Shown here: positions 1 to 64,000 of the stretch, piece by piece
Position numbering within the stretch: position 1 is the first letter of the stretch
How the letters are laid out: each line of letters begins with the position of its first letter
From: Macrostomum lignano
Taxonomy: Eukaryota
Assembly: GCA_002269645.1 (NCBI GenBank)
Contig: NIVC01003853.1
Location: 1-64,000, forward strand
Length of the DNA: 64,000 bases
Direction: 5' to 3'
The notes under the pieces: generated by a model
Databases searched by the model: none
The model's input: the letters and a program-made list of their open reading frames with translations, nothing else
Told to the model about the DNA's origin: nothing
Made by a program: the position numbers and the translations under genes

Positions 1-162
1 CGGGTGCGGCTGAGCCGTCTTGGAGCCGCCTGTGAGTGACGAGCTGCTTCAGCAACATCAAATTCAGGCAGACTCTGAAGAGCTGCTCGTTACTGAGATT
101 TTATATTGACTTTTGATTCACGTCTGATGCGAACTTGCAACACCCAGCTGATTCAGTGCGAA

Positions 163-470
163 CTGGCAGTGCCTGTGTTATTTTCTTATCAGTGTTATAC
201 TGACAACTGGCAGTGTCTGTGTTATTTTCTTATCAATGTTATACTGACAACTGGCAGTGTCTGTGTTATTCTCTTATCAGTGTTATACTGACAACTGGCA
301 GTGTCTGTGTTATTCTCTTATCAGTGTTATACTGACAACTGGCATGCCTGTGTTATTCTCTTATCAATGTTATATTGACAACTGGCATGCCTGTGTTATT
401 CTCTTATCAGTGTTATACTGACAACTGGCATGCCTGTGTTATTCTCTTATCAGTGTTATATTGGCAACTG
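163..470. repeat. Minisatellite, 42-44 bp unit
   Basis: Tandem unit actgacaactggcagtgtctgtgttattctcttatcagtgttat with shorter variants. Confidence 0.9.
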
Positions 471-525
471 CCAATGTGAAGCAAATGTGAAGATGATTTT
501 CTTGGCGTTGTTTGCCGGAAGCCGA

Positions 526-1432
526 CGATGGACTGTAAGAGACTGTTGATGGACAGAATGGACAAGGCAGAGATGGACTGTAAGAGACTGTTGATGGACA
601 GAATGGACAAGGCAGAGATGGACTGTAAGAGACTGTTGATGGACAGAATGGACAAGGCAGAGATGGACTGTAAGAGACTGTCGATGGACGATGGAAATGG
701 GCAGAGATGGACTGTAAGAGACTGTCGATGGACAGAATGGACAAGGCAGAGATGGACTGTAAGAGACTGTCGATGGACAGAATGGACAAGGCAGAGATGG
801 ACTGTAAGAGACTGTCGATGGACAGAATGGACAAGGCAGAGATGGACTGTAAGAGACTGTAGATGGACAGAATTGACAAGGTGGAGAGATGGACGTAAGA
901 GACTGTCGATGGACAGAATGGACAAGGCAGAGATGGACTGTAAGAGACTGTCGATGGACAGAATGGACAAGGCAGAGATGGACTGTAAGAGACTGTCGAT
1001 GGACAGAATGGACAAGGCAGAGATGGACTGTAAGAGACTGTAGATGGACAGAATTGACAAGGTGGAGATGGACGTAAGAGACTGTCGATGGACAGAATGG
1101 ACAAGGCAGAGATGGACTGTAAGAGACTGTCGATGGACAGAATGGACAAGGCAGAGATGGACTGTAAGAGACTGTAGATGGACAGAATTGACAAGGTGGA
1201 GATGGACGTAAGAGACTGTCGATGGACAGAATGGACAAGGCAGAGATGGACTGTAAGAGACTGTCGATGGACAGAATGGACAAGGCAGAGATGGACTGTA
1301 AGAGACTGTCGATGGACAGAATGGACAAGGCAGAGATGGACTGTAAGAGACTGTCGATGGACAGAATCGACAAGGCAGAGATGGACGTAAGAGTCTGTCA
1401 ATGGACAGAATTATGCAAGGCAGAGATGGACT
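526..1432. repeat. Minisatellite, 45 bp unit, about 20 copies
   Basis: Unit gatggactgtaagagactgtcgatggacagaatggacaaggcaga; accounts for all overlapping repetitive ORFs at 413-1497. Confidence 0.95.
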
Positions 1433-3517
1433 CGCTACCAAGAACAACCAGGGAGCAGCCGCTTGTTTATCATATGACCTTCGTTGACTACGACTGAATT
1501 AGCGAAATCCCACTTGATTTAAATTTATAGCGGTTCATCCAGTTTGCAAAGCATTTCTTCCCCGGCCAGAATCGATGCAAGAACGGAGCGACTTGATAAA
1601 AAGCAGCGAAGAACGAGCTGTGTCAATGCTGGAATATTAATGAAAAATGTCCAACAATTCAAACAACGCCCGCAGTAAGTCACTGTGTGATTTAGTCTAC
1701 TGTTGCATTGTTAATCACGTGCAGCGAAGCTTCAACCTCTCTCTTCAAAAACTGCACTCACCAAGCATGCAGAGTCAGGTTCGCGGCTTATCGATTGGAG
1801 CGTTCCAGGTGAAGTGCGGGAACCGACTGATGATGTGTTTGGAAGTCGTGTTTTAAATCGTTGGTTCGTTACTCGTATATTTGTTGAAATAAAGCAAGAG
1901 CTCGTCAATCGTTTCGCGCTTGTTCCTATCTATCTTGCCGCTCGTAAGCAGTTTATCAATTGTGGGCCTGTAAGCCAAGCATTTACCCACACATCATCTC
2001 TTCACTGTTGCCTTCAGAGAAGAACCAGCTCACTCGGTGGGGTTGAGATACGGAGAGTACAGTGCAAGTCCAGGGACTTAAAAGGCCCCATCAAAGATGA
2101 CCACCCACTCAGCCTCTAACAAAACGTCCAGCTTACTGGATTTTCAGTTCGAAAACCTCCCTCTACGAATGCATAAGTGAAGTTGTGTCCGAGCAAACCA
2201 CATACTTTTCTTATGACAGGCTGACCTCGATGTGCCCACCTTTAGTTCTCGCTGTTCAAAGGTACAGATTTTGTTGTGACATCAGAAAGTTTATAGTGAA
2301 GTATTTTATAGCATAATCACATACCATTTTTCACAACTGTCACCTCTAGTGATGCGTAGTCATTGTGTTGCTCTTTCCTACAAAGCTCGGTCAATAGCGA
2401 TAGCTCATTACTTTTGTCACCCCTTTCAGAGAATCTACGGGCAGATTACTCCAATTAGTGAGAACCATGCGCTATAGTTTAGCAGTCAGAAAGAGTCTCG
2501 ATTCTTTTTCTGATGTAGAGATCTCCAAATACGATACAAAGTAAACTACCATAAGTAGTAACGTAAAGATGCGAAAAACTTTGAGTGCTAAAAATTGCAA
2601 ATTGTCATACTCTATATTTAAGACCACGAAAGCAACAAATGACCATCTTTTGCAACATTTAGATTTAGAACTCTGAATATGGTATTCGAAGCTCAAACCT
2701 AATGTATTCCATAGGGGTCAAATTTCCAAAACGCAAAACTGTCATCTACTAAAAATAATCAGTTTTTCACGAAATTTTCCTATAAATACAAGCCAAAATC
2801 CGAGCTAAAAATCTCAGACTCGGAGCAGCCTCAAAACATCTTGAGCTTACAGCAGAAGCTACTCGAGGCTACATCTCTGAGGGAGAAGTAAACCAATTGG
2901 TGTGCCTTTGTTCGAGCCTTTGTTATTGAATTGATTTTGAGAGCGATTTTATTGCCGGCCGTTGTTGATCAGTTGATTTTACTGAGACTATTGAATTTGA
3001 GGCCTCCTTTTCCTAAGGGATTGGATAGGATCTGCAGACCGATTCCGATACCCTTAGAGGATTATCGAGTTGATTGATTTTGGTTATCCTAGATTAAACG
3101 ATAGGAGCACATCACTCCGATTCCGTTATCTCTAGAAGAATACGCCCTTCCTGGAGGGCGTCGTTATTATTGCAGAAAGTTGATTTTGTTATTAAGGGCG
3201 CATTGTTGATATTGATTATTGAACTTAAGGCCTATATTGATTTTGCATTCGAGACATACTGCGACATCGCCAGATTTAATTGTTACGCTCTCACTTTCGG
3301 CCGATTCTAGACTTCAAGAAGATTCCTCCGGAGAAGAAGAAAATTTGAAGAAGCGAACCCTACATACGCGCGCAACAAAGAAGAAGAACAAGGAACGAGC
3401 TTGGAGAACCTGCCCTACAAAGAAGAGGAGCCCGCAACCGTAAGTGAAAACTGATTTTGTTCCCAGGCTTAAGGTCTGGAAGTGGCAGTTCGAGCGTTTA
3501 GACACTAGACCTAATTC

Positions 3518-3580
3518 TCTCTATCTCTCTCTTTGCTCTTTCTCTCTCTCTCTCTTCTCTTTCTCTCTCTCTCTCTCTCT
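3518..3580. repeat. (CT)n microsatellite
   Basis: Imperfect CT run read directly. Confidence 0.9.
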
Positions 3581-3883
3581 AGTGTGCTAAAGCTTTTGTG
3601 GTTCACGGCACTCAGTTCACTTACAATATTAAACTCAGCTGACTGTGACTCCATCTAGGCTATCCACTGGCAGATTCTCCTAGCTGATTGAACGCATTTT
3701 GATTTTCGTTTTTCCCTTGCTGATCTTTTCTGTTTCTTTCCGTCTTTGGTTTTGCGACTGATCTTTAATCTATGGTATAACTAATATGCTCCATAACCCA
3801 ATTTATTATTCCAAAATCAACCAATCCGCTGGCAGTAGACAATTTGTCTATGGTATGAAGAATCATGAGCGTTACTTAATATA

Positions 3884-4036
3884 GGGCCGTATGTATAAAG
3901 CCTAGTAGGACTTGGGTAGTTCAGTCTATAGTCTATGGTCTAGCTACCTCAGTTCTGTCTATAGTAGACCAAATCCAAGTCCAGACTAGCTTTTCAAGAC
4001 CGGACTATCCTAGACAGAGCTTTTTGCATACGGCCT
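3884..4036. mobile_element. MITE, PIF/Harbinger-like
   Basis: Imperfect TIRs gggccgtatgtataaagc / gctttttgcatacggcct, flanked by ATA on both sides (3-bp TSD). Confidence 0.6.
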
Positions 4037-5503
4037 ATAGCGTGACTTAATAACACTTGTTAAATCTACCAATAAATTATTGCTATGCCTTATTATATAT
4101 TATGCCAATGACAATGATGTCTTATCTAATATAGACTTTTTTCTTTTTGAGGGCATCAATTTCGAATGCCTTGTTTGTGTGACTGTTTAGCAGATTGTTT
4201 GACCGTCATCCCCTTTGACAAAGGAAAATGCAAGTGCCAGCCTCTCTGTAATGCCCTGCCAAGAAACGGTCGACCGTCGCGACGCCTGCCGACTAAAAGT
4301 GACGTCAAATGACGATGCTAAAGTCAGTTCCATGTTGAACTCGAAAAAGAAGCCCTTGTTATTCACGAAAAAGCACTCCAAAGGGGATTTAAAAAGCCTT
4401 GGTCAGGCGCTTCGATGGCTGCCTCACCAGTGCCAAACTCACTCGATACAGAAATTCAGTCAGGTCTTCGAACGCTCGACCTGAGACAATCGACCACCAC
4501 ATCGTAGCCGGCAGTTACTCATCGCGAGAAAGTCGAATTCACTTGTCAAGCTCAACGCGTCCGTCTCGAAGACTTGATCATCCACGAGGCCCGCAAAGTG
4601 AACCTCCACTACTCTGTGGTGTACTGACATTTTCAGTCTGTTAAAGGCTATACTCGTAGACTTGAAGCTTGCTAAACAACTCAAGAGTGACCGACCCCCG
4701 CGGCATCGATGGAATCTGAAACAATTTCCTCAAACAGGCCAGGCTGCTCAGAACACGTCATCCGCAAACTCTCTGACGGCTGTACCAGCTGGACAGACCG
4801 CAGACGGGCGATGATCCGTAGGCAAGGCAAAGACTCCAGCACGTTCATGAACCATCTGCATTCCGTTCGACCTCGGCAAAGCCTACAACATGAAACTTTT
4901 TGCAATTTGGTGATTCAAAATTAGGTTAATAACACTTTTAAAATACCTGGTACGAGCTACAAGGGAAATCAAGGAAAACTTTTAAAAGAAGGGAATGCCG
5001 ACTATTAGAAAAAAAGCGGAAAAAATAGTTTAAAAAGACTAATAAGATGAAGATTTTGCTTTTTAAAAAATGGATGTTATTAAGTGTCTGACCGCTTGCC
5101 AACAAAATCAGCTGATGGCTTCCATCTTTATCATTGAAGTATTCGATCTGAACAAGCTCAGTTATAATCTGACAAGAAGCTCAATCTTCAAACCTACAGC
5201 TGCGCATTTTCCACTGACAGAGCGGGGATGCCAACAATGATCAGCTTTTTCTATGAGTAGAAAAGGCCGCTTACAAAAGCACCCAAAACACTTTGTGAGC
5301 ATGACGACAGCCATTAGCCACCTATTGACCTGGATGCACCTTCAGTTATAGCGTTCAAGCCGGGTGGGGTTCGTTGTTTCTCAGGGTCAACGGATTGCCA
5401 TTAACGTTTTTGAGGAGTTTGAGAAGCTGACCCCTTTTCTGCTGGACTTGCTCGCCCACCTGGATTGGCAAGATAGCGGGCTCAACTCGTTAGGGTTGTA
5501 GTC

Positions 5504-8374
5504 CACTTACAGCCAGAAGTAGATCGTCAAGTCAACGAGTTGCTGGAAAAGGGGCAGATCGAAGAAGCACAGTCACCATGGTGCTTTCCTTTGGTGTGCG
5601 TAAAGAAGAAATCAGGGGAAATGAGGATGTGCGTCGATTATCGGAAGTTGAATGAGGTCACCGTCAAGGATGCAGTGCCGATGCCGAGGGTCGATGATGC
5701 GCTGGAGGCAGTACACGGCGCCAAGATCTTCTCGACAATGGACCTTCACAGCGGGTTTTGGCAAGTAGGGGTGAGACCTCAGGATCAGGACAAGACGGCG
5801 TTTGCAGTGCCGCATCGCGGACAATTTCGATGGAAGGTTATGCCGTTCGGCTTAGTGAACAGCCCAGCAACATTCACCAGGTTGATGGCAGCCGTTTTGG
5901 ACAAGCAGATGTGGAAAACCTGTCTCGTCTACATCGACGATCTACTGGTTTGGTCAACCGACGTGGATGAACACCTGAGAAGACTGGAGGAAATATTCAG
6001 CAAGTTGCGGCAAGCAAATTTGTGCCTGAAGCCCCAGAAGTGTCACTTTTTGCAAAAGCAAGTGAAATTTCTCGGTCACACGCTGTCGGCTGCTGGCATC
6101 AGTACCGATGAGGAGAAAGTTCAAGAAGTGAAGAACTGGCCAACACCGCGATCCTCGACGGAGCTGCATTCATTCTTGGGCCTGTGTGGCTATTACAGAA
6201 AGTTTATTAAAGATTTCGCCGCAATAGCAGCGCCTCTAACTCGGTTGACAACAAAAGACGCAAAGTTTGAATGGAAAACGGAACAGCAGCTGGCGTTCGA
6301 AACATTGAAGGAACGAATGACAAGTTCAGAGGTTATGGCTCATCCGGATTTCTCCCCGGATGCCGGAGAGTTTATCCTCGATACTGATGGCAGTTCGAAG
6401 ATGGGCATAGGAGCGGTACTTTCTCAAGTCCAGCCAGATGGAGCAGAACGAGTGATCGCCTATGGGTCCAAGACACTAAATCAAGCCGAACGCAACTATT
6501 GTACGACTCGTTTAGAACTACTAGCGGTTGTGACTTTCATCATGAAGTTCAGATACTATCTGCTTGGAAAAGCGTTCTGTCTGCGAACGGACCACAGCAG
6601 CCTGCAATGGTTAAAAAACTTCAGTGATGCCGAGGGACAGGTTGCTCGCTGGTTGGAGAAGTTGGCTCCATTTCAGTACCGCATCGTTCACAGACCAGGT
6701 CGATCGCATGGCAACGCGGACGCAATGTCGAGGAAGCCAGTACGGAGACATTTCGGAGCGGAGACATGCCCGGCATGTGCGCAGCATCCAGAAGGACTAA
6801 ATGCAGTCGAATTTGAACGATTCTCAGCCGGCAATCTGGCAAGCGAGCAGGATCAAGACGACGATTTGAGAACAGTAAAGGAAGCGCTTGGCTCAAACCC
6901 AGTCCCAGATAAAAGCGAGACAGCTTGGAGTCCACTGGCTAGAGCCGTCTGGACTCGAAAAGACGACCTGGTGCTGCAAGAGAAAGTGCTCCTTGTGAGA
7001 AACAAAGACAGGCGCGATGAGTATCAAATGGTGCTGCCACGAAAGGCATTGGATCGTATCTTGAAAACCCTACACGAGGGAGTGGGAGGTGGCCACATGG
7101 GCTTTGCGAAGACAAAATTTAAAGTGCTTCAGCGCTACTGGCGTCCAGGATTGTCTCGTGCCATTGAAGAATATATTCGCGGTTGTGCCACCTGCTGCAA
7201 GTCAAAGCCGGGCAAGCGAAACCGAGCACCCCTGCAACCGTTGACATTCGCAGCACCATTCGATTGCGTCATGATGGACATTGTCGGGCCGCTACCGCGG
7301 AGTAAGGCTGGAAACATTTATCTCCTGACAGTCCAAGATTCGTTTACGAAGTGGCCTGACGCGTACCCGCTTCGCAACCAGAAGGCAAGGACGGTGGCAA
7401 GGGCGCTTTTCAATCGATGGATTAGCCAGCATGGATGTCCGAGTACTTTGCACAGTGACCAAGGAAGGAACTTCGAATCGCAAGTGATGCGCGAAATGTG
7501 CAGGATACTCGAGATCCGCAAGTCCAGAACCACAGCTTATCATCCGAGCGGAAATGGACAAGTAGAAAACTTCAATAAAAGTTTAAAATCCATCCTCAAG
7601 TGCTGCCTAGAGGACTCAGGACGAAACGACTGGGAAGAATTCGTCAGCTCTGCGTTAATGGCGTACCGATCAAGCGTGCATCGAGCAACGGGTTATACTC
7701 CCCACTACATGGTCTATGGCACGGAGATGCGCCTACCGATAGACTTGACTGACCAGCCGCCACAGCCTGTCGATTCGCATGTAAATTTCGTCAAGGAGCT
7801 AGAAGACAAATTGCAGACAGCTCATCGCGCTGCTCGACAGCAGTTGAATACTTATCAGCGGCGACAGAAGGACCAGTACGATAAAAGAACCCGAGGATCC
7901 GATATTCAGGAGGGTGACCATGTCTTCGTCTACAGCCCCGCCCTGAAACCAGACGAAGCCGCAAAGTTTCACGTAAGCTGGCTCGGCCCAGTGAAGGTGC
8001 TCGAAAGAAGATCCGAGGTGCTCTTCAAAGTGGAAAACCCGTCAAATCGTAAAAAGTCGAAGTTCGTCCACTTCAACAACCTCCGGAAGTTCGCTCGACC
8101 GGCCGCCCTGGAAACACCAGTTAGGACCGCGGCACCGCCGGAGGTGGTCGACGAGACGGACTCGGAGACAGAGGCGGAATGCGAGACTTGGACTCGGCCT
8201 CAACTGATGCCGCCACAGGACGCCGAGGAAGTCGCCGAGGTGCTGGAAGAGCAGATGGAGTTGGTTGACGACCCGCAGCCTACTCATAACCCGGTGGAAG
8301 CTGCACCTGAGCCTCGAAGGTCCGGAAGGTTGCGACGGCCGCCGGATCGCTACGGCCAGCCAGTGACATTCTAA
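5504..8374 (+). CDS. pol: Pol fragment: reverse transcriptase, RNase H, integrase (N-terminally truncated)
   Basis: RT YIDD; RNase H ILDTDGS...ELLAVV; integrase H-H-C-C, MMDIVGPLP, HSDQGRNFES; Gypsy domain order; uninterrupted frame. Confidence 0.95.
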   Translation, partial: HLQPEVDRQVNELLEKGQIEEAQSPWCFPLVCVKKKSGEMRMCVDYRKLNEVTVKDAVPMPRVDDALEAVHGAKIFSTMDLHSGFWQVGVRPQDQDKTAFAVPHRGQFRWKVMPFGLVNSPATFTRLMAAVLDKQMWKTCLVYIDDLLVWSTDVDEHLRRLEEIFSKLRQANLCLKPQKCHFLQKQVKFLGHTLSAAGISTDEEKVQEVKNWPTPRSSTELHSFLGLCGYYRKFIKDFAAIAAPLTRLTTKDAKFEWKTEQQLAFETLKERMTSSEVMAHPDFSPDAGEFILDTDGSSKMGIGAVLSQVQPDGAERVIAYGSKTLNQAERNYCTTRLELLAVVTFIMKFRYYLLGKAFCLRTDHSSLQWLKNFSDAEGQVARWLEKLAPFQYRIVHRPGRSHGNADAMSRKPVRRHFGAETCPACAQHPEGLNAVEFERFSAGNLASEQDQDDDLRTVKEALGSNPVPDKSETAWSPLARAVWTRKDDLVLQEKVLLVRNKDRRDEYQMVLPRKALDRILKTLHEGVGGGHMGFAKTKFKVLQRYWRPGLSRAIEEYIRGCATCCKSKPGKRNRAPLQPLTFAAPFDCVMMDIVGPLPRSKAGNIYLLTVQDSFTKWPDAYPLRNQKARTVARALFNRWISQHGCPSTLHSDQGRNFESQVMREMCRILEIRKSRTTAYHPSGNGQVENFNKSLKSILKCCLEDSGRNDWEEFVSSALMAYRSSVHRATGYTPHYMVYGTEMRLPIDLTDQPPQPVDSHVNFVKELEDKLQTAHRAARQQLNTYQRRQKDQYDKRTRGSDIQEGDHVFVYSPALKPDEAAKFHVSWLGPVKVLERRSEVLFKVENPSNRKKSKFVHFNNLRKFARPAALETPVRTAAPPEVVDETDSETEAECETWTRPQLMPPQDAEEVAEVLEEQMELVDDPQPTHNPVEAAPEPRRSGRLRRPPDRYGQPVTF

Positions 8375-8788
8375 TGGGTTACTCGTCATCGTGAAGTCTC
8401 ATCAGTTTCATATGCGATTATCGTTAAAAGCCAGAAAAATATTTCGCGAATGCGTCATTCATCATAAATACGAGTACTTCATCAATGCATCATTCATCAT
8501 GAGTACGAGCAGTTCGCCAATGCGTCATTCAAGAAATTCGTTAATGCGTCATTAAGTCATTTTAATCGCATCTTCATCGAAGTTTTGACGAGAATCAAAT
8601 TTTGCCTACAAAATCTATGCATCGGTGGAGGGTATTCGGACTGGCATCCGGTGAAAACTCGAATTTGCGCTGGGACTTTACGATGCAGGGCCACGGTCCG
8701 AGAAGATGACGCTCTGGCAAGAGGGGAGCAGGAGTAAAATCTGGAGTCAGGGACAGTGTGTCGCAGGTTTGAGTACGTTGCTTTGCAG

Positions 8789-9736
8789 ATGGATTTGTAC
8801 GCTGTCCTCCAAGTCGGACACACAGCCGAACGTGCCGAGATCAGGCGAGTCTATCGACAGCTAGCGCTCTTCTGGCACCCGGACAAGCACCCGGACAAGG
8901 AACTCGCAGGACGCCGTTTCCAAGAAATTGAGACTGCTGGTAGAATTCTATCGTGTCCATATCGCCGAGCGATGTACGACCAGTTGGGCGATAAATCAAT
9001 CCCGTATGACGAGGCTGTAACCTTCGCAATGACGTTCATACCTCCTACTGGTGTAAGAATGCCGGCGGACATCGAAGAGGGAGTACAGCAAAGGCGAGAA
9101 GTTGAAGAAGCTCAGCGCAAGGAAGCTGGTCTCAGGCAGGGGAGACAGGGACAGAGGAACGATTACGAAGCGGATGGCTACATTCTAATCTCGGACGACG
9201 ATGAGAGCGAGGAGTCGGATGAGTGTAGCATCGACACAGAAGAAGAAGACGAGCTGCTGGCATCGGATGGCTCCTCCGGAAGTAGTGAGTCAGAAGCTAT
9301 GGAGATCGATGTACCGGAAAGCAAGGAGGTTGTCTCACATCGCGCGTCGGGAGCAATATGGGATGATGAAAAGCTGTCGTTATCGGCAGCTGCGCGTCAG
9401 CTCCGCCATCGTTTGATGAAGCATATTTTGGCTGGACAGTCGGACGGAATCGTGTCAGTGCTCACGGCTATGAGACGGCTGTTTCGAGACTCGCAGCGAG
9501 AACCGAGGAGCGCACTGTCAATGGTCCTGCTGCAGGCGTTGTTCTTCATCCGCAGAGATATCGCTCCGGTAAAGCGTCAGAGAGCAGGCCGCCGTTACTG
9601 GTCTAGGCAGAGTTTTGATTGTTTCGTCCGACAGCTCTGTCACGAGCTCATCCCGCTGTTCGGTTTGCGCCGGCCCGGCAGGCTGCTCGAGGTCCTGAAA
9701 AGCTGCGTCGGTCTCCCTGGACTTCGGGTTCGCTAG
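8789..9736 (+). CDS. Retrotransposon ORF3: J-domain (DnaJ/Hsp40-type) protein with acidic linker and helical C-terminal domain, 315 aa
   Basis: MDLYAVLQV...EIRRVYRQLALFWHPDKHPDKELAGRRFQEI...LSCPYRRAMYDQLG fits the J-domain consensus with HPD; first ATG follows the acceptor-like ttgctttgcag. Confidence 0.9.
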   Translation: MDLYAVLQVGHTAERAEIRRVYRQLALFWHPDKHPDKELAGRRFQEIETAGRILSCPYRRAMYDQLGDKSIPYDEAVTFAMTFIPPTGVRMPADIEEGVQQRREVEEAQRKEAGLRQGRQGQRNDYEADGYILISDDDESEESDECSIDTEEEDELLASDGSSGSSESEAMEIDVPESKEVVSHRASGAIWDDEKLSLSAAARQLRHRLMKHILAGQSDGIVSVLTAMRRLFRDSQREPRSALSMVLLQALFFIRRDIAPVKRQRAGRRYWSRQSFDCFVRQLCHELIPLFGLRRPGRLLEVLKSCVGLPGLRVR

Positions 9737-9869
9737 GGTGCCCAGTTCCGATTCATACCGTATTTTCTGCTTAATTGTACGTATGTTGTTACGCTCGTAC
9801 TGTATGGGTTTATTTGCATGCTAGTGGGGTCAAGCTTCCTGGAGGAATGGCTCAGCGGCTTCTGCGGCG

Positions 9870-10125
9870 GCCACGTGCGCTTCCTGCCAGCCACTTGCGC
9901 GTCCTGTCGGCAACCTGCGCGTCCCGCCCGGCCGCCAGCGCGTCCTGCCGGCCACCTGCGCGTCCCGCCCGGCCACCTGCGTGCCCTGCCGGCCATCTGC
10001 ACTTCCTGCCGGCCACCTGCGTGTCCTGCCGGCCACTTGCGCGTCCCGCCCGGCCACCTGCGTGCCCTGCCGGCCATCTGCACTTACTGCCGACCATCTG
10101 CGCGTCCTGCCGGCCACCTGCGATG
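9870..10125. repeat. GC-rich ~20-bp tandem repeats in the 3' noncoding region of element 1
   Basis: Recurrent cctgccggccacctgcgcgtc variants. Confidence 0.85.
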
Positions 10126-10371
10126 GTTTTCTGTGGCGCCAGCTTTGATGTAAAGCCTATTCCGTGCCCCGTGGTTGCTCTGACGAACTTGCGTGCAGAA
10201 AACCAGTACTTTTTTTTCATATTTCTTTTGCGGCAACCATTTTTCTTTTTCCCTTTTGCATTAGTTTGTCTCCAATTCTTTTGTTGTTTTTGATTATTTT
10301 TTTTGCTTTGTTATTTAAAAAAATTTGGTATCCCAGTCGCCGTGGTTCGAGCTCCGCCCTGTTTTTTTTGT

Positions 10372-10383
10372 AGGAGGGGAGGG
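10372..10383 (+). other. Polypurine tract of element 1
   Basis: aggaggggaggg immediately before TG. Confidence 0.75.
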
Positions 10384-11282
10384 TGTAGTGCATGCGCCCT
10401 TGTCAGTTGGCAGGGCGCGTTGCACTTTAGGGCTGGTTGGGGGGGTTGGCGGGCGTGGCAGGGTCTGGCCGCCGGCCGGGTTTTGCGCGTGCCCCTCCCC
10501 AGCCGTGCCCCTGCCCCGTGCTCAGGGCTGGTTGGCTGCGGCCGGGCCAGCTTTGGCGCGGGTGCAGCCCCTCCCCCTTAGGCGGGGTTTTGATTGGCTG
10601 GGCCGGCGTGGTTTGTTTTGGTGAGCTTAGCCGGTGGGGCCGTCTGCCCCAGGGTTTGGGTGCTATTTATGGTGCGACTCTGGCTCTTGCCCACCACCTG
10701 CGTGCTTTTTGTGTTTTGGTGTGCTCCGAAAGTGCAAGCGCGAGACCTGATAAAAGAAACAGCAACATTAGCTACTTTGATAAAAGAAACAGCAACATTA
10801 GCTACTTGGATAAAAGAAACACAATAGCCTAATTGAGAAGAGTCTTGGAGAATTAAGAAGAAGTCGGAAACTGCGCTTGAGACCTGCGAATAATAAACGG
10901 TGAACAGTCATCTGGCCACTGGTAAGCCGCCTGCTGTTTGAGTCCTTTCTTTCCGGGAAGCTTGCTAGGCCGAATTCTTGCCAGAGCGTCATAACGCCGG
11001 GAGACCATATAGCTTCTGTAGTACGGTACCGTTTACCATATATATTGCGTACGCCTTACGGTATAGAGAATAGAAGCACTCGAGAGTGTCACCACACCTC
11101 GAGCCGCAGCGTGAACTCTGAGTGTCACAACACCAGAGGGATCGAATTATTATCGCAGAGCGTCGCCACGCCTGCTCGTCGTATTCATAAAAGTACAGAC
11201 AGAGCGTCACAACGCCTGTTATATCACATATAATATATATTGTACTCGGGACTGGGCACCCAAGCCGACCCGGGTTACAACA
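10384..11282 (+). repeat. 3' LTR of element 1 (right end uncertain)
   Basis: Starts TGTAGTG after the PPT; contains ATTGGCTG, TATTTAT (10664), AATAAA (10892), GTAAGC (10922); candidate end cccgggttacaaca resembles the other LTR ends in the window. Confidence 0.6.
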
Positions 11283-11689
11283 GGGTTTTTTCTTCAGAGT
11301 GAATGATCAAAGCCCTGTGAAGTCATTTTGCTTTCTTACTATCGCATATCGACATACATGTACCTAACCATGCCATGAGTATCGGTAGGTTCGTGGGCAG
11401 CATCCCAGAGTAGAGAGCTGTAGTCTCCATGGCCCCTACGAGCTATAGTGCAGCACATTCTTGCATGCCGCAAATTACCACCAGCTTGCCTCGGTTTTCA
11501 GGCCGCGCGATCAGATCAGCAAGGATTAAACCAATGACGGCGGCGACCCAGGGAGGAGGATAAAGACTTTGAGAGAGAATTTTCATTCCTGTTAGAGGTG
11601 AGATTGCGAGTTTAAGTCAAAATGGGATGGACAGGTGCCTACACTTGACAATCCGCATTTAACTTCAGGCAAAATTCTTATCTACAGTT

Positions 11690-11895
11690 TCTACAAATTT
11701 GTGTCAGCTTGTGTAAGTTTGTGTCAGCTTGTCTACATTGGTGTCAGCTTGTGAACATTGGTGTCAGCTCGTGTAGATTGGTGTCAGCTCGTGAAAATTT
11801 GTGTCAGCTTGTGAACAGTTGTGTCAGTTTGTGTGAAGTTGTTTCAGCTTGTGTACAGTTGTGTCAGCTTGTGTGAAGTTGTGTCAGCTTGTGTG
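11690..11895. repeat. Minisatellite, 20 bp unit
   Basis: tgtgtcagcttgtg... variants. Confidence 0.85.
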
Positions 11896-12475
11896 ACGAA
11901 CTACTCAGCCCCCGCCGGTAGACCGTTCATTCAAAGCATCTTGAAGCATCTTGAAAGCAAAAATCGTGTTGAAGGTCTCGAGGGTAATCTGAGTCTATTC
12001 CGGTAGACATTCTGGTATCTCGCAGCGGCTCTGAAAGCCGATTCACTAAAAGGTCAAACTCTCCGACATTCGAGTATTTAATCGTTGAATTGTTTCATTT
12101 CCGACGGCTCTTGAGACACGATGGCCTTGATTGAAATTGCTGCAAGTTTCAGAGTCCAGACAAGCTTTCATTTAGGTTGATCCAAGGCAGACGCGCACCC
12201 CCTGTTCAGGGTGTTCAGGGATCAGCGCTCGACTGTCGCACAAACTTCACTTCTTCGATCTGGAAGATCCCATTAAGTTGGATTTCATAAAGTCAGTTTG
12301 AATAGCGGCTTTGCTACTGTGATTTTTAGGAAATTTAAAGTTCACCACCCCTCCTTTTAATATCCACACTCAACCCCTCTAATTTAATGTCTTTCAAATA
12401 TACTCGTTTGGACCCTGCCCTCAATTTAAAGAGTTTTTCAAGTCAATATACCATCTTTTTTCTCCATATTTCTGG

Positions 12476-13035
12476 AGGATGCTTGCTATCTGCGGGATGC
12501 TTGCTATCTGCGGGATGCTTGCTATCTGCGGGATGCTTGCTATCTGCGGGATGCTTGCTATCTGCGGGATGCTTGCTATCTGCGGGATGCTTGCTATCTG
12601 CGGGATGCTTGCTATCTGCGGGATGCTTGCTATCTGCGGGATGCTTGCTATCTGCGGGATGCTTGCTATCTGCGGGATGCTTGCTATCTGCGGGATGCTT
12701 GCTATCTGCGGGATGCTTGCTATCTGCGGGATGCTTGCTATCTGCGGGATGCTTGCTATCTGCGGGATGCTTGCTATCTGCGGGATGCTTGCTATCTGCG
12801 GGATGCTTGCTATCTGCGGGATGCTTGCTATCTGCGGGATGCTTGCTATCTGCGGGATGCTTGCTATCTGCGGGATGCTTGCTATCTGCGGGATGCTTGC
12901 TATCTGCGGGATGCTTGCTATCTGCGGGATGCTTGCTATCTGCGGGATGCTTGCTATCTGCGGGATGCTTGCTATCTGCGGGATGCTTGCTATCTGCGGG
13001 ATGCTGGCTATCTGCGGGATGCTTGCTATTTGCGG
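12476..13035. repeat. Near-perfect 18-bp minisatellite, about 31 copies
   Basis: Unit gatgcttgctatctgcgg. Confidence 0.95.
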
Positions 13036-13188
13036 GATTTCTTCTCTAATACTAAAAATATAATAAAAATTGGTTGATTAAAAGCTACCAAATGTTCAAA
13101 TGGCTAGAATAGCTTGACTCAGTTTGAGTTATACTGTTTTGTATAGTGAAGCATTCCACAGGGCAACCGAAATAAGGCGGCATTTCTA

Positions 13189-16100
13189 TCAATTGCCAGT
13201 CTGGATAAGGAAATCCCAGAGAGCGTTGCCGTTCACTCCAGCATCAGGTTGGCAGGCGTTGCCGTTCACTCCAGCATCAGGTTGGCAGGCGTTGCCGTTC
13301 ACTCCAGCATCAGGTTGGCGGGCGCTGCCGTTCACTTCAGCATCAGGTTGGCGGGCGCTGCCGTTCACTTCAGCATCAGGTTGGCGGGCGCTGCCGTTCA
13401 CTTCAGCATCAGGTTGGCGGGCGCTGCCGTTCACTTCAGCATCAGGTTGGCGGGCGCTGCCGTTCACTTCAGCATCAGGTTGGCGGGCGCTGCCGTTCAC
13501 TTCAGCCGCCGGTTGGCAGGCGCTGCCGTTCACTTCAGCATCAGGTTGGCAGGCGCTGCCGTTCACTTCAGCCGCCGGTTGGCAGGCGCTGCCGTTCACT
13601 TCAGCATCAGGTTGGCGGGCGCTGCCGTTCACTTCAGCATCAGGTTGGCGGGCGCTGCCGTTCACTTCAGCATCAGGTTGGCAGGCGCTGCCGTTCACTT
13701 CAGCCGCCGGTTGGCAGGCGCTGCAGTTCACTTCAGCATCAGGTTGGCGGGCGCTGCCGTTCACTTCAGCATCAGGTTGGCAGGCGCTGCCGTTCACTTC
13801 AGCATCAGGTTGGCAGGCGCTGTCGTTCACTTCAGCCGCCGGTTGGCAGGCGCTGCCGTTCACTTCAGCATCAGGTTGGCGGGCGCTGCCGTTCACTTCA
13901 GCATCAGGTTGGCGGGCGCTGCCGTTCACTTCAGCATCAGGTTGGCAGGCGCTGCCGTTCACTTCAGCCGCCGGTTGGCAGGCGCTGCCGTTCACTTCAG
14001 CATCAGGTTGGCGGGCGCTGCCGTTCACTTCAGCATCAGGTTGGCAGGCGCTGCCGTTCACTTCAGCCGCCGGTTGGCAGGCGCTGCCGTTCACTTCAGC
14101 ATCAGGTTGGCGGGCGCTGCCGTTCACTTCAGCATCAGGTTGGCAGGCGCTGCCGTTCACTTCAGCATCAGGTTGGCGGGCGCTGCCGTTCACTTCAGCA
14201 TCAGGTTGGCGGGCGCTGCCGTTCACTTTAGCATCAGGTTGGCGGGCGCTGCCGTTCACTTCAGCATCAGGTTGGCGGGCGCTGCCGTTCACTCCAGCAT
14301 CAGGTTGGCGGGCGCTGCCGTTCACTTCAGCATCAGGTTGGCGGGCGCTGCCGTTCACTTCAGCATCAGGTTGGCGGGCGCTGCCGTTCACTTTAGCATC
14401 AGGTTGGCGGGCGCTGCCGTTCACTTCAGCATCAGGTTGGCGGGCTTCGCCGTCCTCAACAACGGATTTTAAAGGCAAATCGGCGTCGCCGTTGTTTGCG
14501 CCTGTCACAAAGTTTTTTCTCATGCGCCGTCTGCACGACCTTAGCCGGCGACGCAATGGCCTACGAAATGTCCAGATAATCGCCACTACAATGGCTACTA
14601 TCAGAGCTATGGCTACTGTGATTCCTGTGATGATTCCTGCGATTCCTGATGATTCCCGGTGGACATTGCTGTCCACCGGGCAGGGAACTTGCTCGTCGGA
14701 GTTGGTTCCTTGCATCTTTGGGTTGAACTCAACGGGAAGCAGCCGATGTACTGGTAGGCGTACAGCTTCATCGCTTCTGATCGGAATCAACTTCGGTTTT
14801 TTGTTGGAGTTCAGTCGAAGAGCAACTTGCGTTCGCTGCTCATCCCCAGAAACGTTTCTGTCGGACGGTAGAGGTGGCGATAACATATGGACAACCAGTT
14901 TTACGATCCTGCCTGATCTCCCAACTCCTTCTAACAATACTCACCCCAAGAAATCGATCAGCACAGACTGGTTGGCCAAATATATCCAGTTGCCTTTGTA
15001 CGTCAAGTTCCTGTTGCTGCAGTCGAGGTAAAACAGCTTCGCGCCAAAAAAAGCCAAAAATGGCAGCAGAATTTGATTGTCTTTGACTCGGTGCAGCACT
15101 CTGGATGCTGTGGGTGTTGGTTCGGTTAGTTTTGCGAAGTTGCTACCTAGCTTTCATGCAAGTGAACTCAGTTAATACGCTCGTAGTAGGGAATACGAAA
15201 TCCTGAGATCCCTGATATACAAGATGTGGTTAATCTGTAAACTACTTTTTAGCAGTGGCGTACCCAGGATTTTCCATACGGAGGGCACTGACAAGTTGCG
15301 ACACTAAATATTGACCTTTTTAGAGTGTGCTCTGTAAAAAAACAATCTTTACTTGAAACTCATTTATAATGGTTTGGTTTACGTTTCCACGCAACAAAAA
15401 TTATATTTGAGTACTGAGAGTTGAGACTTCAGATCGAGACTGACAGTTGAGTCATTAACTGTTGGCTCGTCAAGTCGAGCGTTGACTCAACGTCACAATG
15501 TTTAATAATCATGCAATGTAATTTTAATTTTTTTATTCTAAACAAGCTTCGCAAGGAAATTCAAATGTTCAAAATTAGAATTCAAAACTTTCACTCGTGA
15601 AGCCGTGCATTCGTGTGACTCTGATGATTATTCCTGGAAGTTTTAATTCCAGTAATAAGAATTTCTCGAGATCCCGGAAATTCATATGCTCGGGATTCAG
15701 AACTTTCATAAATATTGCAAGTTTATTAGAAGGCTCGCTTCTTCGTGTGTATTTAGCGATTTTTTTCTTCAAAAGAGCATTCTCGCCTTTGTGCCACACC
15801 AGCTTCAAAATAGGTGCATTTAAGGTTGCACATTTATACCTGGCTAAGATAGGAAACGATAGTCAGAAGTGAAATTACTCACAACTGCATTACTTTTGAC
15901 TGCAAGAAATATTGCACATATAGGCTCTCCCTGATCCCACACGCAGATATAGCTCGTAGGGTCGAAGCCTGTGAGTCATAAAACACAGGCAGAGTCAGAT
16001 AATTCTGTGAGTCAAAAAACACAGGCAGAGTCAGATAATTCTGTGAGTCAAAAAACACAGGCAGAGTCAGATAAGCCTGTGAGTCAAAAAAACACAGGCA

Positions 16101-18765
16101 GAGTCAGATAATTCTGTGAGTCAAAAAACACAGGCAGAGTCAGATAAGCCTGTGAGTCAAAAAAACACAGGCAGAGTCAGATAATTCTGTGAGTCAAAAA
16201 ACACAGGCAGAGTCAGATAAGCCTGTGAGTCAAAAAACACAGGCAGAGTCAGATAATTCTGTGAGTCAAAAAACACAGGCAGAGTCAGATAAGCCTGTGA
16301 GTCATAAAACACAGGCAGAGTCAGATAATTCTGTGAGTCAAAAAACACAGGCAGAGTCAGATGAGTCTGTGAGTCATAAAACACAGGCAGAGTCAGATAA
16401 GCCTGTGAGTCATAAAACACAGGCAGAGTCAGATAATTCTGTGAGTCATAAAACACAGGCAGAGTCAGATAAGCCTGTGAGTCATAAAACACAGGCAGAG
16501 TCAGATAAGTCTGTGAGTCAAAAAACACAGGCAGAGTCAGATAAGCCTGTGAGTCATAAAACACAGGCAGAGTCAGATAAGCCTGTGAGTCATAAAACAC
16601 AGGCAGAGTCAGATAAGCCTGTGAGTCATAAAACACAGGCAGAGTCAGATAAGCCTGTGAGTCAAAAAACACAGGCAGAGTCAGATAAGCCTGTGAGTCA
16701 TAAAACACAGGCAGAGTCAGATAAGCCTGTGAGTCATAAAACACAGGCAGAGTCAGATAATTCTGTGAGTCAAAAAACACAGGCAGAGTCAGATGAGTCT
16801 GTGAGTCATAAAACACAGGCAGAGTCAGATAAGCCTGTGAGTCATAAAACACAGGCAGAGTCAGATGAGTCTGTGAGTCATAAAACACAGGCAGAGTCAG
16901 ATAATTCTGTGAGTCAAAAAACACAGGCAGAGTCAGATAAGCCTGTGAGTCATAAAACACAGGCAGAGTCAGATAAGCCTGTGAGTCATAAAACACAGGC
17001 AGAGTCAGATAATTCTGTGAGTCATAAAACACAGGCAGAGTCAGATAATTCTGTGAGTCAAAAAACACAGGCAGAGTCAGATGAGTCTGTGAGTCATAAA
17101 ACACAGGCAGAGTCAGATAATTCTGTGAGTCATAAAACACAGGCAGAGTCAGATAAGCCTGTGAGTCAAAAAACACAGGCAGAGTCAGATGAGTCTGTGA
17201 GTCAAAAAACACAGGCAGAGTCAGATAAGCCTGTGAGTCAAAAAACACAGGCAGAGTCAGATGAGTCTGTGAGTCAAAAAACACAGGCAGAGTCAGATAA
17301 GCCTGTGAGTCATAAAACACAGGCAGAGTCAGATAATTCTGTGAGTCAAAAAACACAGGCAGAGTCAGATAAGCCTGTGAGTCAAAAAACACAGGCAGAG
17401 TCAGATGAGTCTGTGAGTCAAAAAACACAGGCAGAGTCAGATAAGCCTGTGAGTCAAAAAACACAGGCAGAGTCAGATGAGTCTGTGAGTCATAAAACAC
17501 AGGCAGAGTCAGATAATTCTGTGAGTCATAAAACACAGGCAGAGTCAGATAAGCCTGTGAGTCAAAAAACACAGGCAGAGTCAGATGAGTCTGTGAGTCA
17601 AAAAACACAGGCAGAGTCAGATAAGCCTGTGAGTCAAAAAACACAGGCAGAGTCAGATGAGTCTGTGAGTCAAAAAACACAGGCAGAGTCAGATAAGCCT
17701 GTGAGTCATAAAACACAGGCAGAGTCAGATAATTCTGTGAGTCAGCTTACAGAGAGCAAAAATTTCGAACAACCTGGTGAAAAATATTCACCTCATTGTA
17801 CGAGCGTAAGTGCAACTGAAAATTGTATTGCCCAGGATTGTATTCCCCAGTTGATGAGGCATTAATGCTTCGTAACCGAAATATTACTGCTCACCGTTCC
17901 GCAAAAAACTCGCCAATTCGGCGTGCATCGCAGTGCTGCAGCGGACAGCCACTCGACAGCTGCAGACCGTGGCCCAAGGCCGAATCAGCAGGAATCGGCA
18001 AGGAGCATCTCCCGCCGTGCCTGAAGCTTGTGCTGGAGTTGCACGACTCCTGGCTGGTTGCAGTGACTGTCAGATTGTCGGATGCAGTCACATTTGTGAC
18101 ATTTGCCAGCTTGGCTGTGATGTTCACTGTGTCCCCACTGCAATGTAGGGTGTCACTTATGCACTTCAAATCATTTTGACTGAACTCAACATTGCATAGC
18201 TGTTGCAAGAAGTGTGCGATCAGGTAGACGGTCAACACTTTTTGAATCGTGTCAATTTTGTCAAATCCACCACACACGTCAACACAACTGAAGTAAATGC
18301 AGTTTAAAACAAAGAAGTCCCTTACGCATTCGCCAAGATGTAGAGGACAGAGCTGAGGTTCACTGAGTAGTTGGCAAAGTCACCTCCTAAATTAAGAATG
18401 TAATAAGATTAGTTAGACAATAACACATCCAAGGTATCTAAAATGTATAGGAATAATTAAGCAAACGTGCTCACCACTGAAATGCGCAACATCCAGTCGG
18501 AGTCCTCGTCTTAGATCCGGAGGTTTGATCGCCAGAACGGTGTTGTTCTCAATCACCTTGACTTTCCAGATACAAGCCTCTGTTATCACGGCGGTCTTGT
18601 CAGCAAAACCGTCGTGGAGATAGAAAAATAGACGAATTCCTCCATGGACATCGAAAAATTTCCAATGGGTCTGTTCTCGACAGTACCCCACGTCATGCTC
18701 CACAGCCGTTACGATTCTGAAATTCAATGGAAGGATTTTTGGCTGATTGTACACGTGGCTGACTG
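13189..18765 (-). CDS. Multi-exon single-pass (type I-like) membrane glycoprotein of unknown family, copy A; 5' exons and part of the exon chain unresolved
   Basis: Phase-consistent exons: ~18765-18474 (..LDVAHFS), ~18387-18326 (GGDFANYSVNLSSVLYILANA), ~18287-17894 (Cys-rich, several NxS/T), ~15149-14945 (..LYLDCSNRNLT..DFLG), ~14908-13189 (TM IAGIITGITVAIALIVAIVVAIIW followed by RRPLRRRLR). GT-AG introns include 38 and 36 nt. Linkage from 17894 to 15149 not resolved. Confidence 0.7.
13225..14445 (-). repeat. Coding 33-bp tandem repeat (about 37 x ARQPDAEVNGS / ACQPAAEVNGS) in the cytoplasmic tail of copy A
   Basis: In frame with the TM-encoding exon, no stops until 13189. Confidence 0.85.
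15965..17745. repeat. Intronic 36-bp minisatellite, about 49 copies
   Basis: Unit gtgagtcataaaacacaggcagagtcagataagcct with several variants; absent at the paralogous position (~37850). Confidence 0.95.
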
Positions 18766-19309
18766 ATTGAAAAAGAATAATTTAACAAAAGACAGACAAT
18801 CTGCTAGAGAATGGGAGAAAACTATTTCGTGGCAATCAGAAGTGTCAGAGCTCATACTCAAGTGCCGTAAAACATTCAAGCTGATTAAACAGTAGCAAAA
18901 GAAGATAAGAAACTTTTGATGTAAAGCAAATTGACAAACAAGCAGAACTACAGCTCATTATCGAGAGAAGCTGACATTGAACCTCATTAAAAGAAGAAGC
19001 TGTTAAGCACATTCGACAGACAAGACAAGTATCTTAGGCCGACACAGTTTACAGAAAAGTATAAGGCTGGAGACAGACAGTTGACAAAGAAGACCAGTGT
19101 ATAAAATCTACATTTTGACAAAGAAGGCAAAGAATTGCGCTGACAAAAACTCCAAACAAACAGAAGAGTTCGTTCACTCACTGAAATTGACTAACAGGCA
19201 GAGATCAATAGCAGAAGACAAATAAGCAGACCTCACTAAAAAAAGAAGTTAATGCGAGCTGACGAACAGAACAAGCTGATAAACAAGCAGAGATAATTTT
19301 CTGAAGATG

Positions 19310-21255
19310 GTGACAAACAAGCAGACCTCACTAACAGAAGAAGCTGACAAACAAGCAGACCTCACTAACAGAAGAAGCTGACAAACAAGCAGACCTCACT
19401 AACAGAAGAAGCTGACAAACAAGCAGACCTCACTAACAGAAGAAGCTGACAAACAAGCAGACCTCACTAACAGAAGAAGCTGACAAACAAGCAGACCTCA
19501 CTAACAGAAGAAGCTGACAAACAAGCAGACCTCACTAACAGAAGAAGCTGACAAACAAGCAGACCTCACTAACAGAAGAAGCTGACAAACAAGCAGACCT
19601 CAATAACAGAAGAAGCTGACAAACAAACAGACCTCACTAACAGAAGAAGCTGACAAACAAGCAGACCTCACTAACAGAAGAAGCTGACAAACAAACAGAC
19701 CTCACTAACAGAAGAAGCTGACAAACAAGCAGACCTCACTAACAGAAGAAGCTGACAAACAAACAGACCTCACTAACAGAAGAAGCTGACAAACAAGCAG
19801 ACCTCACTAACAGAAGAAGCTGACAAACAAGCAGACCTCACTAACAGAAGAAGCTGACAAACAAGCAGAGATAATTTGCAGAAGAAGCTGACAAACAAGC
19901 AGACTTCAGTAACAGAAGAAGCTGACAAACAAGCAGACCTCACTAACAGAAGAAGCTGACAAACAAGCAGACCTCACTAACAGAAGAAGCTGACAAACAA
20001 GCAGAGATAATTTGCAGAAGAAGCTGACAAACAAGCAGACCTCACTAACAGAAGAAGCTGACAAACAAGCAGACCTCACTAACAGAAGAAGCTGACAAAC
20101 AAGCAGACCTCACTAACAGAAGAAGCTGACAAACAAGCAGACCTCACTAACAGAAGAAGCTGACAAACAAGCAGAGATAATTTGCAGAAGAAGCTGACAA
20201 ACAAACAGACCTCAATAACAGAAGAAGCTGACAAACAAGCAGACCTCACTAACAGAAGAAGCTGACAAACAAGCAGATCTCACTAACAGAAGAAGCTGAC
20301 AAACAAGCAGACCTCACTAACAGAAGAAGCTGACAAACAAACAGACCTCACTAACAGAAGAAGCTGACAAACAAGCAGACCTCACTAACAGAAGAAGCTG
20401 ACAAACAAACAGACCTCACTAACAGAAGAAGCTGACAAACAAGCAGACCTCACTAACAGAAGAAGCTGACAAACAAACAGACCTCACTAACAGAAGAAGC
20501 TGACAAACAAGCAGACCTCACTAACAGAAGAAGCTGACAAACAAGCAGACCTCACTAACAGAAGAAGCTGACAAACAAGCAGACCTCACTAACAGAAGAA
20601 GCTGACAAACAAACAGACCTCACTAACAGAAGAAGCTGACAAACAAGCAGACCTCACTAACAGAAGAAGCTGACAAACAAGCAGACCTCACTAACAGAAG
20701 AAGCTGACAAACAAACAGACCTCACTAACAGAAGAAGCTGACAAACAAGCAGACCTCACTAACAGAAGAAGCTGACAAACAAGCAGACCTCACTAACAGA
20801 AGAAGCTGACAAACAAGCAGACCTCACTAACAGAAGAAGCTGACAAACAAACAGACCTCACTAACAGAAGAAGCTGACAAACAAGCAGACCTCACTAACA
20901 GAAGAAGCTGACAAACAAGCAGACCTCACTAACAGAAGAAGCTGACAAACAAGCAGACCTCACTAACAGAAGAAGCTGACAAACAAGCAGAGATAATTTG
21001 CAGAAGAAGCTGATAAACAAGTAGAGATCACTACAGAAGAAGCTGACAAACAAGCAGAGATAATTTGCAGAAGAAGCTGACAAAAAAGCAGAGATCATTT
21101 GCAGAAGAAGCTGACAAACAAGCAGAGATAATTTGCAGAAGAAGCTGACAAACAAGCAGAGATCATTTGCAGAAGAAGCTGATAAACAAGCAGAGATAAT
21201 TTGCAGAAGAAGCTGACAAACAAGCAGAGATCACTACAGAAGAAGCTGACAAACA
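19310..21255. repeat. 34-bp minisatellite, about 57 copies
   Basis: Unit aaacaagcagacctcactaacagaagaagctgac; homologous to the array at 47930-49340. Confidence 0.95.
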
Positions 21256-24200
21256 GAGCCCACTATTGTTGCTATTCTAAATTTGATGGAAATCCTAAAG
21301 CTATAACTCATGTGGTTGTAGAGTAGCTAAAAATCACTTATTTAGTCCGCACAGCCACTTTTTTAAATCAGAGAGCTGCAAATTAATCAACTCACTGCAG
21401 TCCGGCAACAATGAAAAGAAACTGGAGCAGCACTTTTGTCCGAATAAAATTCATTTTAATTTTATTCTGAAAGATCTGAACTTTCATGTTTAAGATTTGA
21501 GCTCGAACGCTTAATCTATATCGAACATGGAACCGAATTTTGTAATATATAACTTTAAAATTTTCATATAGCTTTTAGTTAAATTAGACAATGAGTTTTG
21601 TAATAAACTCTGAATAGTAGCATTCAAAAGGCTGTTTTATTGGTAGTAATAATTAATTGTTGCTTTAATTTGTTTGTTCGAAGTCGAGTAATTGAATTTA
21701 TTTTTGTTAGACTATTTTTTAACATCTGACTGCTGTCAGACTACTGACTACGTAAGTACGAGTAGTCTGAACTGCATTATTAGCGTGTAAATTTGTTCTC
21801 CGAGGAGCCTGCAATAAATCTAGAATTTCCAGACATAGCTTTTCAATGCTAGTAGAAGACATTAGGAGATCGGAAAGAAGCGATTCTAGTTCGTATATTC
21901 TGAAAAACAGCAGATGAGGAGACAATTACCATCAAGTTTAGCTGCCCCGCTCGGGCGTTTGAGCAGTTCCTTGACAAAGTCGCTGGTACACAAGTCGAAT
22001 CAAATCTGCGTCCATATCAGGTCTTTTCCTGACTTCACGTATCAACTGGTGAAAATAATAGTCGAGCGGGACACCTTCATGTTAACAGATGACGCACTTC
22101 CAGAAAAGCTCTGAAGTCGACATGGCAAGTCGCACACATCCTCTTACCGTCAGTAGTACCCAAAATAACTCTTTATTTACATTGTGCTATGATGTCGCAA
22201 AATATTCTCTGTAAGATTACTATACTGACTCCAGAGGGTCACTAGGTTTTGTGTTTGAAGTCTGATCGAATGAATTCAGGCAGCATAATGGCACTTTGCA
22301 TAGTCATGGTAGTCATAGATTGCGCGGGGAGCGGCCGCGGATTTGCCACGGAACTCCCAGCCCTATTCAAACAATACAGCGAATCCAACCATGAAGGGTG
22401 GGTCCAACCATTAGAAAATATGCCAGTAGAAACAGCCCGCACCGATAGGGCCGTTTTCTGACTATGCAGTTTGTCATAAATGTACGGATAGAGAGAAGAA
22501 CTTCAGAGAGAAAAAAATGCAGTCTGGCATTATCGCAGCAGTGGTGTACCCTGCTATCTACATTTGCATGCATGTACAGACCGCGACGAAATTTTTTGTA
22601 TTGCAAAGCAAACAGAGGGTAAAGCAAACAATAAGCCTTCATGGCAACAGGCAGGAGCCGGTGTGAGAGCTTAGTGCACAGCTGCTTGGTAGAGGGAATT
22701 GTTAGTCATGCAGAAAAGTATTGCTTACAATTGTACATTGCACAAATGTCAGACACTAGACTTTGCTTTTCTGTGGGGTGGACTGCTGCTTTGCAGAAAG
22801 AATTTCTATGCAAATTTAAGCTCTTCTTTCTCTAACATCATAAAGTGATTGCTGTGGCTGTCTGCTTTGTGCGCTATTGCCCTTCTTTCAAAGTGGTGTG
22901 CATAGCTTCATCTGTGTGGCCTGCACTAACTAGCTTGTACACAGAGCATCCCGTGATGCGTCAGCTAGTCAGTGGAAAGATGGAAAATGGTGGAAAGATT
23001 GCCTGCCAGGACAATATAGCAATACTAGAAATGACTAGTAAAATCTACACACACTTATACAACGATATGGTGCAATTATCTCGGTTTTCATTCAAGGATG
23101 GGTTTCTCACAATTCGAGCGTCAGGGGTGCGACTGACAGAGCGATTTCGGGCAACAAAAACAACAAGTTGCGCCTTAAAATGAGAACCGTGTCACATGGT
23201 GCGCCTGAAGGAGCGAATCCGGGGTGCCGACGTCGGCCAGCGGGCAGTCGACGAAACGCCAAGTGTGCGCCTCTCCTTGCCCGCTACCCACTGACGAGAA
23301 GTACGACTTGGTGCGGATGATGTGGCATATGAAGCTGGAGTCGCCGACGGCCACGATTTAAACATGTTAGACTGGCGTGGCGATAGAGTGCCGCTTTGGT
23401 GACTCGCTCATCGCTGATTTGTAAGCATCCGCCGCCTCAACCTGCTGTTCTAGCGAGTCCTACATGTCGGTTTCAAGTAGAATGAACTCGACCACCACCT
23501 AAAGCATCGCTGCCCTGTGGCGAAAATGTGTGGTAACTGCATTCCAATTGAATTTAATTTAGCATTTGTAAGAATTATCATCGAACTACCACCAAATAGA
23601 GAATGCTTTCAAACAGCAAAGCTCCAGGTTATTCACACAGATATGTGGCTTTGACTCTTTATTTACTGCCTTGCTTTCTTCAAGTCTTTATTATATAAAC
23701 TAAGCAACTCCTAAAAAATAATCGTTTTAGGCATAGAAAAGCATAAACATTGCTCTCACTTTTCTTGCCACTACTTGCAGTAGCCTAAATAGTCAGCCAA
23801 CAGCTCGATCAATCCGTTCAGCTTGTAAAATAATTCATGAAGACTGTGAGAAATTGAAAATTGAATCACAATCGCTGGACATCATGCTTAACAGCTCTTT
23901 CTCACGTGACGCACCGCAGCTGGGCCCACCGGATCACTTTTCGGGTGGAAGATCTTACATGGCATCGACCATCATTAGCAGAGAGAAGAATGGCTCGCGC
24001 CGCGAAATCCTACTCCTGGAGTCCCGGATCCCACTGCAGTTGATTCAAGTAAGTCCAAAGTTACTCACGCTAGCCAGGTTGATGAAGACAACACCAGCAG
24101 CAGCGAAGAGGATGACGAAGTGAATCCAGACGGCGCCAGCGTCCTGAAGGGCACCGACGACCAGGACCAGGTGATCGCCTGACAAGACAAGCCGGATGTC

Positions 24201-24599
24201 ATCATGGCCCTCGACACCATCTTGAAAGGGACCTGCTATATACGCTCGTACTTGGGTTTCTGGCACTCGTGCGAAAAAGGAATTTATTAGCCTTTAGGGC
24301 TCCGTCGCTTTCATTTAATGTAAAGCGCTTTGAGAATGGTTAAACTGAGGGACGAGAGTGATCAATCAGAACCGACACTTTGTACATGGACGTTGACTAT
24401 ATTGAACTGTTTGAACAACACTGCTGTACATCAATTTCAGCTTTCAAAGAGCTATACTCTGGCAATTTAACATTTAATAGTATACAAGCCTGAAGACGCA
24501 TGGCTGAGAAATCGAAACTAGTCGCAATTTCGAAATGCTGTTATCATTGATTTTCTTGTTTAATATTTATTCTGTACGAACGGCATTCAATGCTTGTTT

Positions 24600-24895
24600 T
24601 TCAGCTCCTTTTGTTAATCCCCTCTACTTGTATGCCAGCTCCTTCGGTTGCCAATTTCTTAATTGTCACACGACAGTCCAAATCCACTGCTGTCGGAACG
24701 GCAGCGACTGTCTCTATCGAGCGCTTGGCATTCTTCGGGTTGAACTTCGGCTGATCTTAGGTGTCACATCCGTCTTTCACATGTCGGATGAGGAAGTAGA
24801 TCTGTCTCTCCGACAGCTGATTGTCTGGCTAGGTCGTGGACAGGGCCTCCTTGATTTCCTTCATGCCTGCTTTCACCATGTCACACACAAATTCA
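24600..24895 (-). pseudogene. Degenerate Tc1/mariner transposase N-terminal (HTH) remnant
   Basis: Minus frame reads IKEALSTT*PDNQLSERQIYFLIRHVKDGCDT*DQPK...SIETVAAV.TAVDLDCRVTIKKLATE, resembling the mariner paired-like and second HTH; in-frame stops. Confidence 0.55.
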
Positions 24896-25009
24896 TGAAC
24901 GCTTGTTCATAGTCAACAAGCTGGAATGCTGCTCATAACATGTTGCCATATAAAATGGTTAAACTCTAGTCAAGACGGCGTTTCAAAGCTAATGTAGAAA
25001 CTGGGGTGT

Positions 25010-25285
25010 GTGCGTATTAACCTACGGCCGAGGTCTCAGCCCGTCGAGGGCGGCCGATTCCAGAAAGGTGAACGCCTCGATCGGCTTGGTCCATAAGTCA
25101 CGCGGCCTTAGCTGCGTCGGGTTAGCAGGGCAGCTGAAAAAGTGGGTCACCGTTTGAGGCTCTAGGTCACAGTCCCGACAGGCCTGGGTTGACCCTGGCC
25201 TGAAAGTCGCGGAGAAGCGAGCAGAAACTGGAGCGAAGCTGCGCCAGTGTGCACCGCATGCAGTGGGGAAGACGGGCCTCAGGGC
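25010..25285 (-). mobile_element. 3' end of a 5'-truncated non-LTR retrotransposon (I/Ingi-like LINE)
   Basis: RCTLAQLRSSFCSLLRDFQARVNP, then (frameshifted) ACRDCDLEPQTVTHFFSCPANPTQLRPRDLWTKP: the LAQLRS + CCHC knuckle + PTxL..DLW C-terminus. Confidence 0.7.
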
Positions 25286-25991
25286 CGCCTAGAAACTGAG
25301 GTAGTTCGGTAATTGGTTAGGAAATTAGCCTGCAAATGTCCGGCTGGCAAACGTCCCGCTGGCAAACGTCGGTTGGCTAACGTCGACTGGCAAACCTCCG
25401 GCAGGCAAACGTTGTAGACCCAGGATTGATTACTGACTGACAGACTTACCAACAGACCTACCGACAGATAATTTATTTTTATGATGCTAAATTGAAAGTA
25501 GCAACTAGCTCGTAAAGCTAAATAACAAAGTAGGCAATACAATAGCCGAAGAGAAGCAATGAGTGTTACTGAGTAGTGCTGTCGAAGTTGACAATGAATT
25601 ATAATACGCTCGTAGAGCGAAAACGAGTTTATTGCAATCGATCAGCGGGGAAGAAAACGAAAGAAAAGAAGTGAAGGGCCTAAGCGCGAGTTAAACTATA
25701 GATCATATATACAATATAAGATCTATGAAGATCTAGATCTATGATATAGGAATACAAGATCTATGGGTTGAATTTGTATTTATACTTGTATTAACATACC
25801 AAACTGGGTACAAGCGTAGCTGAAATATCTGTGGTAAATTAACGGTTGGGATTGTCTGTGCAGAAGAGCATGGTAGACGCAGGGAGTCGGCTAACTAAAA
25901 ATTGCAAAACAGAAAATACAGATATTTGGAGGATTGCGAATCCAATAAGTGCAGTAGGTTGAGTTTAGTCAGAGGCTTTATCGGGGCGAAA

Positions 25992-27516
25992 TTATCGCCG
26001 CTGGAGTAGATTGCACTTTAACGGGATTTTGATTGCTACGAGCCGTAAAACACAAAAAGCTAAAATGTTACTTTTACAGTCACATTTTCTATGTAGGAAA
26101 TCACGCAGCTCATCCGATTGTTGATAGGCCCGACGAGTACAAGACCTCAACAACTACATTAAATTATAGAAAAGTTAAAAAACCTAAGACGCTACTCAGT
26201 CACTCACTGTCTTGCTCAAAAGTAGCCAAGGTGCTCGCGGCGTGTCGCTTTGACGGAAGAGAAAAAATTCCTCGGATTCGCTGTTGAATTCATCATCATC
26301 CACCACGACGCATGTCAAACTTGAGGTCTCGTTCGAAGCCTCCTGGACATGTTTCTCCACTTCCTTCGCAATGAGCTGATAATCCACATTAGTGCGACAA
26401 GCGTTATTGCGCAGAGCCTTCACCGCAGAGGTGTAGGCATGGAGCCTTTTTCGATAGGGCATATTGCTCTGTTTTGCACTAACAAAGCCATATGACGCAT
26501 CACAGAATTGTAGGAAAACTTGAAATTCGTCGTCAGGCTTAGTCTAAAACAAAGCATTCATTGTAGAATAACTCTAAGCTACGATGAACTCCAACAAAGT
26601 AACTCGTGCTCACCTCACACTTTCGGTAGACCAGACAAAATTTTGCGAGGTGCAGCTCTTCGGCAGTTGTCTGTCTTTCATCTAGCAGTGACAGCCAAAT
26701 AGCCGTTGGATAAAATCCCAGATTTAAGAGATTCAACCCGCTGTTTGTGTAGTTGTCAATTAGAAAAATGGCGCCATCTTCTGGAAGCAGCCGTGCCAGA
26801 TCCTCAACAAATACTTCAGCTGAATCAAAAACTCCACCAACAAAGCTCAAGACGGCGATGTCGAATTCAGTTACTGAGTTTTGCACGAACTCCATCATAT
26901 CCTGCTGCACAAAAACTGACTTCACTGAAGCATTCGAAATTCTGCAGCAGTTGGTTAAGAAGGCCTTCTTCGGCCACCAGAATTTATCAACGCCAATGCA
27001 GCTAAACTCGCCTTGCTGGTTGGTTCGCTCTGCCCAGACATCCAGTACCGCCAGCAGCTCGCTACCCGGCCCGCAGCCCAATGAAAGCACACGGAAGCTG
27101 TTTGTTTTCTTGTTCCAGTGTTTATCAAGATGCTTTCTGAGCTGCCTTTCAAAAGATATTTTGAACTTTTTTACTTTCTTAGGCATGTGCTTCTTGGTGT
27201 AGCCACTCAGCAGGTCAGGACGCTCATAATAGAAGTAGGTGTCCTTTTTTGCGGCTGCCTCCCAAGACTCAAGCGCTTCTTTTTCCTCCTTAGAAAGTTT
27301 CTCTTCAAACAGATGTGACTGCCTGGGCTCGTACTTTAAAATCTCATCCAGGGCTCTTCGCACAACCTGCTGCGCGTCATCAAGATTGCCGTCAGTTGAC
27401 CTCAGCCTCCATGACAGCAGCTCAACCATGCACTCAAATGCTGTTGAGCTTTTTAAGTTCTCATCTTGATTTACTAGATAAGCCGTGAACCTGAAAACAT
27501 GAGCAGACTGATGCAT
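25992..27516 (-). CDS. Class I SAM-dependent methyltransferase-like protein, probably 4 exons
   Basis: Motif I RVLSLGCGPGSEL, motif II CIGVD, FDIAVLSF. Phase-consistent GT-AG chain: 27516-26614, 26468-26208, ~26153-26072, ~26035-25992 (last intron 36 nt). Confidence 0.7.
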
Positions 27517-27889
27517 TCAGATGAAAGTAACATTCTCACATTAGCTGAAGTTGAGCAAGTGCTAATCTACTCACACAATGCAGTCGTACTGCTCCTCCAG
27601 TCCTACATGTTCTTCAATTTCAGGGTTAGTGAAAATTTCTCGAGACTGCCTGGCCAGATTCTCAACCCCATCAGGTTTCGGATGCAGCTGAATATTTTCA
27701 GTATTTTCAACGTAGTTAAAGTAGCAACTAAATATCAAACGGAATTTCAACTCAGCGCTATTTTGATAAGCTCGCTCACCCTGATCTTGTTGCAGACCGC
27801 CTTCCAGCCCTCGGATTTCGGCTGAAATTCATCATGAAACAATTCTGGTAATGTCGTGTGAAGTTTTCAGGTCAATAAACGCCTCAGCA

Positions 27890-28453
27890 TATATACTCAG
27901 CAACAGTGACGAGTATTGCGAGTGACGCCAGGATGTCCACACCTGGCCACTAAGCAGACCTAAGCCCAGGAACAACGCCCCGCCACACCAAGCCGATGCT
28001 GTTAATCAACTGAAGGAACAGCTACAGCTGCGCACTCTGCGCTGGCCTTCCCGGTCCCCAGACATGAATCCCATCGAGCATGTCTGGGACTTCCTAAAAA
28101 GTAGCATTCGAAAAGAGAATCCACCATAGAATGTTGCGGAGAGCTCTGCGTCATGCCATTGAAAACGCTTCGGAGCAGCTTCCCCAAGACTTTCTGCGCC
28201 GCCTCATCCTTGGGATGCCCCGCAGAGTCGCCGCACTTCTGCATGCAAGGGGATCCCACACGCATCGCGATTCTAACTGAATATTGCATAAAAAATTTAT
28301 GATTTTGTGCGACTGACGTTTACTACGAGTGTTGATATTCAATCAACCTTCCCTTCCTCACGGCGGCTTAGTTGCGTAACTTGAGGGTTGAATTGTGAGT
28401 GTGAAGTTGTCGCAATTTGGAGGGTGGAACTTTTGACTGTTGCTGAGTATATA
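27890..28453 (+). mobile_element. Internally deleted Tc1 transposon
   Basis: 18-bp perfect inverted ends tatatactcagcaacagt / actgttgctgagtatata (including TA); internal frame NNAPPH...WPSRSPDMNPIEHVWDFLK...MPRRVAALLHARG is the Tc1 DDE C-terminus, with a stop and a frameshift. Confidence 0.9.
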
Positions 28454-29435
28454 CGAACACAATCTTCAAAAGGATAAGCTGCAAAATTATCGCATACCTG
28501 GAATGCTCTTTCGCGAATCGCTAGTCGGAGTTGCTTAGCAAACAGGTCATTCCACTACAAAGATTTGATAGGAATGCGAGAGGAATTATTTGTTACAACT
28601 GAAAGGCTGGGTTTATGATCTGTTCGTTCCGATGCGGTTTAGAAAAACACACAAATACGAGCTAAGACCGCATGAAGAGCTCAAAACCGGCTGGAATTCA
28701 TTGGATTTGGTTTTCTAAGAAACCGTATCAGAGCCGGATGATTAGAAATCCAGCCCTTGTCTAAACTTGGCCGCATTAAACTTTTACGTTCATACAGTAG
28801 CCTTACAATCTGAGCCTTTCCAATGTGTTGGTTGAGCGCCTTGTCGATGTCGCAGAAATACGCCAAGATGTGCTGGCTCCGACTCACTAGCATCTGCAAA
28901 GGTAAGCAAGAGTACCTGGGTATTTGGGCGGTATTGATAGCCATGTAGTAAATTGGAAGTATGCAGGTATTACCATTAGCTTCTCCAGAGTTTCTTGCAA
29001 GCCGTCCATCCAGAGCTGGTCTCGTTCGCTGTGATAATAACTCAGCTGACACAGAGCGATTTTGTGCAGACAGCAATAGGCACTGGCTGACATACTGCCG
29101 GCCACAAACAGATGGCCAAGAAAACTGTAAATATTTTTGGTGTTCCTTCATATACGAGCTAGAACAGCGATAATTTTCTTATAGGCATTACGATCACGGA
29201 TCAAGCATAAGATATTATACAGCACTAAGCCAAGTTAACTTATTAAAAATGAAGATTGACCAAAACAGAAATGGGTCATCAAAGATTTCAGGACTTTACA
29301 TGATACCTGCAACAATGTTGAATTGAATTCCCCCCTCAGTAGTCCTTGATTACAATACTACTAACCGATGGTAGGTGTTTAGGTGTTTACTGTTAATGCA
29401 GATTAGAGCGACCTGCAATTGCATGTTCGACTCAG

Positions 29436-29647
29436 CAGAGGTCGGAAAACTCCGGCCCGCAAAGCCTCTCTATCCGACCTTCGGGTCCTTTGAAAGTCCA
29501 AAATAGCAAGGCTTGTTCAAGGCTGGTGTCTCTTCTCAGCTCCCTTCTCTCCTCTTGTCTCCTCTTCTCTCCCCCTCCTCTGACCCGCAGTCATGCGCTA
29601 TAGGCTATTTATTTGGCCCTTGAGGTGAAACATTTTACCGGCCCCTG
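29436..29647. mobile_element. hAT-like (Charlie-type) MITE
   Basis: Imperfect TIRs cagaggtcggaaaa / ttttaccggcccctg, internal cggcccgc; no convincing TSD. Confidence 0.5.
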
Positions 29648-30781
29648 ACTTACAGGATAGAATCGCGGTGCTGTTTGATGGCCTCGTTCAGCTGCTCCGG
29701 ATCTGACAACGGATTTGGTGAGCTGGGCATCTCATTTGCCTCGAATGCAGATCGAATGTCTTTAGCCAAGGCCTTCAACTCCATCCAATCAAGAATCGGC
29801 TGCAATCAAAGCAGACATGACGTAAACTAAACTTAATAACCTGCTTAATTACGAGCGTATCGTTTGTCATCAACCGAAGTATCTTACTCGTTCCAGAGCG
29901 CCAAATTTTGAGCACCAAATTTTGGAGACGGGCTGCAATGTGGGACGGTACAACTTATTTGTTAATTGTAGCCTAAGCTAGCGATAATAGCTATTGGTTA
30001 AATTTTTTATCTGTTAATTTTCTGATCAGTTCAAATTTCTAAAGCTACGCTCGTACTAGCTAGAGTCCCCAGGAGTCCGGACTACAGCATTGTACCTGAA
30101 AGGCTGTTGAAACATTGTCTGAGTTCAGCAGCTTGAAGATTAATTCAGACCACTGAAAGTTTAAGAGGATCAAAATGCATCTGTTATCCGCAAAGTAAAT
30201 TGAAAAGATTCGACATTCTTTAGAGTACCCTTTTAAGGTCTTCATCGCTGTTCAGAATCTTCAGCTTGTCGTCCCTTTCCTCGGCTGCTTCTCTGATGCT
30301 ATTGACTTCCTGAAATGTTTTATTTGGAAGCACTTTCCACTGCTGCAGTTCGTTAAACTCTTTGCAAGAGTTACGCGAAATAAAAATATTGTGATTAAAA
30401 AAGAATGAAAGCGGAAGTCGACTTGGACCCAATTGGAGGCCTAATGAAGGCAATACTTAATATCAACGAGTTTGCGCTTTCATTTCTGTTTATGCTTCTA
30501 AACTAAGCGAGCTACATTGTCAATTCTTATCGTGACTGATGTTTAAGGAAGCCCTACCTCGCGTATGTTTCTTTCTTTCATGCTTGAATTCAGACGCCTT
30601 CTCGCGGTTCGGTCCTAAAAAGTGTAAAAGTGAGTGCGTGACTGCTTTATTAGGTCGTTCGCTATTCAATGCAGTCTTGCACTGTTGCAATGGTACCAAA
30701 CTAGGAAGCCGCTACTCATTGTGATATTTCCAAAGTTGTTATCTTCCTGTTGCAATCGTGGGTTCTGCAGTCTAGGCTACT

Positions 30782-31490
30782 CATAAGCGTATAGGAACGG
30801 GGGACACTGGGGCCATGGCCCCCCCCCTCTTGGCCAGTAATGGTATCTGGCCCTCCACATTTTAAATGCAAAATGTATACGTTTTGCTTTTTTTACTCTT
30901 ATTTTTATTTTTGCTGTTTTGCATGAATTCATTTTGCTGAAGGGCGACAAAAAATAGCGCCTCTGGAGTTCCTGTGGCGCTAAAATGAGTGCCTGCGGCG
31001 CTAAAATGAGTGCCTGCGGCGCTAAAATGAGTGCCTGCGGCGCTAAAATGAGTGCCTGCGGCGCTAAAATAAGTGCCTGCGGCGCTAAAATGAGTGCCTG
31101 CGGCGCTAAAATGAGTGCCTGCGGCGCTAAAATGAGTGCCTGCGGCGCTAAAATGAGTGCCTGCGGCGCTAAAATGAGTACCTGCGGCGCTAAGATGAGT
31201 GCCTGCGGCGCTAAAATGAGTGCCCGCGGCGCTAAAATGAGTGCTGACAACATCGATTCTGAAAATAATTGGTACATGGTGTGCATTTTCCATACAAAAA
31301 AAATCGAACTCGCCGGGGGGCGTGCACCCTGTGCCTCCCCCCCCCCCCTAAATCTACCACTGAACCTGCCCCCCCCCCTAAATCTGCCACTGAACCTGCC
31401 CCCCCCTAAATCTGCCACTGAACCTGTCCCCCCTAAATCTGCCACTGAACCTACCCCCCCCCTACTTTTTGAAACGTTCCTACGCCTATG
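30782..31490. mobile_element. Non-autonomous hAT-like element carrying internal tandem repeats
   Basis: TIRs cataagcgtataggaacg / cgttcctacgcctatg; flanks AGGCTACT / AGGCTACA (8-bp TSD, 7/8 match); internal 21-bp array 30975-31245. Confidence 0.75.
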
Positions 31491-32969
31491 AGGCTACAGG
31501 CTCATTCCTGATGTATTTTTCTCTTAATGGATACTGGTTTGAATTGGTAGTTCGCTGTCATCATGCTTCTTGCTGTTTTCTAATCCTGATACGATAGATT
31601 AAAGAAAGGAAAACAAGAACTCAAAATAATTAAGTTTTTCAAAACTTATTAGAAGTAGTACTCACAGTATATACAATAGGTTTAGACTTTAATTCCTCTT
31701 AGAATTTACTTGCTCCGGATTATTGAGGCATCACTCCTCTTTGTGCTATCTAGTTCGTTATTTTAAAAACTCTTTTTACCCCAAATTCGCTTAACGGGAA
31801 TGCAAAGATAAGGAAGATGCTTCCTCAGAGGCCAGCTGGCTCTTTATTTTAAGAAATCCCTCAAAGCCTCGACTAACCAATTTTAGGATATTTTCGCAGC
31901 TTGAAACTACTATTAGTAGTGAAAACGCAAATTGAATTACACACTAAACTATGCCTTACTACACAATGATACCAAAGAGGTACTAAAATAAAAATCAGAA
32001 CTCACATCAGGAGTATGAATTCTCAAATCGCTGTGCATTCTGACCTCCTCCTGCATTTCATATGGCATCTGCAACTCCTGCTTATTCAAATTGAGAAGCT
32101 GTTCTCGACTGTATTTGATCCTCATCACCTTGGCTGATGTTTCCAACAGAGTCAAAGCGGTTTTCTGCAAATTAATCAAGAGCAAACATACTATAACTTT
32201 TATTTCTGGTACGCTCAATCAAAAGTAAAAGCAGTGAAATTCTAAACTTAAAGCGTGGGGAAAGTTAAAAGGCAAGACTAGAGGTGGCACGAGACAGGAC
32301 CTCTGCGCAAACCAAAACTTGCAGAAGAAGTTATTTTAGTGAAATATTAAAAGGTCGAAGAAAAAAGCGAAAGAAAATATCTGAGCCAACGAGACACAGG
32401 CTCGCTCACAAGCGGGTACAGGACTAAACAGCACCCTGCAGCCCCCAACACACCAACCCCAGCCAAGCCGCCCCCCTCACTCTGCAGTTTAAACGCCCTT
32501 ACCCATATCAACACGGGGGCAAGAGTAACATTAAATGCTGCAGGTGAGAAGTCTATATGGTAAAGCTCTTGCAACTCTTTGAGAACATTATAAACTTTCA
32601 TTAATTGGTGACGTTGCCTCACTAAAGCAAATTCACTGCGAATCTCAGGGCCTGCACAGGGACTTCTTGAACTTGAGTTTGAGTAGTCCCTGGGCCTGCA
32701 CATTCATTTCAAACCAAGGAGACCTGAAATTCCAAAGACTGGAGTAACATGCAGCTCAGGGACTCTGAATCATTGCGCTATTGCGGGTGCTGCAGTACTG
32801 TACAGTGTATCTCTTGAGCTTTTTACCTTTTAGAGCTTTAATTCTTTTTATTTTTGTAGATTGCCAATTGCCACAAAAACCAGCCGTGCCTGCAACTCAA
32901 TTCTGGACTGAAGCCTCTGCTTAACGAACGAAACCAATTTTGAATTTGCGGTGTTGAATTTAACGGTTT

Positions 32970-33617
32970 TGTTGTACCCCCCGGGATGGTCCAGGAGCTG
33001 CGAATCGGCTAGGTAGCAGGGCTGCCCAGCTGGGAGACACCATGTCCCGTCTATTCCTACTTCTAATAGACGGGAAGTAGCTGCAATCCACTCCAGTCCA
33101 CTCCAGTCCACTCCAGTCCACTCCAGTCCACTCCAGTCCACTCCAGTCCACTCCAGTCCACTCCAGTCCACTCCAGTCTACTCCAGTCCACTCCAGTCAA
33201 GCACTCGAGCGCACTGCTGCAAACCGTAACGTATATTTCGCTATTGATCAAATGCACTGCCGTCAGCGGGGGGGAAGAGGAGCCGGAACGGGCGGGGGGC
33301 AAGAGGGGCCGGAACGGGCGGGGGGCGCGCATAAATAAGCAAGGCAAAAAGGGGAGGGGTAAACCGACAGACAAAGCAAGCACACCCCACCCAAGTGACC
33401 TAACCAGCCAGCCAATCACAAGCCGCCGGGAAGGGTAGCGCACAGCTGGCTAGCGCACGAAAACCGGCCCCGGGCAGGCCGTAGGCAGACTAGGGTGAGG
33501 CCTAAGCCCCTAAACCCCAGCCCGACCGGCCGGCCCAACCCAGCGCGAGGGGGGAGGCAGAAAAGAGAGAGAGAGAAAAGGCCGGGGGAGCCCTCACTGA
33601 CGCAGCACGGCACAACA
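32970..33617 (-). mobile_element. Solo LTR related to the LTRs of elements 1 and 2
   Basis: Plus-strand termini TGTTGTA...CACAACA with GTTT on both sides (4-bp TSD); minus strand has ATTGGCTG and TATTTAT, and its end (cctggaccatcccggggggtacaaca) resembles the element-2 LTR end; internal (tccactccag)n at 33085-33200. Confidence 0.8.
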
Positions 33618-33898
33618 GTTTAAACAAAAATACACACAGTACCAGTGGTGCAAGAAGGAAAGCATGGAGTACATACGCTCGTACAGAATTTCTGGCCCCA
33701 TGTAGAAATTAACGCTCCGAATATTAAACAGACACATTAATCAGGGGTGGGTTCTGTGCACAGGCACATGGACTCAGAACTGGGGGGTTGGGGCTGAAAA
33801 TGTACGGTAGGAACAAATGTCGGCTTTTGAACTTCAGAGCTCAATATTTTCTCGAGCTTTTTGACAAACTTTTGGGTTTTCTCAGACTATTGCATGAC

Positions 33899-34595
33899 TA
33901 GGGGTCACAATCCCGGGATCCCGGGATTTAGCGCTTTTTCCGGGATCCCGGGATCCCTGGATTCACAGGGTCGGGATTCAATCCCGGAACGTTAATGCTA
34001 TGTTTTTATAATGTCTGATATAATAGCAAGTATTTTATCATAAAATGGCAGTTAGTTCAAATATGGTACATACACGCATACTCGTACATGTCCATTCTCC
34101 GTTGCCCACTTTGTAAGGTCTTTAATGTTGTTTGAGTTGAGTCTTATTTAAATCATTGAACGTTGAGATTTGATTTTAAAGTTTGAACTCATAGTCGTGA
34201 GTCCAGACTCCAGACTGACAAGTGACAACGTGAATGCCCAGGCGGTAGTAGGTTGTGACTTGTGTTGTGACTGTGAGTCCTTGTGACTCCTTGTGAGTGT
34301 GCCTCATGCCACGGGCCAACGACTCCAGGACCACGTCCACGAGTCATGTGCATTCGTTTTGCAATGTGCATACTGCTAGTGCTATTACATAGTATGTAAT
34401 ACATGTATATACATTATATTGCTTTGCATAGTGTTTGCTTATTTTTACTTGCAACTTGCAAATGTTCTCACGTTGGTCACGTGATAAAAAGTAATTCGTA
34501 GCGTTGTTATAACATTATAACAATGTTACGACAAGGATGGTACTGGAAAAATATCAATCCCGGGATTGACAGAATCCGGGATTTTGTGACCCCTA
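33899..34595. mobile_element. Non-autonomous hAT element
   Basis: 12-bp perfect TIR TAGGGGTCACAA / TTGTGACCCCTA, exact 8-bp TSD TGCATGAC, subterminal tcccggga repeats. Confidence 0.9.
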
Positions 34596-34639
34596 TGCAT
34601 GACCGAAAAAAACATCGGAACAACATCAGAGCAGCAATC

Positions 34640-34670
<31 letters not shown>

Positions 34671-34700
34671 ACAGCAGCAACAACAACAAATAACAACAAA
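34640..34700. repeat. (CAA)n microsatellite
   Basis: Read directly. Confidence 0.85.
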
Positions 34701-34839
34701 ATATGCTGTCAGGGTCTCTAGAAGTCAGCGTCAGAGGGCACGACCATGGGCTGCGAGAAATATTCACGGGTCTAAAAATTTTAAAAGAAATTAATTTTGA
34801 GCCGAGAAAAGGAGATTAAAGAGACGAGGAAGTTGCAGA

Positions 34840-35190
34840 AGAAACACTTCTCCACACCGGAGAGGCAGAATTTGCATTGGTCATCGCGTACGTCTCTCCT
34901 AGCGAAACCTAGCGAATCAGGCATGACCAGAGAGTGACATGGTGATCGCCCTGCAGGTATCCTCACTGTTAACTCTAAATTGAAACTGTGCAATGGTGAG
35001 AGAGTGAGAGGTGGAACCAGCGGATAAGAACCGCTGTAGTTGGTCTCATTGGCCCCGCCTGTCATTCCTGTGCTTACGAGCGTAGATGCCACCCACTGGT
35101 TGATCAGAGGTGACAGCGACCGCCAGGCAAGGCGGTTAGCGAGTTCGTTGCCAGGGTGCCTCGAGGATCCAATGCTGTGTGATTGGTTTC
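34840..35190 (-). pseudogene. Degenerate LINE RNase H / zinc-knuckle remnant
   Basis: Broken frames give HWI..HPGNELANRLA (RNase H WxxGH..GNExADxLA), then LSGHA and DDQCKFC..E. Confidence 0.5.
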
Positions 35191-38100
35191 AGGTTGAGTG
35201 AGTTTGGTGGCTGTGTTGGTGTCCTGAAAAAAACGTTTTAAAGTGTTGAAATTTACTTTTTCACGTTGGTTCCTTTGTATCTGAATATGAATGAAAACGG
35301 TGTTCTAACTACTATTAGTAATAGGAAACGTTAATGACAATTTGCAATTTAGGGAATATAGATAGAGAGTCATCTATTGTAAGTCGAAAGACTGCGCTGA
35401 ATATGACCGCAAGGCTGCACTCTCTTCTGTGAGCCACCTCCCTGCCTGTAGCTACGCAATTGGTGTCCCCAAAGAAATAAAGAAAGCCAAAAATTACAAC
35501 TGAATTAATATTTATTTTAATTGAAAAATTGAAATATCGGAATAAAACATTGTTATAATGATTGTTATACATAGTGTACATATTTCGAGCTATACATATT
35601 CAAATACAAATTTCCCAAAATTTCCCCGCAGCAGGAACGTCTAGTGCACACTGCAAAAATGTTGTTCAAGCGCAAATTTATTGTCTTGGATAGAGATGCA
35701 TTTTCGGGCAGAGAAAATCCTAACGAAATTAAAATGTCTAGAAACTGGTTAATAGCTCATAATAATATCAAGTTTTCGATAGGGATAACAATGAACTCAC
35801 GGTATTTAGACAAGGCAAGTTTTAAACACTTTGACAGTTCGATTGAAGCATAGTCAAGACATGTCAGACAGATTGCTCTATTCACACATTTTAAAATTAT
35901 CGTTGCAGCCTATCAGCTCATTGACTTTTCATTGCAGCAAAAACACACAACAGGCATGGACGCGGCCTGTTTTCAGTGCGGCATTCACAGTAAAATCAAA
36001 ATGTTAATGGTAACTTCATCATTTAGAGTTAGAGCAGTTTAGTGGGAATTGTTGTTCACGGAGTTGGTAGTCCGTGAAAGACATTCACGGAAGCGACAGT
36101 CTCGTGGGCATTGCGTTTAAAGGAATATTGACTCCATCGTTGTTGTTTTCAGTAGTAGATTTGGCAGGTCGTCTGCATTTTCTTACAAAATAAAAGACGG
36201 TCACAGCTACAAGTAAGAGTACAATGGCTCCCACCACAATCATAACAATTCTTGCGCTGCCATCCTGTTGATTCTCTGGGCAGGGTACTCGCTCGTCGCA
36301 GTTGGTTCCTTGCATCACTGGGTTGAACTCAACGACAAGCAGCCGATGCAGGCCCGCAGCTTCATCGCTACTGATTGGAACCAATTCCACTTTTTTATTG
36401 GAGTTCAGTCCAAGAGCAACTAATTGCATTTGCTGCTCATCCCCAGAAACGTTTCTGTCGGACGGTAGAGGTGAAGATAACGTGGAAAATCAGCCTCACG
36501 ATCCTGCCTAATCTCCCAACTCCTTCTAACAATACTCACCCCAAGAAATCGATCAACTCAGACTGGTTGGTCAAATATGTCCAGTTGCTTTTGTGCGTCA
36601 AGTTCCTGTTGCTGCAGTCGAGGTACAACAGCTTCGTGTCACAAACGGCCAAAAATGGCAGTAGTACTTGATGGTCTTTGACTCTGTGTAGCACTCTGGA
36701 TGCTGTGGGTGTTGGTTCGGGTAGTTTTGCAAAGTTTTTATCTAGCCTTCATGCAACAGAATTATTTCTATAAGTAGGGATCATACAAAATCCCGAGTTT
36801 CGCCAATCCTGATCCCTGCTGGTATGCAAGATTTGGAGTCAATCGGACAATTTAAAGTCATTTTTAGAGCGTGCTCTGTCTCGGCTATGAAATGAGGCTC
36901 ACTTTAAGCGAAATAAACTTTACTATGCTAAACAACTGAGAGTATAAATTTAAGTGTTTAGAATCGAGATTCGAGCCTTGAGAGTTGAGTTGAGACTTGA
37001 GACTCGAGTTGATAGTTGAGTCATTGACTGTTGACTCGTCGAGTCGAGTGTTGACTCAACCTCACGATGTGTAATAATCATACAAAGTTGTAAAGTTGTT
37101 TTGTAGCTGTAATCAAGCTTCGTAAAAGATCAAAATGCTTAATATTCGAATTCAAATCTAGCCGTTCGGGCAGTAGTGAATCGTGCACTGCATTTTGATT
37201 CTTGGAAAGGACAAGTTTTGGTGTCTTTACAAAATTATAGCAAAAGCAGCTACAGCCTTTTAGCAATACGAGTATTGTTCTTAAACATTTTTTAATCAAT
37301 CAGAAATGCGAAATTCTGACATTTTTGGATTCGAATGAGACAAATATCATTCACACAGACAATGGACTGCGTATTAAATATACAATACCAAGCAAAAATT
37401 AACAAGATATTACTAATTATTACTAATTAGTCATCACTGTCGGTATTGGAAGTTTTCGGGTATTGGATGGTAAATCCCGGACAATTGCAATCCCAGGATT
37501 AAGAATTTTTCGAAATCCAGGGTCATCATAATCTCGGAATTAAGAACAAGGATCACTGGGTGTTCCGTTGCATCAGGATGTAGCACTCATAAATATTGCA
37601 ATTTTGTTTGATGGTTCGCTTCTTCACGTGCATTTAGCTATGCTTTCCTTCAAAAAAGCATTCTCACTTTTTCTCCACACAAACTAAAAAATTGTTGTGT
37701 TTCTTATAATTAATCATATTTAACTAATTTATGTCATTCCATGCAAGAAATATTGCACAGATACCCATTCCTGACTCCTGAGGGTCGCAAACGAGCGCAT
37801 GTAAGCCTGTCGATCCCACATGCAGATATTGAGTCGTCGAACCTTGCGTAAGCTTCAAGGGATAAAATGTCAAAAAACCTGGCGAAAAATTATCAATATA
37901 AGTGCATCTGATTCAGAGATCTATGCATTTAAAGTTTAGCTGCAATGCAAACAAGCGAGCCTTCAAATAATTTTTCAATATCTGAACGTTGTACGTCCTG
38001 ATGAAACGATAACTACTATTGGTTCTTGATTCAGAATACCTGGATTTGGGCCTAATATTTTGATCCCGGGATCCCAGGATTGTATTGCCCAGTTGATGGG

Positions 38101-38664
38101 GCATTAATGCTTCGTAGACAAAATATATTTACTCACCGTTCTGTATAAACTCGCCAATTAGGTGTGCATCGCAATGCTGCAGCGGACAGCCACTCGAGAG
38201 CTGCAGGCCATGGCCCAAGGCCGAATCAGCAGGGACCGTCAAGTAGCATCTCCCGCCGTGCCTGAAGCTTGTGCTGGAGTTGCACGACTTCTGGCTCGTG
38301 ACAGAGACTGTCAGATTGTCGGATGCAGTCACATTTGTGACATTTGCCAGCTTGGCTGCGATGTTCACTGTGTCCCCACTGCAATGTAGGGTGTCAATTA
38401 TGCACTTCAAATCATTTTGACTGAACTCAACATTGCATAGCTGTTGCATAGCTGGTAGACGGTCAAAACTTTTCAAATCATGTCAATTTAGTCAAATCCA
38501 TCACACACGTCAACACAACTGAAGTACATGCAGTTTAAAACAAAGAAGTCCTTACGCATTCACAAAGATGTAGAGGCCAGAGCTGAGGTTCACTGAGTTG
38601 GCAAAGCCACTTCCTAAATTAAGAATGTAATCAGACCAGTTAGACAATAACACATTTAAGGTAT

Positions 38665-39487
38665 TGTTGTGAATTCGTAACTCAATGTATTTGCCCTTAC
38701 TGTAGTCTCTCTCTCTCTCTCTCCCTCTGCCAACCCTCCCCACCCCTTCCATGCTTGCAACTTGTTGTGAGTTATTTTCTTAGAGTACTTTATTTATTTT
38801 TTGGTGCCACTGCACTAGAACCAATCAATTGATGAACTATTATGGTAGTTGTTTATTTCATAGTTGTTCTTAGTTGTTTATTTCATAGTTGTTCTTAGTT
38901 GTTTATTTGTCCAGCCTATGTCTGCAACTTTCTTACCCCTGATTATTATTATCCCTCCCCCTCCGTGCTCTCTCATTGGCTGTCGCTGTTTTCTGTAATT
39001 CTGGTTTTCTACCCCCAGTCGCGTTTTGTGTGGCTGCAGCCAATCCCCGCTCGCTCTCTCTGCGCACCCCGCCTTTTCTCTTACCCTGCAGCTTTTGCCC
39101 CACCCCATGTTGTGCTGGCAGATATTTATTGGCGTGCGCTCCTGTCCTCTCCCCCCCCATGCGACCGCTTCTCCTCTGACTTCTTCGCCGCAAATAGTAT
39201 ATGACAATAAACCAAAAACAAGCGTGCCAACAATCGTGTTCAACCTAGACGCCCAGCGCGCCAAGTATCCGCGCCACAGTAAGTATCGTTCTGTTCCTGT
39301 CATTTCGGGGTCAAGTGCCTCTAGGACTTTGTCACCGGGGCCTGTGCGTTCGCTGCGACCCTGGTTGCTGGCCTACTGCCTGCGCGTTTGTGCGACAGTG
39401 GGTTGGCAAGCAGCAGGACTGGGGCTGCGTTTTCCTGCTCGTACAGAGCGCAAGACGTAGCTGGCTGGTCCGTCTCGGGACACAACA
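38665..39487 (+). repeat. 5' LTR (823 bp)
   Basis: Direct repeat of 46331-47169; ATTGGCTG, TATTTAT (39123), AATAAA (39206), GTAAGT (39279). Confidence 0.97.
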
Positions 39488-39488
39488 T

Positions 39489-39506
39489 TGGTGCCGTGAC
39501 CAGGAT
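39489..39506 (+). other. Primer-binding site, tRNA-His type
   Basis: TGGTGCCGTGACCAGGAT one base after the LTR, complementary to a tRNA-His 3' end (...GTCACGGCA-CCA). Confidence 0.85.
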
Positions 39507-39663
39507 AGGATTGTGCTTGAGGGTGTTTATGAGCTCGTGTTAGAATAGTTTAGATTAGTGCGGCTAGGGATCTGTTTGGAGGAGGGATTGCTTCCGATTT
39601 GTTAGTGTCGTTTTTACGTCGTTGTTTTTCTGTCGGTGTCGAGCATACGATTGCGCTGTCGTG

Positions 39664-40770
39664 ATGGGAGACGAAGGTGTGAATAGACTGGTGGAGTTAA
39701 TGTCCGCGTCAGTTCGTCGGGCGTTGCAGCAGGACATTAACGTGGCACAGAATGTACAGCGGCCAGCGAAGCCCCCGAAGTACTGCATTGGAGATAATTT
39801 CAGGCTATGGTTGCAGAGGTTCAATGCCTATTGTGAAGCATCGCAGATAGTGGAAGACGATCGCCGGCCTCATCTCCTCAGCTTCTTGGATCTAAATACG
39901 GCTTTCGCGGCAGTGGAGAATATTCAGCTGGAGGAGGGTGCCACGTATGATGATTTCACAGATGCACTCCTAGAAAGGTTCCAGCAGCACCGCACGGCCG
40001 AGGATTTCAAGCTGGAGCTGGAGTCGCGAGTCCAAAAAGAGGGCGAGACGTATGAGACTTATGCGGATGTGCTGTTAGAGTTAGCAAGGAACGCGTACCC
40101 AGATGAAGACATGCCAGTCGGAATCATCAACAGCTTTGCCAGAGACCGCTTCAAGAAGGGCATTCGAGCACCGGAACATGTCAAAGAGTACGTTATGCTG
40201 CAGCAACCCGCCACCCTTACGGATGCGGTTCGTTGCGTGCGACGTAAGGAGGCCGCCGGTCGAGCCGCCAAGCCGACAGGTTCAGAACAGGCTTACCGGA
40301 AAATTGCTTCGACCGTTGGTGCGGTGAATACCGGAGGCACCAGTTCAGACGGATTAGAAGAACTTCAACAGCGAATTCGAGACCTGGAAGGGCAGTTGAA
40401 GCGGCTGAATCAGGCACCGCCTCCTCAACAGTCTGCTGCACCCTCGTCTTCTGGGTCTGCGCATTCGCGCGGCCCGGGGCCTGGGTTGCAAGGTGGCAGA
40501 GGGGCCTGCGTGTATGGCGCGACCCCTAGTCATCTGGCAGGGCAGCAGCAGAGGCAGGCCGGTGCTTGCTTTCAGTGTGGAAACATCGGCCACCTAGCGC
40601 GCGAGTGCCCGAGTCGCTCCGGAATGATGCAGCAACCGCAGTCAAACCCAGCGGCGAGGACCGGCGGTCCGAGGCGTTGCTACGCGTGCAACCAGCCGGG
40701 TCATCTGGCCAAGAATTGTCGGTCGGGAAACTTCAACAGAGGTCCTGGGAAGGGGAGCCAGGGCCTCTAA
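39664..40770 (+). CDS. gag: Gag with two CCHC zinc knuckles
   Basis: CFQCGNIGHLAREC and CYACNQPGHLAKNC; first ATG at 39664. Confidence 0.93.
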   Translation: MGDEGVNRLVELMSASVRRALQQDINVAQNVQRPAKPPKYCIGDNFRLWLQRFNAYCEASQIVEDDRRPHLLSFLDLNTAFAAVENIQLEEGATYDDFTDALLERFQQHRTAEDFKLELESRVQKEGETYETYADVLLELARNAYPDEDMPVGIINSFARDRFKKGIRAPEHVKEYVMLQQPATLTDAVRCVRRKEAAGRAAKPTGSEQAYRKIASTVGAVNTGGTSSDGLEELQQRIRDLEGQLKRLNQAPPPQQSAAPSSSGSAHSRGPGPGLQGGRGACVYGATPSHLAGQQQRQAGACFQCGNIGHLARECPSRSGMMQQPQSNPAARTGGPRRCYACNQPGHLAKNCRSGNFNRGPGKGSQGL

Positions 40771-43700
40771 TCCAGTCAGCCAAACCTCCCCCGTCCAGTC
40801 AGCAGCCGGTCGACACACCAAGTCTGATGATGCAGCCCACCAGTGTGTACGTGTCCTGTCAAATCGGTGGTCAGGTGGTCTCTGCATGTGTCGACTCGGG
40901 CGCTGCTGTGACGATCATAAATGAAGCTTTGCTTCAGAGAGTGGGAAAGACTTGGACAAAATCGCCACCGAGTATTCAGCCTCATAAATCAACAATCCAT
41001 GCTGCCAACGGCAGCCCAATCAACATCAGTGCGATCTGCCAACTTCCGTTAACGATAGGCGAGAGCGAATTGAGTATGACAGCTCTAGTATCCTCGTCGG
41101 TTTCCTACGAGCTGTTAATGGGAGCCGACTTTCTGCTTAAGCACAACTGCCGCATCGATTTTCAAGATGGTGTACTTCACCTAGCAGATGCCAGCGTTCC
41201 GCTACGTTTTCACCAACGGCCTGCGACTGTGTGTCGCATTCTAGCGTCGGAGCGAATTGTGGTTCCGCCTGGAGCAGAGAAGATAGCATCTGGTCGATTC
41301 TTAATGAAGGGTGGAAGAGGACGATACACGAGAAGCCCAGGAGTAATTGAGGAAAGTCAAGACCGGAAGCGCGCAGGTTCCGCGGTGTTAGCGAGGTCCT
41401 TAGTGATGCCCACGGAAGACGCTCGAGTCCCCGTACGGCTGGCAAACTTCTCGGAGGTTCCTGTCACCATCCGCAAGGGCGAGACAGTTGCGTGGTACCA
41501 CCCGCTCGATCCGCTGCAGCCCATCGCGCTAGCAGCGTTGAGTGAAGCCAAGGATGCAGCTCCGACACTGGAAAAGCCTCGCCAAGAAGAGAGTGAGGCG
41601 GCCGAGGAGCTCCTAGCAGGTCTGAAGAATTGGGGAAGTTGTGGTTTGTCGGCAGAGCAAGAGGCGAAGTTCAAAGCGCTAATCCAGTGCAACAGAGACG
41701 TATTTGCAACCGAACTTGCCGAGGCCACGGTAACGAATGTCAGTGAGCACCGAATCGACACGGGGACGGCAAGACCTATCAAACAGGCTCCACGACGACT
41801 GCCGCCACATCTTAGAGCAGAAGTTGACGAGCAACTTGATGAGCTTCTGGCGCAAGGAAAAATCGAAGAGGCAATGTCCCCATGGAGCTCGCCAGTGGTC
41901 TGTGTGCGAAAGAAAGACAATTCGCTTCGAATGTGCGTGGACTATCGTCGGGTCAACGACGTGACCGTTAAGGACGCCATTCCGCTACCTCGCGTCGATG
42001 AAGCCCTAGAAGCGCTACATGGAACAGCCGTGTACAGTTCCCTAGATCTGCGATCTGGCTACCATCAAGTTCCGGTGGCTGCAGAAGACCGAGACAAGAC
42101 CGCATTTGCTGTGCCGCACCGCGGACAATTCCGATGGCTAGTGATGCCGTTTGGTGTCACCAACGGCCCAGCAACGTTCAGCCGCATCATGCAAACTGTG
42201 CTGCACCCATTGGCCTGGAAGATATGCCTCGTGTATCTGGACGACATTTTGGTTTTTTCCAACACCGTGGAAGATCATCTGGCCAGGTTGAGTGAAATTT
42301 TTCAGCGGCTGAGAAGTGCAAATCTAAAGCTGAATCCGAAGAAGTGCGAGCTGCTCAGTTCCGAAGTGAGCTTTCTGGGTCATCGAGTCTCGGCGGACGG
42401 CATCGGAACTGACCCAGAGAAGGTCCGAGCAATTCGCGAGTGGCCGACACCATGCACTGTCAAGGATGTGCAAGCGTTTCTCGGCACTGTTGGCTACTAC
42501 CGGCGTTTTATTCAAGATTTTTCGCACACAGCTGAACCGTTGACGGAACTGACGAGATCTACATCACCGTTCCAGTGGGGATCGGCCCAAGAAGAAGCCT
42601 TCCAGCGGCTGAAAGAGGCGCTGACCGGAGAACAGGTCATGGCGTACCCGAACTTCGCTCCAGATGCACCGCCGTTCATCCTGGATACAGATGGCAGTTC
42701 GTCAGTGGGAATCGGAGGCGTCCTATCTCAGCTGCAACCGGACGGGTCGGAGAAAGTCATTGCGTACGGATCACGCACCCTGTCATCTGCAGAGCGGAAT
42801 TACTGCACGACCCGCGTTGAGCTCCTCGCTGTAGTCACCTTTATTCGCCAATTCAAGTACTTTCTGCTCGGGAAGCACTTCATTCTTCGAACCGACCATA
42901 GCAGTCTGCGCTGGCTGCATTCATTCAAGAATGTTGAAGGTCAAGCTGCGAGATGGCTGGAGCAGCTAGCCTGCTTTGACTACACGATCATACATCGAGC
43001 AGGCCGGGACCATGGGAATGCCGACGGGTTATCACGTAGGCCGAGAAGCCACTTTGGAGCAACCACGTGCCCGTCCTGCAAGGAGCAGCCTGAGGTCGGT
43101 GCAGTAACATTCGAGTCGGGACTCCAACAACGCGTCCATGAAGCGCAGCTCAAGCATCCTGAACTACGTCCGCTAAGACAGGCAGTGCAGACAGGGCGAC
43201 TAGAGTCGCTTGGAACTGGGCACCCGGGACCAGGAACACCCTACTGGAAGGCGCTGATGGCCAGAAAAGATGAACTGTGCATGGTCAATGACCTGCTGTG
43301 CATCAGGACAGAGAAGAATTTCAAAGTTGTTCTGACGGCAGAAACGACGAATTTGGTCATCTCAGAATTACACAGTGGAGCCAGTGGAGCGCACAGCGGA
43401 TTTTTCAAGACGAAGAAAAAAGTGACCTCGCGATTTTGGTTTCCGGGCCTTGGCAGACTGGTAGAAGAGTTCATTCGATGCTGTGTAACCTGCGGAAAAT
43501 CAAAGACGAAGCAGCGAGGCCGAGCACCCCTCGAGCCGATTCAAACTGGTGCTCCATTTGAACGTGTCATGGTTGACATTGTCGGACCGCTTCCACGAAC
43601 AAGGAAAGGAAACATGTACGTCCTGACGATTCAAGATGCTTTCACCAAATGGCCGGATGCGTACCCGCTTCGAAACCAGAAGGCTGCAAGCTGTGCAAAG

Positions 43701-44648
43701 GTGTTTGTCGAACGCTGGATCAGTCAACACGGATGTCCGCAGTTCCTGCACTCGGATCAAGGCCGAAATTTCGAGTCAAGATTAACTACGGAACTGTGCT
43801 CGTTGCTAGGCATCAAGAAGACAAGAACGACACCGTACCACCCAATGGGGAACGGTCAAGTGGAAAGCTTTAATCGTACGCTCGGCACCAGCTTGAGAAG
43901 CCTGATGGTCGAAAATGGAGCAGCGCAGTCAAGTTGGGAAGAATTTATACCGGCGGTGCTAATGGCGTATCGGTCCAGTGTACATCGAGGAACCGGCTAC
44001 ACACCGCACTACCTGGTGTACGGTGAGGAGATGCGACTGCCTGTTGACCTGATGAACAAGCCGCCTCAAGTGCAGCCGAGTGAAACAACGGAATATGTTG
44101 CTGAACTACGTCGCAAGATGCAAGCAGCTGGCGACACCGTGCGGACCAACCTGTCGACGTATCAGAGACAGCAAAAGGATCAGTACGACACGGGAGCTCG
44201 TGGTTCGGGATTCAACGAAGGAGATCTGGTCTACGTGTATCAGCCTTGTCTGGAGACCGGCGAAGCAAAGAAGTTCCATGTGTACTGGACTGGACCGGTG
44301 AAAGTGTTCAAGCGAGAAAGTGCGACTCGATACAGGGTAGGGCACCCGACGAACAACCGGAAGAGGAAAACCGTGCACTTTAACAACTTGCACCTTTACC
44401 GTCGCGCTGAACGGAGCGAGCAAGATGGGCAACGTGTACCGGTCCCTGAGCAACGGGAATCCGATGAGCACAACGAGGAGGAGGATGATGATGAAGACGG
44501 CGAGAGTGATTGGGTGCAGCTGCCTCAACCCGAAGCAGTAGATTTCGGAGTCCCTGGCAGTCCGGGTAGGCCACCCACGCCAGAGCGTCGTTACCCGGTT
44601 AGAAACCGGGTCCCTACGCAGTTTTTTGGTAATCCCGTGCGTCACTGA
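40566..44648 (+). CDS. pol: Pol (protease, RT, RNase H, integrase), probably translated as Gag-Pol
   Basis: Protease VDSGA; RT YLDD; RNase H ILDTDGS; integrase HHCC and DIVGPLP / HSDQGRNFES; 1360-codon open frame. Confidence 0.97.
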   Translation: MLSVWKHRPPSARVPESLRNDAATAVKPSGEDRRSEALLRVQPAGSSGQELSVGKLQQRSWEGEPGPLIQSAKPPPSSQQPVDTPSLMMQPTSVYVSCQIGGQVVSACVDSGAAVTIINEALLQRVGKTWTKSPPSIQPHKSTIHAANGSPINISAICQLPLTIGESELSMTALVSSSVSYELLMGADFLLKHNCRIDFQDGVLHLADASVPLRFHQRPATVCRILASERIVVPPGAEKIASGRFLMKGGRGRYTRSPGVIEESQDRKRAGSAVLARSLVMPTEDARVPVRLANFSEVPVTIRKGETVAWYHPLDPLQPIALAALSEAKDAAPTLEKPRQEESEAAEELLAGLKNWGSCGLSAEQEAKFKALIQCNRDVFATELAEATVTNVSEHRIDTGTARPIKQAPRRLPPHLRAEVDEQLDELLAQGKIEEAMSPWSSPVVCVRKKDNSLRMCVDYRRVNDVTVKDAIPLPRVDEALEALHGTAVYSSLDLRSGYHQVPVAAEDRDKTAFAVPHRGQFRWLVMPFGVTNGPATFSRIMQTVLHPLAWKICLVYLDDILVFSNTVEDHLARLSEIFQRLRSANLKLNPKKCELLSSEVSFLGHRVSADGIGTDPEKVRAIREWPTPCTVKDVQAFLGTVGYYRRFIQDFSHTAEPLTELTRSTSPFQWGSAQEEAFQRLKEALTGEQVMAYPNFAPDAPPFILDTDGSSSVGIGGVLSQLQPDGSEKVIAYGSRTLSSAERNYCTTRVELLAVVTFIRQFKYFLLGKHFILRTDHSSLRWLHSFKNVEGQAARWLEQLACFDYTIIHRAGRDHGNADGLSRRPRSHFGATTCPSCKEQPEVGAVTFESGLQQRVHEAQLKHPELRPLRQAVQTGRLESLGTGHPGPGTPYWKALMARKDELCMVNDLLCIRTEKNFKVVLTAETTNLVISELHSGASGAHSGFFKTKKKVTSRFWFPGLGRLVEEFIRCCVTCGKSKTKQRGRAPLEPIQTGAPFERVMVDIVGPLPRTRKGNMYVLTIQDAFTKWPDAYPLRNQKAASCAKVFVERWISQHGCPQFLHSDQGRNFESRLTTELCSLLGIKKTRTTPYHPMGNGQVESFNRTLGTSLRSLMVENGAAQSSWEEFIPAVLMAYRSSVHRGTGYTPHYLVYGEEMRLPVDLMNKPPQVQPSETTEYVAELRRKMQAAGDTVRTNLSTYQRQQKDQYDTGARGSGFNEGDLVYVYQPCLETGEAKKFHVYWTGPVKVFKRESATRYRVGHPTNNRKRKTVHFNNLHLYRRAERSEQDGQRVPVPEQRESDEHNEEEDDDEDGESDWVQLPQPEAVDFGVPGSPGRPPTPERRYPVRNRVPTQFFGNPVRH
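40725..40767 (+). promoter_or_regulatory. -1 programmed ribosomal frameshift signal
   Basis: Slippery G GGA AAC in gag frame, 7-nt spacer, 10-bp stem GAGGTCCTGG / CCAGGGCCTC; pol is in the -1 frame. Confidence 0.85.
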
Positions 44649-44749
44649 CCAGTCATGGAGCGAACGCACAGGATGAAGGAGGCAGAAAAGTGCATGAATT
44701 TAAATAGTCGTCTACCTTCTAGCAAGTCAATTGCCGTTTCATTTTTAGT

Positions 44750-45601
44750 ATGTACTACGAAGTCCTGGGTGTCGCATCTGATGCGACCACGCAGCAGGTT
44801 AAGAAGGCTTACTACCAGCGCATACGTCACGCACATCCAGACAAGGTGGGGCCAGGCGCTCGGCGGCAGGCACAAGAAATAAATGAAGCGTATCAAGTAT
44901 TGAGTGATCCGTTTCTGCGAATCGTGTACGAACAGTTTGGTCCTGAGGGTGCGCAGGCGCCGAAAATGTTTCTGTCACGACTGAGACTGCCAGCTGGGAT
45001 GGCAATACCAACTGAGTACTTTGAGCAGGTGGAAATATCGTCAGAATCTGAGGATGACACCGAGGATGAGCAGGAAAGTCGACTGCAGTTGGTCGGGAAG
45101 CCGAGTGTGGGAAGCGAAGATGAGCCGGTGAATACAGCGGTCCGCAACAAATTGAAGCGCGCTTGTTTACGTGGGAACGCGTCGGAAATTGCGAGGTTGA
45201 TGGCGGAAATCCGGCAGTTATATTCGGCGCGTCAGGCGGTAGCTGAGGTCAAGAGAGCGTTACTGAATGGGTTAAAGGATCTAGCGACGAAAAAGATTGG
45301 CCGCTCGAAGATTGTCATGAGCGTTGACGAGTACAAATCGACATCAAGAGCGGTGCGGGAAGCTGCTCAGTCGCTAGAGTTCCGCTGTGTAGGAGTGTTA
45401 GTAGCGTCAGTGCGTCGCTTTAGGCCCTTCCTGGTCAATAAGGTTTTTAGGCGGGCACCAATGGCACCCGGGACGGGGGAACCCAGCCGTTCCAGCCCTG
45501 CTGCGGACGCGGATGTCCTGGTGCTGGACGCCGAGGAAGAGGACCTGGATGACCTGGGCGAGGAAGCGACGAGCGGCGGCATGAACTCGTTGAAACTGTG
45601 A
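44750..45601 (+). CDS. Retrotransposon ORF3: J-domain protein with acidic segments and helical C-terminal domain, 283 aa
   Basis: MYYEVLGVASDAT..QVKKAY...HAHPDKV...QEINEAYQVLSDP.LR.VYEQFG; homologous to 8789-9736 beyond the J-domain. Confidence 0.93.
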   Translation: MYYEVLGVASDATTQQVKKAYYQRIRHAHPDKVGPGARRQAQEINEAYQVLSDPFLRIVYEQFGPEGAQAPKMFLSRLRLPAGMAIPTEYFEQVEISSESEDDTEDEQESRLQLVGKPSVGSEDEPVNTAVRNKLKRACLRGNASEIARLMAEIRQLYSARQAVAEVKRALLNGLKDLATKKIGRSKIVMSVDEYKSTSRAVREAAQSLEFRCVGVLVASVRRFRPFLVNKVFRRAPMAPGTGEPSRSSPAADADVLVLDAEEEDLDDLGEEATSGGMNSLKL

Positions 45602-46317
45602 ACGTCGAACGACGGATCGTGGCGACAGAATGTTAAGGACCCGGGCCCGGGTTCAGCCTTAGCAACTGCCGCGGAGGCGATGCAAGCGTTCATCGAAAAG
45701 TCTTGTCGCGAGTGACCTACAATGTACCTGCCCTACACCTGACCTACAGCGCGCCAGCCCCACACCTGACCTACCGCACACCAGCCCTACATTTGACCGC
45801 CTAAGCTGAGTGCACCTGAGTTTTGAAAGTCAGTTTAGACTACTGTAAAATTTTCGAAGATTGCTTATTCCTTGCGCTGTTGTTGATTCTCAGGAGTTTC
45901 AATTTCAATTTTGTTGCTGGTTTTGAGATCGTGCTGCAAGCCTGGCTGCGTCTGAGATGCCTTAATTGCTGGCGTGATGCTAATTCTTAATAATTGTTTT
46001 TTGCATAACCAAGTTAATACAACGTTAATTGTCATCTTTTTGCCCTGTTGGCCAATTTTCTGTTCAATGCTCAATGTTCATGTTCCGTATTCCATGCCAA
46101 CGTTGAATTTTCCATGTTGTGTTCTCCCTTTCACCCTTTCATTTTTTGCGTCATCCATCACTCTTCATGCCATTGCCAGCCGGCTCGCTCTCAATCACTG
46201 GTGAAGGGAATTTTTTTGCTCATCTCGCTCATCGCATGCAAAGGCCCCGCTGATACTTGTACAAGCCGAATTGTCTCAAATACCGTACCGTACAAACATT
46301 TTTTGTGTGACTTCGTC

Positions 46318-46330
46318 AAGAAGGGGAGAA
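46318..46330 (+). other. Polypurine tract of element 2
   Basis: aagaaggggagaa abutting the TG of the 3' LTR. Confidence 0.9.
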
Positions 46331-47169
46331 TGTTGTGAATTCGTAACTCAATGTATTTGCCCTTACTGTAGTCTCTCTCTCTTTCTCTCTCCCTCTGCCA
46401 ACCCTCCCCACCCCTTCCATGCTTGCAACTTGTTGTGAGTTATTTTCTTAGAGTACTTTATTTATTTTTTGGTGCCACTGCACTAGAACCAATCAATTGA
46501 TGAACTATTATGGTAGTTGTTTATTTCATAGTTGTTCTTAGTTGTTTATTTCATAGTTGTTCTTAGTTGTTTATTTGTCCAGCCTATGTCTGCAACTTTC
46601 TTACCCCTGATTATTATTATCCCTCCCCCTCCGTGCTCTCTCATTGGCTGTCGCTGTTTTCTGTAATTCTGGTTTTCTACCCCCAGTCGCGTTTTGTGTG
46701 GCTGCAGCCAATCCCCGCTCGCTCTCTCTGCGCACCCCGCCTTTTCTCTTACCCTGCAGCTTTTGCCCCACCCCATGTTGTGCTGGCAGATATTTATTGG
46801 CGTGCGCTCCTGTCCTCTCCCCCCCCCATGCGACCGCTTCTCCTCTGACTTCTTCGCCGCAAATAGTATATGACAATAAACCAAAAACAAGCGTGCCAAC
46901 AATCGTGTTCAACCTAGACGCCCAGCGCGCCAAGTATGCGCGCCAAGTATCCGCGCCACAGTAAGTATCGTTCTGTTCCTGTCATTTCGGGGTCAAGTGC
47001 CTCTAGGACTTTGTCACCGGGGCCTGTGCGTTCGCTGCGACCCTGGTTGCTGGCCTACTGCCTGCGCGTTTGTGCGACAGTGGGTTGGCAAGCAGCAGGA
47101 CTGGGGCTGCGTTTTCCTGCTCGTACAGAGCGCAAGACGTAGCTGGCTGGTCCGTCTCGGGACACAACA
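46331..47169 (+). repeat. 3' LTR (839 bp)
   Basis: Near-identical to the 5' LTR. Confidence 0.97.
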
Positions 47170-47929
47170 GTATCAAAAATCTATGCGAATAATTAAGCGA
47201 ACATGCTCACCACTTAAGTGCGATACACCCAGCCAGAGTCCTTGTCTTGGCTCGGGAGGTTGGAGTTGGAGAACGCTGTTATTCTCGACCACATTGATCT
47301 TCCACCGACAAACCACATTTGTTATCACGGTGGTCTCGCTAGCAAACCGTTCGTGGAAATATAAAGTTAAACTCCTTCCTCCCTCGACATCAAATTTGTG
47401 CCAAAGCTGTTCTCGACAGTGCGCCACTTCAGCCGTTGCGACTCTGAAATTCGATGAAAAAATGGCTAATTGTACGTGTCTGACTGATTAAAACAGAAAA
47501 ATCTGACAAAAAGGCAGAGAATCTGCTACAGAATGGGAGAAAATATTTCGTGGCGATCAGAAGTGTCAGAGCTTATACTCATGTGCGGTAAATTATTAAA
47601 TTAAATTAAAAATTAGCAAAAAAGATAAGATAAGAGACTTTTGATGCCAAGCTAATTGACAGACAAGCAGAGTTTCATCAAAAGAGGCTGATACTAAACG
47701 TCATTAAAAGACCAAGCTCTTAGATCCATTTGACACACAAGACAAATATCTGAGACAAAACAGTTTACAATGAAGTGTAAGAGACTCAGTTGACATACAG
47801 ACAGTTGACAGAGAAGAACAATGTTCTCGATGATCTGGATTTTTAGCAGGGAAGGCAAAGAATTATGTAGAAAAAAATGCAAGCAGACAAAAGCTTGACA
47901 GCCCGGTTGTGAACAAGTCGAAGCAAGAG

Positions 47930-49340
47930 ATCACTAACAAAAAAAGCTGGCGAAACAAGCAGAGCTCTCTAACAGAAGAAACTGGCAAACAAGCAGAGCT
48001 CTCTAACAGAAGAAACTGGCAAAACAAGCAGAGCTCTCTAACAGAAGAAGCTGGCAAACAAGCAGAGCTCACTAACAGAAAAAGCAGGCAAACAAGCAGA
48101 GCTCACTAACAGAAGAAGCTGGCAAAACAAGCAGAGCTCACTAACAGAAGAAGCTGGCAAAACAAGCAGAGCTCTCTAACAGAAGAAACTGGCAAAACAA
48201 GCAGAGCTCACCAACAGAAAAAGCTGGCAAAACAAGCAGAGCTCTCTAACAGAAGAAACTGGCAAAACAAGCAGAGCTCACTAACAGAAGAAGCTGGCAA
48301 AACAAGCAGAGCTCTCTAACAGAAGAAACTGGCAAAACAAGCAGAGATCACCAACAGAAAAAGCTGGCAAAACAAGCAGAGCTCTCTAACAGAAGAAACT
48401 GGCAAAACAAGCAGAGCTCTCTAACAGAGGAAGCTGGCAAACAAGCAGAGCTCACTAACAGAAAAAGCAGGCAAACAAGCAGAGCTCACTAACAGAAAAA
48501 GCTGGCAAAACAAGCAGAGCTCACTAACAGAAAAAGCTGGCAAAACAAGCAGAGCTCACTAACAGAAAATGCTGGCAAAACAAGCAGAGCTCACTAACAG
48601 AAAAAGCTGGCAAAACAAGCAGAGCTCTCTAACAGAAGAAACTGGCAAACAAGCAGAGCTCACTAACAGAAGAAGCTGGCAAAACAAGCAGAGCTCACTA
48701 ACAGAAGAAGCTGGCAAAACAAGCAGAGCTCACTAACAGAAGAAGCTGGCAAAACAAGCAGAGCTCACTAACAGAAGAAGCTGGCAAAACAAGCAGAGCT
48801 CACTAACAGAAGAAGCTGGCAAAACAAGCAGAGCTCACTAACAGAAGAAGCTGGCAAAACAAGCAGAGCTCACTAACAGAAGAAGCTGGCAAAACAAGCA
48901 GAGCTCACTAACAGAAGAAGCTGGCAAAACAAGCAGAGCTCACTAACAGAAGAAACTGGCAAAACAAGCAGAGCTCTCTAACAGAGGAAGCTGGCAAAAC
49001 AAGCAGAGCTCACTAACAGAAGAAACTGGCAAAACAAGCAGAGCTCTCTAACAGAAGAAACTGGCAAAACAAGCAGAGCTCTCTAACAGAGGAAGCTGGC
49101 AAAACAAGCAGAGCTCACTAACAGAAAAAGCTGGCAAAACAAGCAGAGCTCTCTAACAGAAAAAGCTGGCAAAACAAGCAGAGCTCACTAACAGAAGAAG
49201 CTGGCAAACAAGCAGAGCTCACTAACAGAAAAAGCAGGCAAACAAGCAGAGCTCTCTAACATAAGAAGCTGGCAAACAAGCAGAGCTCACTAACAGAAAA
49301 AGCAGGCAAACAAGCAGAGATCTCTAACAGAAGAAACTGG
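47930..49340. repeat. 34-35-bp minisatellite, about 40 copies, paralog of 19310-21255
   Basis: Unit aagcagagctcactaacagaagaagctggcaaaac. Confidence 0.95.
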
Positions 49341-50789
49341 CAAACAAGCAGAGCTCATAAGCAAAGATGATGACAACCAAGGATTGGGAATTCATTGGTA
49401 AAACAGAAAAGTAGTCAGTCTGGATGTACAGAATGACAGATGTACAAACTTACGGGTACTGCAGATAAAATACTATGAAAGAAATTAAAATGTGCCAATT
49501 CATTTCAGCCTTAAATATTTTTTCAATTTTGTATTGCAAATCAGAGCCGGTTATTTCGGTTCTCGCATCAACATGGAACCAAAAGTTTTAGCAATCGTTT
49601 GAACAATGTAAAAATATTGCTATTTTATTAAGTTGAAACTAAAGTGTTCAATTATAAGAATTCCAGTTGTTACAACTATGGAGTTTTAATTTTCCTTTGG
49701 CGGTGATTATTTCTCTAATTGAAATTTGTTAATTTTCGCGGTTTCGTCATAGCTATATTAAAACAAAAATGTTTTGAATGTAACTAAACTCTAGATTTCG
49801 CTCCGCTAGTCACTATTGCAATAAGTAGTGTGATTAGCGTAAGTAGTTATGGATTTTCGGTAAGTTTAGAAATACTTTTTTTGCGCTTACTAGGATTATT
49901 GAAGCGTTGAGAAATCGGAAAAAAGCTGTGTAATTTTCTCTGTGAAGAATTTAAATAAGCGAAAAATTACCATCGAATTCAGCCAGATTTTCAAGTTATT
50001 CGTTGAAACTTCGTTGACTCCATGACGGCACTTTTGACCTGGCTGCGATCGTCAGTAGTATCGAGAGCAAATCTTTTTTCGAATACCATAGGAAGCGTCT
50101 CAGCAATGAAAGAATTGGGACGATGACTCAAGACAGGATGAAAAATACAAAAGCTCTTGCTTGGGATCCAAAAAAGTAAGCTAAATAGCAAGCAGCAGCC
50201 AGCAGTTTACAGTACCCAGCCTTGCATACCAATACATTAATCATTGATTCAGGTTCAGCCGTGGACTAGCCGCGGATCTCCCTCGCAGTAGGCAACACAT
50301 AACTATGCAGATAATAAGGGGGCTGAAGTAGAAACAACAGCCAACAGCACTGACAAAATGGACCTTTACGCTTGTAGTACAATGAGAATTCAGTTTTACT
50401 AACCCAGTGGTATGCCCATGCTGCGCACAATGTAGTTTTAGACTGTACAATAGCTATCTTGTCAAAAAACGCATTGCTATTTTGGTGGATAGCCACTTAT
50501 AGAGCTGGTCATAATTCTCTGTCCCATTTGGTCCTATCCACGGGAGGACCAGGCGTTAAGCGCATTTAGGAGCGCAATTGCCTCACTTTGCCACTTCTAT
50601 CGAAACAGCGCAGAAACTATTTTAACTGCCATGCGGTGTCTGCACTCGTAAAATCTGCTCTGGCCTATTCTGGGTGCCCATGCAATAATTCCGTCGGGTG
50701 ATGTTGAGGGCTGGAAATGCAAAAATAACAATAAGCGCAGGGCCGAAAACGCAGCGCGCAAACAATTATTCATCCAAAGTAGCCTAAGA

Positions 50790-51385
50790 TGCAGCTGTGA
50801 TGCCTGTCACACAGGTAGTTAGCACAGGTAGCTGTGATGCCTGTCACACTCACAGCTGCAGTTTGCACAGATAGCTGTGATGCCTGTCACACTCACAGCT
50901 GCAGTTTGCACAGATAGCTGTGATGCCTGTCACACTCACAGCTGCAGTTTGCACAGGTGGCTGTGATGCCTGCCTGTCACACTCACAGCTGCAGTTTGCA
51001 CAGGTGGCTGTGATGCCTGTCACACTCACAGCTGCAGTTTGCACAGGTAGCTGTGATGTCTGTCACACTCACAGCTGCAGTTTGCACAGGTGGCTGTGAT
51101 GCCTGTCACACTCACAGCTGCAGTTTGCACAGGTAGCTGTGATGCCTGTCACACTCACAGCTGCAGTTTGCACAGGTGGCTGTGATGCCTGTCACACTCA
51201 CAGCTGCAGTTTGCACAGGTAGCTGTGATGCCTGTCACACTCACAGCTGCAGTTTGCACAGGTGGCTGTGATGCCTGTCACACTCACAGCTGCAGTTTGC
51301 ACAGGTGGCTGTGATGCCTGCCTGTCACACTCACAGCTGCAGTTTGCACAGGTAGCTGTGATGCCTGACACACTTACAGCTGCAG
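50790..51385. repeat. 43-bp minisatellite
   Basis: Unit ctgtgatgcctgtcacactcacagctgcagtttgcacaggtag. Confidence 0.9.
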
Positions 51386-52072
51386 TTCTCACAAGTTGCT
51401 GTGACAGCACAAAAACTCAATAGCCAACAAGTTGGAACAACAACACTAATTTTGAAACAACAAAGTTTCTTAGACTGTTGGGAACCTGAAATATTGCTGT
51501 AATATTATCTTATCGTTTATTCAAATTTTCATATTTCGACTTGCAGTAGCATAAAAAGCGTTTCGTATACTAAAAATGAAATAAAGAGACTACAAAAATC
51601 AAACATCACAATTTTGTTAACGATAAGCAGCGGTCTCTTTCGCCATCTCATCGCATCTCTACCTCCACCCTACGCAAAAGCAGGTGTAGGTTAAGCACCT
51701 GCCAATACTCAACCGCAGCGTTCGGGATAGAGCATTGGCTGACTCAAGTAGTTCGTCAAAATAAAAGCATTTATGATGAAGTTTTAGCTAGAGGGCTGCT
51801 GCTAAACTGTACTGCATTCAGCTCTACACTGGAAGCGCACACGCGACCCCTTCTGTGTATTTAATCTACACCACAAAGAGCTACTCTTATAAAAGTGCAA
51901 AGCGGCAGGACTCCGGAGCCGTGCTAAATCGATTTGCCTGCTCGGAGATGTCAATCCGTTTCATTCGAGCGCTCACCTAAAAATCCGCATCAGAATAAGT
52001 GAAAAAAACAACACTATGCATGAATTATGAACTCAATGAGCAGTTCGGACTGTTGCAGAGCTCAGGCCGGAC

Positions 52073-52166
52073 TCAAAGCAGAATCTGCCTCAGCTTTTGC
52101 AGCTGCTGTTGCCGCTGTTGCAGAAGCACCTGCTGAGGCACTTGCTGATGAGCTAGCTGCTGTCTC

Positions 52167-52216
<50 letters not shown>

Positions 52217-54992
52217 ATGCTCCTGAACATGCTGCTGCTGCTGGCTTGAGGACGGCGGAGCAAAGCAGAAAATCTGAAGAAAAAAAATTGAAATTAGCAA
52301 AGGAAAGCACTGGAAAGCATTCACCGTCAGATCCACCCGCCTATACCATATGTGCCACTTTTTCTACCAGAAACACAGGTACACCATCAGCTGAATTGCC
52401 TACCACAAATCTAAATTGCCTACGACAAAGCTAAATTGCCTACCACAAAGCTAAATTGCCTACCACAAATCTACATTGCCTACCACAAAGCTAAATTGCC
52501 TACCACAAATCTACATTGCCTACCACAAATCTACATTGCCTACCACAAATCTACATTGCCTACCACAAATCTACATTGCCTACCACAAATCTACATTGCC
52601 TACCAAAAAGCTACATTGCCTACCACAAAGCTACATTGCCTACCACAAATCTACATTGCCTACCACAAATCTACATTGCCTACCACAAATCTACATTGCC
52701 TACCTCAAATCTACATTGCCTACCACAAATCTACATTGCCTACCACAAAGCTACATTGACTACCACAAATCTACATTGCCTACCACAAAGCTACATTGAC
52801 TACCACAAAGCTACATTGCCTACCACAAAGCTGCAGCTTCAAAGACTTTCCAACTTAAACTCTCACCCTGTCCTTCTGGTCGATCTGCGTGTCCGGTTCC
52901 GGGAAGGTCATCACAAACCATCCGCTGGTGGTGTCTGAAGATTTGTCCTTTTTCTTCACGGCACGCCTGCGGTAGACGCCCAGACACATGATCTCGAACC
53001 TGTCCAGGCAGCTGATAACCAGGTCCTCCCACTTCATCTCCTGCAAACCGGAAGTGATTCTAGCTACCCTATACGGTAAACCGGAAGTGATTCAAGCTAC
53101 CCTATACTGCAACCCGGAAGTGATTCAAGCCACTCTATACTGCTACCGGAAGTGATTCAAGCCACCCTATACTGCAACCCGGAAGTGATTCAAGCCACTC
53201 TATACTGCTACCGGAAGTGATTCAAGCTACCCTATACTGCAAACCGGAAGTGATTCAAGTTACCCTATACGGTAAACCGGAAGCTGGCTCATAAACTGGC
53301 CGCTATCACAGCCACCCTCAGTAGCCAGCAACTAAACGGCAAACCTTGCAGTCGAACAGCTGGAAGATGTCCTTCAGCGGGAAGTCGGTCGACTTCAGCA
53401 GCATCAGGCGGAAGCCGTAGACGCGGCTGTGCTCCGTCAGGTCCCCGCGGCTCAGGCAGCTGGGGATGCAGAAGTCCAGGCTGAGGTAGTCGTCCACGCT
53501 GGGCTGGTTGGAGCCGTGGATGATGGACTCCAGGAAGGCCAGGGACTCCGGGCAGAAGTACACGGACGCCAGCAGGCCCGTCAGGTTTGGCGACGACACG
53601 ACAAGTCCTTCGGCGAATGACTGCGTGTCCATCACGTCGGCCGCGGAGATGTCCGTCAGGCGCTCGGTCGGGTCGGAGAAGCAGTACGCGTTGGGCGAGT
53701 AGTACAGCTCCGAGGTCACGTGACAGTCCTTGGCGCCGATGCCGCGCAGGTTCTCGGTGCACAGCAGGGTCATCTTGTCGGCCAAGAAGGGGTCGCAGGA
53801 GGAAGACCGCTCGGCGAGGTTGATGACGGTCATGGCGGCGGCCTGGTGGGCGCGGCAGTACAGCAGGTGCTGCGGGAAGATGCCGTTGCCGTCAACCACG
53901 TAGATGAAGGGGAAGTTGCGGATGCCGCGCCACTCGTGCTGCTCGATGGACTCGGCGTCGCCGAGGATGACGATGTCGCTAAGCTGCTCGGCGGGGATGG
54001 AGCAGTTGCGGAGCGGCAGCACCAGCGAGGACATGCCGATCGGGTGCTTCAGGGAGCCGATGATGGCCACCAGGGTGTGGCCCCGGAACTCGATTTCCTT
54101 GGCCTCGTCGACGCTGAGCTTCCGGCAGCGCCGATTCGGCGCCCAGTGCAGTGTGCCGGTGATGTCCAGCAGCGGCGGCACCTCGTGCTCGGCGGCGTGC
54201 AGCTCGCGCTTCGTGCTGCAGCGGGCGTCGACGCTGTCGCGGAACCAGTTCTCCAGGCGGTGCTCCTCCTCGTGACCGGTGATGGCGGAGGCTCGGCGAA
54301 CTGTCTGCTGCTGAAGCTGGCCTTGGAACCTGAGCAGCGGCACGTCCGACCAGTCTGTAGGGAGGGGGGGGGTTGCGGAGAGCGGCTGGTGCGTCTCGAT
54401 GACTTCTTCAGTATTGTCCTCTGAATATTGTCCTCTAGCCTATCATGGGTGCAGGAATAGAATGGATTGCTAATCTAGCCTATCATGGGTGCAGGAATAG
54501 AATGGATTGCTAATCTAGCCTATCATGGGTGCAGGAATAGAATGGATTGCTAATCTAGCCTATCATGGGTGCAGGAATAGAATGGATTGCTAATCTAGCC
54601 TATCATGGGTGCAGGAATAGAATGGATTGCTAGTCCAGCTCGTGAATGAAGGAGCAGATTGAGGAGCTCGACTGTCTCCGTAGCAACTCACCCACATCGC
54701 CCGTGAGGTCAAAGCCAACTCCTGCAGTGACGGATTCGTCGCCGGTGTGGCTGGTGCTGCGGGGTCAGTGAGTGCAAGGGGCGGTGGGTATTCAGCATGG
54801 GGTGGAAAAATGGGCGAGAACAGCAGCAGCTGCTGGCTGCCCGCCCACTCACTCCGTGTCTTCCAGCTCCGCCCTGTACGACAGCTCCGGGTCGGGAATT
54901 GTGCTCTGGTCATCGGTGAGGGTGTCCAGCACCGCCACGAAGTCTTCTTTGAGACCTCCGCCGCTGCTGCCGCCTCCTCCTGCACCGCCGCC

Positions 54993-55057
<65 letters not shown>

Positions 55058-58000
55058 CCCGCGGCCGGCTTCCACGCCTTCGTAGCCTCTGCTGCTGCTG
55101 ATATCTGGTTAAAGGGTGGGTGAATTTCGGTGGCCGAATACTGGGTGAATTTTTGTGACTTTGGTGAATGGTAGATGAATACTATGTGAATGCTGTGGGA
55201 ATGCTGTGTGAATGCTGTATGAATACTGTATGAATGCTGTGTGAATGCTGGCTAAATACTGTGTGAATGCTGTGTGAATGCTGTGTGAATGCTGTGTGAA
55301 TGCTGGCTAAATACTGTGTGAATGCTGTGTGAATGCTGTGTGAATGCTGGCTAAATACTGTGTGAATGCTGTGTGAATGCTGTGTGAATGCTGTGTGAAT
55401 GCTGTGTGAATGCTGTATGAATACTGTGTGAATGCTGTGTGAATGCTGTGAGAATGCTGGGTGAATGCTGTGTGAATGCTGTGTGAATGCTGGCTAAATA
55501 CTGTGTGAATGCTGTGTGAATGCTGTGTGAATGCTGTGTGAATGCTGGGTGAATCCAGGGTGTAGCACTCACTGTGCACCAAAACGCCACTGAAGTCATT
55601 GGCCGTGCCGGCCGCAAACCTCCGGACGGACTCAGTGTCGCGGCTCATTAGGAAGGCCTTCATGGTGCTAGGGTTGATGACGAATCCGGGGTCAAAGGCG
55701 GGGTTGATGACCCCGGTCAGCACGCCCGTCAGCTTGTCCACCATGCAGACGCCCATCAGCAGGATGCTGTATGTCTGAGGAGCGGGGGTGCTGTGTTTTT
55801 ATTGCTGCTGTCGGGAACAGGGCAGACCTCGAGAGCAGCAAGCGGTTTACCTGGTAGGCCTCCAGCGCGAGCTTCTTGAAGCTGCGGTCCCGGTGCTTCG
55901 CCGTGAAGCCGACGCAGTAGATTTTCACCTGGATGCCAGCGCTGTAGGCGGTGCGCCAGCTGGTGCTCTTGGACCCGAGCCGCCTCCCGGCGCCCGAGTA
56001 GTCCACGAGGTCACCCGAGGCGGCGCCGCCCCCGCTGTCACCGGCGTTGCCGCTGGAAGCTGCATTGAGTTCGTCTTCTTCTGAGCTCTGGGACTCGCGA
56101 TAGCTGAGCAGGTTGATGAGCAGAGTGGCCAGTCCGGGTGCCACCGAGTTGATGCCCATGAGGCCCAGCAGCACCTGGTTGTCGCACAGAACCGCATCTG
56201 GTGGCAGCGAGCCCGGCTTGCCCTGCTTGGTGCGCCACAGCGGCAGCGCACGGAACGATTGCTGAGGGGGGGCAGTTGGTCAGGCAATGAGCTGAGGACA
56301 TTGCTGTGTGTGCATGGCAGTGAGCTGCGGACATTGCTGTGTGTGCATGACAGTGAGCTGCGGACATTGCTGTGTGTGCATGACAGTGAGCCGCGGACAT
56401 TGCTGAGGGATTGCGGTTGGGTCATGCTCTTGATCTGCACAATGACTCACTTTGTGAAACATGCCCTTGATCTGCACAATGACTCACTTTGTGAAACATG
56501 CTTTTGATCTGCACAATGACTCACTTTGTGAAACATGCTCTTGATCTGCACTATGGTGCGGCACTGGGGGGAGCAGAGCTTCAGGCCGATGGTGCGCACA
56601 TAGTTGATGCGGTCCGCTTCAAAGTCCGAGTGAGCGCTGCCAGCCTCCGAGGTGAGGATGATGGCCTCGGCGGAGTTCAGCTTGCAGCCCTGGATCAGGA
56701 ACTCGGCGTCGCTAGGGCTGCCGAACACCACCGTGATGCGACCGCAGAATGAGCGCAGGAACCACATGATCTGCTCGGAGACCTGGTTGCTGAGGTGTGG
56801 GAAGCGGGTGGTTGTTAAGATGTAGGAGGCGGTTGGTTGCTAGGGGTATTAGTTGCTGAATGCTCAAAGCCGATCGCAACAGTACTAATTCACAGCGCCT
56901 TAAAGAAACAAAGTCATGAACTTCTCTCTCACCTTTGCAGAAAGCAGACCCTGATAATTCCGTCAGTTGACAGAGAAATATTGTGGTAGAAGTTCCAGAA
57001 GAAGGACTTGAGCTTGTTCAGCTGAGAGGAGCCGCAGTAGATGATGTGCCTGGAGTCAAAGTGGGAATATTCTCAAGTACTGTGACAATCGGTTGAAAAA
57101 TCAGGTCGCTAACAGGCGCCGCTCACCCCTCGCTGGCTCCCGTGTAAAATGACCGATTGCCGAAGTTTTGCGGCACCGAGCACACGGCGTAGATGTCCGG
57201 GATAATTGACGCGAAAAATGTCTGCGAACGGGCAATGGATGAAACTAGTTTGTGTGGCTTTACGAGATGCTGAGTGGTGGTTGCTGAGGTGTGGGAGGCG
57301 GGTGGTTGCTGAGGTGTGGGAGGCGGGTGGTTGCTGAGGTGTGGGAGGCGGGTGGTTGCTGAGGTGTGGGAGGCGGATGGCCTCTGTTGACCTGCACTGC
57401 TGTGGGGCTGTGCTGTGCTGTGGGCTGTGTTGTAGGGTTGTGTTGTAGGGTTGTGTTGTAGGGTTGTGTTGTAGGGTTGTGTTGTAGGGTTGTGTTGTAG
57501 AGTTGTGTTGTAGGGTTGTGTTGTAGGGTTGTGTTGTAGGGTTGTGTTGTAGGGTTGTGCTGTGGGCTGTGTTGTAGGGTTGTGTTGTAGGGTTGTGCTG
57601 TGGGCTGTGTTGTAGGGTTGTGTTGTAGGGTTGTGTTGTAGGGTTGTGTTGTAGGGTTGTGTTGTAGGGTTGTGCTGTGGGCTGTGTTGTAGGGTTGTGT
57701 TGTAGGGTTGTGTTGTAGGGTTGTGTTGTAGGGTTGTGTTGTAGGGTTGTGTTGTAGGGTTGTGTTGTAGGGTGTGTTGTAGGGTTGTGTTGTAGGGTTG
57801 TGTTGTGGGGCTGTGTTGTCGGGCTGTGTTGTAGACTGTGCTGAGGACTGTGCTGTGGGGCTGTGTGTGCTGTGGGGCTGTGTGCGCTGTGGGTTGTGCT
57901 GTGGGCTGTGCTCTGGGGCTGTGTGTGCTGTGGGCTGTGCCGTTGGACTGTGTGTGCTGTGGGGCTGTGCTGTGGGCTGTGCTGGAGGCAGGTGACTGCT

Positions 58001-60218
58001 GTCAAACTCACCACAGCGAGAGCGACAAAGAAGATGAGCACCCCTTTGGTGTAATTGTTGCTGGGGGTGATGTCACCGAAGCCCACGCTGCTGGCCGTGA
58101 CCAGCAGGAAGTACAGGCTGGTGAAGAAGCTCATGCCGCCAATGTGACCCTCGGGGCTCTCCGGGCAGAATTTCCAGCCATCCAATTTGAAGCCGGTCAT
58201 GTTCTCCGTCTGAAATTCAATTGCGATCGGAAACTTTGAGTGCGGACAGACAGGCAATGCGCTCCAGCGGCCCGGAGATTGCGGGCTTGGAATCCAGTCT
58301 GATTAGTTGGACTGGCAGGCAGGGTGGTGTGGGCTGGCAGGTGTGGGCTGGCAGGTGTGGGCTGGCAGGTGTGGGCTGGCAGGTGTGGGCTGGCATGTGT
58401 GGGCTGGCAGGTGTGGGCTGGCAGGTGTGAGCCGGCAGGTGTGGGCTGGCAGGTGTGGGCTGGCAGGTGTGGGCTGGCAGGTGTGGGCTGGCAGGTGTGG
58501 GCTGGCAGGTGTGGGCTGGCAGGTGTGGGCTGGCAGGTGTGGGCTGGCAGGTGTGGGCTGGCAGGTGTGGGCTGGCAGGTGTGGGCTGGCAGGTGTGGGC
58601 TGGCAGGTGTGGGCTGGCAGGTGTGGGTCCCAGCTAAATGCGGCAGTTCAGCTTCCCACCTGGTAGACGATCCCGGCGAAGACGAACCAGAAGCAGATGA
58701 TGTTGATGGTGATGTTGACCAGCGTCTTCATCTGTGAGCGGCGCACGATCCCAACAACGAACAGAAGGTCTTTGAGGCAGTTGAGGCGCAACGCTCGGAG
58801 GAAGCTGAACACTGCGGAGTGGGTCGAGGGGGGGGCAAAATGGACGTCGGCGTGCGGACAGCATGGCGAGAGGGCAGCAGGTCAAGCACTCACTGAGCTG
58901 CTTCTGCTCTCCCACGATGGCGGCGAGAGCGGGCCCGATGGTCAGCACCTCCATCCACGTGCTGGAGCTCACGATAAAACTCCTCTTGTCATTCGTGCCG
59001 ATGAACTGTTGAATTTTATTGGAATGCACCGATTGTCTGCAGTTCTTGCCTCTACCCTCCTCTCATCTCATCTCCTCTCATCTCATCTCATCTCCTCCTC
59101 TCTCATCTCATCTCATCTCATCTCATCTCATCTCATCTCATCTCATCTCATCTCATCTCATCTCATCTCATCTCATCTCATCTCATCTCATCTCATCTCA
59201 TCTCATCTCATCTCCTTTCCTCTACTCACTTCTCTTCTGCTTTGCCCTCTCATCCTACTCTCTTCTACTTTTCTTAAGAGTGTTTCAGACGGGCCTCACC
59301 CTAATGATGAAGAAGATAACAAAGTAAATGTTTAGTCCCAAGTCTATGTACACCAAGATGTCGTCCACTTGATTTTTCTTGAACACAACCTGTCTCGGGT
59401 GCCTGCAATGTATTGTTTGAAATAATGCTGTAAAGTTACTAAAGAAAAGGACTTAAGGTGAGTAAAAATGTCATTTTGACGAGTCACTGGTTTGCGCCTG
59501 ACAGCTCAGCAACTGCTGCCCGCCCTCACATCACAGTGTGCGCTACAAAGAAGCCGAATGACGCAAGGCTGAAGAAACTCCACAAGGCGCTCTGAAATTT
59601 TGCAAGGAAAGTACATTTAGCACCCACTCGGTACAGATTACCCAGCATCAGCTCACCGATGCACTCAGCATCAACTCACACAGACACTCAGCATCAGCTC
59701 ATCCAGACACTCAGCATCAGCTCACACAGACACTCAGCATCAGCTCACACAGACACTCAGCATCAGCTCACACAGACACTCACATCAGCTCATCCAGACA
59801 CTCAGCATCAGCTCATCCAGACACTCAGCATCAGCTCACACAGACACTCACATCAGCTCATCCAGACACAAAGTTCCAGACAATCCTGGATTCTGGACCT
59901 CACCATCGCTTTGCCCCACATCGCCCAGTTGTTGGTGGCGATCTCGCACAGGTCGCGGATCTGCAGGAACACGGGAAACCGGACCAGCTGCCGGCGGAAG
60001 AAGTTGGTGGAGCAGAGGAGGTTGACGCTGAAGATGAGCACCAGGAGGCCCGCGGTGCCGCAGATGCCAATGGCCTCCTTCATGAGATGAAGGCAGCTGA
60101 GGGAAGCAATGAGAAGTTTTTGCACCCCATCAGTTTGAATATAAAAACTCGCAACTGCCTTCATGATTACCCAGAACAGGAATGGCCTCAGCCGGGACTT
60201 ACAGAGTTTTATCGTCAT
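52073..60218 (-). CDS. slo: Divergent Slo/BK-family potassium channel alpha subunit, about 15 exons; start codon uncertain
   Basis: Exons give S0 (AIGICGTAGLLVLIF), S1, S2 (IDLGLNIYFVIFFIIR), S3, S4 (FSFLRALRL), S5, pore (LYFLLVTASSVGFGDITP), S6, RCK1 (HIIYCG; ADRINYVRTIGLK; APGLATLLINL), RCK2 (DITGTLHW; GMSSLVLPLR; TQSFAEG), C-terminus (MCLGVYR; DR|IFCF) and a poly-Q tail, all co-linear with Slo1. Confidence 0.9.
52420..52815. repeat. Intronic 20-bp minisatellite
   Basis: Unit ctacattgcctaccacaaat. Confidence 0.9.
53045..53283. repeat. Intronic 32-33-bp minisatellite containing CCGGAAGTG
   Basis: Seven full units and one partial, ending at the acceptor of the slo exon at ~53041. Confidence 0.9.
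54435..54632. repeat. Intronic 40-bp tandem repeat, about 5 copies
   Basis: Unit ctagcctatcatgggtgcaggaatagaatggattgctaat. Confidence 0.9.
55190..55555. repeat. Intronic 11-bp repeat
   Basis: Unit gctgtgtgaat. Confidence 0.9.
57270..57985. repeat. Intronic compound repeat (25-bp units, then 13-bp gttgtgttgtagg)
   Basis: Read directly; lies between S6-region exons. Confidence 0.9.
58325..58628. repeat. Intronic 14-bp repeat
   Basis: Unit ggctggcaggtgtg. Confidence 0.9.
59060..59215. repeat. (TCTCA)n microsatellite
   Basis: Read directly. Confidence 0.95.
59655..59870. repeat. Intronic 23-bp repeat
   Basis: Unit cactcagcatcagctcacacaga. Confidence 0.85.
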
Positions 60219-60440
60219 CCATGATGAGCTTTGAATATTTAACGGCTCGTCTCGGTAGATTTAAAATTGTTCCCTAGAGCTGAAAATCCTCGTGTCCCTA
60301 GTGCTTCTGGATTTCTGGTTCCTGCCGAATGTTCGATTACTCTATAAAGCTGCTTTGCTGTCTATGGTCTTGCGCCGATTTAGCGACCCGAACACGGCTG
60401 CATTCTGAGCTGAACACAAAGCGCAATGTAATGAGTTTTA

Positions 60441-60615
<175 letters not shown>

Positions 60616-61150
60616 TTGTTATGTCCTCTTCTTCTGCTTCTATACCGACTATTGCCTCCAGGCTACCATCTGACATCAAAGTCAAGTCGAAGAAGCATTA
60701 TTTAAAATACGAGCTGTTCACAAGCTTTATTTGCCTCTAGCCGGCGCACGTCTTGCTTGCCCTTTGTAATACTGTTAGCCTTCTGAAAAACCTACGCCCT
60801 AAAATTTTCCCCAGAAAGGAGATTTCCCGTCCTTCTACTTTGAGTAGCCCTTGCTTAGAGCATGCTCACTTTCCAATAGATGAATAGGAAGCATTGAACC
60901 AATAAGGAAGGCGGGCAAGGGACTCATGTTACAAATGTACTTTCCGGAGCTGTCATGTATATAAATAAAGTTTCATTTTATAGTACGCAAAAGCGGCACT
61001 ATCCGCATATATACATGGCGTTTTTGTGTGCAACATTGCCACGGATTTCCCGCGGAAATTCCGTCTATTTTTAACATAAAGCTCTGCGCGCTGCAAAGCA
61101 AAGCAAAACTTCTACTGCATCAGACCCAGTTTTTTAGATTCGCCTTTAAA

Positions 61151-61801
61151 ATGCCGGAAATCTACCAGCGCTGGAACGGGTCCAGGGACAAAGGAAACCT
61201 GGAATTTTGGCGAAGCGAGGAGTTCCGCAACGAATACGCAAGATTTGAGATGGTCAAGAAGAAAGAAATCGTGTACAGCCTCATCAGGAAGAAGATGCAT
61301 GCCGCCATCATGTCCTCTGACAGGACCAGCTACCGGGTGCTGTCGCTGGGCTGCGGTCCCGGCTCCGACTTGCTGGCGGCCATGCAGGTCTCCCAGTCCG
61401 TGTGCCTCATGGAGGAATTGGAGCCCCTGACCGTCAAGGTCACGGGAGTTGACCGCTATGAGTGGTCGCTGGACAGCTTCAGCGCTAAGACAGACGCCAT
61501 CGAAAGGCGGGGACCGATCGAGAACTTCCGAGATAAATTTTACTTCTGCAGCATGCAGCGGTATTTTGAATTCGCTCGCAGAAGTGGAAAGCGATTCGAC
61601 TTCATCATTTTGAGCTTCGCTGAAGTGAAGAAGAAGCTGGAATTCGTCTCCAACCGCCTGCCTGAGCTGCTCCGAGATGAAGCCAGCAGGATCTTCGTGA
61701 TCGACAACAACATCGAGCCCGTGAGACAGCTGAAACGCTGCGGATTCGAACAGATTGGAACTTTGGCCGGAAAGACAATCTGTTTGATGGGCCAGCAGTG
61801 A
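61151..61801 (+). CDS. Single-exon class I SAM-dependent methyltransferase-like protein, 216 aa
   Basis: First ATG at 61151; YRVLSLGCGPGSDL, VTGVD, FDFIILSF, IFVIDN; paralog of 25992-27516; GC-rich codon usage. Confidence 0.75.
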   Translation: MPEIYQRWNGSRDKGNLEFWRSEEFRNEYARFEMVKKKEIVYSLIRKKMHAAIMSSDRTSYRVLSLGCGPGSDLLAAMQVSQSVCLMEELEPLTVKVTGVDRYEWSLDSFSAKTDAIERRGPIENFRDKFYFCSMQRYFEFARRSGKRFDFIILSFAEVKKKLEFVSNRLPELLRDEASRIFVIDNNIEPVRQLKRCGFEQIGTLAGKTICLMGQQ

Positions 61802-62350
61802 TCGAGCTGGCTGAGGTGAGGGACACCGCGATCGGAGGCGTCGCAGTTAGCGTTGTTAATCTGCAAGCGGCTTATTTTGTTTTGAAGTTACTATTTTGTA
61901 TTATAGGCAGGTGGCTATATGCGACATTGTCACATTGCTGCCCATTTCGCCGGCTCCCCTAAACAGGCACACAAGCGCAAGGATACGTACGCAATCATTC
62001 GCAAGCGGTCCCAACTTTATCGTTTGGCATATAACACTATAGGGTTGGCCCTCAATAGCGTCAATTGCACGAGCAGAGCCAAGATGCGATTCCAGTTTAG
62101 TCCCAAATTAATGTGACTGCACTGGGAATCGAGCCTGGGCCGCTGGCTTTAGGGAGGCTGCGGTCCCTGTTTTGAAGTTAGTACACAGTTTGTGAGGGCA
62201 GAGTTCTGAAGCCTTTTTCTGCGAAGCGAATTTTCTAACTTGTGAAGCTTCATGTATGTGAAATTGGTTGCTAAAGCTTTTTCTTGGTTTGTGAAATTTT
62301 TACGACCGGCTTGTGAAGCGACTCTCTATTTTTAGCCACAGCTGCTCTAA

Positions 62351-62480
62351 AGGCTCGTTCACACCGCCATCAAATAATACCAAATTTCGTGTGATCACAA
62401 AACTTGTACACTAAATTTGGTTCCTTTGTACATTGTTCGTGTGCTTTGGCGGCTAATTTGAAGGCAGTGTGAATGAGGCT
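62351..62480. mobile_element. MITE, Harbinger-like
   Basis: Imperfect TIRs aggctcgttcacaccgcc / ggcagtgtgaatgaggct; flanks TAA / TCA. Confidence 0.55.
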
Positions 62481-62779
62481 TCAGCCCCTGCAGATCTCAG
62501 CAAATTGGGGGAAGGAATATCTAGTTGGTTCCATGTTGGTTGATTCTCGGAACTTGCAAAAACTGAAAAGCTGTTCTATTTTTAGTACCACTGCACGGTC
62601 TGTGAGGCAGGAATCGATACCACCAGTATAGCGCTGGCCAGCTTTGTCAGCCAGCCAGTCAAGCAAAGTAAAAATATCAGTACAGTTGCGCTACTAACTG
62701 CTCACGTACTGACTCAGTTCATTCTCAGATTCATGACTTAAAAACGTGATACGAGCCGTACTGAATTTCAGAGCTTCAA

Positions 62780-63210
62780 CTCATGAAGTTTCGGTCTCAT
62801 GAGGTTTCGGTCTCACGATGTTTAGGTCTCATGAAGTTTAGGTCTCATGAAGTTTAGGTCTCATGAAGTTTAGGTCTCATGAAGTTTAGGTCTCATGAAG
62901 TTTCGGTCTCATGAAGTAGTTAGGTCTTATGAAGTTTAGGTCTCATGAAGTTTAGGTCTCATGAAGTTTAGGTCTCATGAAGTTTGGGTCTCATGAAGTT
63001 TAGGTCTCTTGAAGTTTAGGTCTCATGAAGTTTAGGTCTCATGAAGTTTAGATCTCATGAAGTTTAGGTCTCATGAAGTTTCGGTCTCATGAAGTTTAGG
63101 TCTCATGAAGTTTAGGTCTCATGAAGTTTAGGTCGCATGAAGTTTAGGTCTCATAAAGTAGTTAGGTCTCATGAAGTTTGGGTCTCTTGAAGTTTAGGTC
63201 TTGTGAAGTT
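62780..63210. repeat. 16-bp minisatellite
   Basis: Unit tcatgaagtttaggtc. Confidence 0.9.
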
Positions 63211-63809
63211 AGGTCTTACTTAGGACTTACGGCTATGAGCTTTTGTAAGCTCGCGTTACTGCTCACATGGTCATTTTGGATAAACTTTTCTTCACACAAT
63301 GCTGTGTTTCTATTTAGTCTCACCTTGGCTCAATGCACACAGCACGAACTATCGGCTCAAGTCAGCTTTACTACTCAACCTCACACAACTGTCTAATTTA
63401 AAACAAACACATTTAACTTCACGACAAAGACTGCCATCAGCATAGGCATCCTGTTTATATCTTGATTCAAGAAAAACTTCGGGAATGCCGATCTGATTGA
63501 GAAGCCATGCTGCTGTTGGGGGGAAGTTGACTACAGAATCAAAAGACACAGACAGCCTTTGGACTCTTGGAGACTGCCATGGACTTACAGAAAGCCTCTT
63601 CTGTGATTGCCTGACAGGTCCTGGTAGAATCGCCCCGGAGATTCATTTTGAGATTTATGGGTTGTTGCCAATGAAAAAACTAGCTTTAAAAGATAAATTG
63701 AAAACATAACTGGCCTGGGAGTCGATGAGGGGGGTGTTTGTGAGAAGCCGTGTGGGAGTGTGGAAAGTTGCATGGGAAACAGTGTGGGAAGCCATATGAG
63801 AAGCAATGT

Positions 63810-64000
63810 GGGAAGCAGTCTGGAAGCAGTCTGGAAGCAGTCTGGAAGCAGTCTGGAAGCAATCTGGAAGCAATTTTGAAGCAGTCTAGAAGCAGTTTGA
63901 AAGCAGTCTGGAAGCAGTCTGAAAGCAATTTGGAAGCAGTCTAGAAGCAATCTGGAAGCAGACTTGAAGCAGTATGGACAGCAATTTTGAAGCAGTCTAG
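63810..64000. repeat. 11-bp minisatellite running off the window
   Basis: Unit gcagtctggaa. Confidence 0.85.

What the first reader, a model, noticed from the sequence alone, without database searches (positions are those of the whole stretch)
9790..35084. Over-represented motif TA-CGAG-(0-2 nt)-TA behaving like a transposon excision footprint
Seen: TACGCTCGTA or its reverse complement at 9790, 15176, 17799, 24241, 25605, 29850, 30046, 33674 and 35075, nine copies against roughly 0.1 expected under uniform composition. Relatives: TACGAGCTA (either strand) at 4951, 11437, 15950, 25506, 28656, 29153; TACGAGTA at 1870, 4651, 8469, 21757, 34079, 37267. At two sites the paralogous copy B has only TA (15176 vs ~36772; 17799 TACGAGCGTAagtgca vs ~37893 TAagtgca), and copies lie inside unrelated elements (Gypsy 3' region, dead LINE). 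Known: Tc1/mariner elements duplicate TA and leave TA-[terminal bases]-TA on excision. Inference: scars of a very active element ending CGAG...CTCG. A dispersed protein-binding site is the alternative.
Basis: partly seen in the sequence, partly recalled or inferred. Interest (0 to 1): 0.7.

Follow-up and report, generated by a model that had tools for sequence, protein, structure and literature searches.

The report
Transposon excision scars in flatworm DNA
The over-represented words TACGAGTA and TACGAGCGTA in this Macrostomum lignano (flatworm) window are most likely scars left at TA sites when a Minos-like cut-and-paste transposon inserted and later excised: a textbook mechanism seen here at unusually high density, with the transposon itself not found.

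Summary
TACGAGCGTA/TACGCTCGTA occurs 9 times (0.04 expected), TACGAGCTA 6 times, TACGAGTA 6 times and TACGAGCCGTA twice, all with unrelated flanks. The window is Macrostomum lignano.

In 276 kb of non-redundant M. lignano DNA, an unbiased scan of all TA-Nk-TA words picks two extreme outliers: TA-CGAG-TA (P~7e-18) and TA-CGAGCG-TA (P~8e-27).

Paralogues give empty sites:
- L006:19918 and L007:16652 read TA-GCTCG-TA where one and four paralogues have a bare TA.
- window:34079 is a +6 insert.
- window:15176 is a +7/8 insert.

Both major words are palindromes with a 2-nt central mismatch, as expected when two inverted transposon ends anneal. CGAG(CC) is the published terminus of Minos, whose excision leaves a 6-bp footprint.

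Scars of other Tc1 families also occur. TA-CATG-TA arose in one LTR after a Gypsy inserted, and TA-CTGG-TA matches the known M. lignano Mosquito element.

Caveats:
- No CGAG-ended element was found in 394 kb.
- There is no perfectly clean empty site for the 10-mer.
- The clustering in the first 37 kb is unexplained.

Verdict: a known mechanism, a new instance, notable for its density.

The parts
9790..9799 (-). 10-mer scar TA-CGAGCG-TA, inside the 3' internal region of Gypsy-1
   Evidence: The same site is present in all six Gypsy-1 copies held, so it was inherited with the element.
15176..15185 (-). 10-mer scar, in copy A of an intra-window duplication
   Evidence: Paralogue B (~36772) has TA-A there, so the insert is 7 or 8 nt, at the edge of the homology.
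17799..17808 (+). 10-mer scar
   Evidence: No alignable paralogue at this point.
24241..24250 (-). 10-mer scar
25605..25614 (-). 10-mer scar
29850..29859 (+). 10-mer scar
30046..30055 (-). 10-mer scar
33674..33683 (-). 10-mer scar
35075..35084 (+). 10-mer scar
   Evidence: It lies in an ORF with no Pfam hit, so the reading-frame test was uninformative.
4951..4959 (+). 9-mer scar TA-CGAGC-TA
11437..11445 (+). 9-mer scar, 155 bp beyond the Gypsy-1 3' LTR
15950..15958 (-). 9-mer scar at the edge of a 36-bp minisatellite
   Evidence: The paralogue alignment is messy.
25506..25514 (-). 9-mer scar
28656..28664 (+). 9-mer scar
29153..29161 (+). 9-mer scar
1870..1877 (-). 8-mer scar TA-CGAG-TA (canonical Minos-type +6)
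4651..4658 (-). 8-mer scar
8469..8476 (+). 8-mer word inside Gypsy-1, in a 35-bp tandem duplication; possibly native sequence and not a scar
21757..21764 (+). 8-mer scar
34079..34086 (-). 8-mer scar with an empty-site paralogue
   Evidence: The window has gcaTACTCGTAcatg and L007:3214-3004 has gcaTCcatg, a 6-nt insert.
37267..37274 (+). 8-mer scar, in copy B of the duplication; copy A has no scar at the equivalent place
26037..26047 (+).
62750..62760 (+). 11-mer scar; the only site in the right-hand 27 kb
25809..25818 (+). TACAAGCGTA, a one-mismatch (CpG to CpA) variant of the 10-mer
   Evidence: Pooled count is 4 against 0.24 expected.
50367..50376 (-). TACAAGCGTA variant
14749..14756 (+). 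TA-CTGG-TA, a +6 insert relative to paralogue B; the scar type expected from the CTGGG-ended Mosquito (DD37E) element of M. lignano
   Evidence: Termini from the supplement of PMC10379824.
27890..28453 (+). Internally deleted Tc1-like element with 25-nt TIRs (TATATACTCAGCAACAGTG...) and a DDE C-terminal remnant (WPSRSPDMNPIE). Its termini are not CGAG, so it is not the source.
5503..11282 (+). Context: 5'-truncated Gypsy-1 (pol 5540-8374, DnaJ ORF 8756-9736, 3' LTR 10383-11282)
38665..47169 (+). Context: young Gypsy-2 (LTRs 38665-39487 and 46331-47169, 98% identical). It carries no scar.

Best explanation
The words are fossil excision footprints of a Tc1/mariner-type cut-and-paste DNA transposon whose ends read CGAGC(C)...(G)GCTCG, the same terminal bases as Minos of Drosophila hydei.

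Proposed mechanism:
1. The element integrates at a TA and duplicates it.
2. On excision the transposase cuts the transferred strand at the element/TA junction and the other strand a few bases inside the element.
3. Each flank therefore keeps TA plus a 3' overhang of terminal bases.
4. End-joining anneals the two identical, inverted overhangs, giving a short palindrome with two mismatched central bases.
5. Repair or replication resolves the mismatch either way. A full 4-nt overlap gives TAC[GA/TC]GTA (+6 bp). A shorter overlap gives TACG[AG/CT]CGTA (+8 bp). TA-CGAGC-TA and TA-CGAGCCG-TA are trimming or fill-in variants.

Scars that arose in master copies of Gypsy elements were then copied by retrotransposition.

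Shown here: the words are real and heritable, they are enriched beyond this window in the ~0.4 Mb of M. lignano DNA sampled, they are inserted at TA relative to paralogues, they are strand-symmetric, and they favour AT-richer DNA.

Inferred: the identity and termini of the element, the overhang length, and the time of activity (about 2% divergence ago, with no detectable CGAG-type activity since).
For: 1. Enrichment in the window.
2. Replication outside the window. In 158 kb of non-redundant independent loci TACGAGTA occurs 21 times against 1.8 expected and TACGAGCGTA 7 times against 0.10. In the pooled unbiased TA-Nk-TA scan, TA-CGAG-TA occurs 23 times against 1.8 (P 7e-18) and TA-CGAGCG-TA 15 times against 0.12 (P 8e-27), and these are the two top outliers.
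3. Empty sites. L006:19918 reads cttTA[GCTCGTA]ctcgg where its 93%-identical paralogue reads cttTActcgg. L007:16652 reads gacTA[GCTCGTA]tgaac where four paralogous units have a bare TA. window:34079 is a +6 insert and window:15176 a +7/8 insert.
4. Assumption-free indel scan. Of 171 distinct 3-12 nt indels between paralogues, only four have the TA-X-TA versus TA form, with X = CTCG, GCTCG, CATG and CTGG.
5. No conservation outside the core and an even strand balance of 6:9, 13:15 and 5:3, as expected from random resolution of a heteroduplex.
6. Every variant equals TA + a prefix of CGAGCC + a suffix of GGCTCG + TA. The Minos TIR primer is TACGAGCCCCAACC... (PMC3680223). Minos leaves a characteristic 6-bp footprint (PMC3386967 and PMC10992017), and +4, +6 and +8 bp alleles occur in flies (PMC6980720).
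7. From my own knowledge, not checked here because the paper was not held: Arca et al. 1997 (Genetics) described four terminal bases flanked by the TA duplication, with a two-base mismatch heteroduplex.
8. The process occurs in this genome with other families. TA-CATG-TA is present in the 3' LTR but absent from the 5' LTR of one Gypsy copy whose LTRs are 99.1% identical. TA-CTGG-TA at window 14749 matches the CTGGG termini of the published M. lignano Mosquito element.
9. Paralogues A and B in the window do not share scar positions, so there is no positional conservation.
10. Scars sit in lower-GC DNA: 0.444 against 0.490 (P 1e-4).
Against: - No TA-flanked TIR element with CGAG/CTCG ends, no recurrent one-sided TA-CGAG end and no second Tc1 transposase signature was found in 394 kb.
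- The only Tc1 remnant in the window ends CTCAGC.
Site 15176 is a 7- or 8-nt insert at 80% identity.
- The simple 4+4 join TACGAGCTCGTA never occurs, so the joining rule that yields the 10-mer is inferred, not demonstrated.
- 22 of the 23 window sites lie in the first 37 kb (P 5e-4 to 4e-3), and this is not explained.
- Young Gypsy copies and LTR pairs carry no new CGAG scars.
- Among decayed forms, only one of the four possible CpG transitions is in excess: CAAG(CG). A subfamily with a mutated terminus could explain that instead of decay.
Confidence: 0.8

Rival explanations
1. A dispersed protein-binding site (a transcription-factor, insulator or similar motif) maintained by selection.
For: The 10-mer is nearly palindromic, as dimer binding sites often are. 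Exact copies far outnumber one-mismatch copies: 9 to 2 in the window and 15 to 7 pooled, with 6.1 one-mismatch copies expected by chance. The sites cluster regionally.
Against: - There is no positional conservation between the A and B paralogues.
- Paralogues have a bare TA at the same place.
- The spacer between the invariant TAs varies from 4 to 7 nt, which would break half-site geometry.
- There is no flanking information content.
- Sites lie inside retrotransposon interiors and LTRs.
- The intact-to-decayed ratio is equally explained by an age of about 2% divergence.
Confidence: 0.04
2. Remnants of a very short or degenerate repeat (a MITE or SINE core), or of elements removed by internal deletion or recombination between their ends and not by transposase excision.
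For: The TA...TA framing would also be left if an element were deleted down to its last bases. No element is present to show which route was taken.
Against: - No intermediate-length derivatives or recurring ends exist among the 61 one-sided TA-CGAG sites.
- The flanks carry no shared sequence.
- The products are highly stereotyped (two words dominate) and have the central-mismatch palindrome form typical of transposase-generated overhang joining. The broad size spectrum expected of random deletion is absent.
Confidence: 0.08
3. Chance, a compositional artefact, or a sequencing or assembly artefact (adapter or barcode remnants).
For: The assembly is built from long reads and is very repeat-rich. 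Short constant oligomers in unique contexts can be adapter remnants.
Against: - No shuffle reaches the observed counts.
- The same 10-mer sits at the same position in six Gypsy-1 copies on different contigs that differ by 2-3% around it, so it is inherited sequence.
- CpG-variant forms exist.
- The flanks are not reverse complements of each other.
Confidence: 0.01
4. Junctions of programmed or somatic DNA elimination. Tc1-derived elements would be retained in the germline and excised in somatic cells, so an assembly made from whole animals shows the excised state.
For: This would explain why scars are plentiful while no source element appears in 394 kb, and why the junctions are so stereotyped.
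Against: - There is no evidence for elimination in this species. I know of no report, and none turned up in the searches.
- Scars carry point variants and are absent from paralogues, as ordinary germline indels would be.
- Other Tc1 families show ordinary one-off scars in the same genome.
- The sampled sequence is only about 0.05% of the genome, so failing to see the element is weak evidence.
Confidence: 0.03

Closest known systems
Minos (Tc1-like, Drosophila hydei) excision footprints
   Same: The target is TA. The element terminus is TA|CGAGCC... (primer TACGAGCCCCAACC, PMC3680223). The characteristic footprint is 6 bp, that is four terminal bases plus TA, giving TACGAGTA/TACTCGTA (PMC3386967 and PMC10992017). 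Alleles of +4, +6 and +8 bp also occur (PMC6980720). The 8-mer here is exactly that word, and the 10-mer has the length of the +8 class.
   Different: No Minos-like element, TIR or transposase was found in the sampled flatworm DNA. The host is a platyhelminth, not a fly. Here the +8 word is as common as the +6 word, or commoner in the window. These are fixed genomic fossils at high density, not laboratory excision alleles.
Tc1 footprints in Caenorhabditis elegans (Plasterk 1991, EMBO J, listed; content from my own knowledge)
   Same: The TA duplication brackets a few terminal bases of a CA...TG-ended element, giving TA-CATG-TA. That word is the next non-AT-rich outlier in M. lignano (10 against 1.1 expected), and it arose in one LTR after a Gypsy insertion.
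   Different: It reflects a different terminal sequence and so a different family. It is less abundant here than the CGAG class.
Sleeping Beauty canonical footprint TAC(A/T)GTA
   Same: The logic is the same: a palindrome interrupted by central mismatched bases from annealed 3' overhangs of inverted ends, flanked by the TA duplication. The review gives the footprint and the NHEJ origin.
   Different: It has 3-nt overhangs and a one-base mismatch. It is a reconstructed vertebrate element and is not a genomic fossil class.
Paramecium internal eliminated sequences (Tc1/mariner-derived, TA-bounded; PMC3464196, listed)
   Same: TA-bounded Tc1-derived insertions are removed from DNA in very large numbers.
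   Different: IES excision is precise and leaves a single TA, is developmentally programmed and is carried out by a domesticated piggyBac transposase. Here extra bases remain, and nothing indicates programmed removal.
DD37E/Mosquito element of M. lignano (PMC10379824)
   Same: It is a documented Tc1/mariner family in the same genome with a TA target-site duplication. A TA-CTGG-TA scar matching its CTGGG ends lies at window 14749.
   Different: Its termini are CTGGG, not CGAG, so it is not the source of the main motif.

Membership tests
Tc1/mariner (ITm) excision footprint | The constant core is bracketed by TA on both sides (the duplicated target) | tested here: met
   CGAGCG has TA on both sides in 9 of 37 occurrences, against about 0.07 expected. 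CGAGCG and CGAGC are the top TA-N6-TA and TA-N5-TA words. The pooled scan gives P 7e-18 and 8e-27.
Tc1/mariner (ITm) excision footprint | The homologous empty site carries a single TA, and the insert equals core + TA | tested here: met
   L006:19918 (+7, 93% paralogue) and L007:16652 (+7, four paralogous units) are clean. window:34079 is +6, with TC in the paralogue. window:15176 is +7/8 and only approximate. There is no clean case for the 10-mer itself.
Tc1/mariner (ITm) excision footprint | The core bases are the terminal bases of an element present, or once present, in the genome | tested here: inconclusive
   No TA|CGAG...CTCG|TA element or recurrent end was found in 394 kb. That sample is about 0.05% of the genome. 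The bases do match the published Minos terminus.
Tc1/mariner (ITm) excision footprint | Palindrome with central mismatch, found in both orientations equally | tested here: met
   The words are TAC[GA/TC]GTA and TACG[AG/CT]CGTA. Strand counts are 13:15 and 6:9.
Tc1/mariner (ITm) excision footprint | Tc1/mariner transposons exist in the host genome | tested here: met
   A Tc1-like remnant with TIRs and a DDE C-terminus lies at 27890-28453, and PF13358 was found on its homologues. The Mosquito family is published for M. lignano. Both have other termini.
Minos family (Tc1-like with IR/DR-type ~255-bp TIRs) | Termini CGAGCC... | tested here: inconclusive
   This is inferred only from the scar spectrum. 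All variants equal a prefix of CGAGCC plus a suffix of GGCTCG, and the fifth base is C in 8 of 9 five-base cores.
Minos family (Tc1-like with IR/DR-type ~255-bp TIRs) | Long IR/DR inverted repeats and a Minos-clade transposase | not testable with these tools
   The M. lignano genome can be reached here only in ~23-kb pieces around known proteins, and no such element lay in the pieces fetched.
Sequence-specific protein-binding site | Positional conservation between paralogous or orthologous regions | tested here: not met
   The A and B duplicates do not share sites, and paralogues carry a bare TA.
Sequence-specific protein-binding site | Fixed half-site spacing | tested here: not met
   Cores of 4, 5, 6 and 7 nt lie between the invariant TAs.
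Dispersed repeat (MITE/SINE) core | Sequence similarity extends beyond the core | tested here: not met
   Information content is about 0 at all +-20 positions. BLAST of the flanks finds only Gypsy-internal copies.

The most novel reading that the evidence does not exclude
The scars are junctions of developmentally programmed or somatic excision of germline-retained Tc1-derived elements in a flatworm, an IES-like system in a metazoan. That would explain why tens of thousands of stereotyped junctions are seen in a whole-animal assembly while the element itself is not.
Probability: 0.03. Interest if true: 0.9.

Novelty: new member of a known kind. Interest (0 to 1): 0.45.

Why it matters
Excision footprints are textbook at single loci, but they are rarely visible as a feature of a whole genome. 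In the ~0.4 Mb of M. lignano DNA sampled here (window plus 15 loci), two footprint words are the most over-represented TA-bracketed words. About 1.2% of TA dinucleotides in a 37-kb stretch are scarred. A rough and biased extrapolation from the loci outside the window (about 27 excess scars in 212 kb) suggests on the order of 10^5 scars in the ~0.76-Gb genome.

If that holds up, several things follow:
- A Minos-like element swept through this genome and was largely purged. Cut-and-paste transposition would then be a measurable source of small indels.
- The scars give a dated record of a lost transposon. They are younger than the 11-20% divergent A/B duplication and older than the most recent Gypsy copies.
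- They flag a candidate natural transposon/transposase system for a regeneration model in which transgenesis tools are wanted.
- They also offer markers for separating the recently duplicated subgenomes.

Tried and rejected
1. Searched for a source element by scoring TIRs of all TACGAG...CTCGTA pairs, running a general inverted-repeat scan, clustering one-sided TA-CGAG ends and scanning six frames for Tc1/mariner signatures, in the window and 15 loci. The only find was a CTCAGC-ended Tc1 remnant.
2. Used that remnant's transposase fragment as the last homologue search. It returned only short fragments on tiny contigs.
3. Checked the published M. lignano Mosquito element. Its termini are CTGGG, so it is not the source.
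4. Looked for an empty site for the Gypsy-internal 10-mer at 9790. All six copies share it.
5. Looked for recent, copy-specific CGAG scars in LTR pairs and 97-100% identical Gypsy copies. None were found.
6. The site lies outside the alignable block, and 15950 is also messy.
7. Ran a reading-frame test at 35075 in a supposed LINE ORF. There is no Pfam support for the ORF, and it is open with the insert present, so the test was uninformative.
8. Searched the literature for the words themselves. Only primers turned up.
9. Tried to read the original Minos papers (PMC58754, PMC164655, PMC329244). They are not held.
10. Ran an Rfam scan of the window, with no hits.
11. Looked up the methyltransferase-like ORF 26539-27516 by exact match and by homologue search to place the organism. 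Nothing was found.
12. Looked for a homeologue of the window's unique DNA among the fetched loci. There is none.

No whole retroelement sequence was printed, assembled or turned into a consensus.

Full report
**1. Observation**

TACGCTCGTA or its reverse complement occurs 9 times (0.04 expected from dinucleotide-preserving shuffles). TACGAGCTA occurs 6 times (0.41 expected) and TACGAGTA 6 times (0.60 expected). No shuffle reached these counts.

The flanks of the sites are unrelated and carry essentially no information at any of the +-20 positions. This is therefore a bare 8-11 nt word and not the core of a longer repeat.

Of the 33 TACGAG sites in the window, 6 continue TA, 6 CTA, 9 CGTA and 2 CCGTA.

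Unbiased checks agree. Among all TA-N6-TA words in the window CGAGCG ranks first, among TA-N5-TA words CGAGC ranks first, and among TA-N4-TA words CGAG is second to AAAA. CGAGCG is flanked by TA on both sides in 9 of its 37 occurrences, against about 0.07 expected.

Only two one-mismatch relatives of the 10-mer exist in the window, both TACAAGCGTA.

**2. Organism and surroundings**

The window is eukaryotic, with GC of 0.42-0.55, and is packed with minisatellites. It contains the following:
- A 5'-truncated Ty3/Gypsy element, Gypsy-1, at 5503-11282. Its pol is at 5540-8374, a DnaJ-domain ORF at 8756-9736, and the 3' LTR at 10383-11282.
- A complete young element, Gypsy-2, at 38665-47169, with LTRs 98% identical and also a DnaJ ORF.
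- A Slo-like RCK exon.
- Two methyltransferase-like ORFs.

The Gypsy-1 pol is about 99-100% identical to Macrostomum lignano proteins. Fifteen loci (330 kb) were fetched from assembly GCA_002269645.1 through members of the Gypsy pol clusters.

The window also holds an internal duplication: A at 14.7-20.7 kb and B at 36.3-38.7 plus 47.2-49.4 kb, 80-89% identical, with Gypsy-2 inserted into B.

**3. The enrichment is a property of the sampled M. lignano DNA, not only of this window**

In 158 kb of non-redundant loci outside the window, TACGAGTA occurs 21 times (1.8 expected) and TACGAGCGTA 7 times (0.10 expected). Other prefix/suffix combinations, including the full 4+4 join TACGAGCTCGTA, are absent.

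In a pooled, tandem-masked, non-redundant set, an unbiased scan of every TA-Nk-TA word gives two extreme outliers: TA-CGAG-TA (23 against 1.8, P 7e-18) and TA-CGAGCG-TA (15 against 0.12, P 8e-27).

In 276 kb of non-redundant sequence the counts are 15 for the 10-mer and 28 for the 8-mer. Strand counts are balanced (6:9, 13:15). The sites lie in lower-GC DNA (0.444 against 0.490, P 1e-4).

The density is patchy. 22 of the 23 window sites lie in the first 37.3 kb, more than TA density explains (P 5e-4, or 4e-3 without Gypsy-2). About 1.2% of the TAs there are scarred.

**4. They are insertions at TA**

BLAST of every site's flanks against all the held sequence gave these paralogues lacking the insert:

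| Filled site | Filled sequence | Empty paralogue |
|---|---|---|
| L006:19918 | cttTA[GCTCGTA]ctcgg | cttTActcgg (93% identical) |
| L007:16652 | gacTA[GCTCGTA]tgaac | bare TA in four paralogous units |
| window:34079 | gcaTA[CTCGTA]catg | gcaTCcatg (L007) |
| window:15176 | 7- or 8-nt insert | TA-A (copy B) |

An assumption-free scan of all 3-12 nt indels between paralogues found 171 distinct events. Only four have the TA-X-TA versus TA form, and X is CTCG, GCTCG, CATG and CTGG.

The A and B duplicates do not share scar positions, so the scars are younger than that duplication and are not positionally conserved.

**5. Heritability and age**

The 10-mer at 9790 lies inside Gypsy-1. It is present at the same position in all six copies held, on different contigs, with 2-3% divergence around it. 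Another Gypsy family carries TACTCGTA in both LTRs and at one internal position in every copy.

So some scars arose in master copies and were spread by retrotransposition. This also excludes an assembly artefact.

The intact-to-decayed ratio suggests roughly 2% divergence since formation. The only one-mismatch variant in excess is TACAAGCGTA, at 4 against 0.24 expected.

Young sequence pairs (LTR pairs, and Gypsy copies 97-100% identical) show no copy-specific CGAG scars, so this family does not look active now.

**6. Match to known biology**

Both main words are palindromes interrupted by two central mismatched bases: TAC[GA/TC]GTA and TACG[AG/CT]CGTA. This is what annealing of two identical inverted 3' overhangs produces, with the heteroduplex then resolved either way.

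The core bases are those of the Minos terminus. The published Minos TIR primer is TACGAGCCCCAACCACTATTAATTC (PMC3680223).

Minos leaves a characteristic 6-bp footprint (PMC3386967 and PMC10992017). Sequenced fly excision alleles carry +4, +6 or +8 bp (PMC6980720). [quoted passage not shown]

From my own knowledge, not checked here because the paper was not held: Arca et al. 1997 (Genetics) described four terminal bases flanked by the TA duplication, with a two-base mismatch heteroduplex.

Every variant seen equals TA + a prefix of CGAGCC + a suffix of GGCTCG + TA. The fifth base of five-base cores is C in 8 of 9 cases.

**7. Other families leave scars in this genome as well**

TA-CATG-TA, the classic scar of CA...TG-ended Tc1 elements, is the next non-AT-rich outlier (10 against 1.1). 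At L013:14457 it is present in the 3' LTR of one Gypsy-1 copy. The 5' LTR (99.1% identical) and the window's LTR both have a bare TA there, with 24 of 24 flanking bases identical. That is a recent, post-insertion event.

TA-CTGG-TA at window 14749 is a +6 insert relative to paralogue B. It matches the CTGGG termini of the Mosquito (DD37E) element published for M. lignano.

At L001:14846 two scars abut and share a TA: TA-CATG-TA-CGAGCG-TA.

**8. What is missing**

No TA-flanked TIR element with CGAG/CTCG ends, no recurring one-sided end and no further Tc1 transposase signature was found in 394 kb.

The single Tc1-like remnant in the window (27890-28453) has 25-nt TIRs and a WPSRSPDMNPIE remnant. 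It ends CTCAGC and is not the source.

The 10-mer has no perfectly clean empty site. The 'dead LINE' context could not be confirmed, and a frame test at 35075 was uninformative. The joining rule that favours +8 and never gives the 4+4 product is inferred. The 37-kb hot region is unexplained.

**9. Verdict**

The best explanation is fossil excision footprints of a Tc1/mariner element with Minos-like CGAGC(C) termini (confidence about 0.8 for the scar mechanism, lower for the Minos-like identity).

Rivals:
- A binding site: contradicted by bare-TA paralogues, variable spacing and the lack of positional conservation.
- A degenerate repeat or deletion remnants: there are no intermediates and no shared flanks.
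- An artefact: the word is inherited across diverged copies.
- Programmed somatic elimination: not excluded, but there is no positive evidence.

The mechanism is known. The instance and its density appear to be undescribed in the literature that could be searched. I rate it a new member of a known kind, of moderate interest.

Noticed in passing
window 8756-9736 (+) and 44750-45601 (+): Both Ty3/Gypsy elements carry an extra ORF with a DnaJ (J-domain) downstream of pol/integrase. This is an unusual accessory gene for an LTR retrotransposon, and two families only ~67% identical in pol both have it.
   Followed up: partly
L013:14457-14464 versus L013 ~4780 (the two LTRs of one Gypsy-1 copy): TA-CATG-TA is present in the 3' LTR but a bare TA in the 5' LTR (99.1% identical) and in the window's LTR. 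This is a recent Tc1-type insertion/excision scar of a CA...TG-ended family, dated after the Gypsy insertion.
   Followed up: yes
window 14749-14756: TA-CTGG-TA is a +6 insert relative to paralogue B (36.3 kb). It matches the CTGGG termini of the published M. lignano DD37E/Mosquito transposon. The word is not significantly enriched overall (5 copies in the 286 kb held at that point: window plus L001-L010).
   Followed up: partly
window 27890-28453: An internally deleted Tc1-like element of about 560 bp, with 25-nt TIRs (TATATACTCAGCAACAGTG...) and a frameshifted DDE C-terminal remnant. Its closest database relatives are only short fragments, 77% identical or less.
   Followed up: partly
L001:14846-14861 (also L001:14771): Two scars abut and share a TA: TA-CATG-TA-CGAGCG-TA. 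At 14771, TACATGTA is followed by GCTCGAA, a possible decayed CGAGC scar. This suggests that scar-created TAs are re-used as targets.
   Followed up: no
pooled loci; window 25809 and 50367: Among one-mismatch variants, only CG to CA at the first CpG is in excess: TACAAGCGTA 4 against 0.24, and TACAAGTA 13 against 4.65. The other three possible CpG transitions are not. This could be biased decay, or a sub-family of elements with a CAAG terminus.
   Followed up: partly
window 1-37300 versus 37301-64000: 22 of the 23 scars lie in the left 37 kb, even after allowing for TA density (P 5e-4 to 4e-3). The right part holds a young Gypsy, GC-rich genic DNA and minisatellites. Local hopping, sequence age or chromatin state could be responsible.
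   Followed up: partly
window 14678-20681 versus 36278-38664 plus 47170-49381: An intra-window segmental duplication (80-89% identical), with Gypsy-2 inserted into copy B at 38664/47170. Copy A additionally holds a 1.8-kb 36-bp minisatellite (15965-17744).
   Followed up: partly
window 26539-27516 (-) and 61028-61801 (+): Two ORFs with weak Methyltransf_23 matches. The first (325 aa, ATG start) has no homologue at E<=1e-3 among 5.8 billion proteins and is not on record as a called gene.
   Followed up: partly
whole window (e.g. 527-1432, 12477-13038, 13223-14445, 15965-17744, 19265-21255, 47921-49357): Extreme minisatellite load: 51 TRF rows, with many arrays of 18-45-bp units at 92-99% identity. 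Some families are shared between loci, for example the 21-bp array at 30966-31244, which also occurs in L007, L009 and L011.
   Followed up: no
L003, L005-L012 (Gypsy-3), LTR position ~+30 and internal ~13462: This Gypsy family carries TACTCGTA in both LTRs and once internally in every copy. L009's 3' LTR and L008's 5' LTR have small deletions within the word. These sites are inherited with the element, so they inflate raw genome-wide counts.
   Followed up: yes

Follow-up and report, generated by a model that had tools for sequence, protein, structure and literature searches.

The contig region analysed here contains element B, an intact and young Ty3/gypsy LTR retrotransposon (38665-47169) whose third open reading frame (ORF3) encodes a DnaJ protein. 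In element B and its relatives a splice donor lies within the LTR and a splice acceptor at the start of ORF3, and both sites are kept in each of the seven deep lineages into which such elements fall. ORF3 is therefore likely (probability about 0.8) to be expressed from a dedicated mRNA, formed in element B by cis-splicing from 39278 to 44749. All coordinates refer to the window, i.e. the whole stretch of 64,000 nt of Macrostomum lignano contig NIVC01003853.1.

Element B and related elements

Element B has all hallmarks of the Ty3/gypsy class, namely TG...CA LTRs, a primer-binding site (PBS; which we take to be of the tRNA-His type), a polypurine tract and a target-site duplication, and gag is followed by pol in the order PR-RT-RNaseH-IN (Table 1). 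The sole differences between its two LTRs are three indels. The window also contains a 5'-truncated element of family A. The donor of this copy is useless for its own ORF3, because it sits in the 3' LTR of a truncated copy; full family A copies (e.g. L079) have the donor in the 5' LTR. The spacers between pol and ORF3 in elements A and B had been described as unrelated, and blastn indeed gives no match between them.

In the genome, J-bearing elements fall into seven deep lineages that form one clade in the RT tree (support 96/94). LTRs and spacers are unalignable between lineages; among families, F and K alone share a long LTR match. Because members of a family are almost the same in sequence, the large copy counts given below are not independent and only the seven lineages are independent units. 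The counts leave out loci that resemble host DnaJ genes and have no pol (among L052-L069, L088, L089), L005/L034 (an internal deletion removes the site), L209 (a stretch without ORF3), L238-L240, L245 and L246 (5'-truncated), and L082 (rearranged).

Table 1. Features of the two J-bearing elements in the window.
Feature	Position	Strand	Remarks
pol (RT to integrase), 5'-truncated family A element	5621..8374	+	
Family A acceptor TTGCAG	8783..8788	+	abuts ORF3 ATG; 27/27 copies
Family A ORF3	8789..9736	+	DnaJ domain and helical domain
3' LTR, family A copy	10384..11282	+	TATTTAT 10664, AATAAA 10892, donor GTAAGC 10922; ends from L079
Target-site duplication GTAT (4 nt), element B	38661-38664 / 47170-47173		
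5' LTR, element B	38665..39487	+	TG...CA, 823 nt
TATA-like box TATTTAT, element B	39123..39129	+	in 5' LTR; within 6 nt that do not vary across 30 related LTRs
Predicted start site, element B	~39150-39155		
Two short uORFs, element B	39159-39179 and 39201-39248	+	in predicted first exon
AATAAA, candidate poly(A) signal, element B	39206..39211	+	second copy at 46875 in 3' LTR
Candidate major splice donor GTAAGTAT	39279..39286	+	inside LTR, 5' of PBS; 30/30 related LTR loci
Primer-binding site, element B	39489..39506	+	inside predicted intron, would be removed
gag, element B	39664..40770	+	two CCHC knuckles
pol (PR-RT-RNaseH-integrase), element B	40827..44648	+	-1 frame relative to gag
Candidate 3' splice site, element B	44727..44748	+	T-rich 20-nt AG-free tract, then TAG
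ORF3, element B	44750..45601	+	DnaJ domain (aa 2-60, with HPD), then acidic linker and conserved C-terminal helical domain
3' LTR, element B	46331..47169	+	preceded by polypurine tract; contains AATAAA 46875 and donor 46961

A conserved donor within the LTR

The order TATTTAT, AATAAA, GTAAG reported by the first-pass annotation is found in both elements (GTAAGT at 39279, GTAAGC at 10922; Table 1). Across the clade, a GT[AG]AG donor lies 122-234 nt 3' of a TATA-like box in 11 of 11 LTRs; the same arrangement occurs, by our reading, in 1 of 10 LTRs outside the clade (15% expected). In these counts boxes and donors were picked after inspection, several candidates exist in some LTRs, and two control LTRs are cut by the end of their stretch. 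All 30 related LTR loci, with identities as low as approximately 79%, have the element B donor sequence unchanged; the donor recurs in the 3' LTR because it is internal to the repeat. Families I and K retain the donor and have no J domain. Family H, considered as a further case of a donor without ORF3, was rejected, being the LTR type of the J-bearing D2. A canonical heat-shock element is absent from all 11 J-clade LTRs. Family D LTRs contain a 42-nt copy of the host spliced leader (SL) exon. The caveat of short uORFs in the leader holds for element B, whose two uORFs (6 and 15 codons) both end 5' of the donor; in 7 of 11 LTR types the predicted first exon is free of any ATG.

The donor might instead serve chiefly a U1-mediated block of premature 5' LTR polyadenylation, in the manner of HIV-1 or foamy virus, with ORF3 splicing as a secondary effect. 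Seven of 11 LTR types have an AATAAA 30-115 nt 5' of the donor, I and K keep the donor without a J domain, and the element B donor matches U1 at all eight intron bases. The donor is, however, 3' of the AATAAA, the opposite of the foamy virus order, and no AATAAA is found between TATA box and donor in the remaining four LTR types (C, F2, I and K). The asymmetry of HIV-1 is likewise absent, because the donor is present in both LTRs, and the HIV-1-like suppression originally suggested for these elements does not hold up in that form. A chiefly U1-related role is rather unlikely, and it is compatible with a spliced ORF3 mRNA.

A conserved acceptor at the start of ORF3

The acceptors adjoin the ORF3 starts as initially described: in element B a single T separates the AG, which ends at 44748, from the ATG at 44750, and in element A the CAG ending at 8788 abuts the ATG at 8789. 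The description of the acceptor as pyrimidine-rich applies to the element B copy (71%) and does not extend to other families, where the value is only 47-59%. Common to ORF3 acceptors are a YAG, mostly as [T/C]TNCAG, and an AG-free zone of 13-30 nt 5' of it. An AG acceptor is located at the ORF3 start or at most 16 nt from it in all seven deep lineages. Conservation across copies is near complete, with the AG kept in families A (27/27), C (26/26), M (21/22), D (19/19), E (5/5) and F/F2 (10/11) as well as in 4 of the 4 family B copies that retain the site (two TAG and two of the weaker AAG).

This placement differs from background. A YAG lies within 1 nt of the ATG in seven of nine ATG-bearing family representatives, compared to 7.2% of 1354 ATGs in the same loci, and the remaining two have TTGCAG 7 and 16 nt away; an AG-free zone of at least 13 nt is found in 12 of 12 representatives, compared to 38% in the background. 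At gag starts, used as a control, none of six has a YAG within 1 nt. An acceptor before gag is ruled out: the nearest YAG is 11-214 nt off, and the ORF3-type motif occurs in none. Read-through from pol into ORF3 is ruled out as well, as ORF3 is out of frame (B, C) or lies past further stops (A, E).

Translation of ORF3 from unspliced RNA, by an internal promoter or entry site or by reinitiation, would leave the AG as a relic of a captured host exon. The AG would be explained if a host DnaJ exon had been captured along with the end of its intron, and the contigs from sequencing runs that span the acceptor are all unspliced (one from run X1, 41381-46330, and one from run X9, 44642-45126). However, a relic AG should not outlast synonymous-site saturation within unalignable spacers. 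Its offset from the start codon shifts between families, being 0, 1, 7 or 16 nt or falling within the codon itself, and the phase matches that of the LTR exon. The spacers (101-414 nt) carry 1-13 ATGs and share no sequence across families beyond matches of 12-17 nt. We consider this explanation highly improbable.

Start codons predicted to come from the LTR exon

In two lineages the LTR exon would do more than provide a leader. In D and D2, an ATG 26 or 23 nt 5' of the donor leaves two bases, in phase with the acceptor side. The second ATG of D corresponds to CTA in D2, where an upstream in-frame ATG is absent in 3 of 3 copies; the D2 LTR exon has an in-phase mini-ORF that would provide the ORF3 start, and one D2 locus (L247) contains both donor and acceptor. 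In F and F2, TG comes directly after the acceptor (genomic codon GTG), and A is the last base of each of three different donor exons. In D2 and F, ORF3 has no ATG of its own at the domain start and would, going by the sequence, receive its start from the LTR exon. Copies of D2 and F are old and no longer intact. In L059, a copy of F2, an ATG lies in frame 19 codons upstream, and GTG is itself able to start translation.

This predicted supply of start codons favours cis-splicing over trans-splicing of the host SL, by which ORF3 would be freed operon-style from genomic RNA while the LTR donor serves another purpose. Approximately 30% of M. lignano genes are SL trans-spliced, with [T/C]TNCAG as the top acceptor motif (PMC8629364), and this motif is present at most ORF3 acceptors. 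The spacer lengths resemble operon spacing, family D carries its SL exon copy, and SL pieces within LTR and LINE elements are described for parasitic flatworms (PMC12582326). Against trans-splicing, the SL ends in an AUG that, by our reading of the offsets, would be in frame at offset 0 (A, A2, C, E, E2) and out of frame in B, G, D and M, and would give no usable start in D2 or F. An upstream cis donor, here present in 11/11 clade LTRs, disfavours trans-splicing (Conrad 1993, cited at second hand), and low-depth contigs show no SL-like loose end at 44749. Trans-splicing as the main role of the acceptor is thus improbable.

Transcript evidence

Of 24 sequencing runs, all guessed to be RNA or unlabelled, four were examined, including three putative RNA runs from three studies. 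The data are contigs at a depth of approximately 4-10, and contigs drop rare forms. The env-style spliced mRNA first proposed has strong comparative support across lineages, but the 39278-44749 joint is absent from these four low-depth contig sets. A loose end at 44749, SL-like or other, is absent from the three putative RNA runs. Read depth over ORF3 is not above that of pol. One record in run X1 departs from the element exactly at 39278 and continues into non-ORF3 sequence. Spliced DNA copies are absent from the genome among 27 A, 26 C, 22 M and 19 D copies, as expected for a spliced RNA that would have no PBS.

Cis-splicing from 39278 to 44749 would take out the PBS, gag and pol. An unspliced RNA of approximately 7.7 kb would serve for Gag, Pol and packaging, and a minor spliced RNA of approximately 2.3 kb for the J-protein; the latter could not be copied by the element, because it would be without a PBS. 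For D2 and F, this spliced RNA would also take its start codon from the first exon.

The ORF3 protein

Pfam identifies a DnaJ domain in the element B ORF3 (E 2e-17) and, across ORF3s, DnaJ only, with the addition of Chromo or TatD in some families; homology to viral envelopes is not found by Pfam. The HPD motif is present in families A-E and in four outside homologues, and is lost in M. With a J-domain dN/dS of 0.07-0.08 in three pairs, ORF3 is under purifying selection. The family C ORF3 has an NCBI entry as a stand-alone 328-aa protein. The helical C-terminal domain is conserved across ORF3s in alignments and models. HMM comparison to solved structures, Foldseek, VIA-align and Atlas give no clear match for it (best VIA-align Z 8.6 over 46 residues), results that show neither a known nor a new fold. 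Metagenome scans find nothing, and a viral scan yields generic J domains only. Within the searches made here, the cargo is new: a J-protein with a conserved helical domain and chromodomain or TatD-like additions.

The least certain part of the account is the function. The J-protein is predicted to recruit host Hsp70 via its J domain, with the target likely set by the helical domain. The chromodomain or TatD-like module of some families may help to choose the target, and ORF3 is likely a dispensable accessory factor.

Relation to known systems

By analogy, the mechanism itself is of a known kind, the splicing of env in errantiviruses (insect ERVs). As in ZAM, Beagle and springer, the third ORF of a Ty3/gypsy element follows pol and is expressed from a spliced subgenomic RNA, here a predicted one. 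In ZAM and Beagle the upstream exon is reported to give a short peptide, and in springer the AU of the start codon (bioRxiv 10.1101/2023.08.03.551782); at the sequence level, D/D2 and F match both arrangements. The layout is thus errantivirus-like, with a conserved donor and acceptor in seven lineages and a start or peptide 5' of the donor in D, D2, F and F2. In contrast to errantiviruses, ORF3 encodes a J-domain protein rather than an F-type envelope, the junction is predicted only, and the donor is within the LTR, 5' of the PBS.

HIV-1 likewise has its donor 3' of a poly(A) signal, a candidate one here. The HIV-1 donor is described as lying 195 nt 3' of the signal, outside the LTR and not in the RNA 3' end (PMC3694450), whereas that of element B is 73 nt 3' of the AATAAA and in both LTRs (39279, 46961). 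Foamy virus shares a donor in the LTR, and so at both ends, and an LTR exon in spliced RNA (here predicted); its donor, in R, is 5' of the poly(A) signal, whereas that of element B is 3' of the candidate AATAAA. In the foamy virus type of poly(A) control, cleavage at the 5' end is blocked by bound U1, and an RNA structure relieves the block in the 3' LTR. Among M. lignano elements, L204 shares LTR and PBS motifs with Mlig-id38 (Gmr1/Osvaldo cluster, PMC12801592) and joins the J clade at 86/86 in an RT tree that holds no reference Osvaldo sequence. Unlike the J clade, L204/Mlig-id38 lacks a donor and an ORF3, and its LTR is short and contains one heat-shock element.

Virus-borne J domains occur in polyomavirus T antigen and in pestivirus Jiv insertions, as parts of replication proteins or polyproteins. 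Element B likewise is a mobile element with an encoded or captured Hsp70 co-chaperone domain, but here the domain belongs to an accessory ORF of its own, at the place that env would take in a retrotransposon.

Env-style splicing is usually seen as a hallmark of infectious retroelements. An env-type architecture that apparently serves a non-envelope cargo suggests that the spliced third slot is a general accessory-gene route for LTR elements, and a donor 5' of the PBS would keep the accessory mRNA apart from the replicating RNA. Tentatively, and with considerable doubt, the env slot may be a modular accessory gene: its PBS-free spliced mRNA would encode an Hsp70-recruiting J-protein that combines a helical domain with exchangeable modules of chromodomain or TatD-nuclease-like type and acts as a counter-defence on host chromatin or the silencing machinery, and the LTR exon of one family would also have acquired a copy of the host spliced leader. 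A predicted Hsp70 co-chaperone that is encoded by a retrotransposon and has modules of a chromatin-reading or nuclease-like kind can be tested as a candidate counter-silencing protein in a tractable stem-cell model.

Distribution and architecture of J-bearing elements

The family B element (38665-47169; letters denote element families of the M. lignano genome) is a complete Ty3/gypsy copy with a 4-nt target-site duplication, in which gag, pol (PR-RT-RNaseH-IN) and ORF3, a J-domain (DnaJ) protein in env position, follow each other. J-bearing families recovered by own-genome searches and from genomic stretches are A, A2, B, C, G, D, D2, E, E2, F, F2 and M. In the RT-RNaseH tree (30 rows) the clade comprises 14 rows (support 96/94) with seven deep lineages, adjoined (86/86) by an ORF3-less neighbour, the published Gmr1/Osvaldo family Mlig-id38. 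RT sequences are 53-63% identical to that of B; the sole long LTR match across families is F-K, and spacers share matches of 12-17 nt and nothing longer. Stops or a shift of frame separate ORF3 from pol, and a J-domain dN/dS of 0.07-0.08 (three pairs) implies that it was translated in the past.

In ORF3 an acidic linker connects the J domain to a conserved helical domain (~110 residues), whose predicted model (pLDDT 83) gave no clear match in structure comparisons. Some families have a further module: family C a chromodomain (E 1e-12), and F, K and M a TatD-like domain (E 1e-6 to 3e-4, the cut-off being passed by F alone). The HPD motif has been lost in M. One family B copy, whose internal deletion joins pol to the J domain, is a single protein in NCBI (L034/P0015). 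A B-like LTR subfamily (L111-L120, L147-L153; 76-85% identity) has the same donor; gag, pol and J matches are absent from the seven stretches examined.

Coordinates of features (positions in the window unless a genome locus, L, is named)
Feature	Position	Remarks
Family B LTRs	38665-39487 and 46331-47169	pair distinguished by three indels only
Family B ORF3	44750-45601	DnaJ domain, Pfam E 2e-17
ORF3 variants	L038:6989-7975; L203:7167-8843; L061	chromodomain (C) or TatD-like (F, K, M)
Candidate -1 frameshift heptamer GGGAAAC	40726-40732	gag-pol overlap; a motif we take to be of this site type
Short T-rich motif ending GG	39300-39310	equivalent sites in C, E, F; 20-30 nt 3' of donor, in LTRs otherwise unalignable
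Long tandem array, 36-nt units	16018 onward	44 copies
Long tandem array, 34-nt units	19120 onward	60 copies
Methyltransferase-domain ORFs	26539-27516 (-) and 61151-61801 (+)	
Exon-like ORF pieces	53300-58200 (-)	presumably resembling a potassium channel gene

Candidate splice sites in the LTR and at ORF3

The first-pass annotation had proposed that ORF3 is expressed from an RNA spliced from an LTR donor (39278^) to an acceptor at 44749, and all motifs it named lie at their positions; as the family A copy is 5'-truncated, GTAAGC at 10922 sits in the 3' LTR. The acceptor AG is retained in every family counted: A 27/27, C 26/26, M 21/22, D 19/19, E 5/5, B 4/4 and F/F2 10/11. Because copies of one family hardly differ from each other, it is the lineages that form the real sample. 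The offset from acceptor to ATG is 0 (A, A2, C, E, E2), 1 (B, G), 7 (M) or 16 (D). Among 1354 background ATGs, YAG within 1 nt precedes 7.2% and [T/C]TNCAG within 16 nt 4.7%; none of six gag starts has either. An AG-free zone of at least 13 nt lies ahead of the acceptor at 12/12 sites, versus 38% of background. The description as pyrimidine-rich holds for family B, while pyrimidine content elsewhere is modest. Full-length ORF3 homologues also occur in Logan and JGI contigs, one of which has, at the protein level, Leu-Gln ahead of the aligned start Met, a faint hint of the in-frame TTGCAG that would encode it.

GT[AG]AG is found 122-234 nt downstream of a TATA-like box, and 143-509 nt upstream of the LTR end, in 11/11 LTR types of the clade; outside it a donor is so placed in 1/10 counted (chance expectation 15%), with TATA-like boxes chosen by eye and two control LTRs incomplete. 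GTAAGTAT is unchanged in 30/30 B-like LTR loci (40 of 108 candidates scored). Families I and K retain the donor and have no J domain. K is an F derivative by deletion with gag and pol intact; hence the J-protein is not required in cis. Recently copied I and K elements carry the LTR donor without a J domain (L197, L198, L200, L202, L253), and family I has an unassigned region 3' of pol.

In two lineages the sequence arrangement links both sites. An ATG 26 or 23 nt upstream of the donor in D and D2 opens a mini-ORF (MSAIIDPA, MSRFDPA) ending with two bases over, and on the acceptor side one base precedes the J frame. In D2 (3/3 copies) CTA stands in place of D's second ATG, and no ATG lies in frame upstream; L247 has both donor and acceptor. 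In F and F2, TG directly follows the acceptor (genomic codon GTG), and three differing donor exons each have a terminal A; an upstream ATG at one locus (L059) is a caveat for F2. These arrangements match those mapped for insect ERV env, where, in the available part of the preprint, splicing adds a short peptide or completes the start codon (bioRxiv 2023.08.03.551782). They would tie donor to acceptor, in copies that are old and broken and with a GTG that can itself initiate.

RNA evidence and possible spliced-leader trans-splicing

RNA was represented by three runs guessed to be RNA (three studies) and one unlabelled run, chosen from 24; none is recorded as RNA. The predicted 39278^44749 junction was not found in the three guessed-RNA runs (contigs at depth 4-10): neither the joint nor a loose end at 44749 occurs among the matches listed, and a further 13 loose ends would, from the counts per run, fall in run X17. 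Contigs of runs X1 and X9 read across the acceptor unspliced, and depth is even across pol and ORF3. Contigs lose rare forms, and the result therefore shows only that the spliced form is not dominant there. In X1 alone, one contig ends at 39278 and a second record exits the element there into foreign sequence; these ends fit donor use; a single record at low depth could be artefactual. Stand-alone NCBI annotation of family C ORF3 (PAA78660.1, PAA83624.1) lends the spliced mRNA slight further support.

A serious rival is that the host spliced leader (SL), whose published sequence is present in the genome, is trans-spliced to the ORF3 acceptor in place of cis-splicing. According to the accessible part of PMC8629364, M. 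lignano trans-splices 30% of its genes, at the same acceptor motif as that of ORF3, and family D LTRs themselves contain a 42-nt SL exon copy lacking the final TG. However, an SL-derived AUG would not be in frame with ORF3 in B, G, D or M, and D2 and F would be left without a usable start. The SL copy lies in the predicted first exon of D LTRs (L045, oriented about 1209-1250; L161-L182), and D LTRs make up 18/30 loci examined for an SL 33-mer with 84 exact genome matches. True SL RNA genes (L183-L190) show leader, GTAAG and, flanked by hairpins, a T-rich site; individual contigs hold several of them, 11-25 kb apart. At four loci (L167, L168, L169, L181) a leader ending in ATG runs into other sequence, giving them the look of retroposed trans-spliced mRNAs. 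Earlier work reports SL fragments in retroelements of flatworms (PMC12582326, available text).

Cis-splicing from LTR to ORF3 is our reading, with a probability of about 0.8. The suggested parallel to poly(A) control in HIV-1 fails on position: the HIV-1 donor lies outside the LTR (PMC3694450, in the part available), whereas that of family B lies inside both LTRs. AATAAA, moreover, is absent from C, F2, I and K.

Novelty and possible function

Splicing of a third ORF is a known mechanism; what appears new is the cargo and the layout. No DnaJ ORF3 in an LTR retrotransposon came up in the literature searched, and an earlier classification paper and subscription literature may mention the ORF. 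'DnaJ' and 'splic' are absent from the available main text of PMC12801592 (2025, M. lignano elements); 13 matches to these terms in its supplements fall in a gene-expression table (one row viewed). In plants, a host J-protein takes part in transposon silencing (PMC8616336, in the part available). The ORF3 protein may recruit Hsp70 to chromatin or to silencing complexes.

Follow-up and report, generated by a model that had tools for sequence, protein, structure and literature searches.

A J-domain gene in the env position of two diverged families of Ty3/mdg4 retrotransposons in Macrostomum lignano

Introduction

Env-bearing Ty3/mdg4 elements of the errantivirus type have a third ORF past pol, ahead of the polypurine tract (PPT) and on the strand of pol; a spliced sub-genomic mRNA serves for the expression of this ORF3. 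Retroelements rely on host chaperones for the folding, assembly and disassembly of their particles, and host sequences do get picked up by LTR retroelements. In pestiviruses, the cINS/Jiv insert is a captured fragment of host DNAJC14; the J-domain is not its active part, which serves as a protease cofactor. The insert is a product of sporadic recombination, not a lineage-wide gene, and a loose analogy to the gene described here.

Hijacking of Hsp70 by J-domain proteins of phages and viruses is established (PMC13254874). The large and small T antigens of polyomaviruses carry a parasite-encoded HPD J-domain at the extreme N-terminus, and through the remaining, parasite-specific part host Hsc70 is brought to selected targets (PMC13254874). 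Among phage J-proteins, 48 of the 49 unique ones consist of a J-domain and a tail without a known domain, and the phage protein Rki hijacks host Hsp70 (PMC13254874). A 2026 review of J-domain proteins mentions no transposon among the parasites that encode such an adaptor; its cases are phages, polyomaviruses and a herpesvirus mimic (PMC13254874). An earlier note on the DNA analysed here knew of no described Gypsy lineage with a J-domain ORF. Likewise, we found no earlier description of a J-domain gene in a Gypsy element or other retrotransposon in the searchable literature and, as far as that literature shows, no retroelement-encoded chaperone adaptor was previously known.

The LTR retrotransposons of the flatworm Macrostomum lignano belong mostly to the Mag and Gmr1/Osvaldo groups, and several clades make use of the heat-shock response by way of LTR-borne heat-shock elements (HSEs) (PMC12801592). 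The GenBank gene models of this species derive from RNA-seq transcripts; 38.8% of its genes are trans-spliced and ~7% of its transcription units are polycistronic (PMC5730564). Here, we analysed a 64,000-nucleotide stretch of M. lignano DNA (hereafter the window), in which Gypsy-type (Ty3/mdg4) elements of two diverged families carry a third gene in the env position.

Results and discussion

Element 2 is a complete, very young insertion

Element 2 is a complete Ty3/mdg4 LTR retrotransposon of 8,505 bp (38665-47169, + strand, as are all its parts below) with the order LTR-PBS-gag-pol-ORF3-PPT-LTR and the termini TGTTGTG...CACAACA. The LTR pair was identified by self-BLAST. Alignment of the 5' LTR (38665-39487, 823 bp) to the 3' LTR (46331-47169, 839 bp) contains 3 indels, 16 bp in sum, and not a single mismatch. 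Given LTRs without substitutions, element 2 is a very young insertion. It is flanked by a target-site duplication (TSD), GTAT, with its 5' copy at 38661-38664 and its 3' copy at 47170-47173. An older segmental duplication inside the window preserves a paralogous empty site lacking the element, with a single GTAT at 18434-18437; its flanks align at 89% (17831-18437 with 38073-38664) and 80% (18434-20681 with 47170-49381).

A candidate primer-binding site (PBS) read directly from the sequence (39489-39506) begins with TGG one base past the LTR. The gag gene (39664-40770) starts at the first ATG of an ORF spanning 39622-40770, and in its product Pfam recognises two zinc knuckles of the CCHC type and, weakly, a PNMA-like capsid. 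The pol ORF (40566-44648), in the -1 frame relative to gag, begins before gag has ended and stays free of stops for 1,360 codons. Pfam matches along it give, in order, protease, reverse transcriptase (RT), RNase H and an integrase comprising H2C2, rve and p58_C. A 101-nt spacer (44649-44749) follows and ends in ...tttcatttttag|tATG, a pyrimidine tract and AG abutting the ATG. ORF3 (44750-45601) encodes a 283-aa class-C J-domain protein, identified by ORF calling, Pfam and PDB sequence matches. The PPT, AAGAAGGGGAGAA (46318-46330), abuts the 3' LTR. Element 2 thereby displays the hallmarks of Ty3/mdg4 elements, namely direct LTRs of the TG...CA form, a short TSD, a PBS, a PPT, the PR-RT-RNase H-IN order and a CCHC gag. 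The Gmr1-type order, with integrase before RT, is absent from both elements of the window. No Rfam family was matched within the window.

Element 1 is a truncated copy of a second family

Element 1 (also + strand throughout) is a 5'-truncated copy. Its pol remnant (5492-8374), delimited by tblastn with the Gag and Pol of element 2 and by Pfam, spans RT, RNase H and integrase without stops or frameshifts; the truncation, the one break in the gene, removes gag and protease. The window contains no gag, protease or 5' LTR of element 1, and self-BLAST found no partner for its LTR there. The spacer between pol and ORF3 (8375-8788, 414 nt) contains four copies of AATGCRTCATT at 8449-8553 and ends in the acceptor-like sequence ...gttgctttgcag|ATG. 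ORF3 (8789-9736) encodes a class-C J-domain protein of 315 aa, with the J-domain at residues 2-64 (nt 8792-8980). A GC-rich 20-nt tandem repeat (9868-10122) lies between ORF3 and the PPT, AGGAGGGGAGGG (10372-10383, read directly), and the 3' LTR begins at 10384 (TGTAGTG). PPT and LTR start are the only LTR hallmarks observed for this element.

Both ORF3s were thus found intact on the + strand, where the earlier note had placed them, and in both elements ORF3 lies in the env position, on the strand of a Ty3/mdg4 pol, with pol upstream and a purine tract, then TG, downstream. Two parts of that description needed correction. The order pol-ORF3-PPT holds for both elements, but element 1 is incomplete at its 5' end; and of the two spacers said to be short, 101 nt and 414 nt long, only that of element 2 truly is.

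The ORF3 products are class-C J-domain proteins

The proposed N-terminal HPD J-domain was borne out in both proteins. The Pfam DnaJ profile (PF00226, 63 positions, gathering cut-off 27.8) matches ORF3 of element 2 with 63.3 bits (E 2.3e-17) over residues 2-60 (44753-44929, + strand; HPD at 29-31) and ORF3 of element 1 with 65.3 bits (E 5.5e-18), covering profile positions 2-62 and 1-63, respectively. Scores of 63-65 bits with an HPD motif, against this cut-off, are far beyond chance. With its flanking residues, the motif of element 2 is HAHPDK and that of element 1 is FWHPDK. Compared with PDB sequences, ORF3 of element 2 gave 49 J-domain matches at E <= 0.001, the best being the J-domain of human DNAJB1/Hsp40 (E 1e-12). 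Conservation of the domain suggests that it may dock on Hsp70 and stimulate its ATPase.

No other Pfam domain, including DnaJ_C and DnaJ_CXXCXGXG, was detected in either ORF3 even at E <= 10, and the sequence past the J-domain is not G/F-rich. Neither protein has a transmembrane segment (maximal 19-residue Kyte-Doolittle means of 1.08 and 1.33). The N-terminus is formed by helix I of the J-domain, with no signal peptide, and no env-like Pfam match was obtained. Lacking a G/F region, a zinc finger, a DnaJ C-terminal domain and a transmembrane segment, the ORF3 products are class-C J-domain proteins, as class C (type III) is defined in PMC13254874, and not env. The earlier conclusion on this point, drawn from the missing signal peptide and transmembrane segment, is upheld. 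In contrast to the env of errantiviruses, with which ORF3 shares its location, the product is of the cytosolic J-domain type.

These features allow a comparison with the described systems. As in cellular class-C J-domain proteins, the J-domain is the sole recognisable domain; unlike them, ORF3 is encoded by a retrotransposon, and its C-terminal region is unmatched among cellular proteins (1.84 billion representatives). ORF3 shares with the polyomavirus T antigens an HPD J-domain at the extreme N-terminus followed by parasite-specific sequence, but those are proteins of a DNA virus whose helicase, origin-binding and Rb-binding functions are absent from ORF3. Sequence kinship with T antigen is limited to the generic J-domain, and none of the 49 PDB J-domain matches is a T antigen. 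The class-C J-proteins of phages (for example Rki of RB43-like phages) are likewise small and combine a J-domain with a tail without a known domain; they differ in acting in a prokaryotic host, on DnaK, and the effect of Rki on a heat-shock regulator offers a rival reading of ORF3 that is weighed below.

The J-domain of element 2 has its best database matches among proteins of the DnaJ-X type (PF14308; Caj1/Djp1-like), namely P0001-P0003, with 39-51% identity, whereas the matches of element 1 include the J+RRM type among others. A BLAST alignment reaching residue 131 had raised the possibility of a DnaJ-X (Caj1-like) gene as the source of the entire ORF3. We rejected this origin, because ORF3 has no X-domain by Pfam and hhalign against P0001-P0003 aligns the J-domain alone (columns 2-75).

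An orphan C-terminal region follows the J-domain

Past the J-domain of element 2, the charge profile reveals an acidic tract (approximately residues 96-125; 45035-45124, + strand), which is predicted to be disordered: the model shows no secondary structure there, and its pLDDT stays under 50. It is followed by a basic, all-helical C-terminal region of net positive charge (approximately residues 125-232; 45122-45445, + strand), for which AlphaFold predicts helices at residues 125-141, 144-157 and 160-179, with pLDDT of ~72-80 over residues 131-170. ORF3 of element 1 also continues with an acidic tract and then a basic helical region, so that both proteins share one layout of J-domain, acidic tract and basic helical region. 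Both AlphaFold models are of low confidence (mean pLDDT 53 and 51); within this limit, the three C-terminal helices occur in matching register in the two independently predicted models. Foldseek comparison of the models with the PDB returned nothing below E 0.4.

Similarity between the two ORF3s had been reported to extend past the J-domain. It does, weakly but collinearly: the post-J local alignment score is 60, compared with 35.3 +/- 5.7 for composition-preserving shuffles (n = 2000), 6 of which reach 60. When 1.84 billion representative proteins were searched exhaustively for relatives of the C-terminal region, only two M. lignano gene models emerged, both transposon-derived. The annotated M. 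lignano host proteins, whose proteome was part of the searched library, gave no match. We propose that this orphan region is the client- or target-binding part of the protein.

ORF3 belongs to the elements and recurs with pol

Further copies of the element 2 family with both the HPD motif and the C-terminal region were found, one at NIVC01000506.1 (P0014) and one as a UniProt model (P0138). ORF3 is therefore not limited to the two window copies, and its linkage to pol recurs on a separate scaffold. M. lignano database models fuse Pol and ORF3 sequence and are named 'J domain-containing protein' or 'hypothetical protein'. UniProt and GenBank thus label related sequences as ordinary host proteins, which might suggest that ORF3 lies outside the element proper, as a host gene or exon caught between LTRs, or that the arrangement is an assembly artefact. 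We consider this scarcely credible. ORF3 of element 2 lies within boundaries set by the TSD and the empty paralogous site, its linkage with pol is found again at the second scaffold and in the second family, and the database models themselves join Pol to ORF3; the empty site and the recurrent linkage already contradict such a reading.

The earlier note had described a Gypsy clade, a generous term. What we observe is two families, with a handful of copies, in M. lignano; the nearest Pol relatives elsewhere do not share the gene. In the loci of the four nearest non-Macrostomum relatives (41-51% Pol identity), no J-domain was found anywhere. Two of these loci have definable LTRs, and there the 3' LTR begins ~50-120 nt past pol, which leaves no space for a third ORF. 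Queried with either ORF3, word-indexed protein searches yielded generic J-domain proteins only; since they missed P0014, 260 residues of which are nearly identical to ORF3, their silence is weak evidence. Neither of the two ORF3s nor P0138 gave a record when looked up by exact sequence. A metagenome scan with an alignment of the integrase region detected no relative, and one with ORF3 detected four generic J-domain genes, none with Pol nearby.

ORF3 is open in both families and more diverged than Pol

ORF3 had appeared much more diverged than Pol, and the alignments agree: the two Pol proteins are 53% identical over 954 aa, and the ORF3 products 31% over just 105 aa. Between the window copy of element 2 and the NIVC01000506.1 copy, synonymous/non-synonymous differences number 4/4 in ORF3, 8/4 in gag and 4/8 in pol. 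The resulting pN/pS for ORF3, 0.32 from 8 differences in a single, underpowered comparison, is not significantly below 1. Evidence that ORF3 may be kept under selection, as the earlier note suggested, is indirect and consists of intact ORFs and canonical J-domains in both lineages.

That ratio would also suit a neutral passenger, a transduced fragment of a host DNAJ mRNA that is still open since the copies are young and that plays no part in the life cycle. Indeed, with LTRs free of substitutions, the copies are so young that an open frame within one family proves little. We nevertheless regard a passenger as quite unlikely, because an ORF of ~300 codons is uninterrupted in both families despite Pol identity of only 53%, a run estimated from 61/64 sense codons to stay open in random sequence with a chance of ~1e-6; neutral evolution across such a distance would not be expected to leave it open. 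In addition, both families have a full-profile HPD J-domain with the ATG at its start and a matching layout downstream, and the C-terminal region matches no annotated host protein of M. lignano.

Whether the gene was acquired once is a separate matter. The earlier claim of one ancestral capture agrees with the shared position, layout and post-J similarity, but not readily with the J-domains, each of which is nearer to cellular ones than to the other: element 2 scores 75 bits against P0001, element 1 scores 52 against P0001, and the two score 42 against each other. The J-domain sequence alone is thus no proof of a single capture. Together with best database matches that differ in kind (DnaJ-X for element 2, J+RRM among others for element 1), these scores could reflect two independent captures of distinct host J-domain genes at one position, with the same function as under a single capture. 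However, when a domain is very conserved, paralogues of it that evolve fast should each lie nearer to the average of the family than to one another. The insertion position, the orientation and the placement of the ATG at the J-domain start are identical, the same acceptor-like sequence precedes both ATGs, the post-J similarity is collinear (6/2000 shuffles) with helices in register, and acidic sequence gives way to basic in both. We therefore hold two captures to be very unlikely. The arrangement common to two diverged families fits a single ancestral acquisition.

A proposed role in recruiting Hsp70

We put at about an even chance the reading that ORF3 is an accessory gene of Macrostomum Ty3/mdg4 elements, captured once, whose product directs Hsp70 docking to the element's own Gag/Pol particle or nucleic acid. 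A J-domain gene would have been captured in the common ancestor of both families, after its split from compact two-ORF relatives. ORF3 may then be made from a sub-genomic mRNA, by cis-splicing or spliced-leader trans-splicing at the pyrimidine tract and AG abutting the ATG; these two short sequences, one in each element, are candidate 3' splice or trans-splice acceptors. The HPD J-domain would dock host cytosolic Hsp70/Hsc70 and trigger ATP hydrolysis, and the element-specific C-terminal region would select where Hsp70 acts. As its target, the Gag/Pol particle or the nucleic acid of the element itself would be likeliest, in which case Hsp70 might be delivered to particle assembly, maturation or uncoating. 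By analogy, this would parallel the polyomavirus T antigens and phage J-proteins, which bring Hsp70 or DnaK to targets chosen by the virus. We infer that the recruited Hsp70 would benefit the element; on this reading, each element would come with an adaptor of its own to the chaperone machinery of the host. The earlier note had proposed roles of this kind, in Gag/RT folding and particle assembly or in interference with small-RNA silencing, and we treat both as hypotheses.

Alternatively, ORF3 could engage or titrate Hsp70 and alter the state of the host instead of chaperoning the element's proteins. It might free a heat-shock transcription factor, as phage Rki does for sigma-32, or disturb Hsp70/Hsp90-dependent loading of PIWI/Argonaute and so blunt silencing. 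A J-domain with an orphan tail is the make-up of most phage J-proteins, and Rki acts on a host heat-shock regulator (PMC13254874). The C-terminal region of ORF3 resembles nothing in the element. Moreover, LTR retrotransposons of M. lignano exploit the heat-shock response via HSEs (PMC12801592), so that a heat-shock-like state pays off for retroelements in this animal. The LTRs of element 2, on the other hand, contain no canonical HSE; only two matches to nGAAnnTTCnnGAAn occur in the window, both elsewhere and at chance level, and a heat-shock link through LTR HSEs was dropped for this element. On balance, we judge a host-directed effector unlikely. Its more specific form, in which ORF3 would be the transposon counterpart of Rki, inducing a heat-shock-like state via Hsc70 or blocking PIWI loading in germline or stem cells, appears rather improbable.

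If ORF3 works as an accessory gene, Hsp70 hijacking in the style of viruses extends to LTR retrotransposons, and a new class joins the acquired third genes, such as env, an extra RNase H and chromodomains. With its J-domain and a targeting region of ~150 residues, ORF3 would offer a natural handle on which step of the retroelement cycle is chaperone-limited. The fused database models also bear on annotation: M. lignano entries named in this way are transposon fragments that, counted as host genes, would make the J-proteins of the host seem too numerous.

ORF3 is part of a complete, recently inserted element

Element 2 (38665-47169, + strand, 8,505 bp) has a full set of structural parts and was inserted very recently. 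Its Pol has a 99%-identical GenBank counterpart from the free-living flatworm Macrostomum lignano, which assigns the window to this species. Its 5' and 3' LTRs (38665-39487 and 46331-47169, both + strand) begin with TGTTGTG and end with CACAACA, and the pair differs by three indels and zero substitutions. The element is surrounded by a 4-bp target duplication, GTAT, and the uninserted site (18434-18437) is preserved in an old segmental duplication within the window (14678-20681 versus 36278-49381, 80-89% identity). Element 2 is present in just one copy of this duplication, which therefore provides an internal empty-site control. The duplication also includes satellite arrays with 34/35-nt units (19265-21255 and 47921-49357), likewise paralogous. 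A PBS-like TGG... lies one base past the 5' LTR, gag (+ strand, ATG at 39664, end at 40770) encodes two CCHC knuckles, and pol (+ strand), in the -1 frame, runs for 1,360 codons with the domain order PR-RT-RNase H-IN. It is followed by a 101-nt spacer, the third ORF (ORF3, 44750-45601), a 716-nt stretch that lacks any long ORF, and a polypurine tract (PPT) adjoining the 3' LTR. ORF3 unambiguously belongs to element 2; its location inside the element and before the PPT, as described in the earlier note, is delimited by the LTRs, the GTAT duplication and the uninserted site. The opposite reading, that ORF3 is no part of the element, fits these data poorly and is highly improbable. The structural claims on this feature, including its delimitation, are solid.

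Element 1, a relative from a second family, matches element 2 Pol from position 5492, corresponding to Pol residue 411, and no gag, protease or 5' LTR was detectable within the window, so that it is broken once, by 5' truncation. The pol remnant (to 8374) contains zero stops and zero frameshifts and is 53% identical to element 2 Pol over 954 residues. A 414-nt spacer separates it from ORF3 (8789-9736). Between the ORF3 stop and the PPT (10372-10383) lies a GC-rich 20-nt tandem repeat (9868-10122, ~12.6 copies, 77% matches), and the TG-initiated sequence after the PPT is taken to be the putative start of the 3' LTR. The tandem repeat also produces long spurious ORFs on both strands.

ORF3 encodes a class-C J-domain protein

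Both ORF3s are uninterrupted on the + strand (283 aa in element 2, 315 aa in element 1). The Pfam DnaJ profile matched them over all 63 positions at 63.3 bits (E 2.3e-17) and 65.3 bits (E 5.5e-18), respectively, compared with a curated cut-off of 27.8 bits. In each, the J-domain starts at residue 2-3 and keeps the HPD motif. The ORF at 44750-45601 is thus confirmed as a real J-domain ORF and not a chance one, and the coordinates first reported for the two intact same-strand ORFs were right. A PDB sequence search with element 2 ORF3 retrieved 49 J-domain chains, headed by human Hsp40/DNAJB1 J-domains (E 1e-12); the matches were limited to approximately residues 2-70, except for two DNAJB1-kinase fusion chains that reached residue 95.

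The G/F region, the zinc-finger-like domain and the DnaJ C-terminal domain are absent from both proteins, and Pfam at E <= 10 revealed no domain besides DnaJ. On their sequences, both therefore classify as class-C (type III) J-domain proteins by the usual definition (PMC13254874), outside classes A and B and the DnaJ-X family. No stretch hydrophobic enough to serve as a membrane anchor was found, the maximal 19-residue hydropathy being 1.08 and 1.33; together with the Pfam result, this upholds the view that ORF3 is not env. Both proteins share a charge layout of basic J-domain, strongly acidic tract and basic C-terminal region.

AlphaFold models, obtained with essentially no alignment depth, had mean pLDDT of 53 and 51. 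At this low overall confidence they concur in predicting J-domain helices, disorder across the acidic tract and a C-terminal region made up of helices alone, whose helices 1-3 are the highest-confidence part of each model. For the C-terminal domain, whose structure prediction had been suggested previously, Foldseek found no match in the PDB below E 0.4 from which a fold could be assigned.

The two ORF3s likely share one origin

The earlier note had proposed one ancestral capture, with similarity extending past the J-domain. The BLAST alignment stopped after the first 105 residues (31% identity), and the score of the P-x-G-[VM]-x-[MI]-P segment alone was reached by 22 of 2000 shuffles (20 of 1000 in an earlier, narrower test). 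The extended similarity was nevertheless recovered by Smith-Waterman alignment of the entire post-J-domain regions, which scored 60 against 35.3 +/- 5.7 in same-composition shuffles and was reached by 6 of 2000. Moreover, predicted helices 125-141, 144-157 and 160-179 of element 2 pair in the same register with 200-215, 218-234 and 240-257 of element 1. Position, orientation and an ATG at the J-domain start are also common to both. Taken together with the charge layout, these features make common descent of the entire ORF3 the better reading, and a single origin likely.

Taken by itself, the J-domain is no proof of a single capture, because each copy scores higher against cellular J-proteins than against the other copy: against P0001, a cellular DnaJ-X type J-protein among the best database matches of the element 2 J-domain, the scores were 75 bits (element 2) and 52 bits (element 1), and 42 bits between the two. 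Two independent captures of J-domain genes would account for these scores; rapidly diverging versions of so conserved a domain are, however, expected to score closer to its cellular members than to each other. Two captures fit the shared layout and the post-J-domain similarity less well than common descent, and are improbable.

ORF3 is found in one species and appears to be retained

An exhaustive HMMER search of 1.84 billion representative proteins with element 2 ORF3 residues 70-283 returned two sequences, both from M. lignano. One, P0014 ('hypothetical protein BOX15_Mlig034239g2', NIVC01000506.1, L001 10001-12979), derives from a rearranged copy of the element 2 family that has lost the integrase region and the first ORF3 codons to one internal deletion and is cut short once on its 3' side, by a satellite array. 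The other, P0138 (UniProt A0A1I8G7E4, 'J domain-containing protein'), is a chimeric model with two ORF3 J-domains and Pol pieces. HPD is kept in both. As both contain Pol and ORF3 sequence, pol-ORF3 linkage exists at other loci, beyond the two copies from which the earlier note had argued. Such fusions from rearranged copies would be mistaken for host J-domain proteins in gene counts. A word-indexed protein search missed P0014 although ~260 residues are 98-99% identical to the query, so negatives of that search are weak. No annotated M. lignano host protein matched the ORF3 C-terminal region, that proteome being in the library searched. The known range of ORF3 is one species.

The nearest non-Macrostomum Pol relatives (41-51% identity, four loci in ENA assemblies) contained zero J-domains when probed with 19 J-domain proteins. 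Both with definable LTRs (L002 4795-10577 and L003 4637-10343; Pol 43% identity) are compact two-ORF elements of ~5.7-5.8 kb with gag and pol only, LTRs of 126-176 bp and the 3' LTR ~50-120 nt past pol, whereas element 2 reaches 8.5 kb and its LTRs ~830 bp. By parsimony, ORF3 and ~1.7 kb of 3' sequence would therefore have been gained in the Macrostomum lineage.

Between the window and NIVC01000506.1 copies, synonymous and non-synonymous differences number 4 and 4 in ORF3 (pN/pS 0.32), 8 and 4 in gag (0.16) and 4 and 8 in the part of pol that both copies have (0.65), counts too low to weigh on selection. A stronger, indirect argument is that a ~300-codon frame, a full-profile J-domain and HPD survive in two lineages whose Pol proteins are 53% identical, which neutral drift across such divergence would not preserve. 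We infer that ORF3 has been retained under selection; a neutral passenger fits these data less well and is unlikely.

Candidate splice acceptors precede ORF3

Directly 5' of the ORF3 ATG, both elements have a pyrimidine tract followed by AG, as in a 3' splice site (element 2, ...tttcatttttag/tATG; element 1, ...gttgctttgcag/ATG). Spliced-leader trans-splicing affects 38.8% of M. lignano genes, and polycistronic precursors make up ~7% of its transcription units (PMC5730564), so that cis- or trans-splicing of the element transcript could plausibly yield a sub-genomic mRNA for ORF3. Because GenBank M. lignano gene models come from RNA-seq transcripts (PMC5730564), P0014 indicates that the element 2 family is transcribed. 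The element 1 pol-ORF3 spacer contains four direct copies of AATGCRTCATT (8449-8553; spacing 35, 35 and 24 nt; 0.08 expected by chance), and that of element 2 none. The reverse complement includes TGACGCAT, resembling a bZIP (ATF/CREB-type) half-site, and the copies may act as an internal module regulating ORF3.

A possible adaptor for host Hsc70

It is well established that a J-domain with HPD docks on ATP-bound Hsp70, where the nucleotide-binding domain meets the linker, and sets off hydrolysis, so that Hsp70 is clamped onto anything that the remainder of the J-protein brings close (PMC13254874). ORF3 is best explained as the element's adaptor, a proposal with an even chance of being correct: its J-domain would recruit host Hsc70 on the element's behalf, and the orphan C-terminal region, basic and helical, would pick a client specific to the element, most probably the element's Gag/Pol particle or nucleic acid, with Hsc70 acting at particle assembly, maturation or uncoating. 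The main competing idea is a host-directed role, in which ORF3 titrates Hsp70 and frees a heat-shock regulator, like phage Rki, or disturbs chaperone-dependent PIWI loading. Its appeal is that heat-shock elements (HSEs) have evolved in M. lignano retrotransposons from several clades, with heat induction >250-fold (PMC12801592), but no canonical HSE was found in the element 2 LTRs, and we consider this role unlikely, preferring that of an adaptor.

The likeness of ORF3, known from sequence alone, to polyomavirus and phage J-domain proteins would lie in mode of action. The elements are members of Ty3/mdg4, and ORF3 takes the place of env in errantivirus-type Gypsy elements; its product is no envelope protein, so they are not env-bearing in that sense. 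As the earlier note had supposed, the searchable literature, including the M. lignano LTR retrotransposon census (PMC12801592), yielded no description of a retrotransposon-encoded J-domain protein or of a Gypsy lineage with such an ORF, and the section on Hsp70-hijacking parasites in a 2026 review (PMC13254874) describes no transposon J-proteins. Since the 2025 census annotates canonical domains only (PMC12801592), ORF3-bearing families may already be catalogued with the gene unnoticed. LTR retrotransposons with an accessory gene and genetic parasites with their own J-protein are each already known; ORF3 combines the two.

Other features of the window

More than 20 distinct tandem arrays (units 4-45 nt) give the window a very high satellite density, in agreement with the published 15% tandem-repeat content of the M. 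lignano genome. Exons of a host Slo-like potassium channel gene lie at 53318-58257 (- strand; RCK domain E 2e-14, pore with GFGD E 6e-10), and the pore exon ORF continues into a translated 13-nt satellite. A paralogous pair of intronless ORFs (26539-27516, - strand; 61028-61801, + strand) carries the SAM-methyltransferase motif VLSLGCGPGS (Pfam Methyltransf_23, E 5e-7 and 8e-4).
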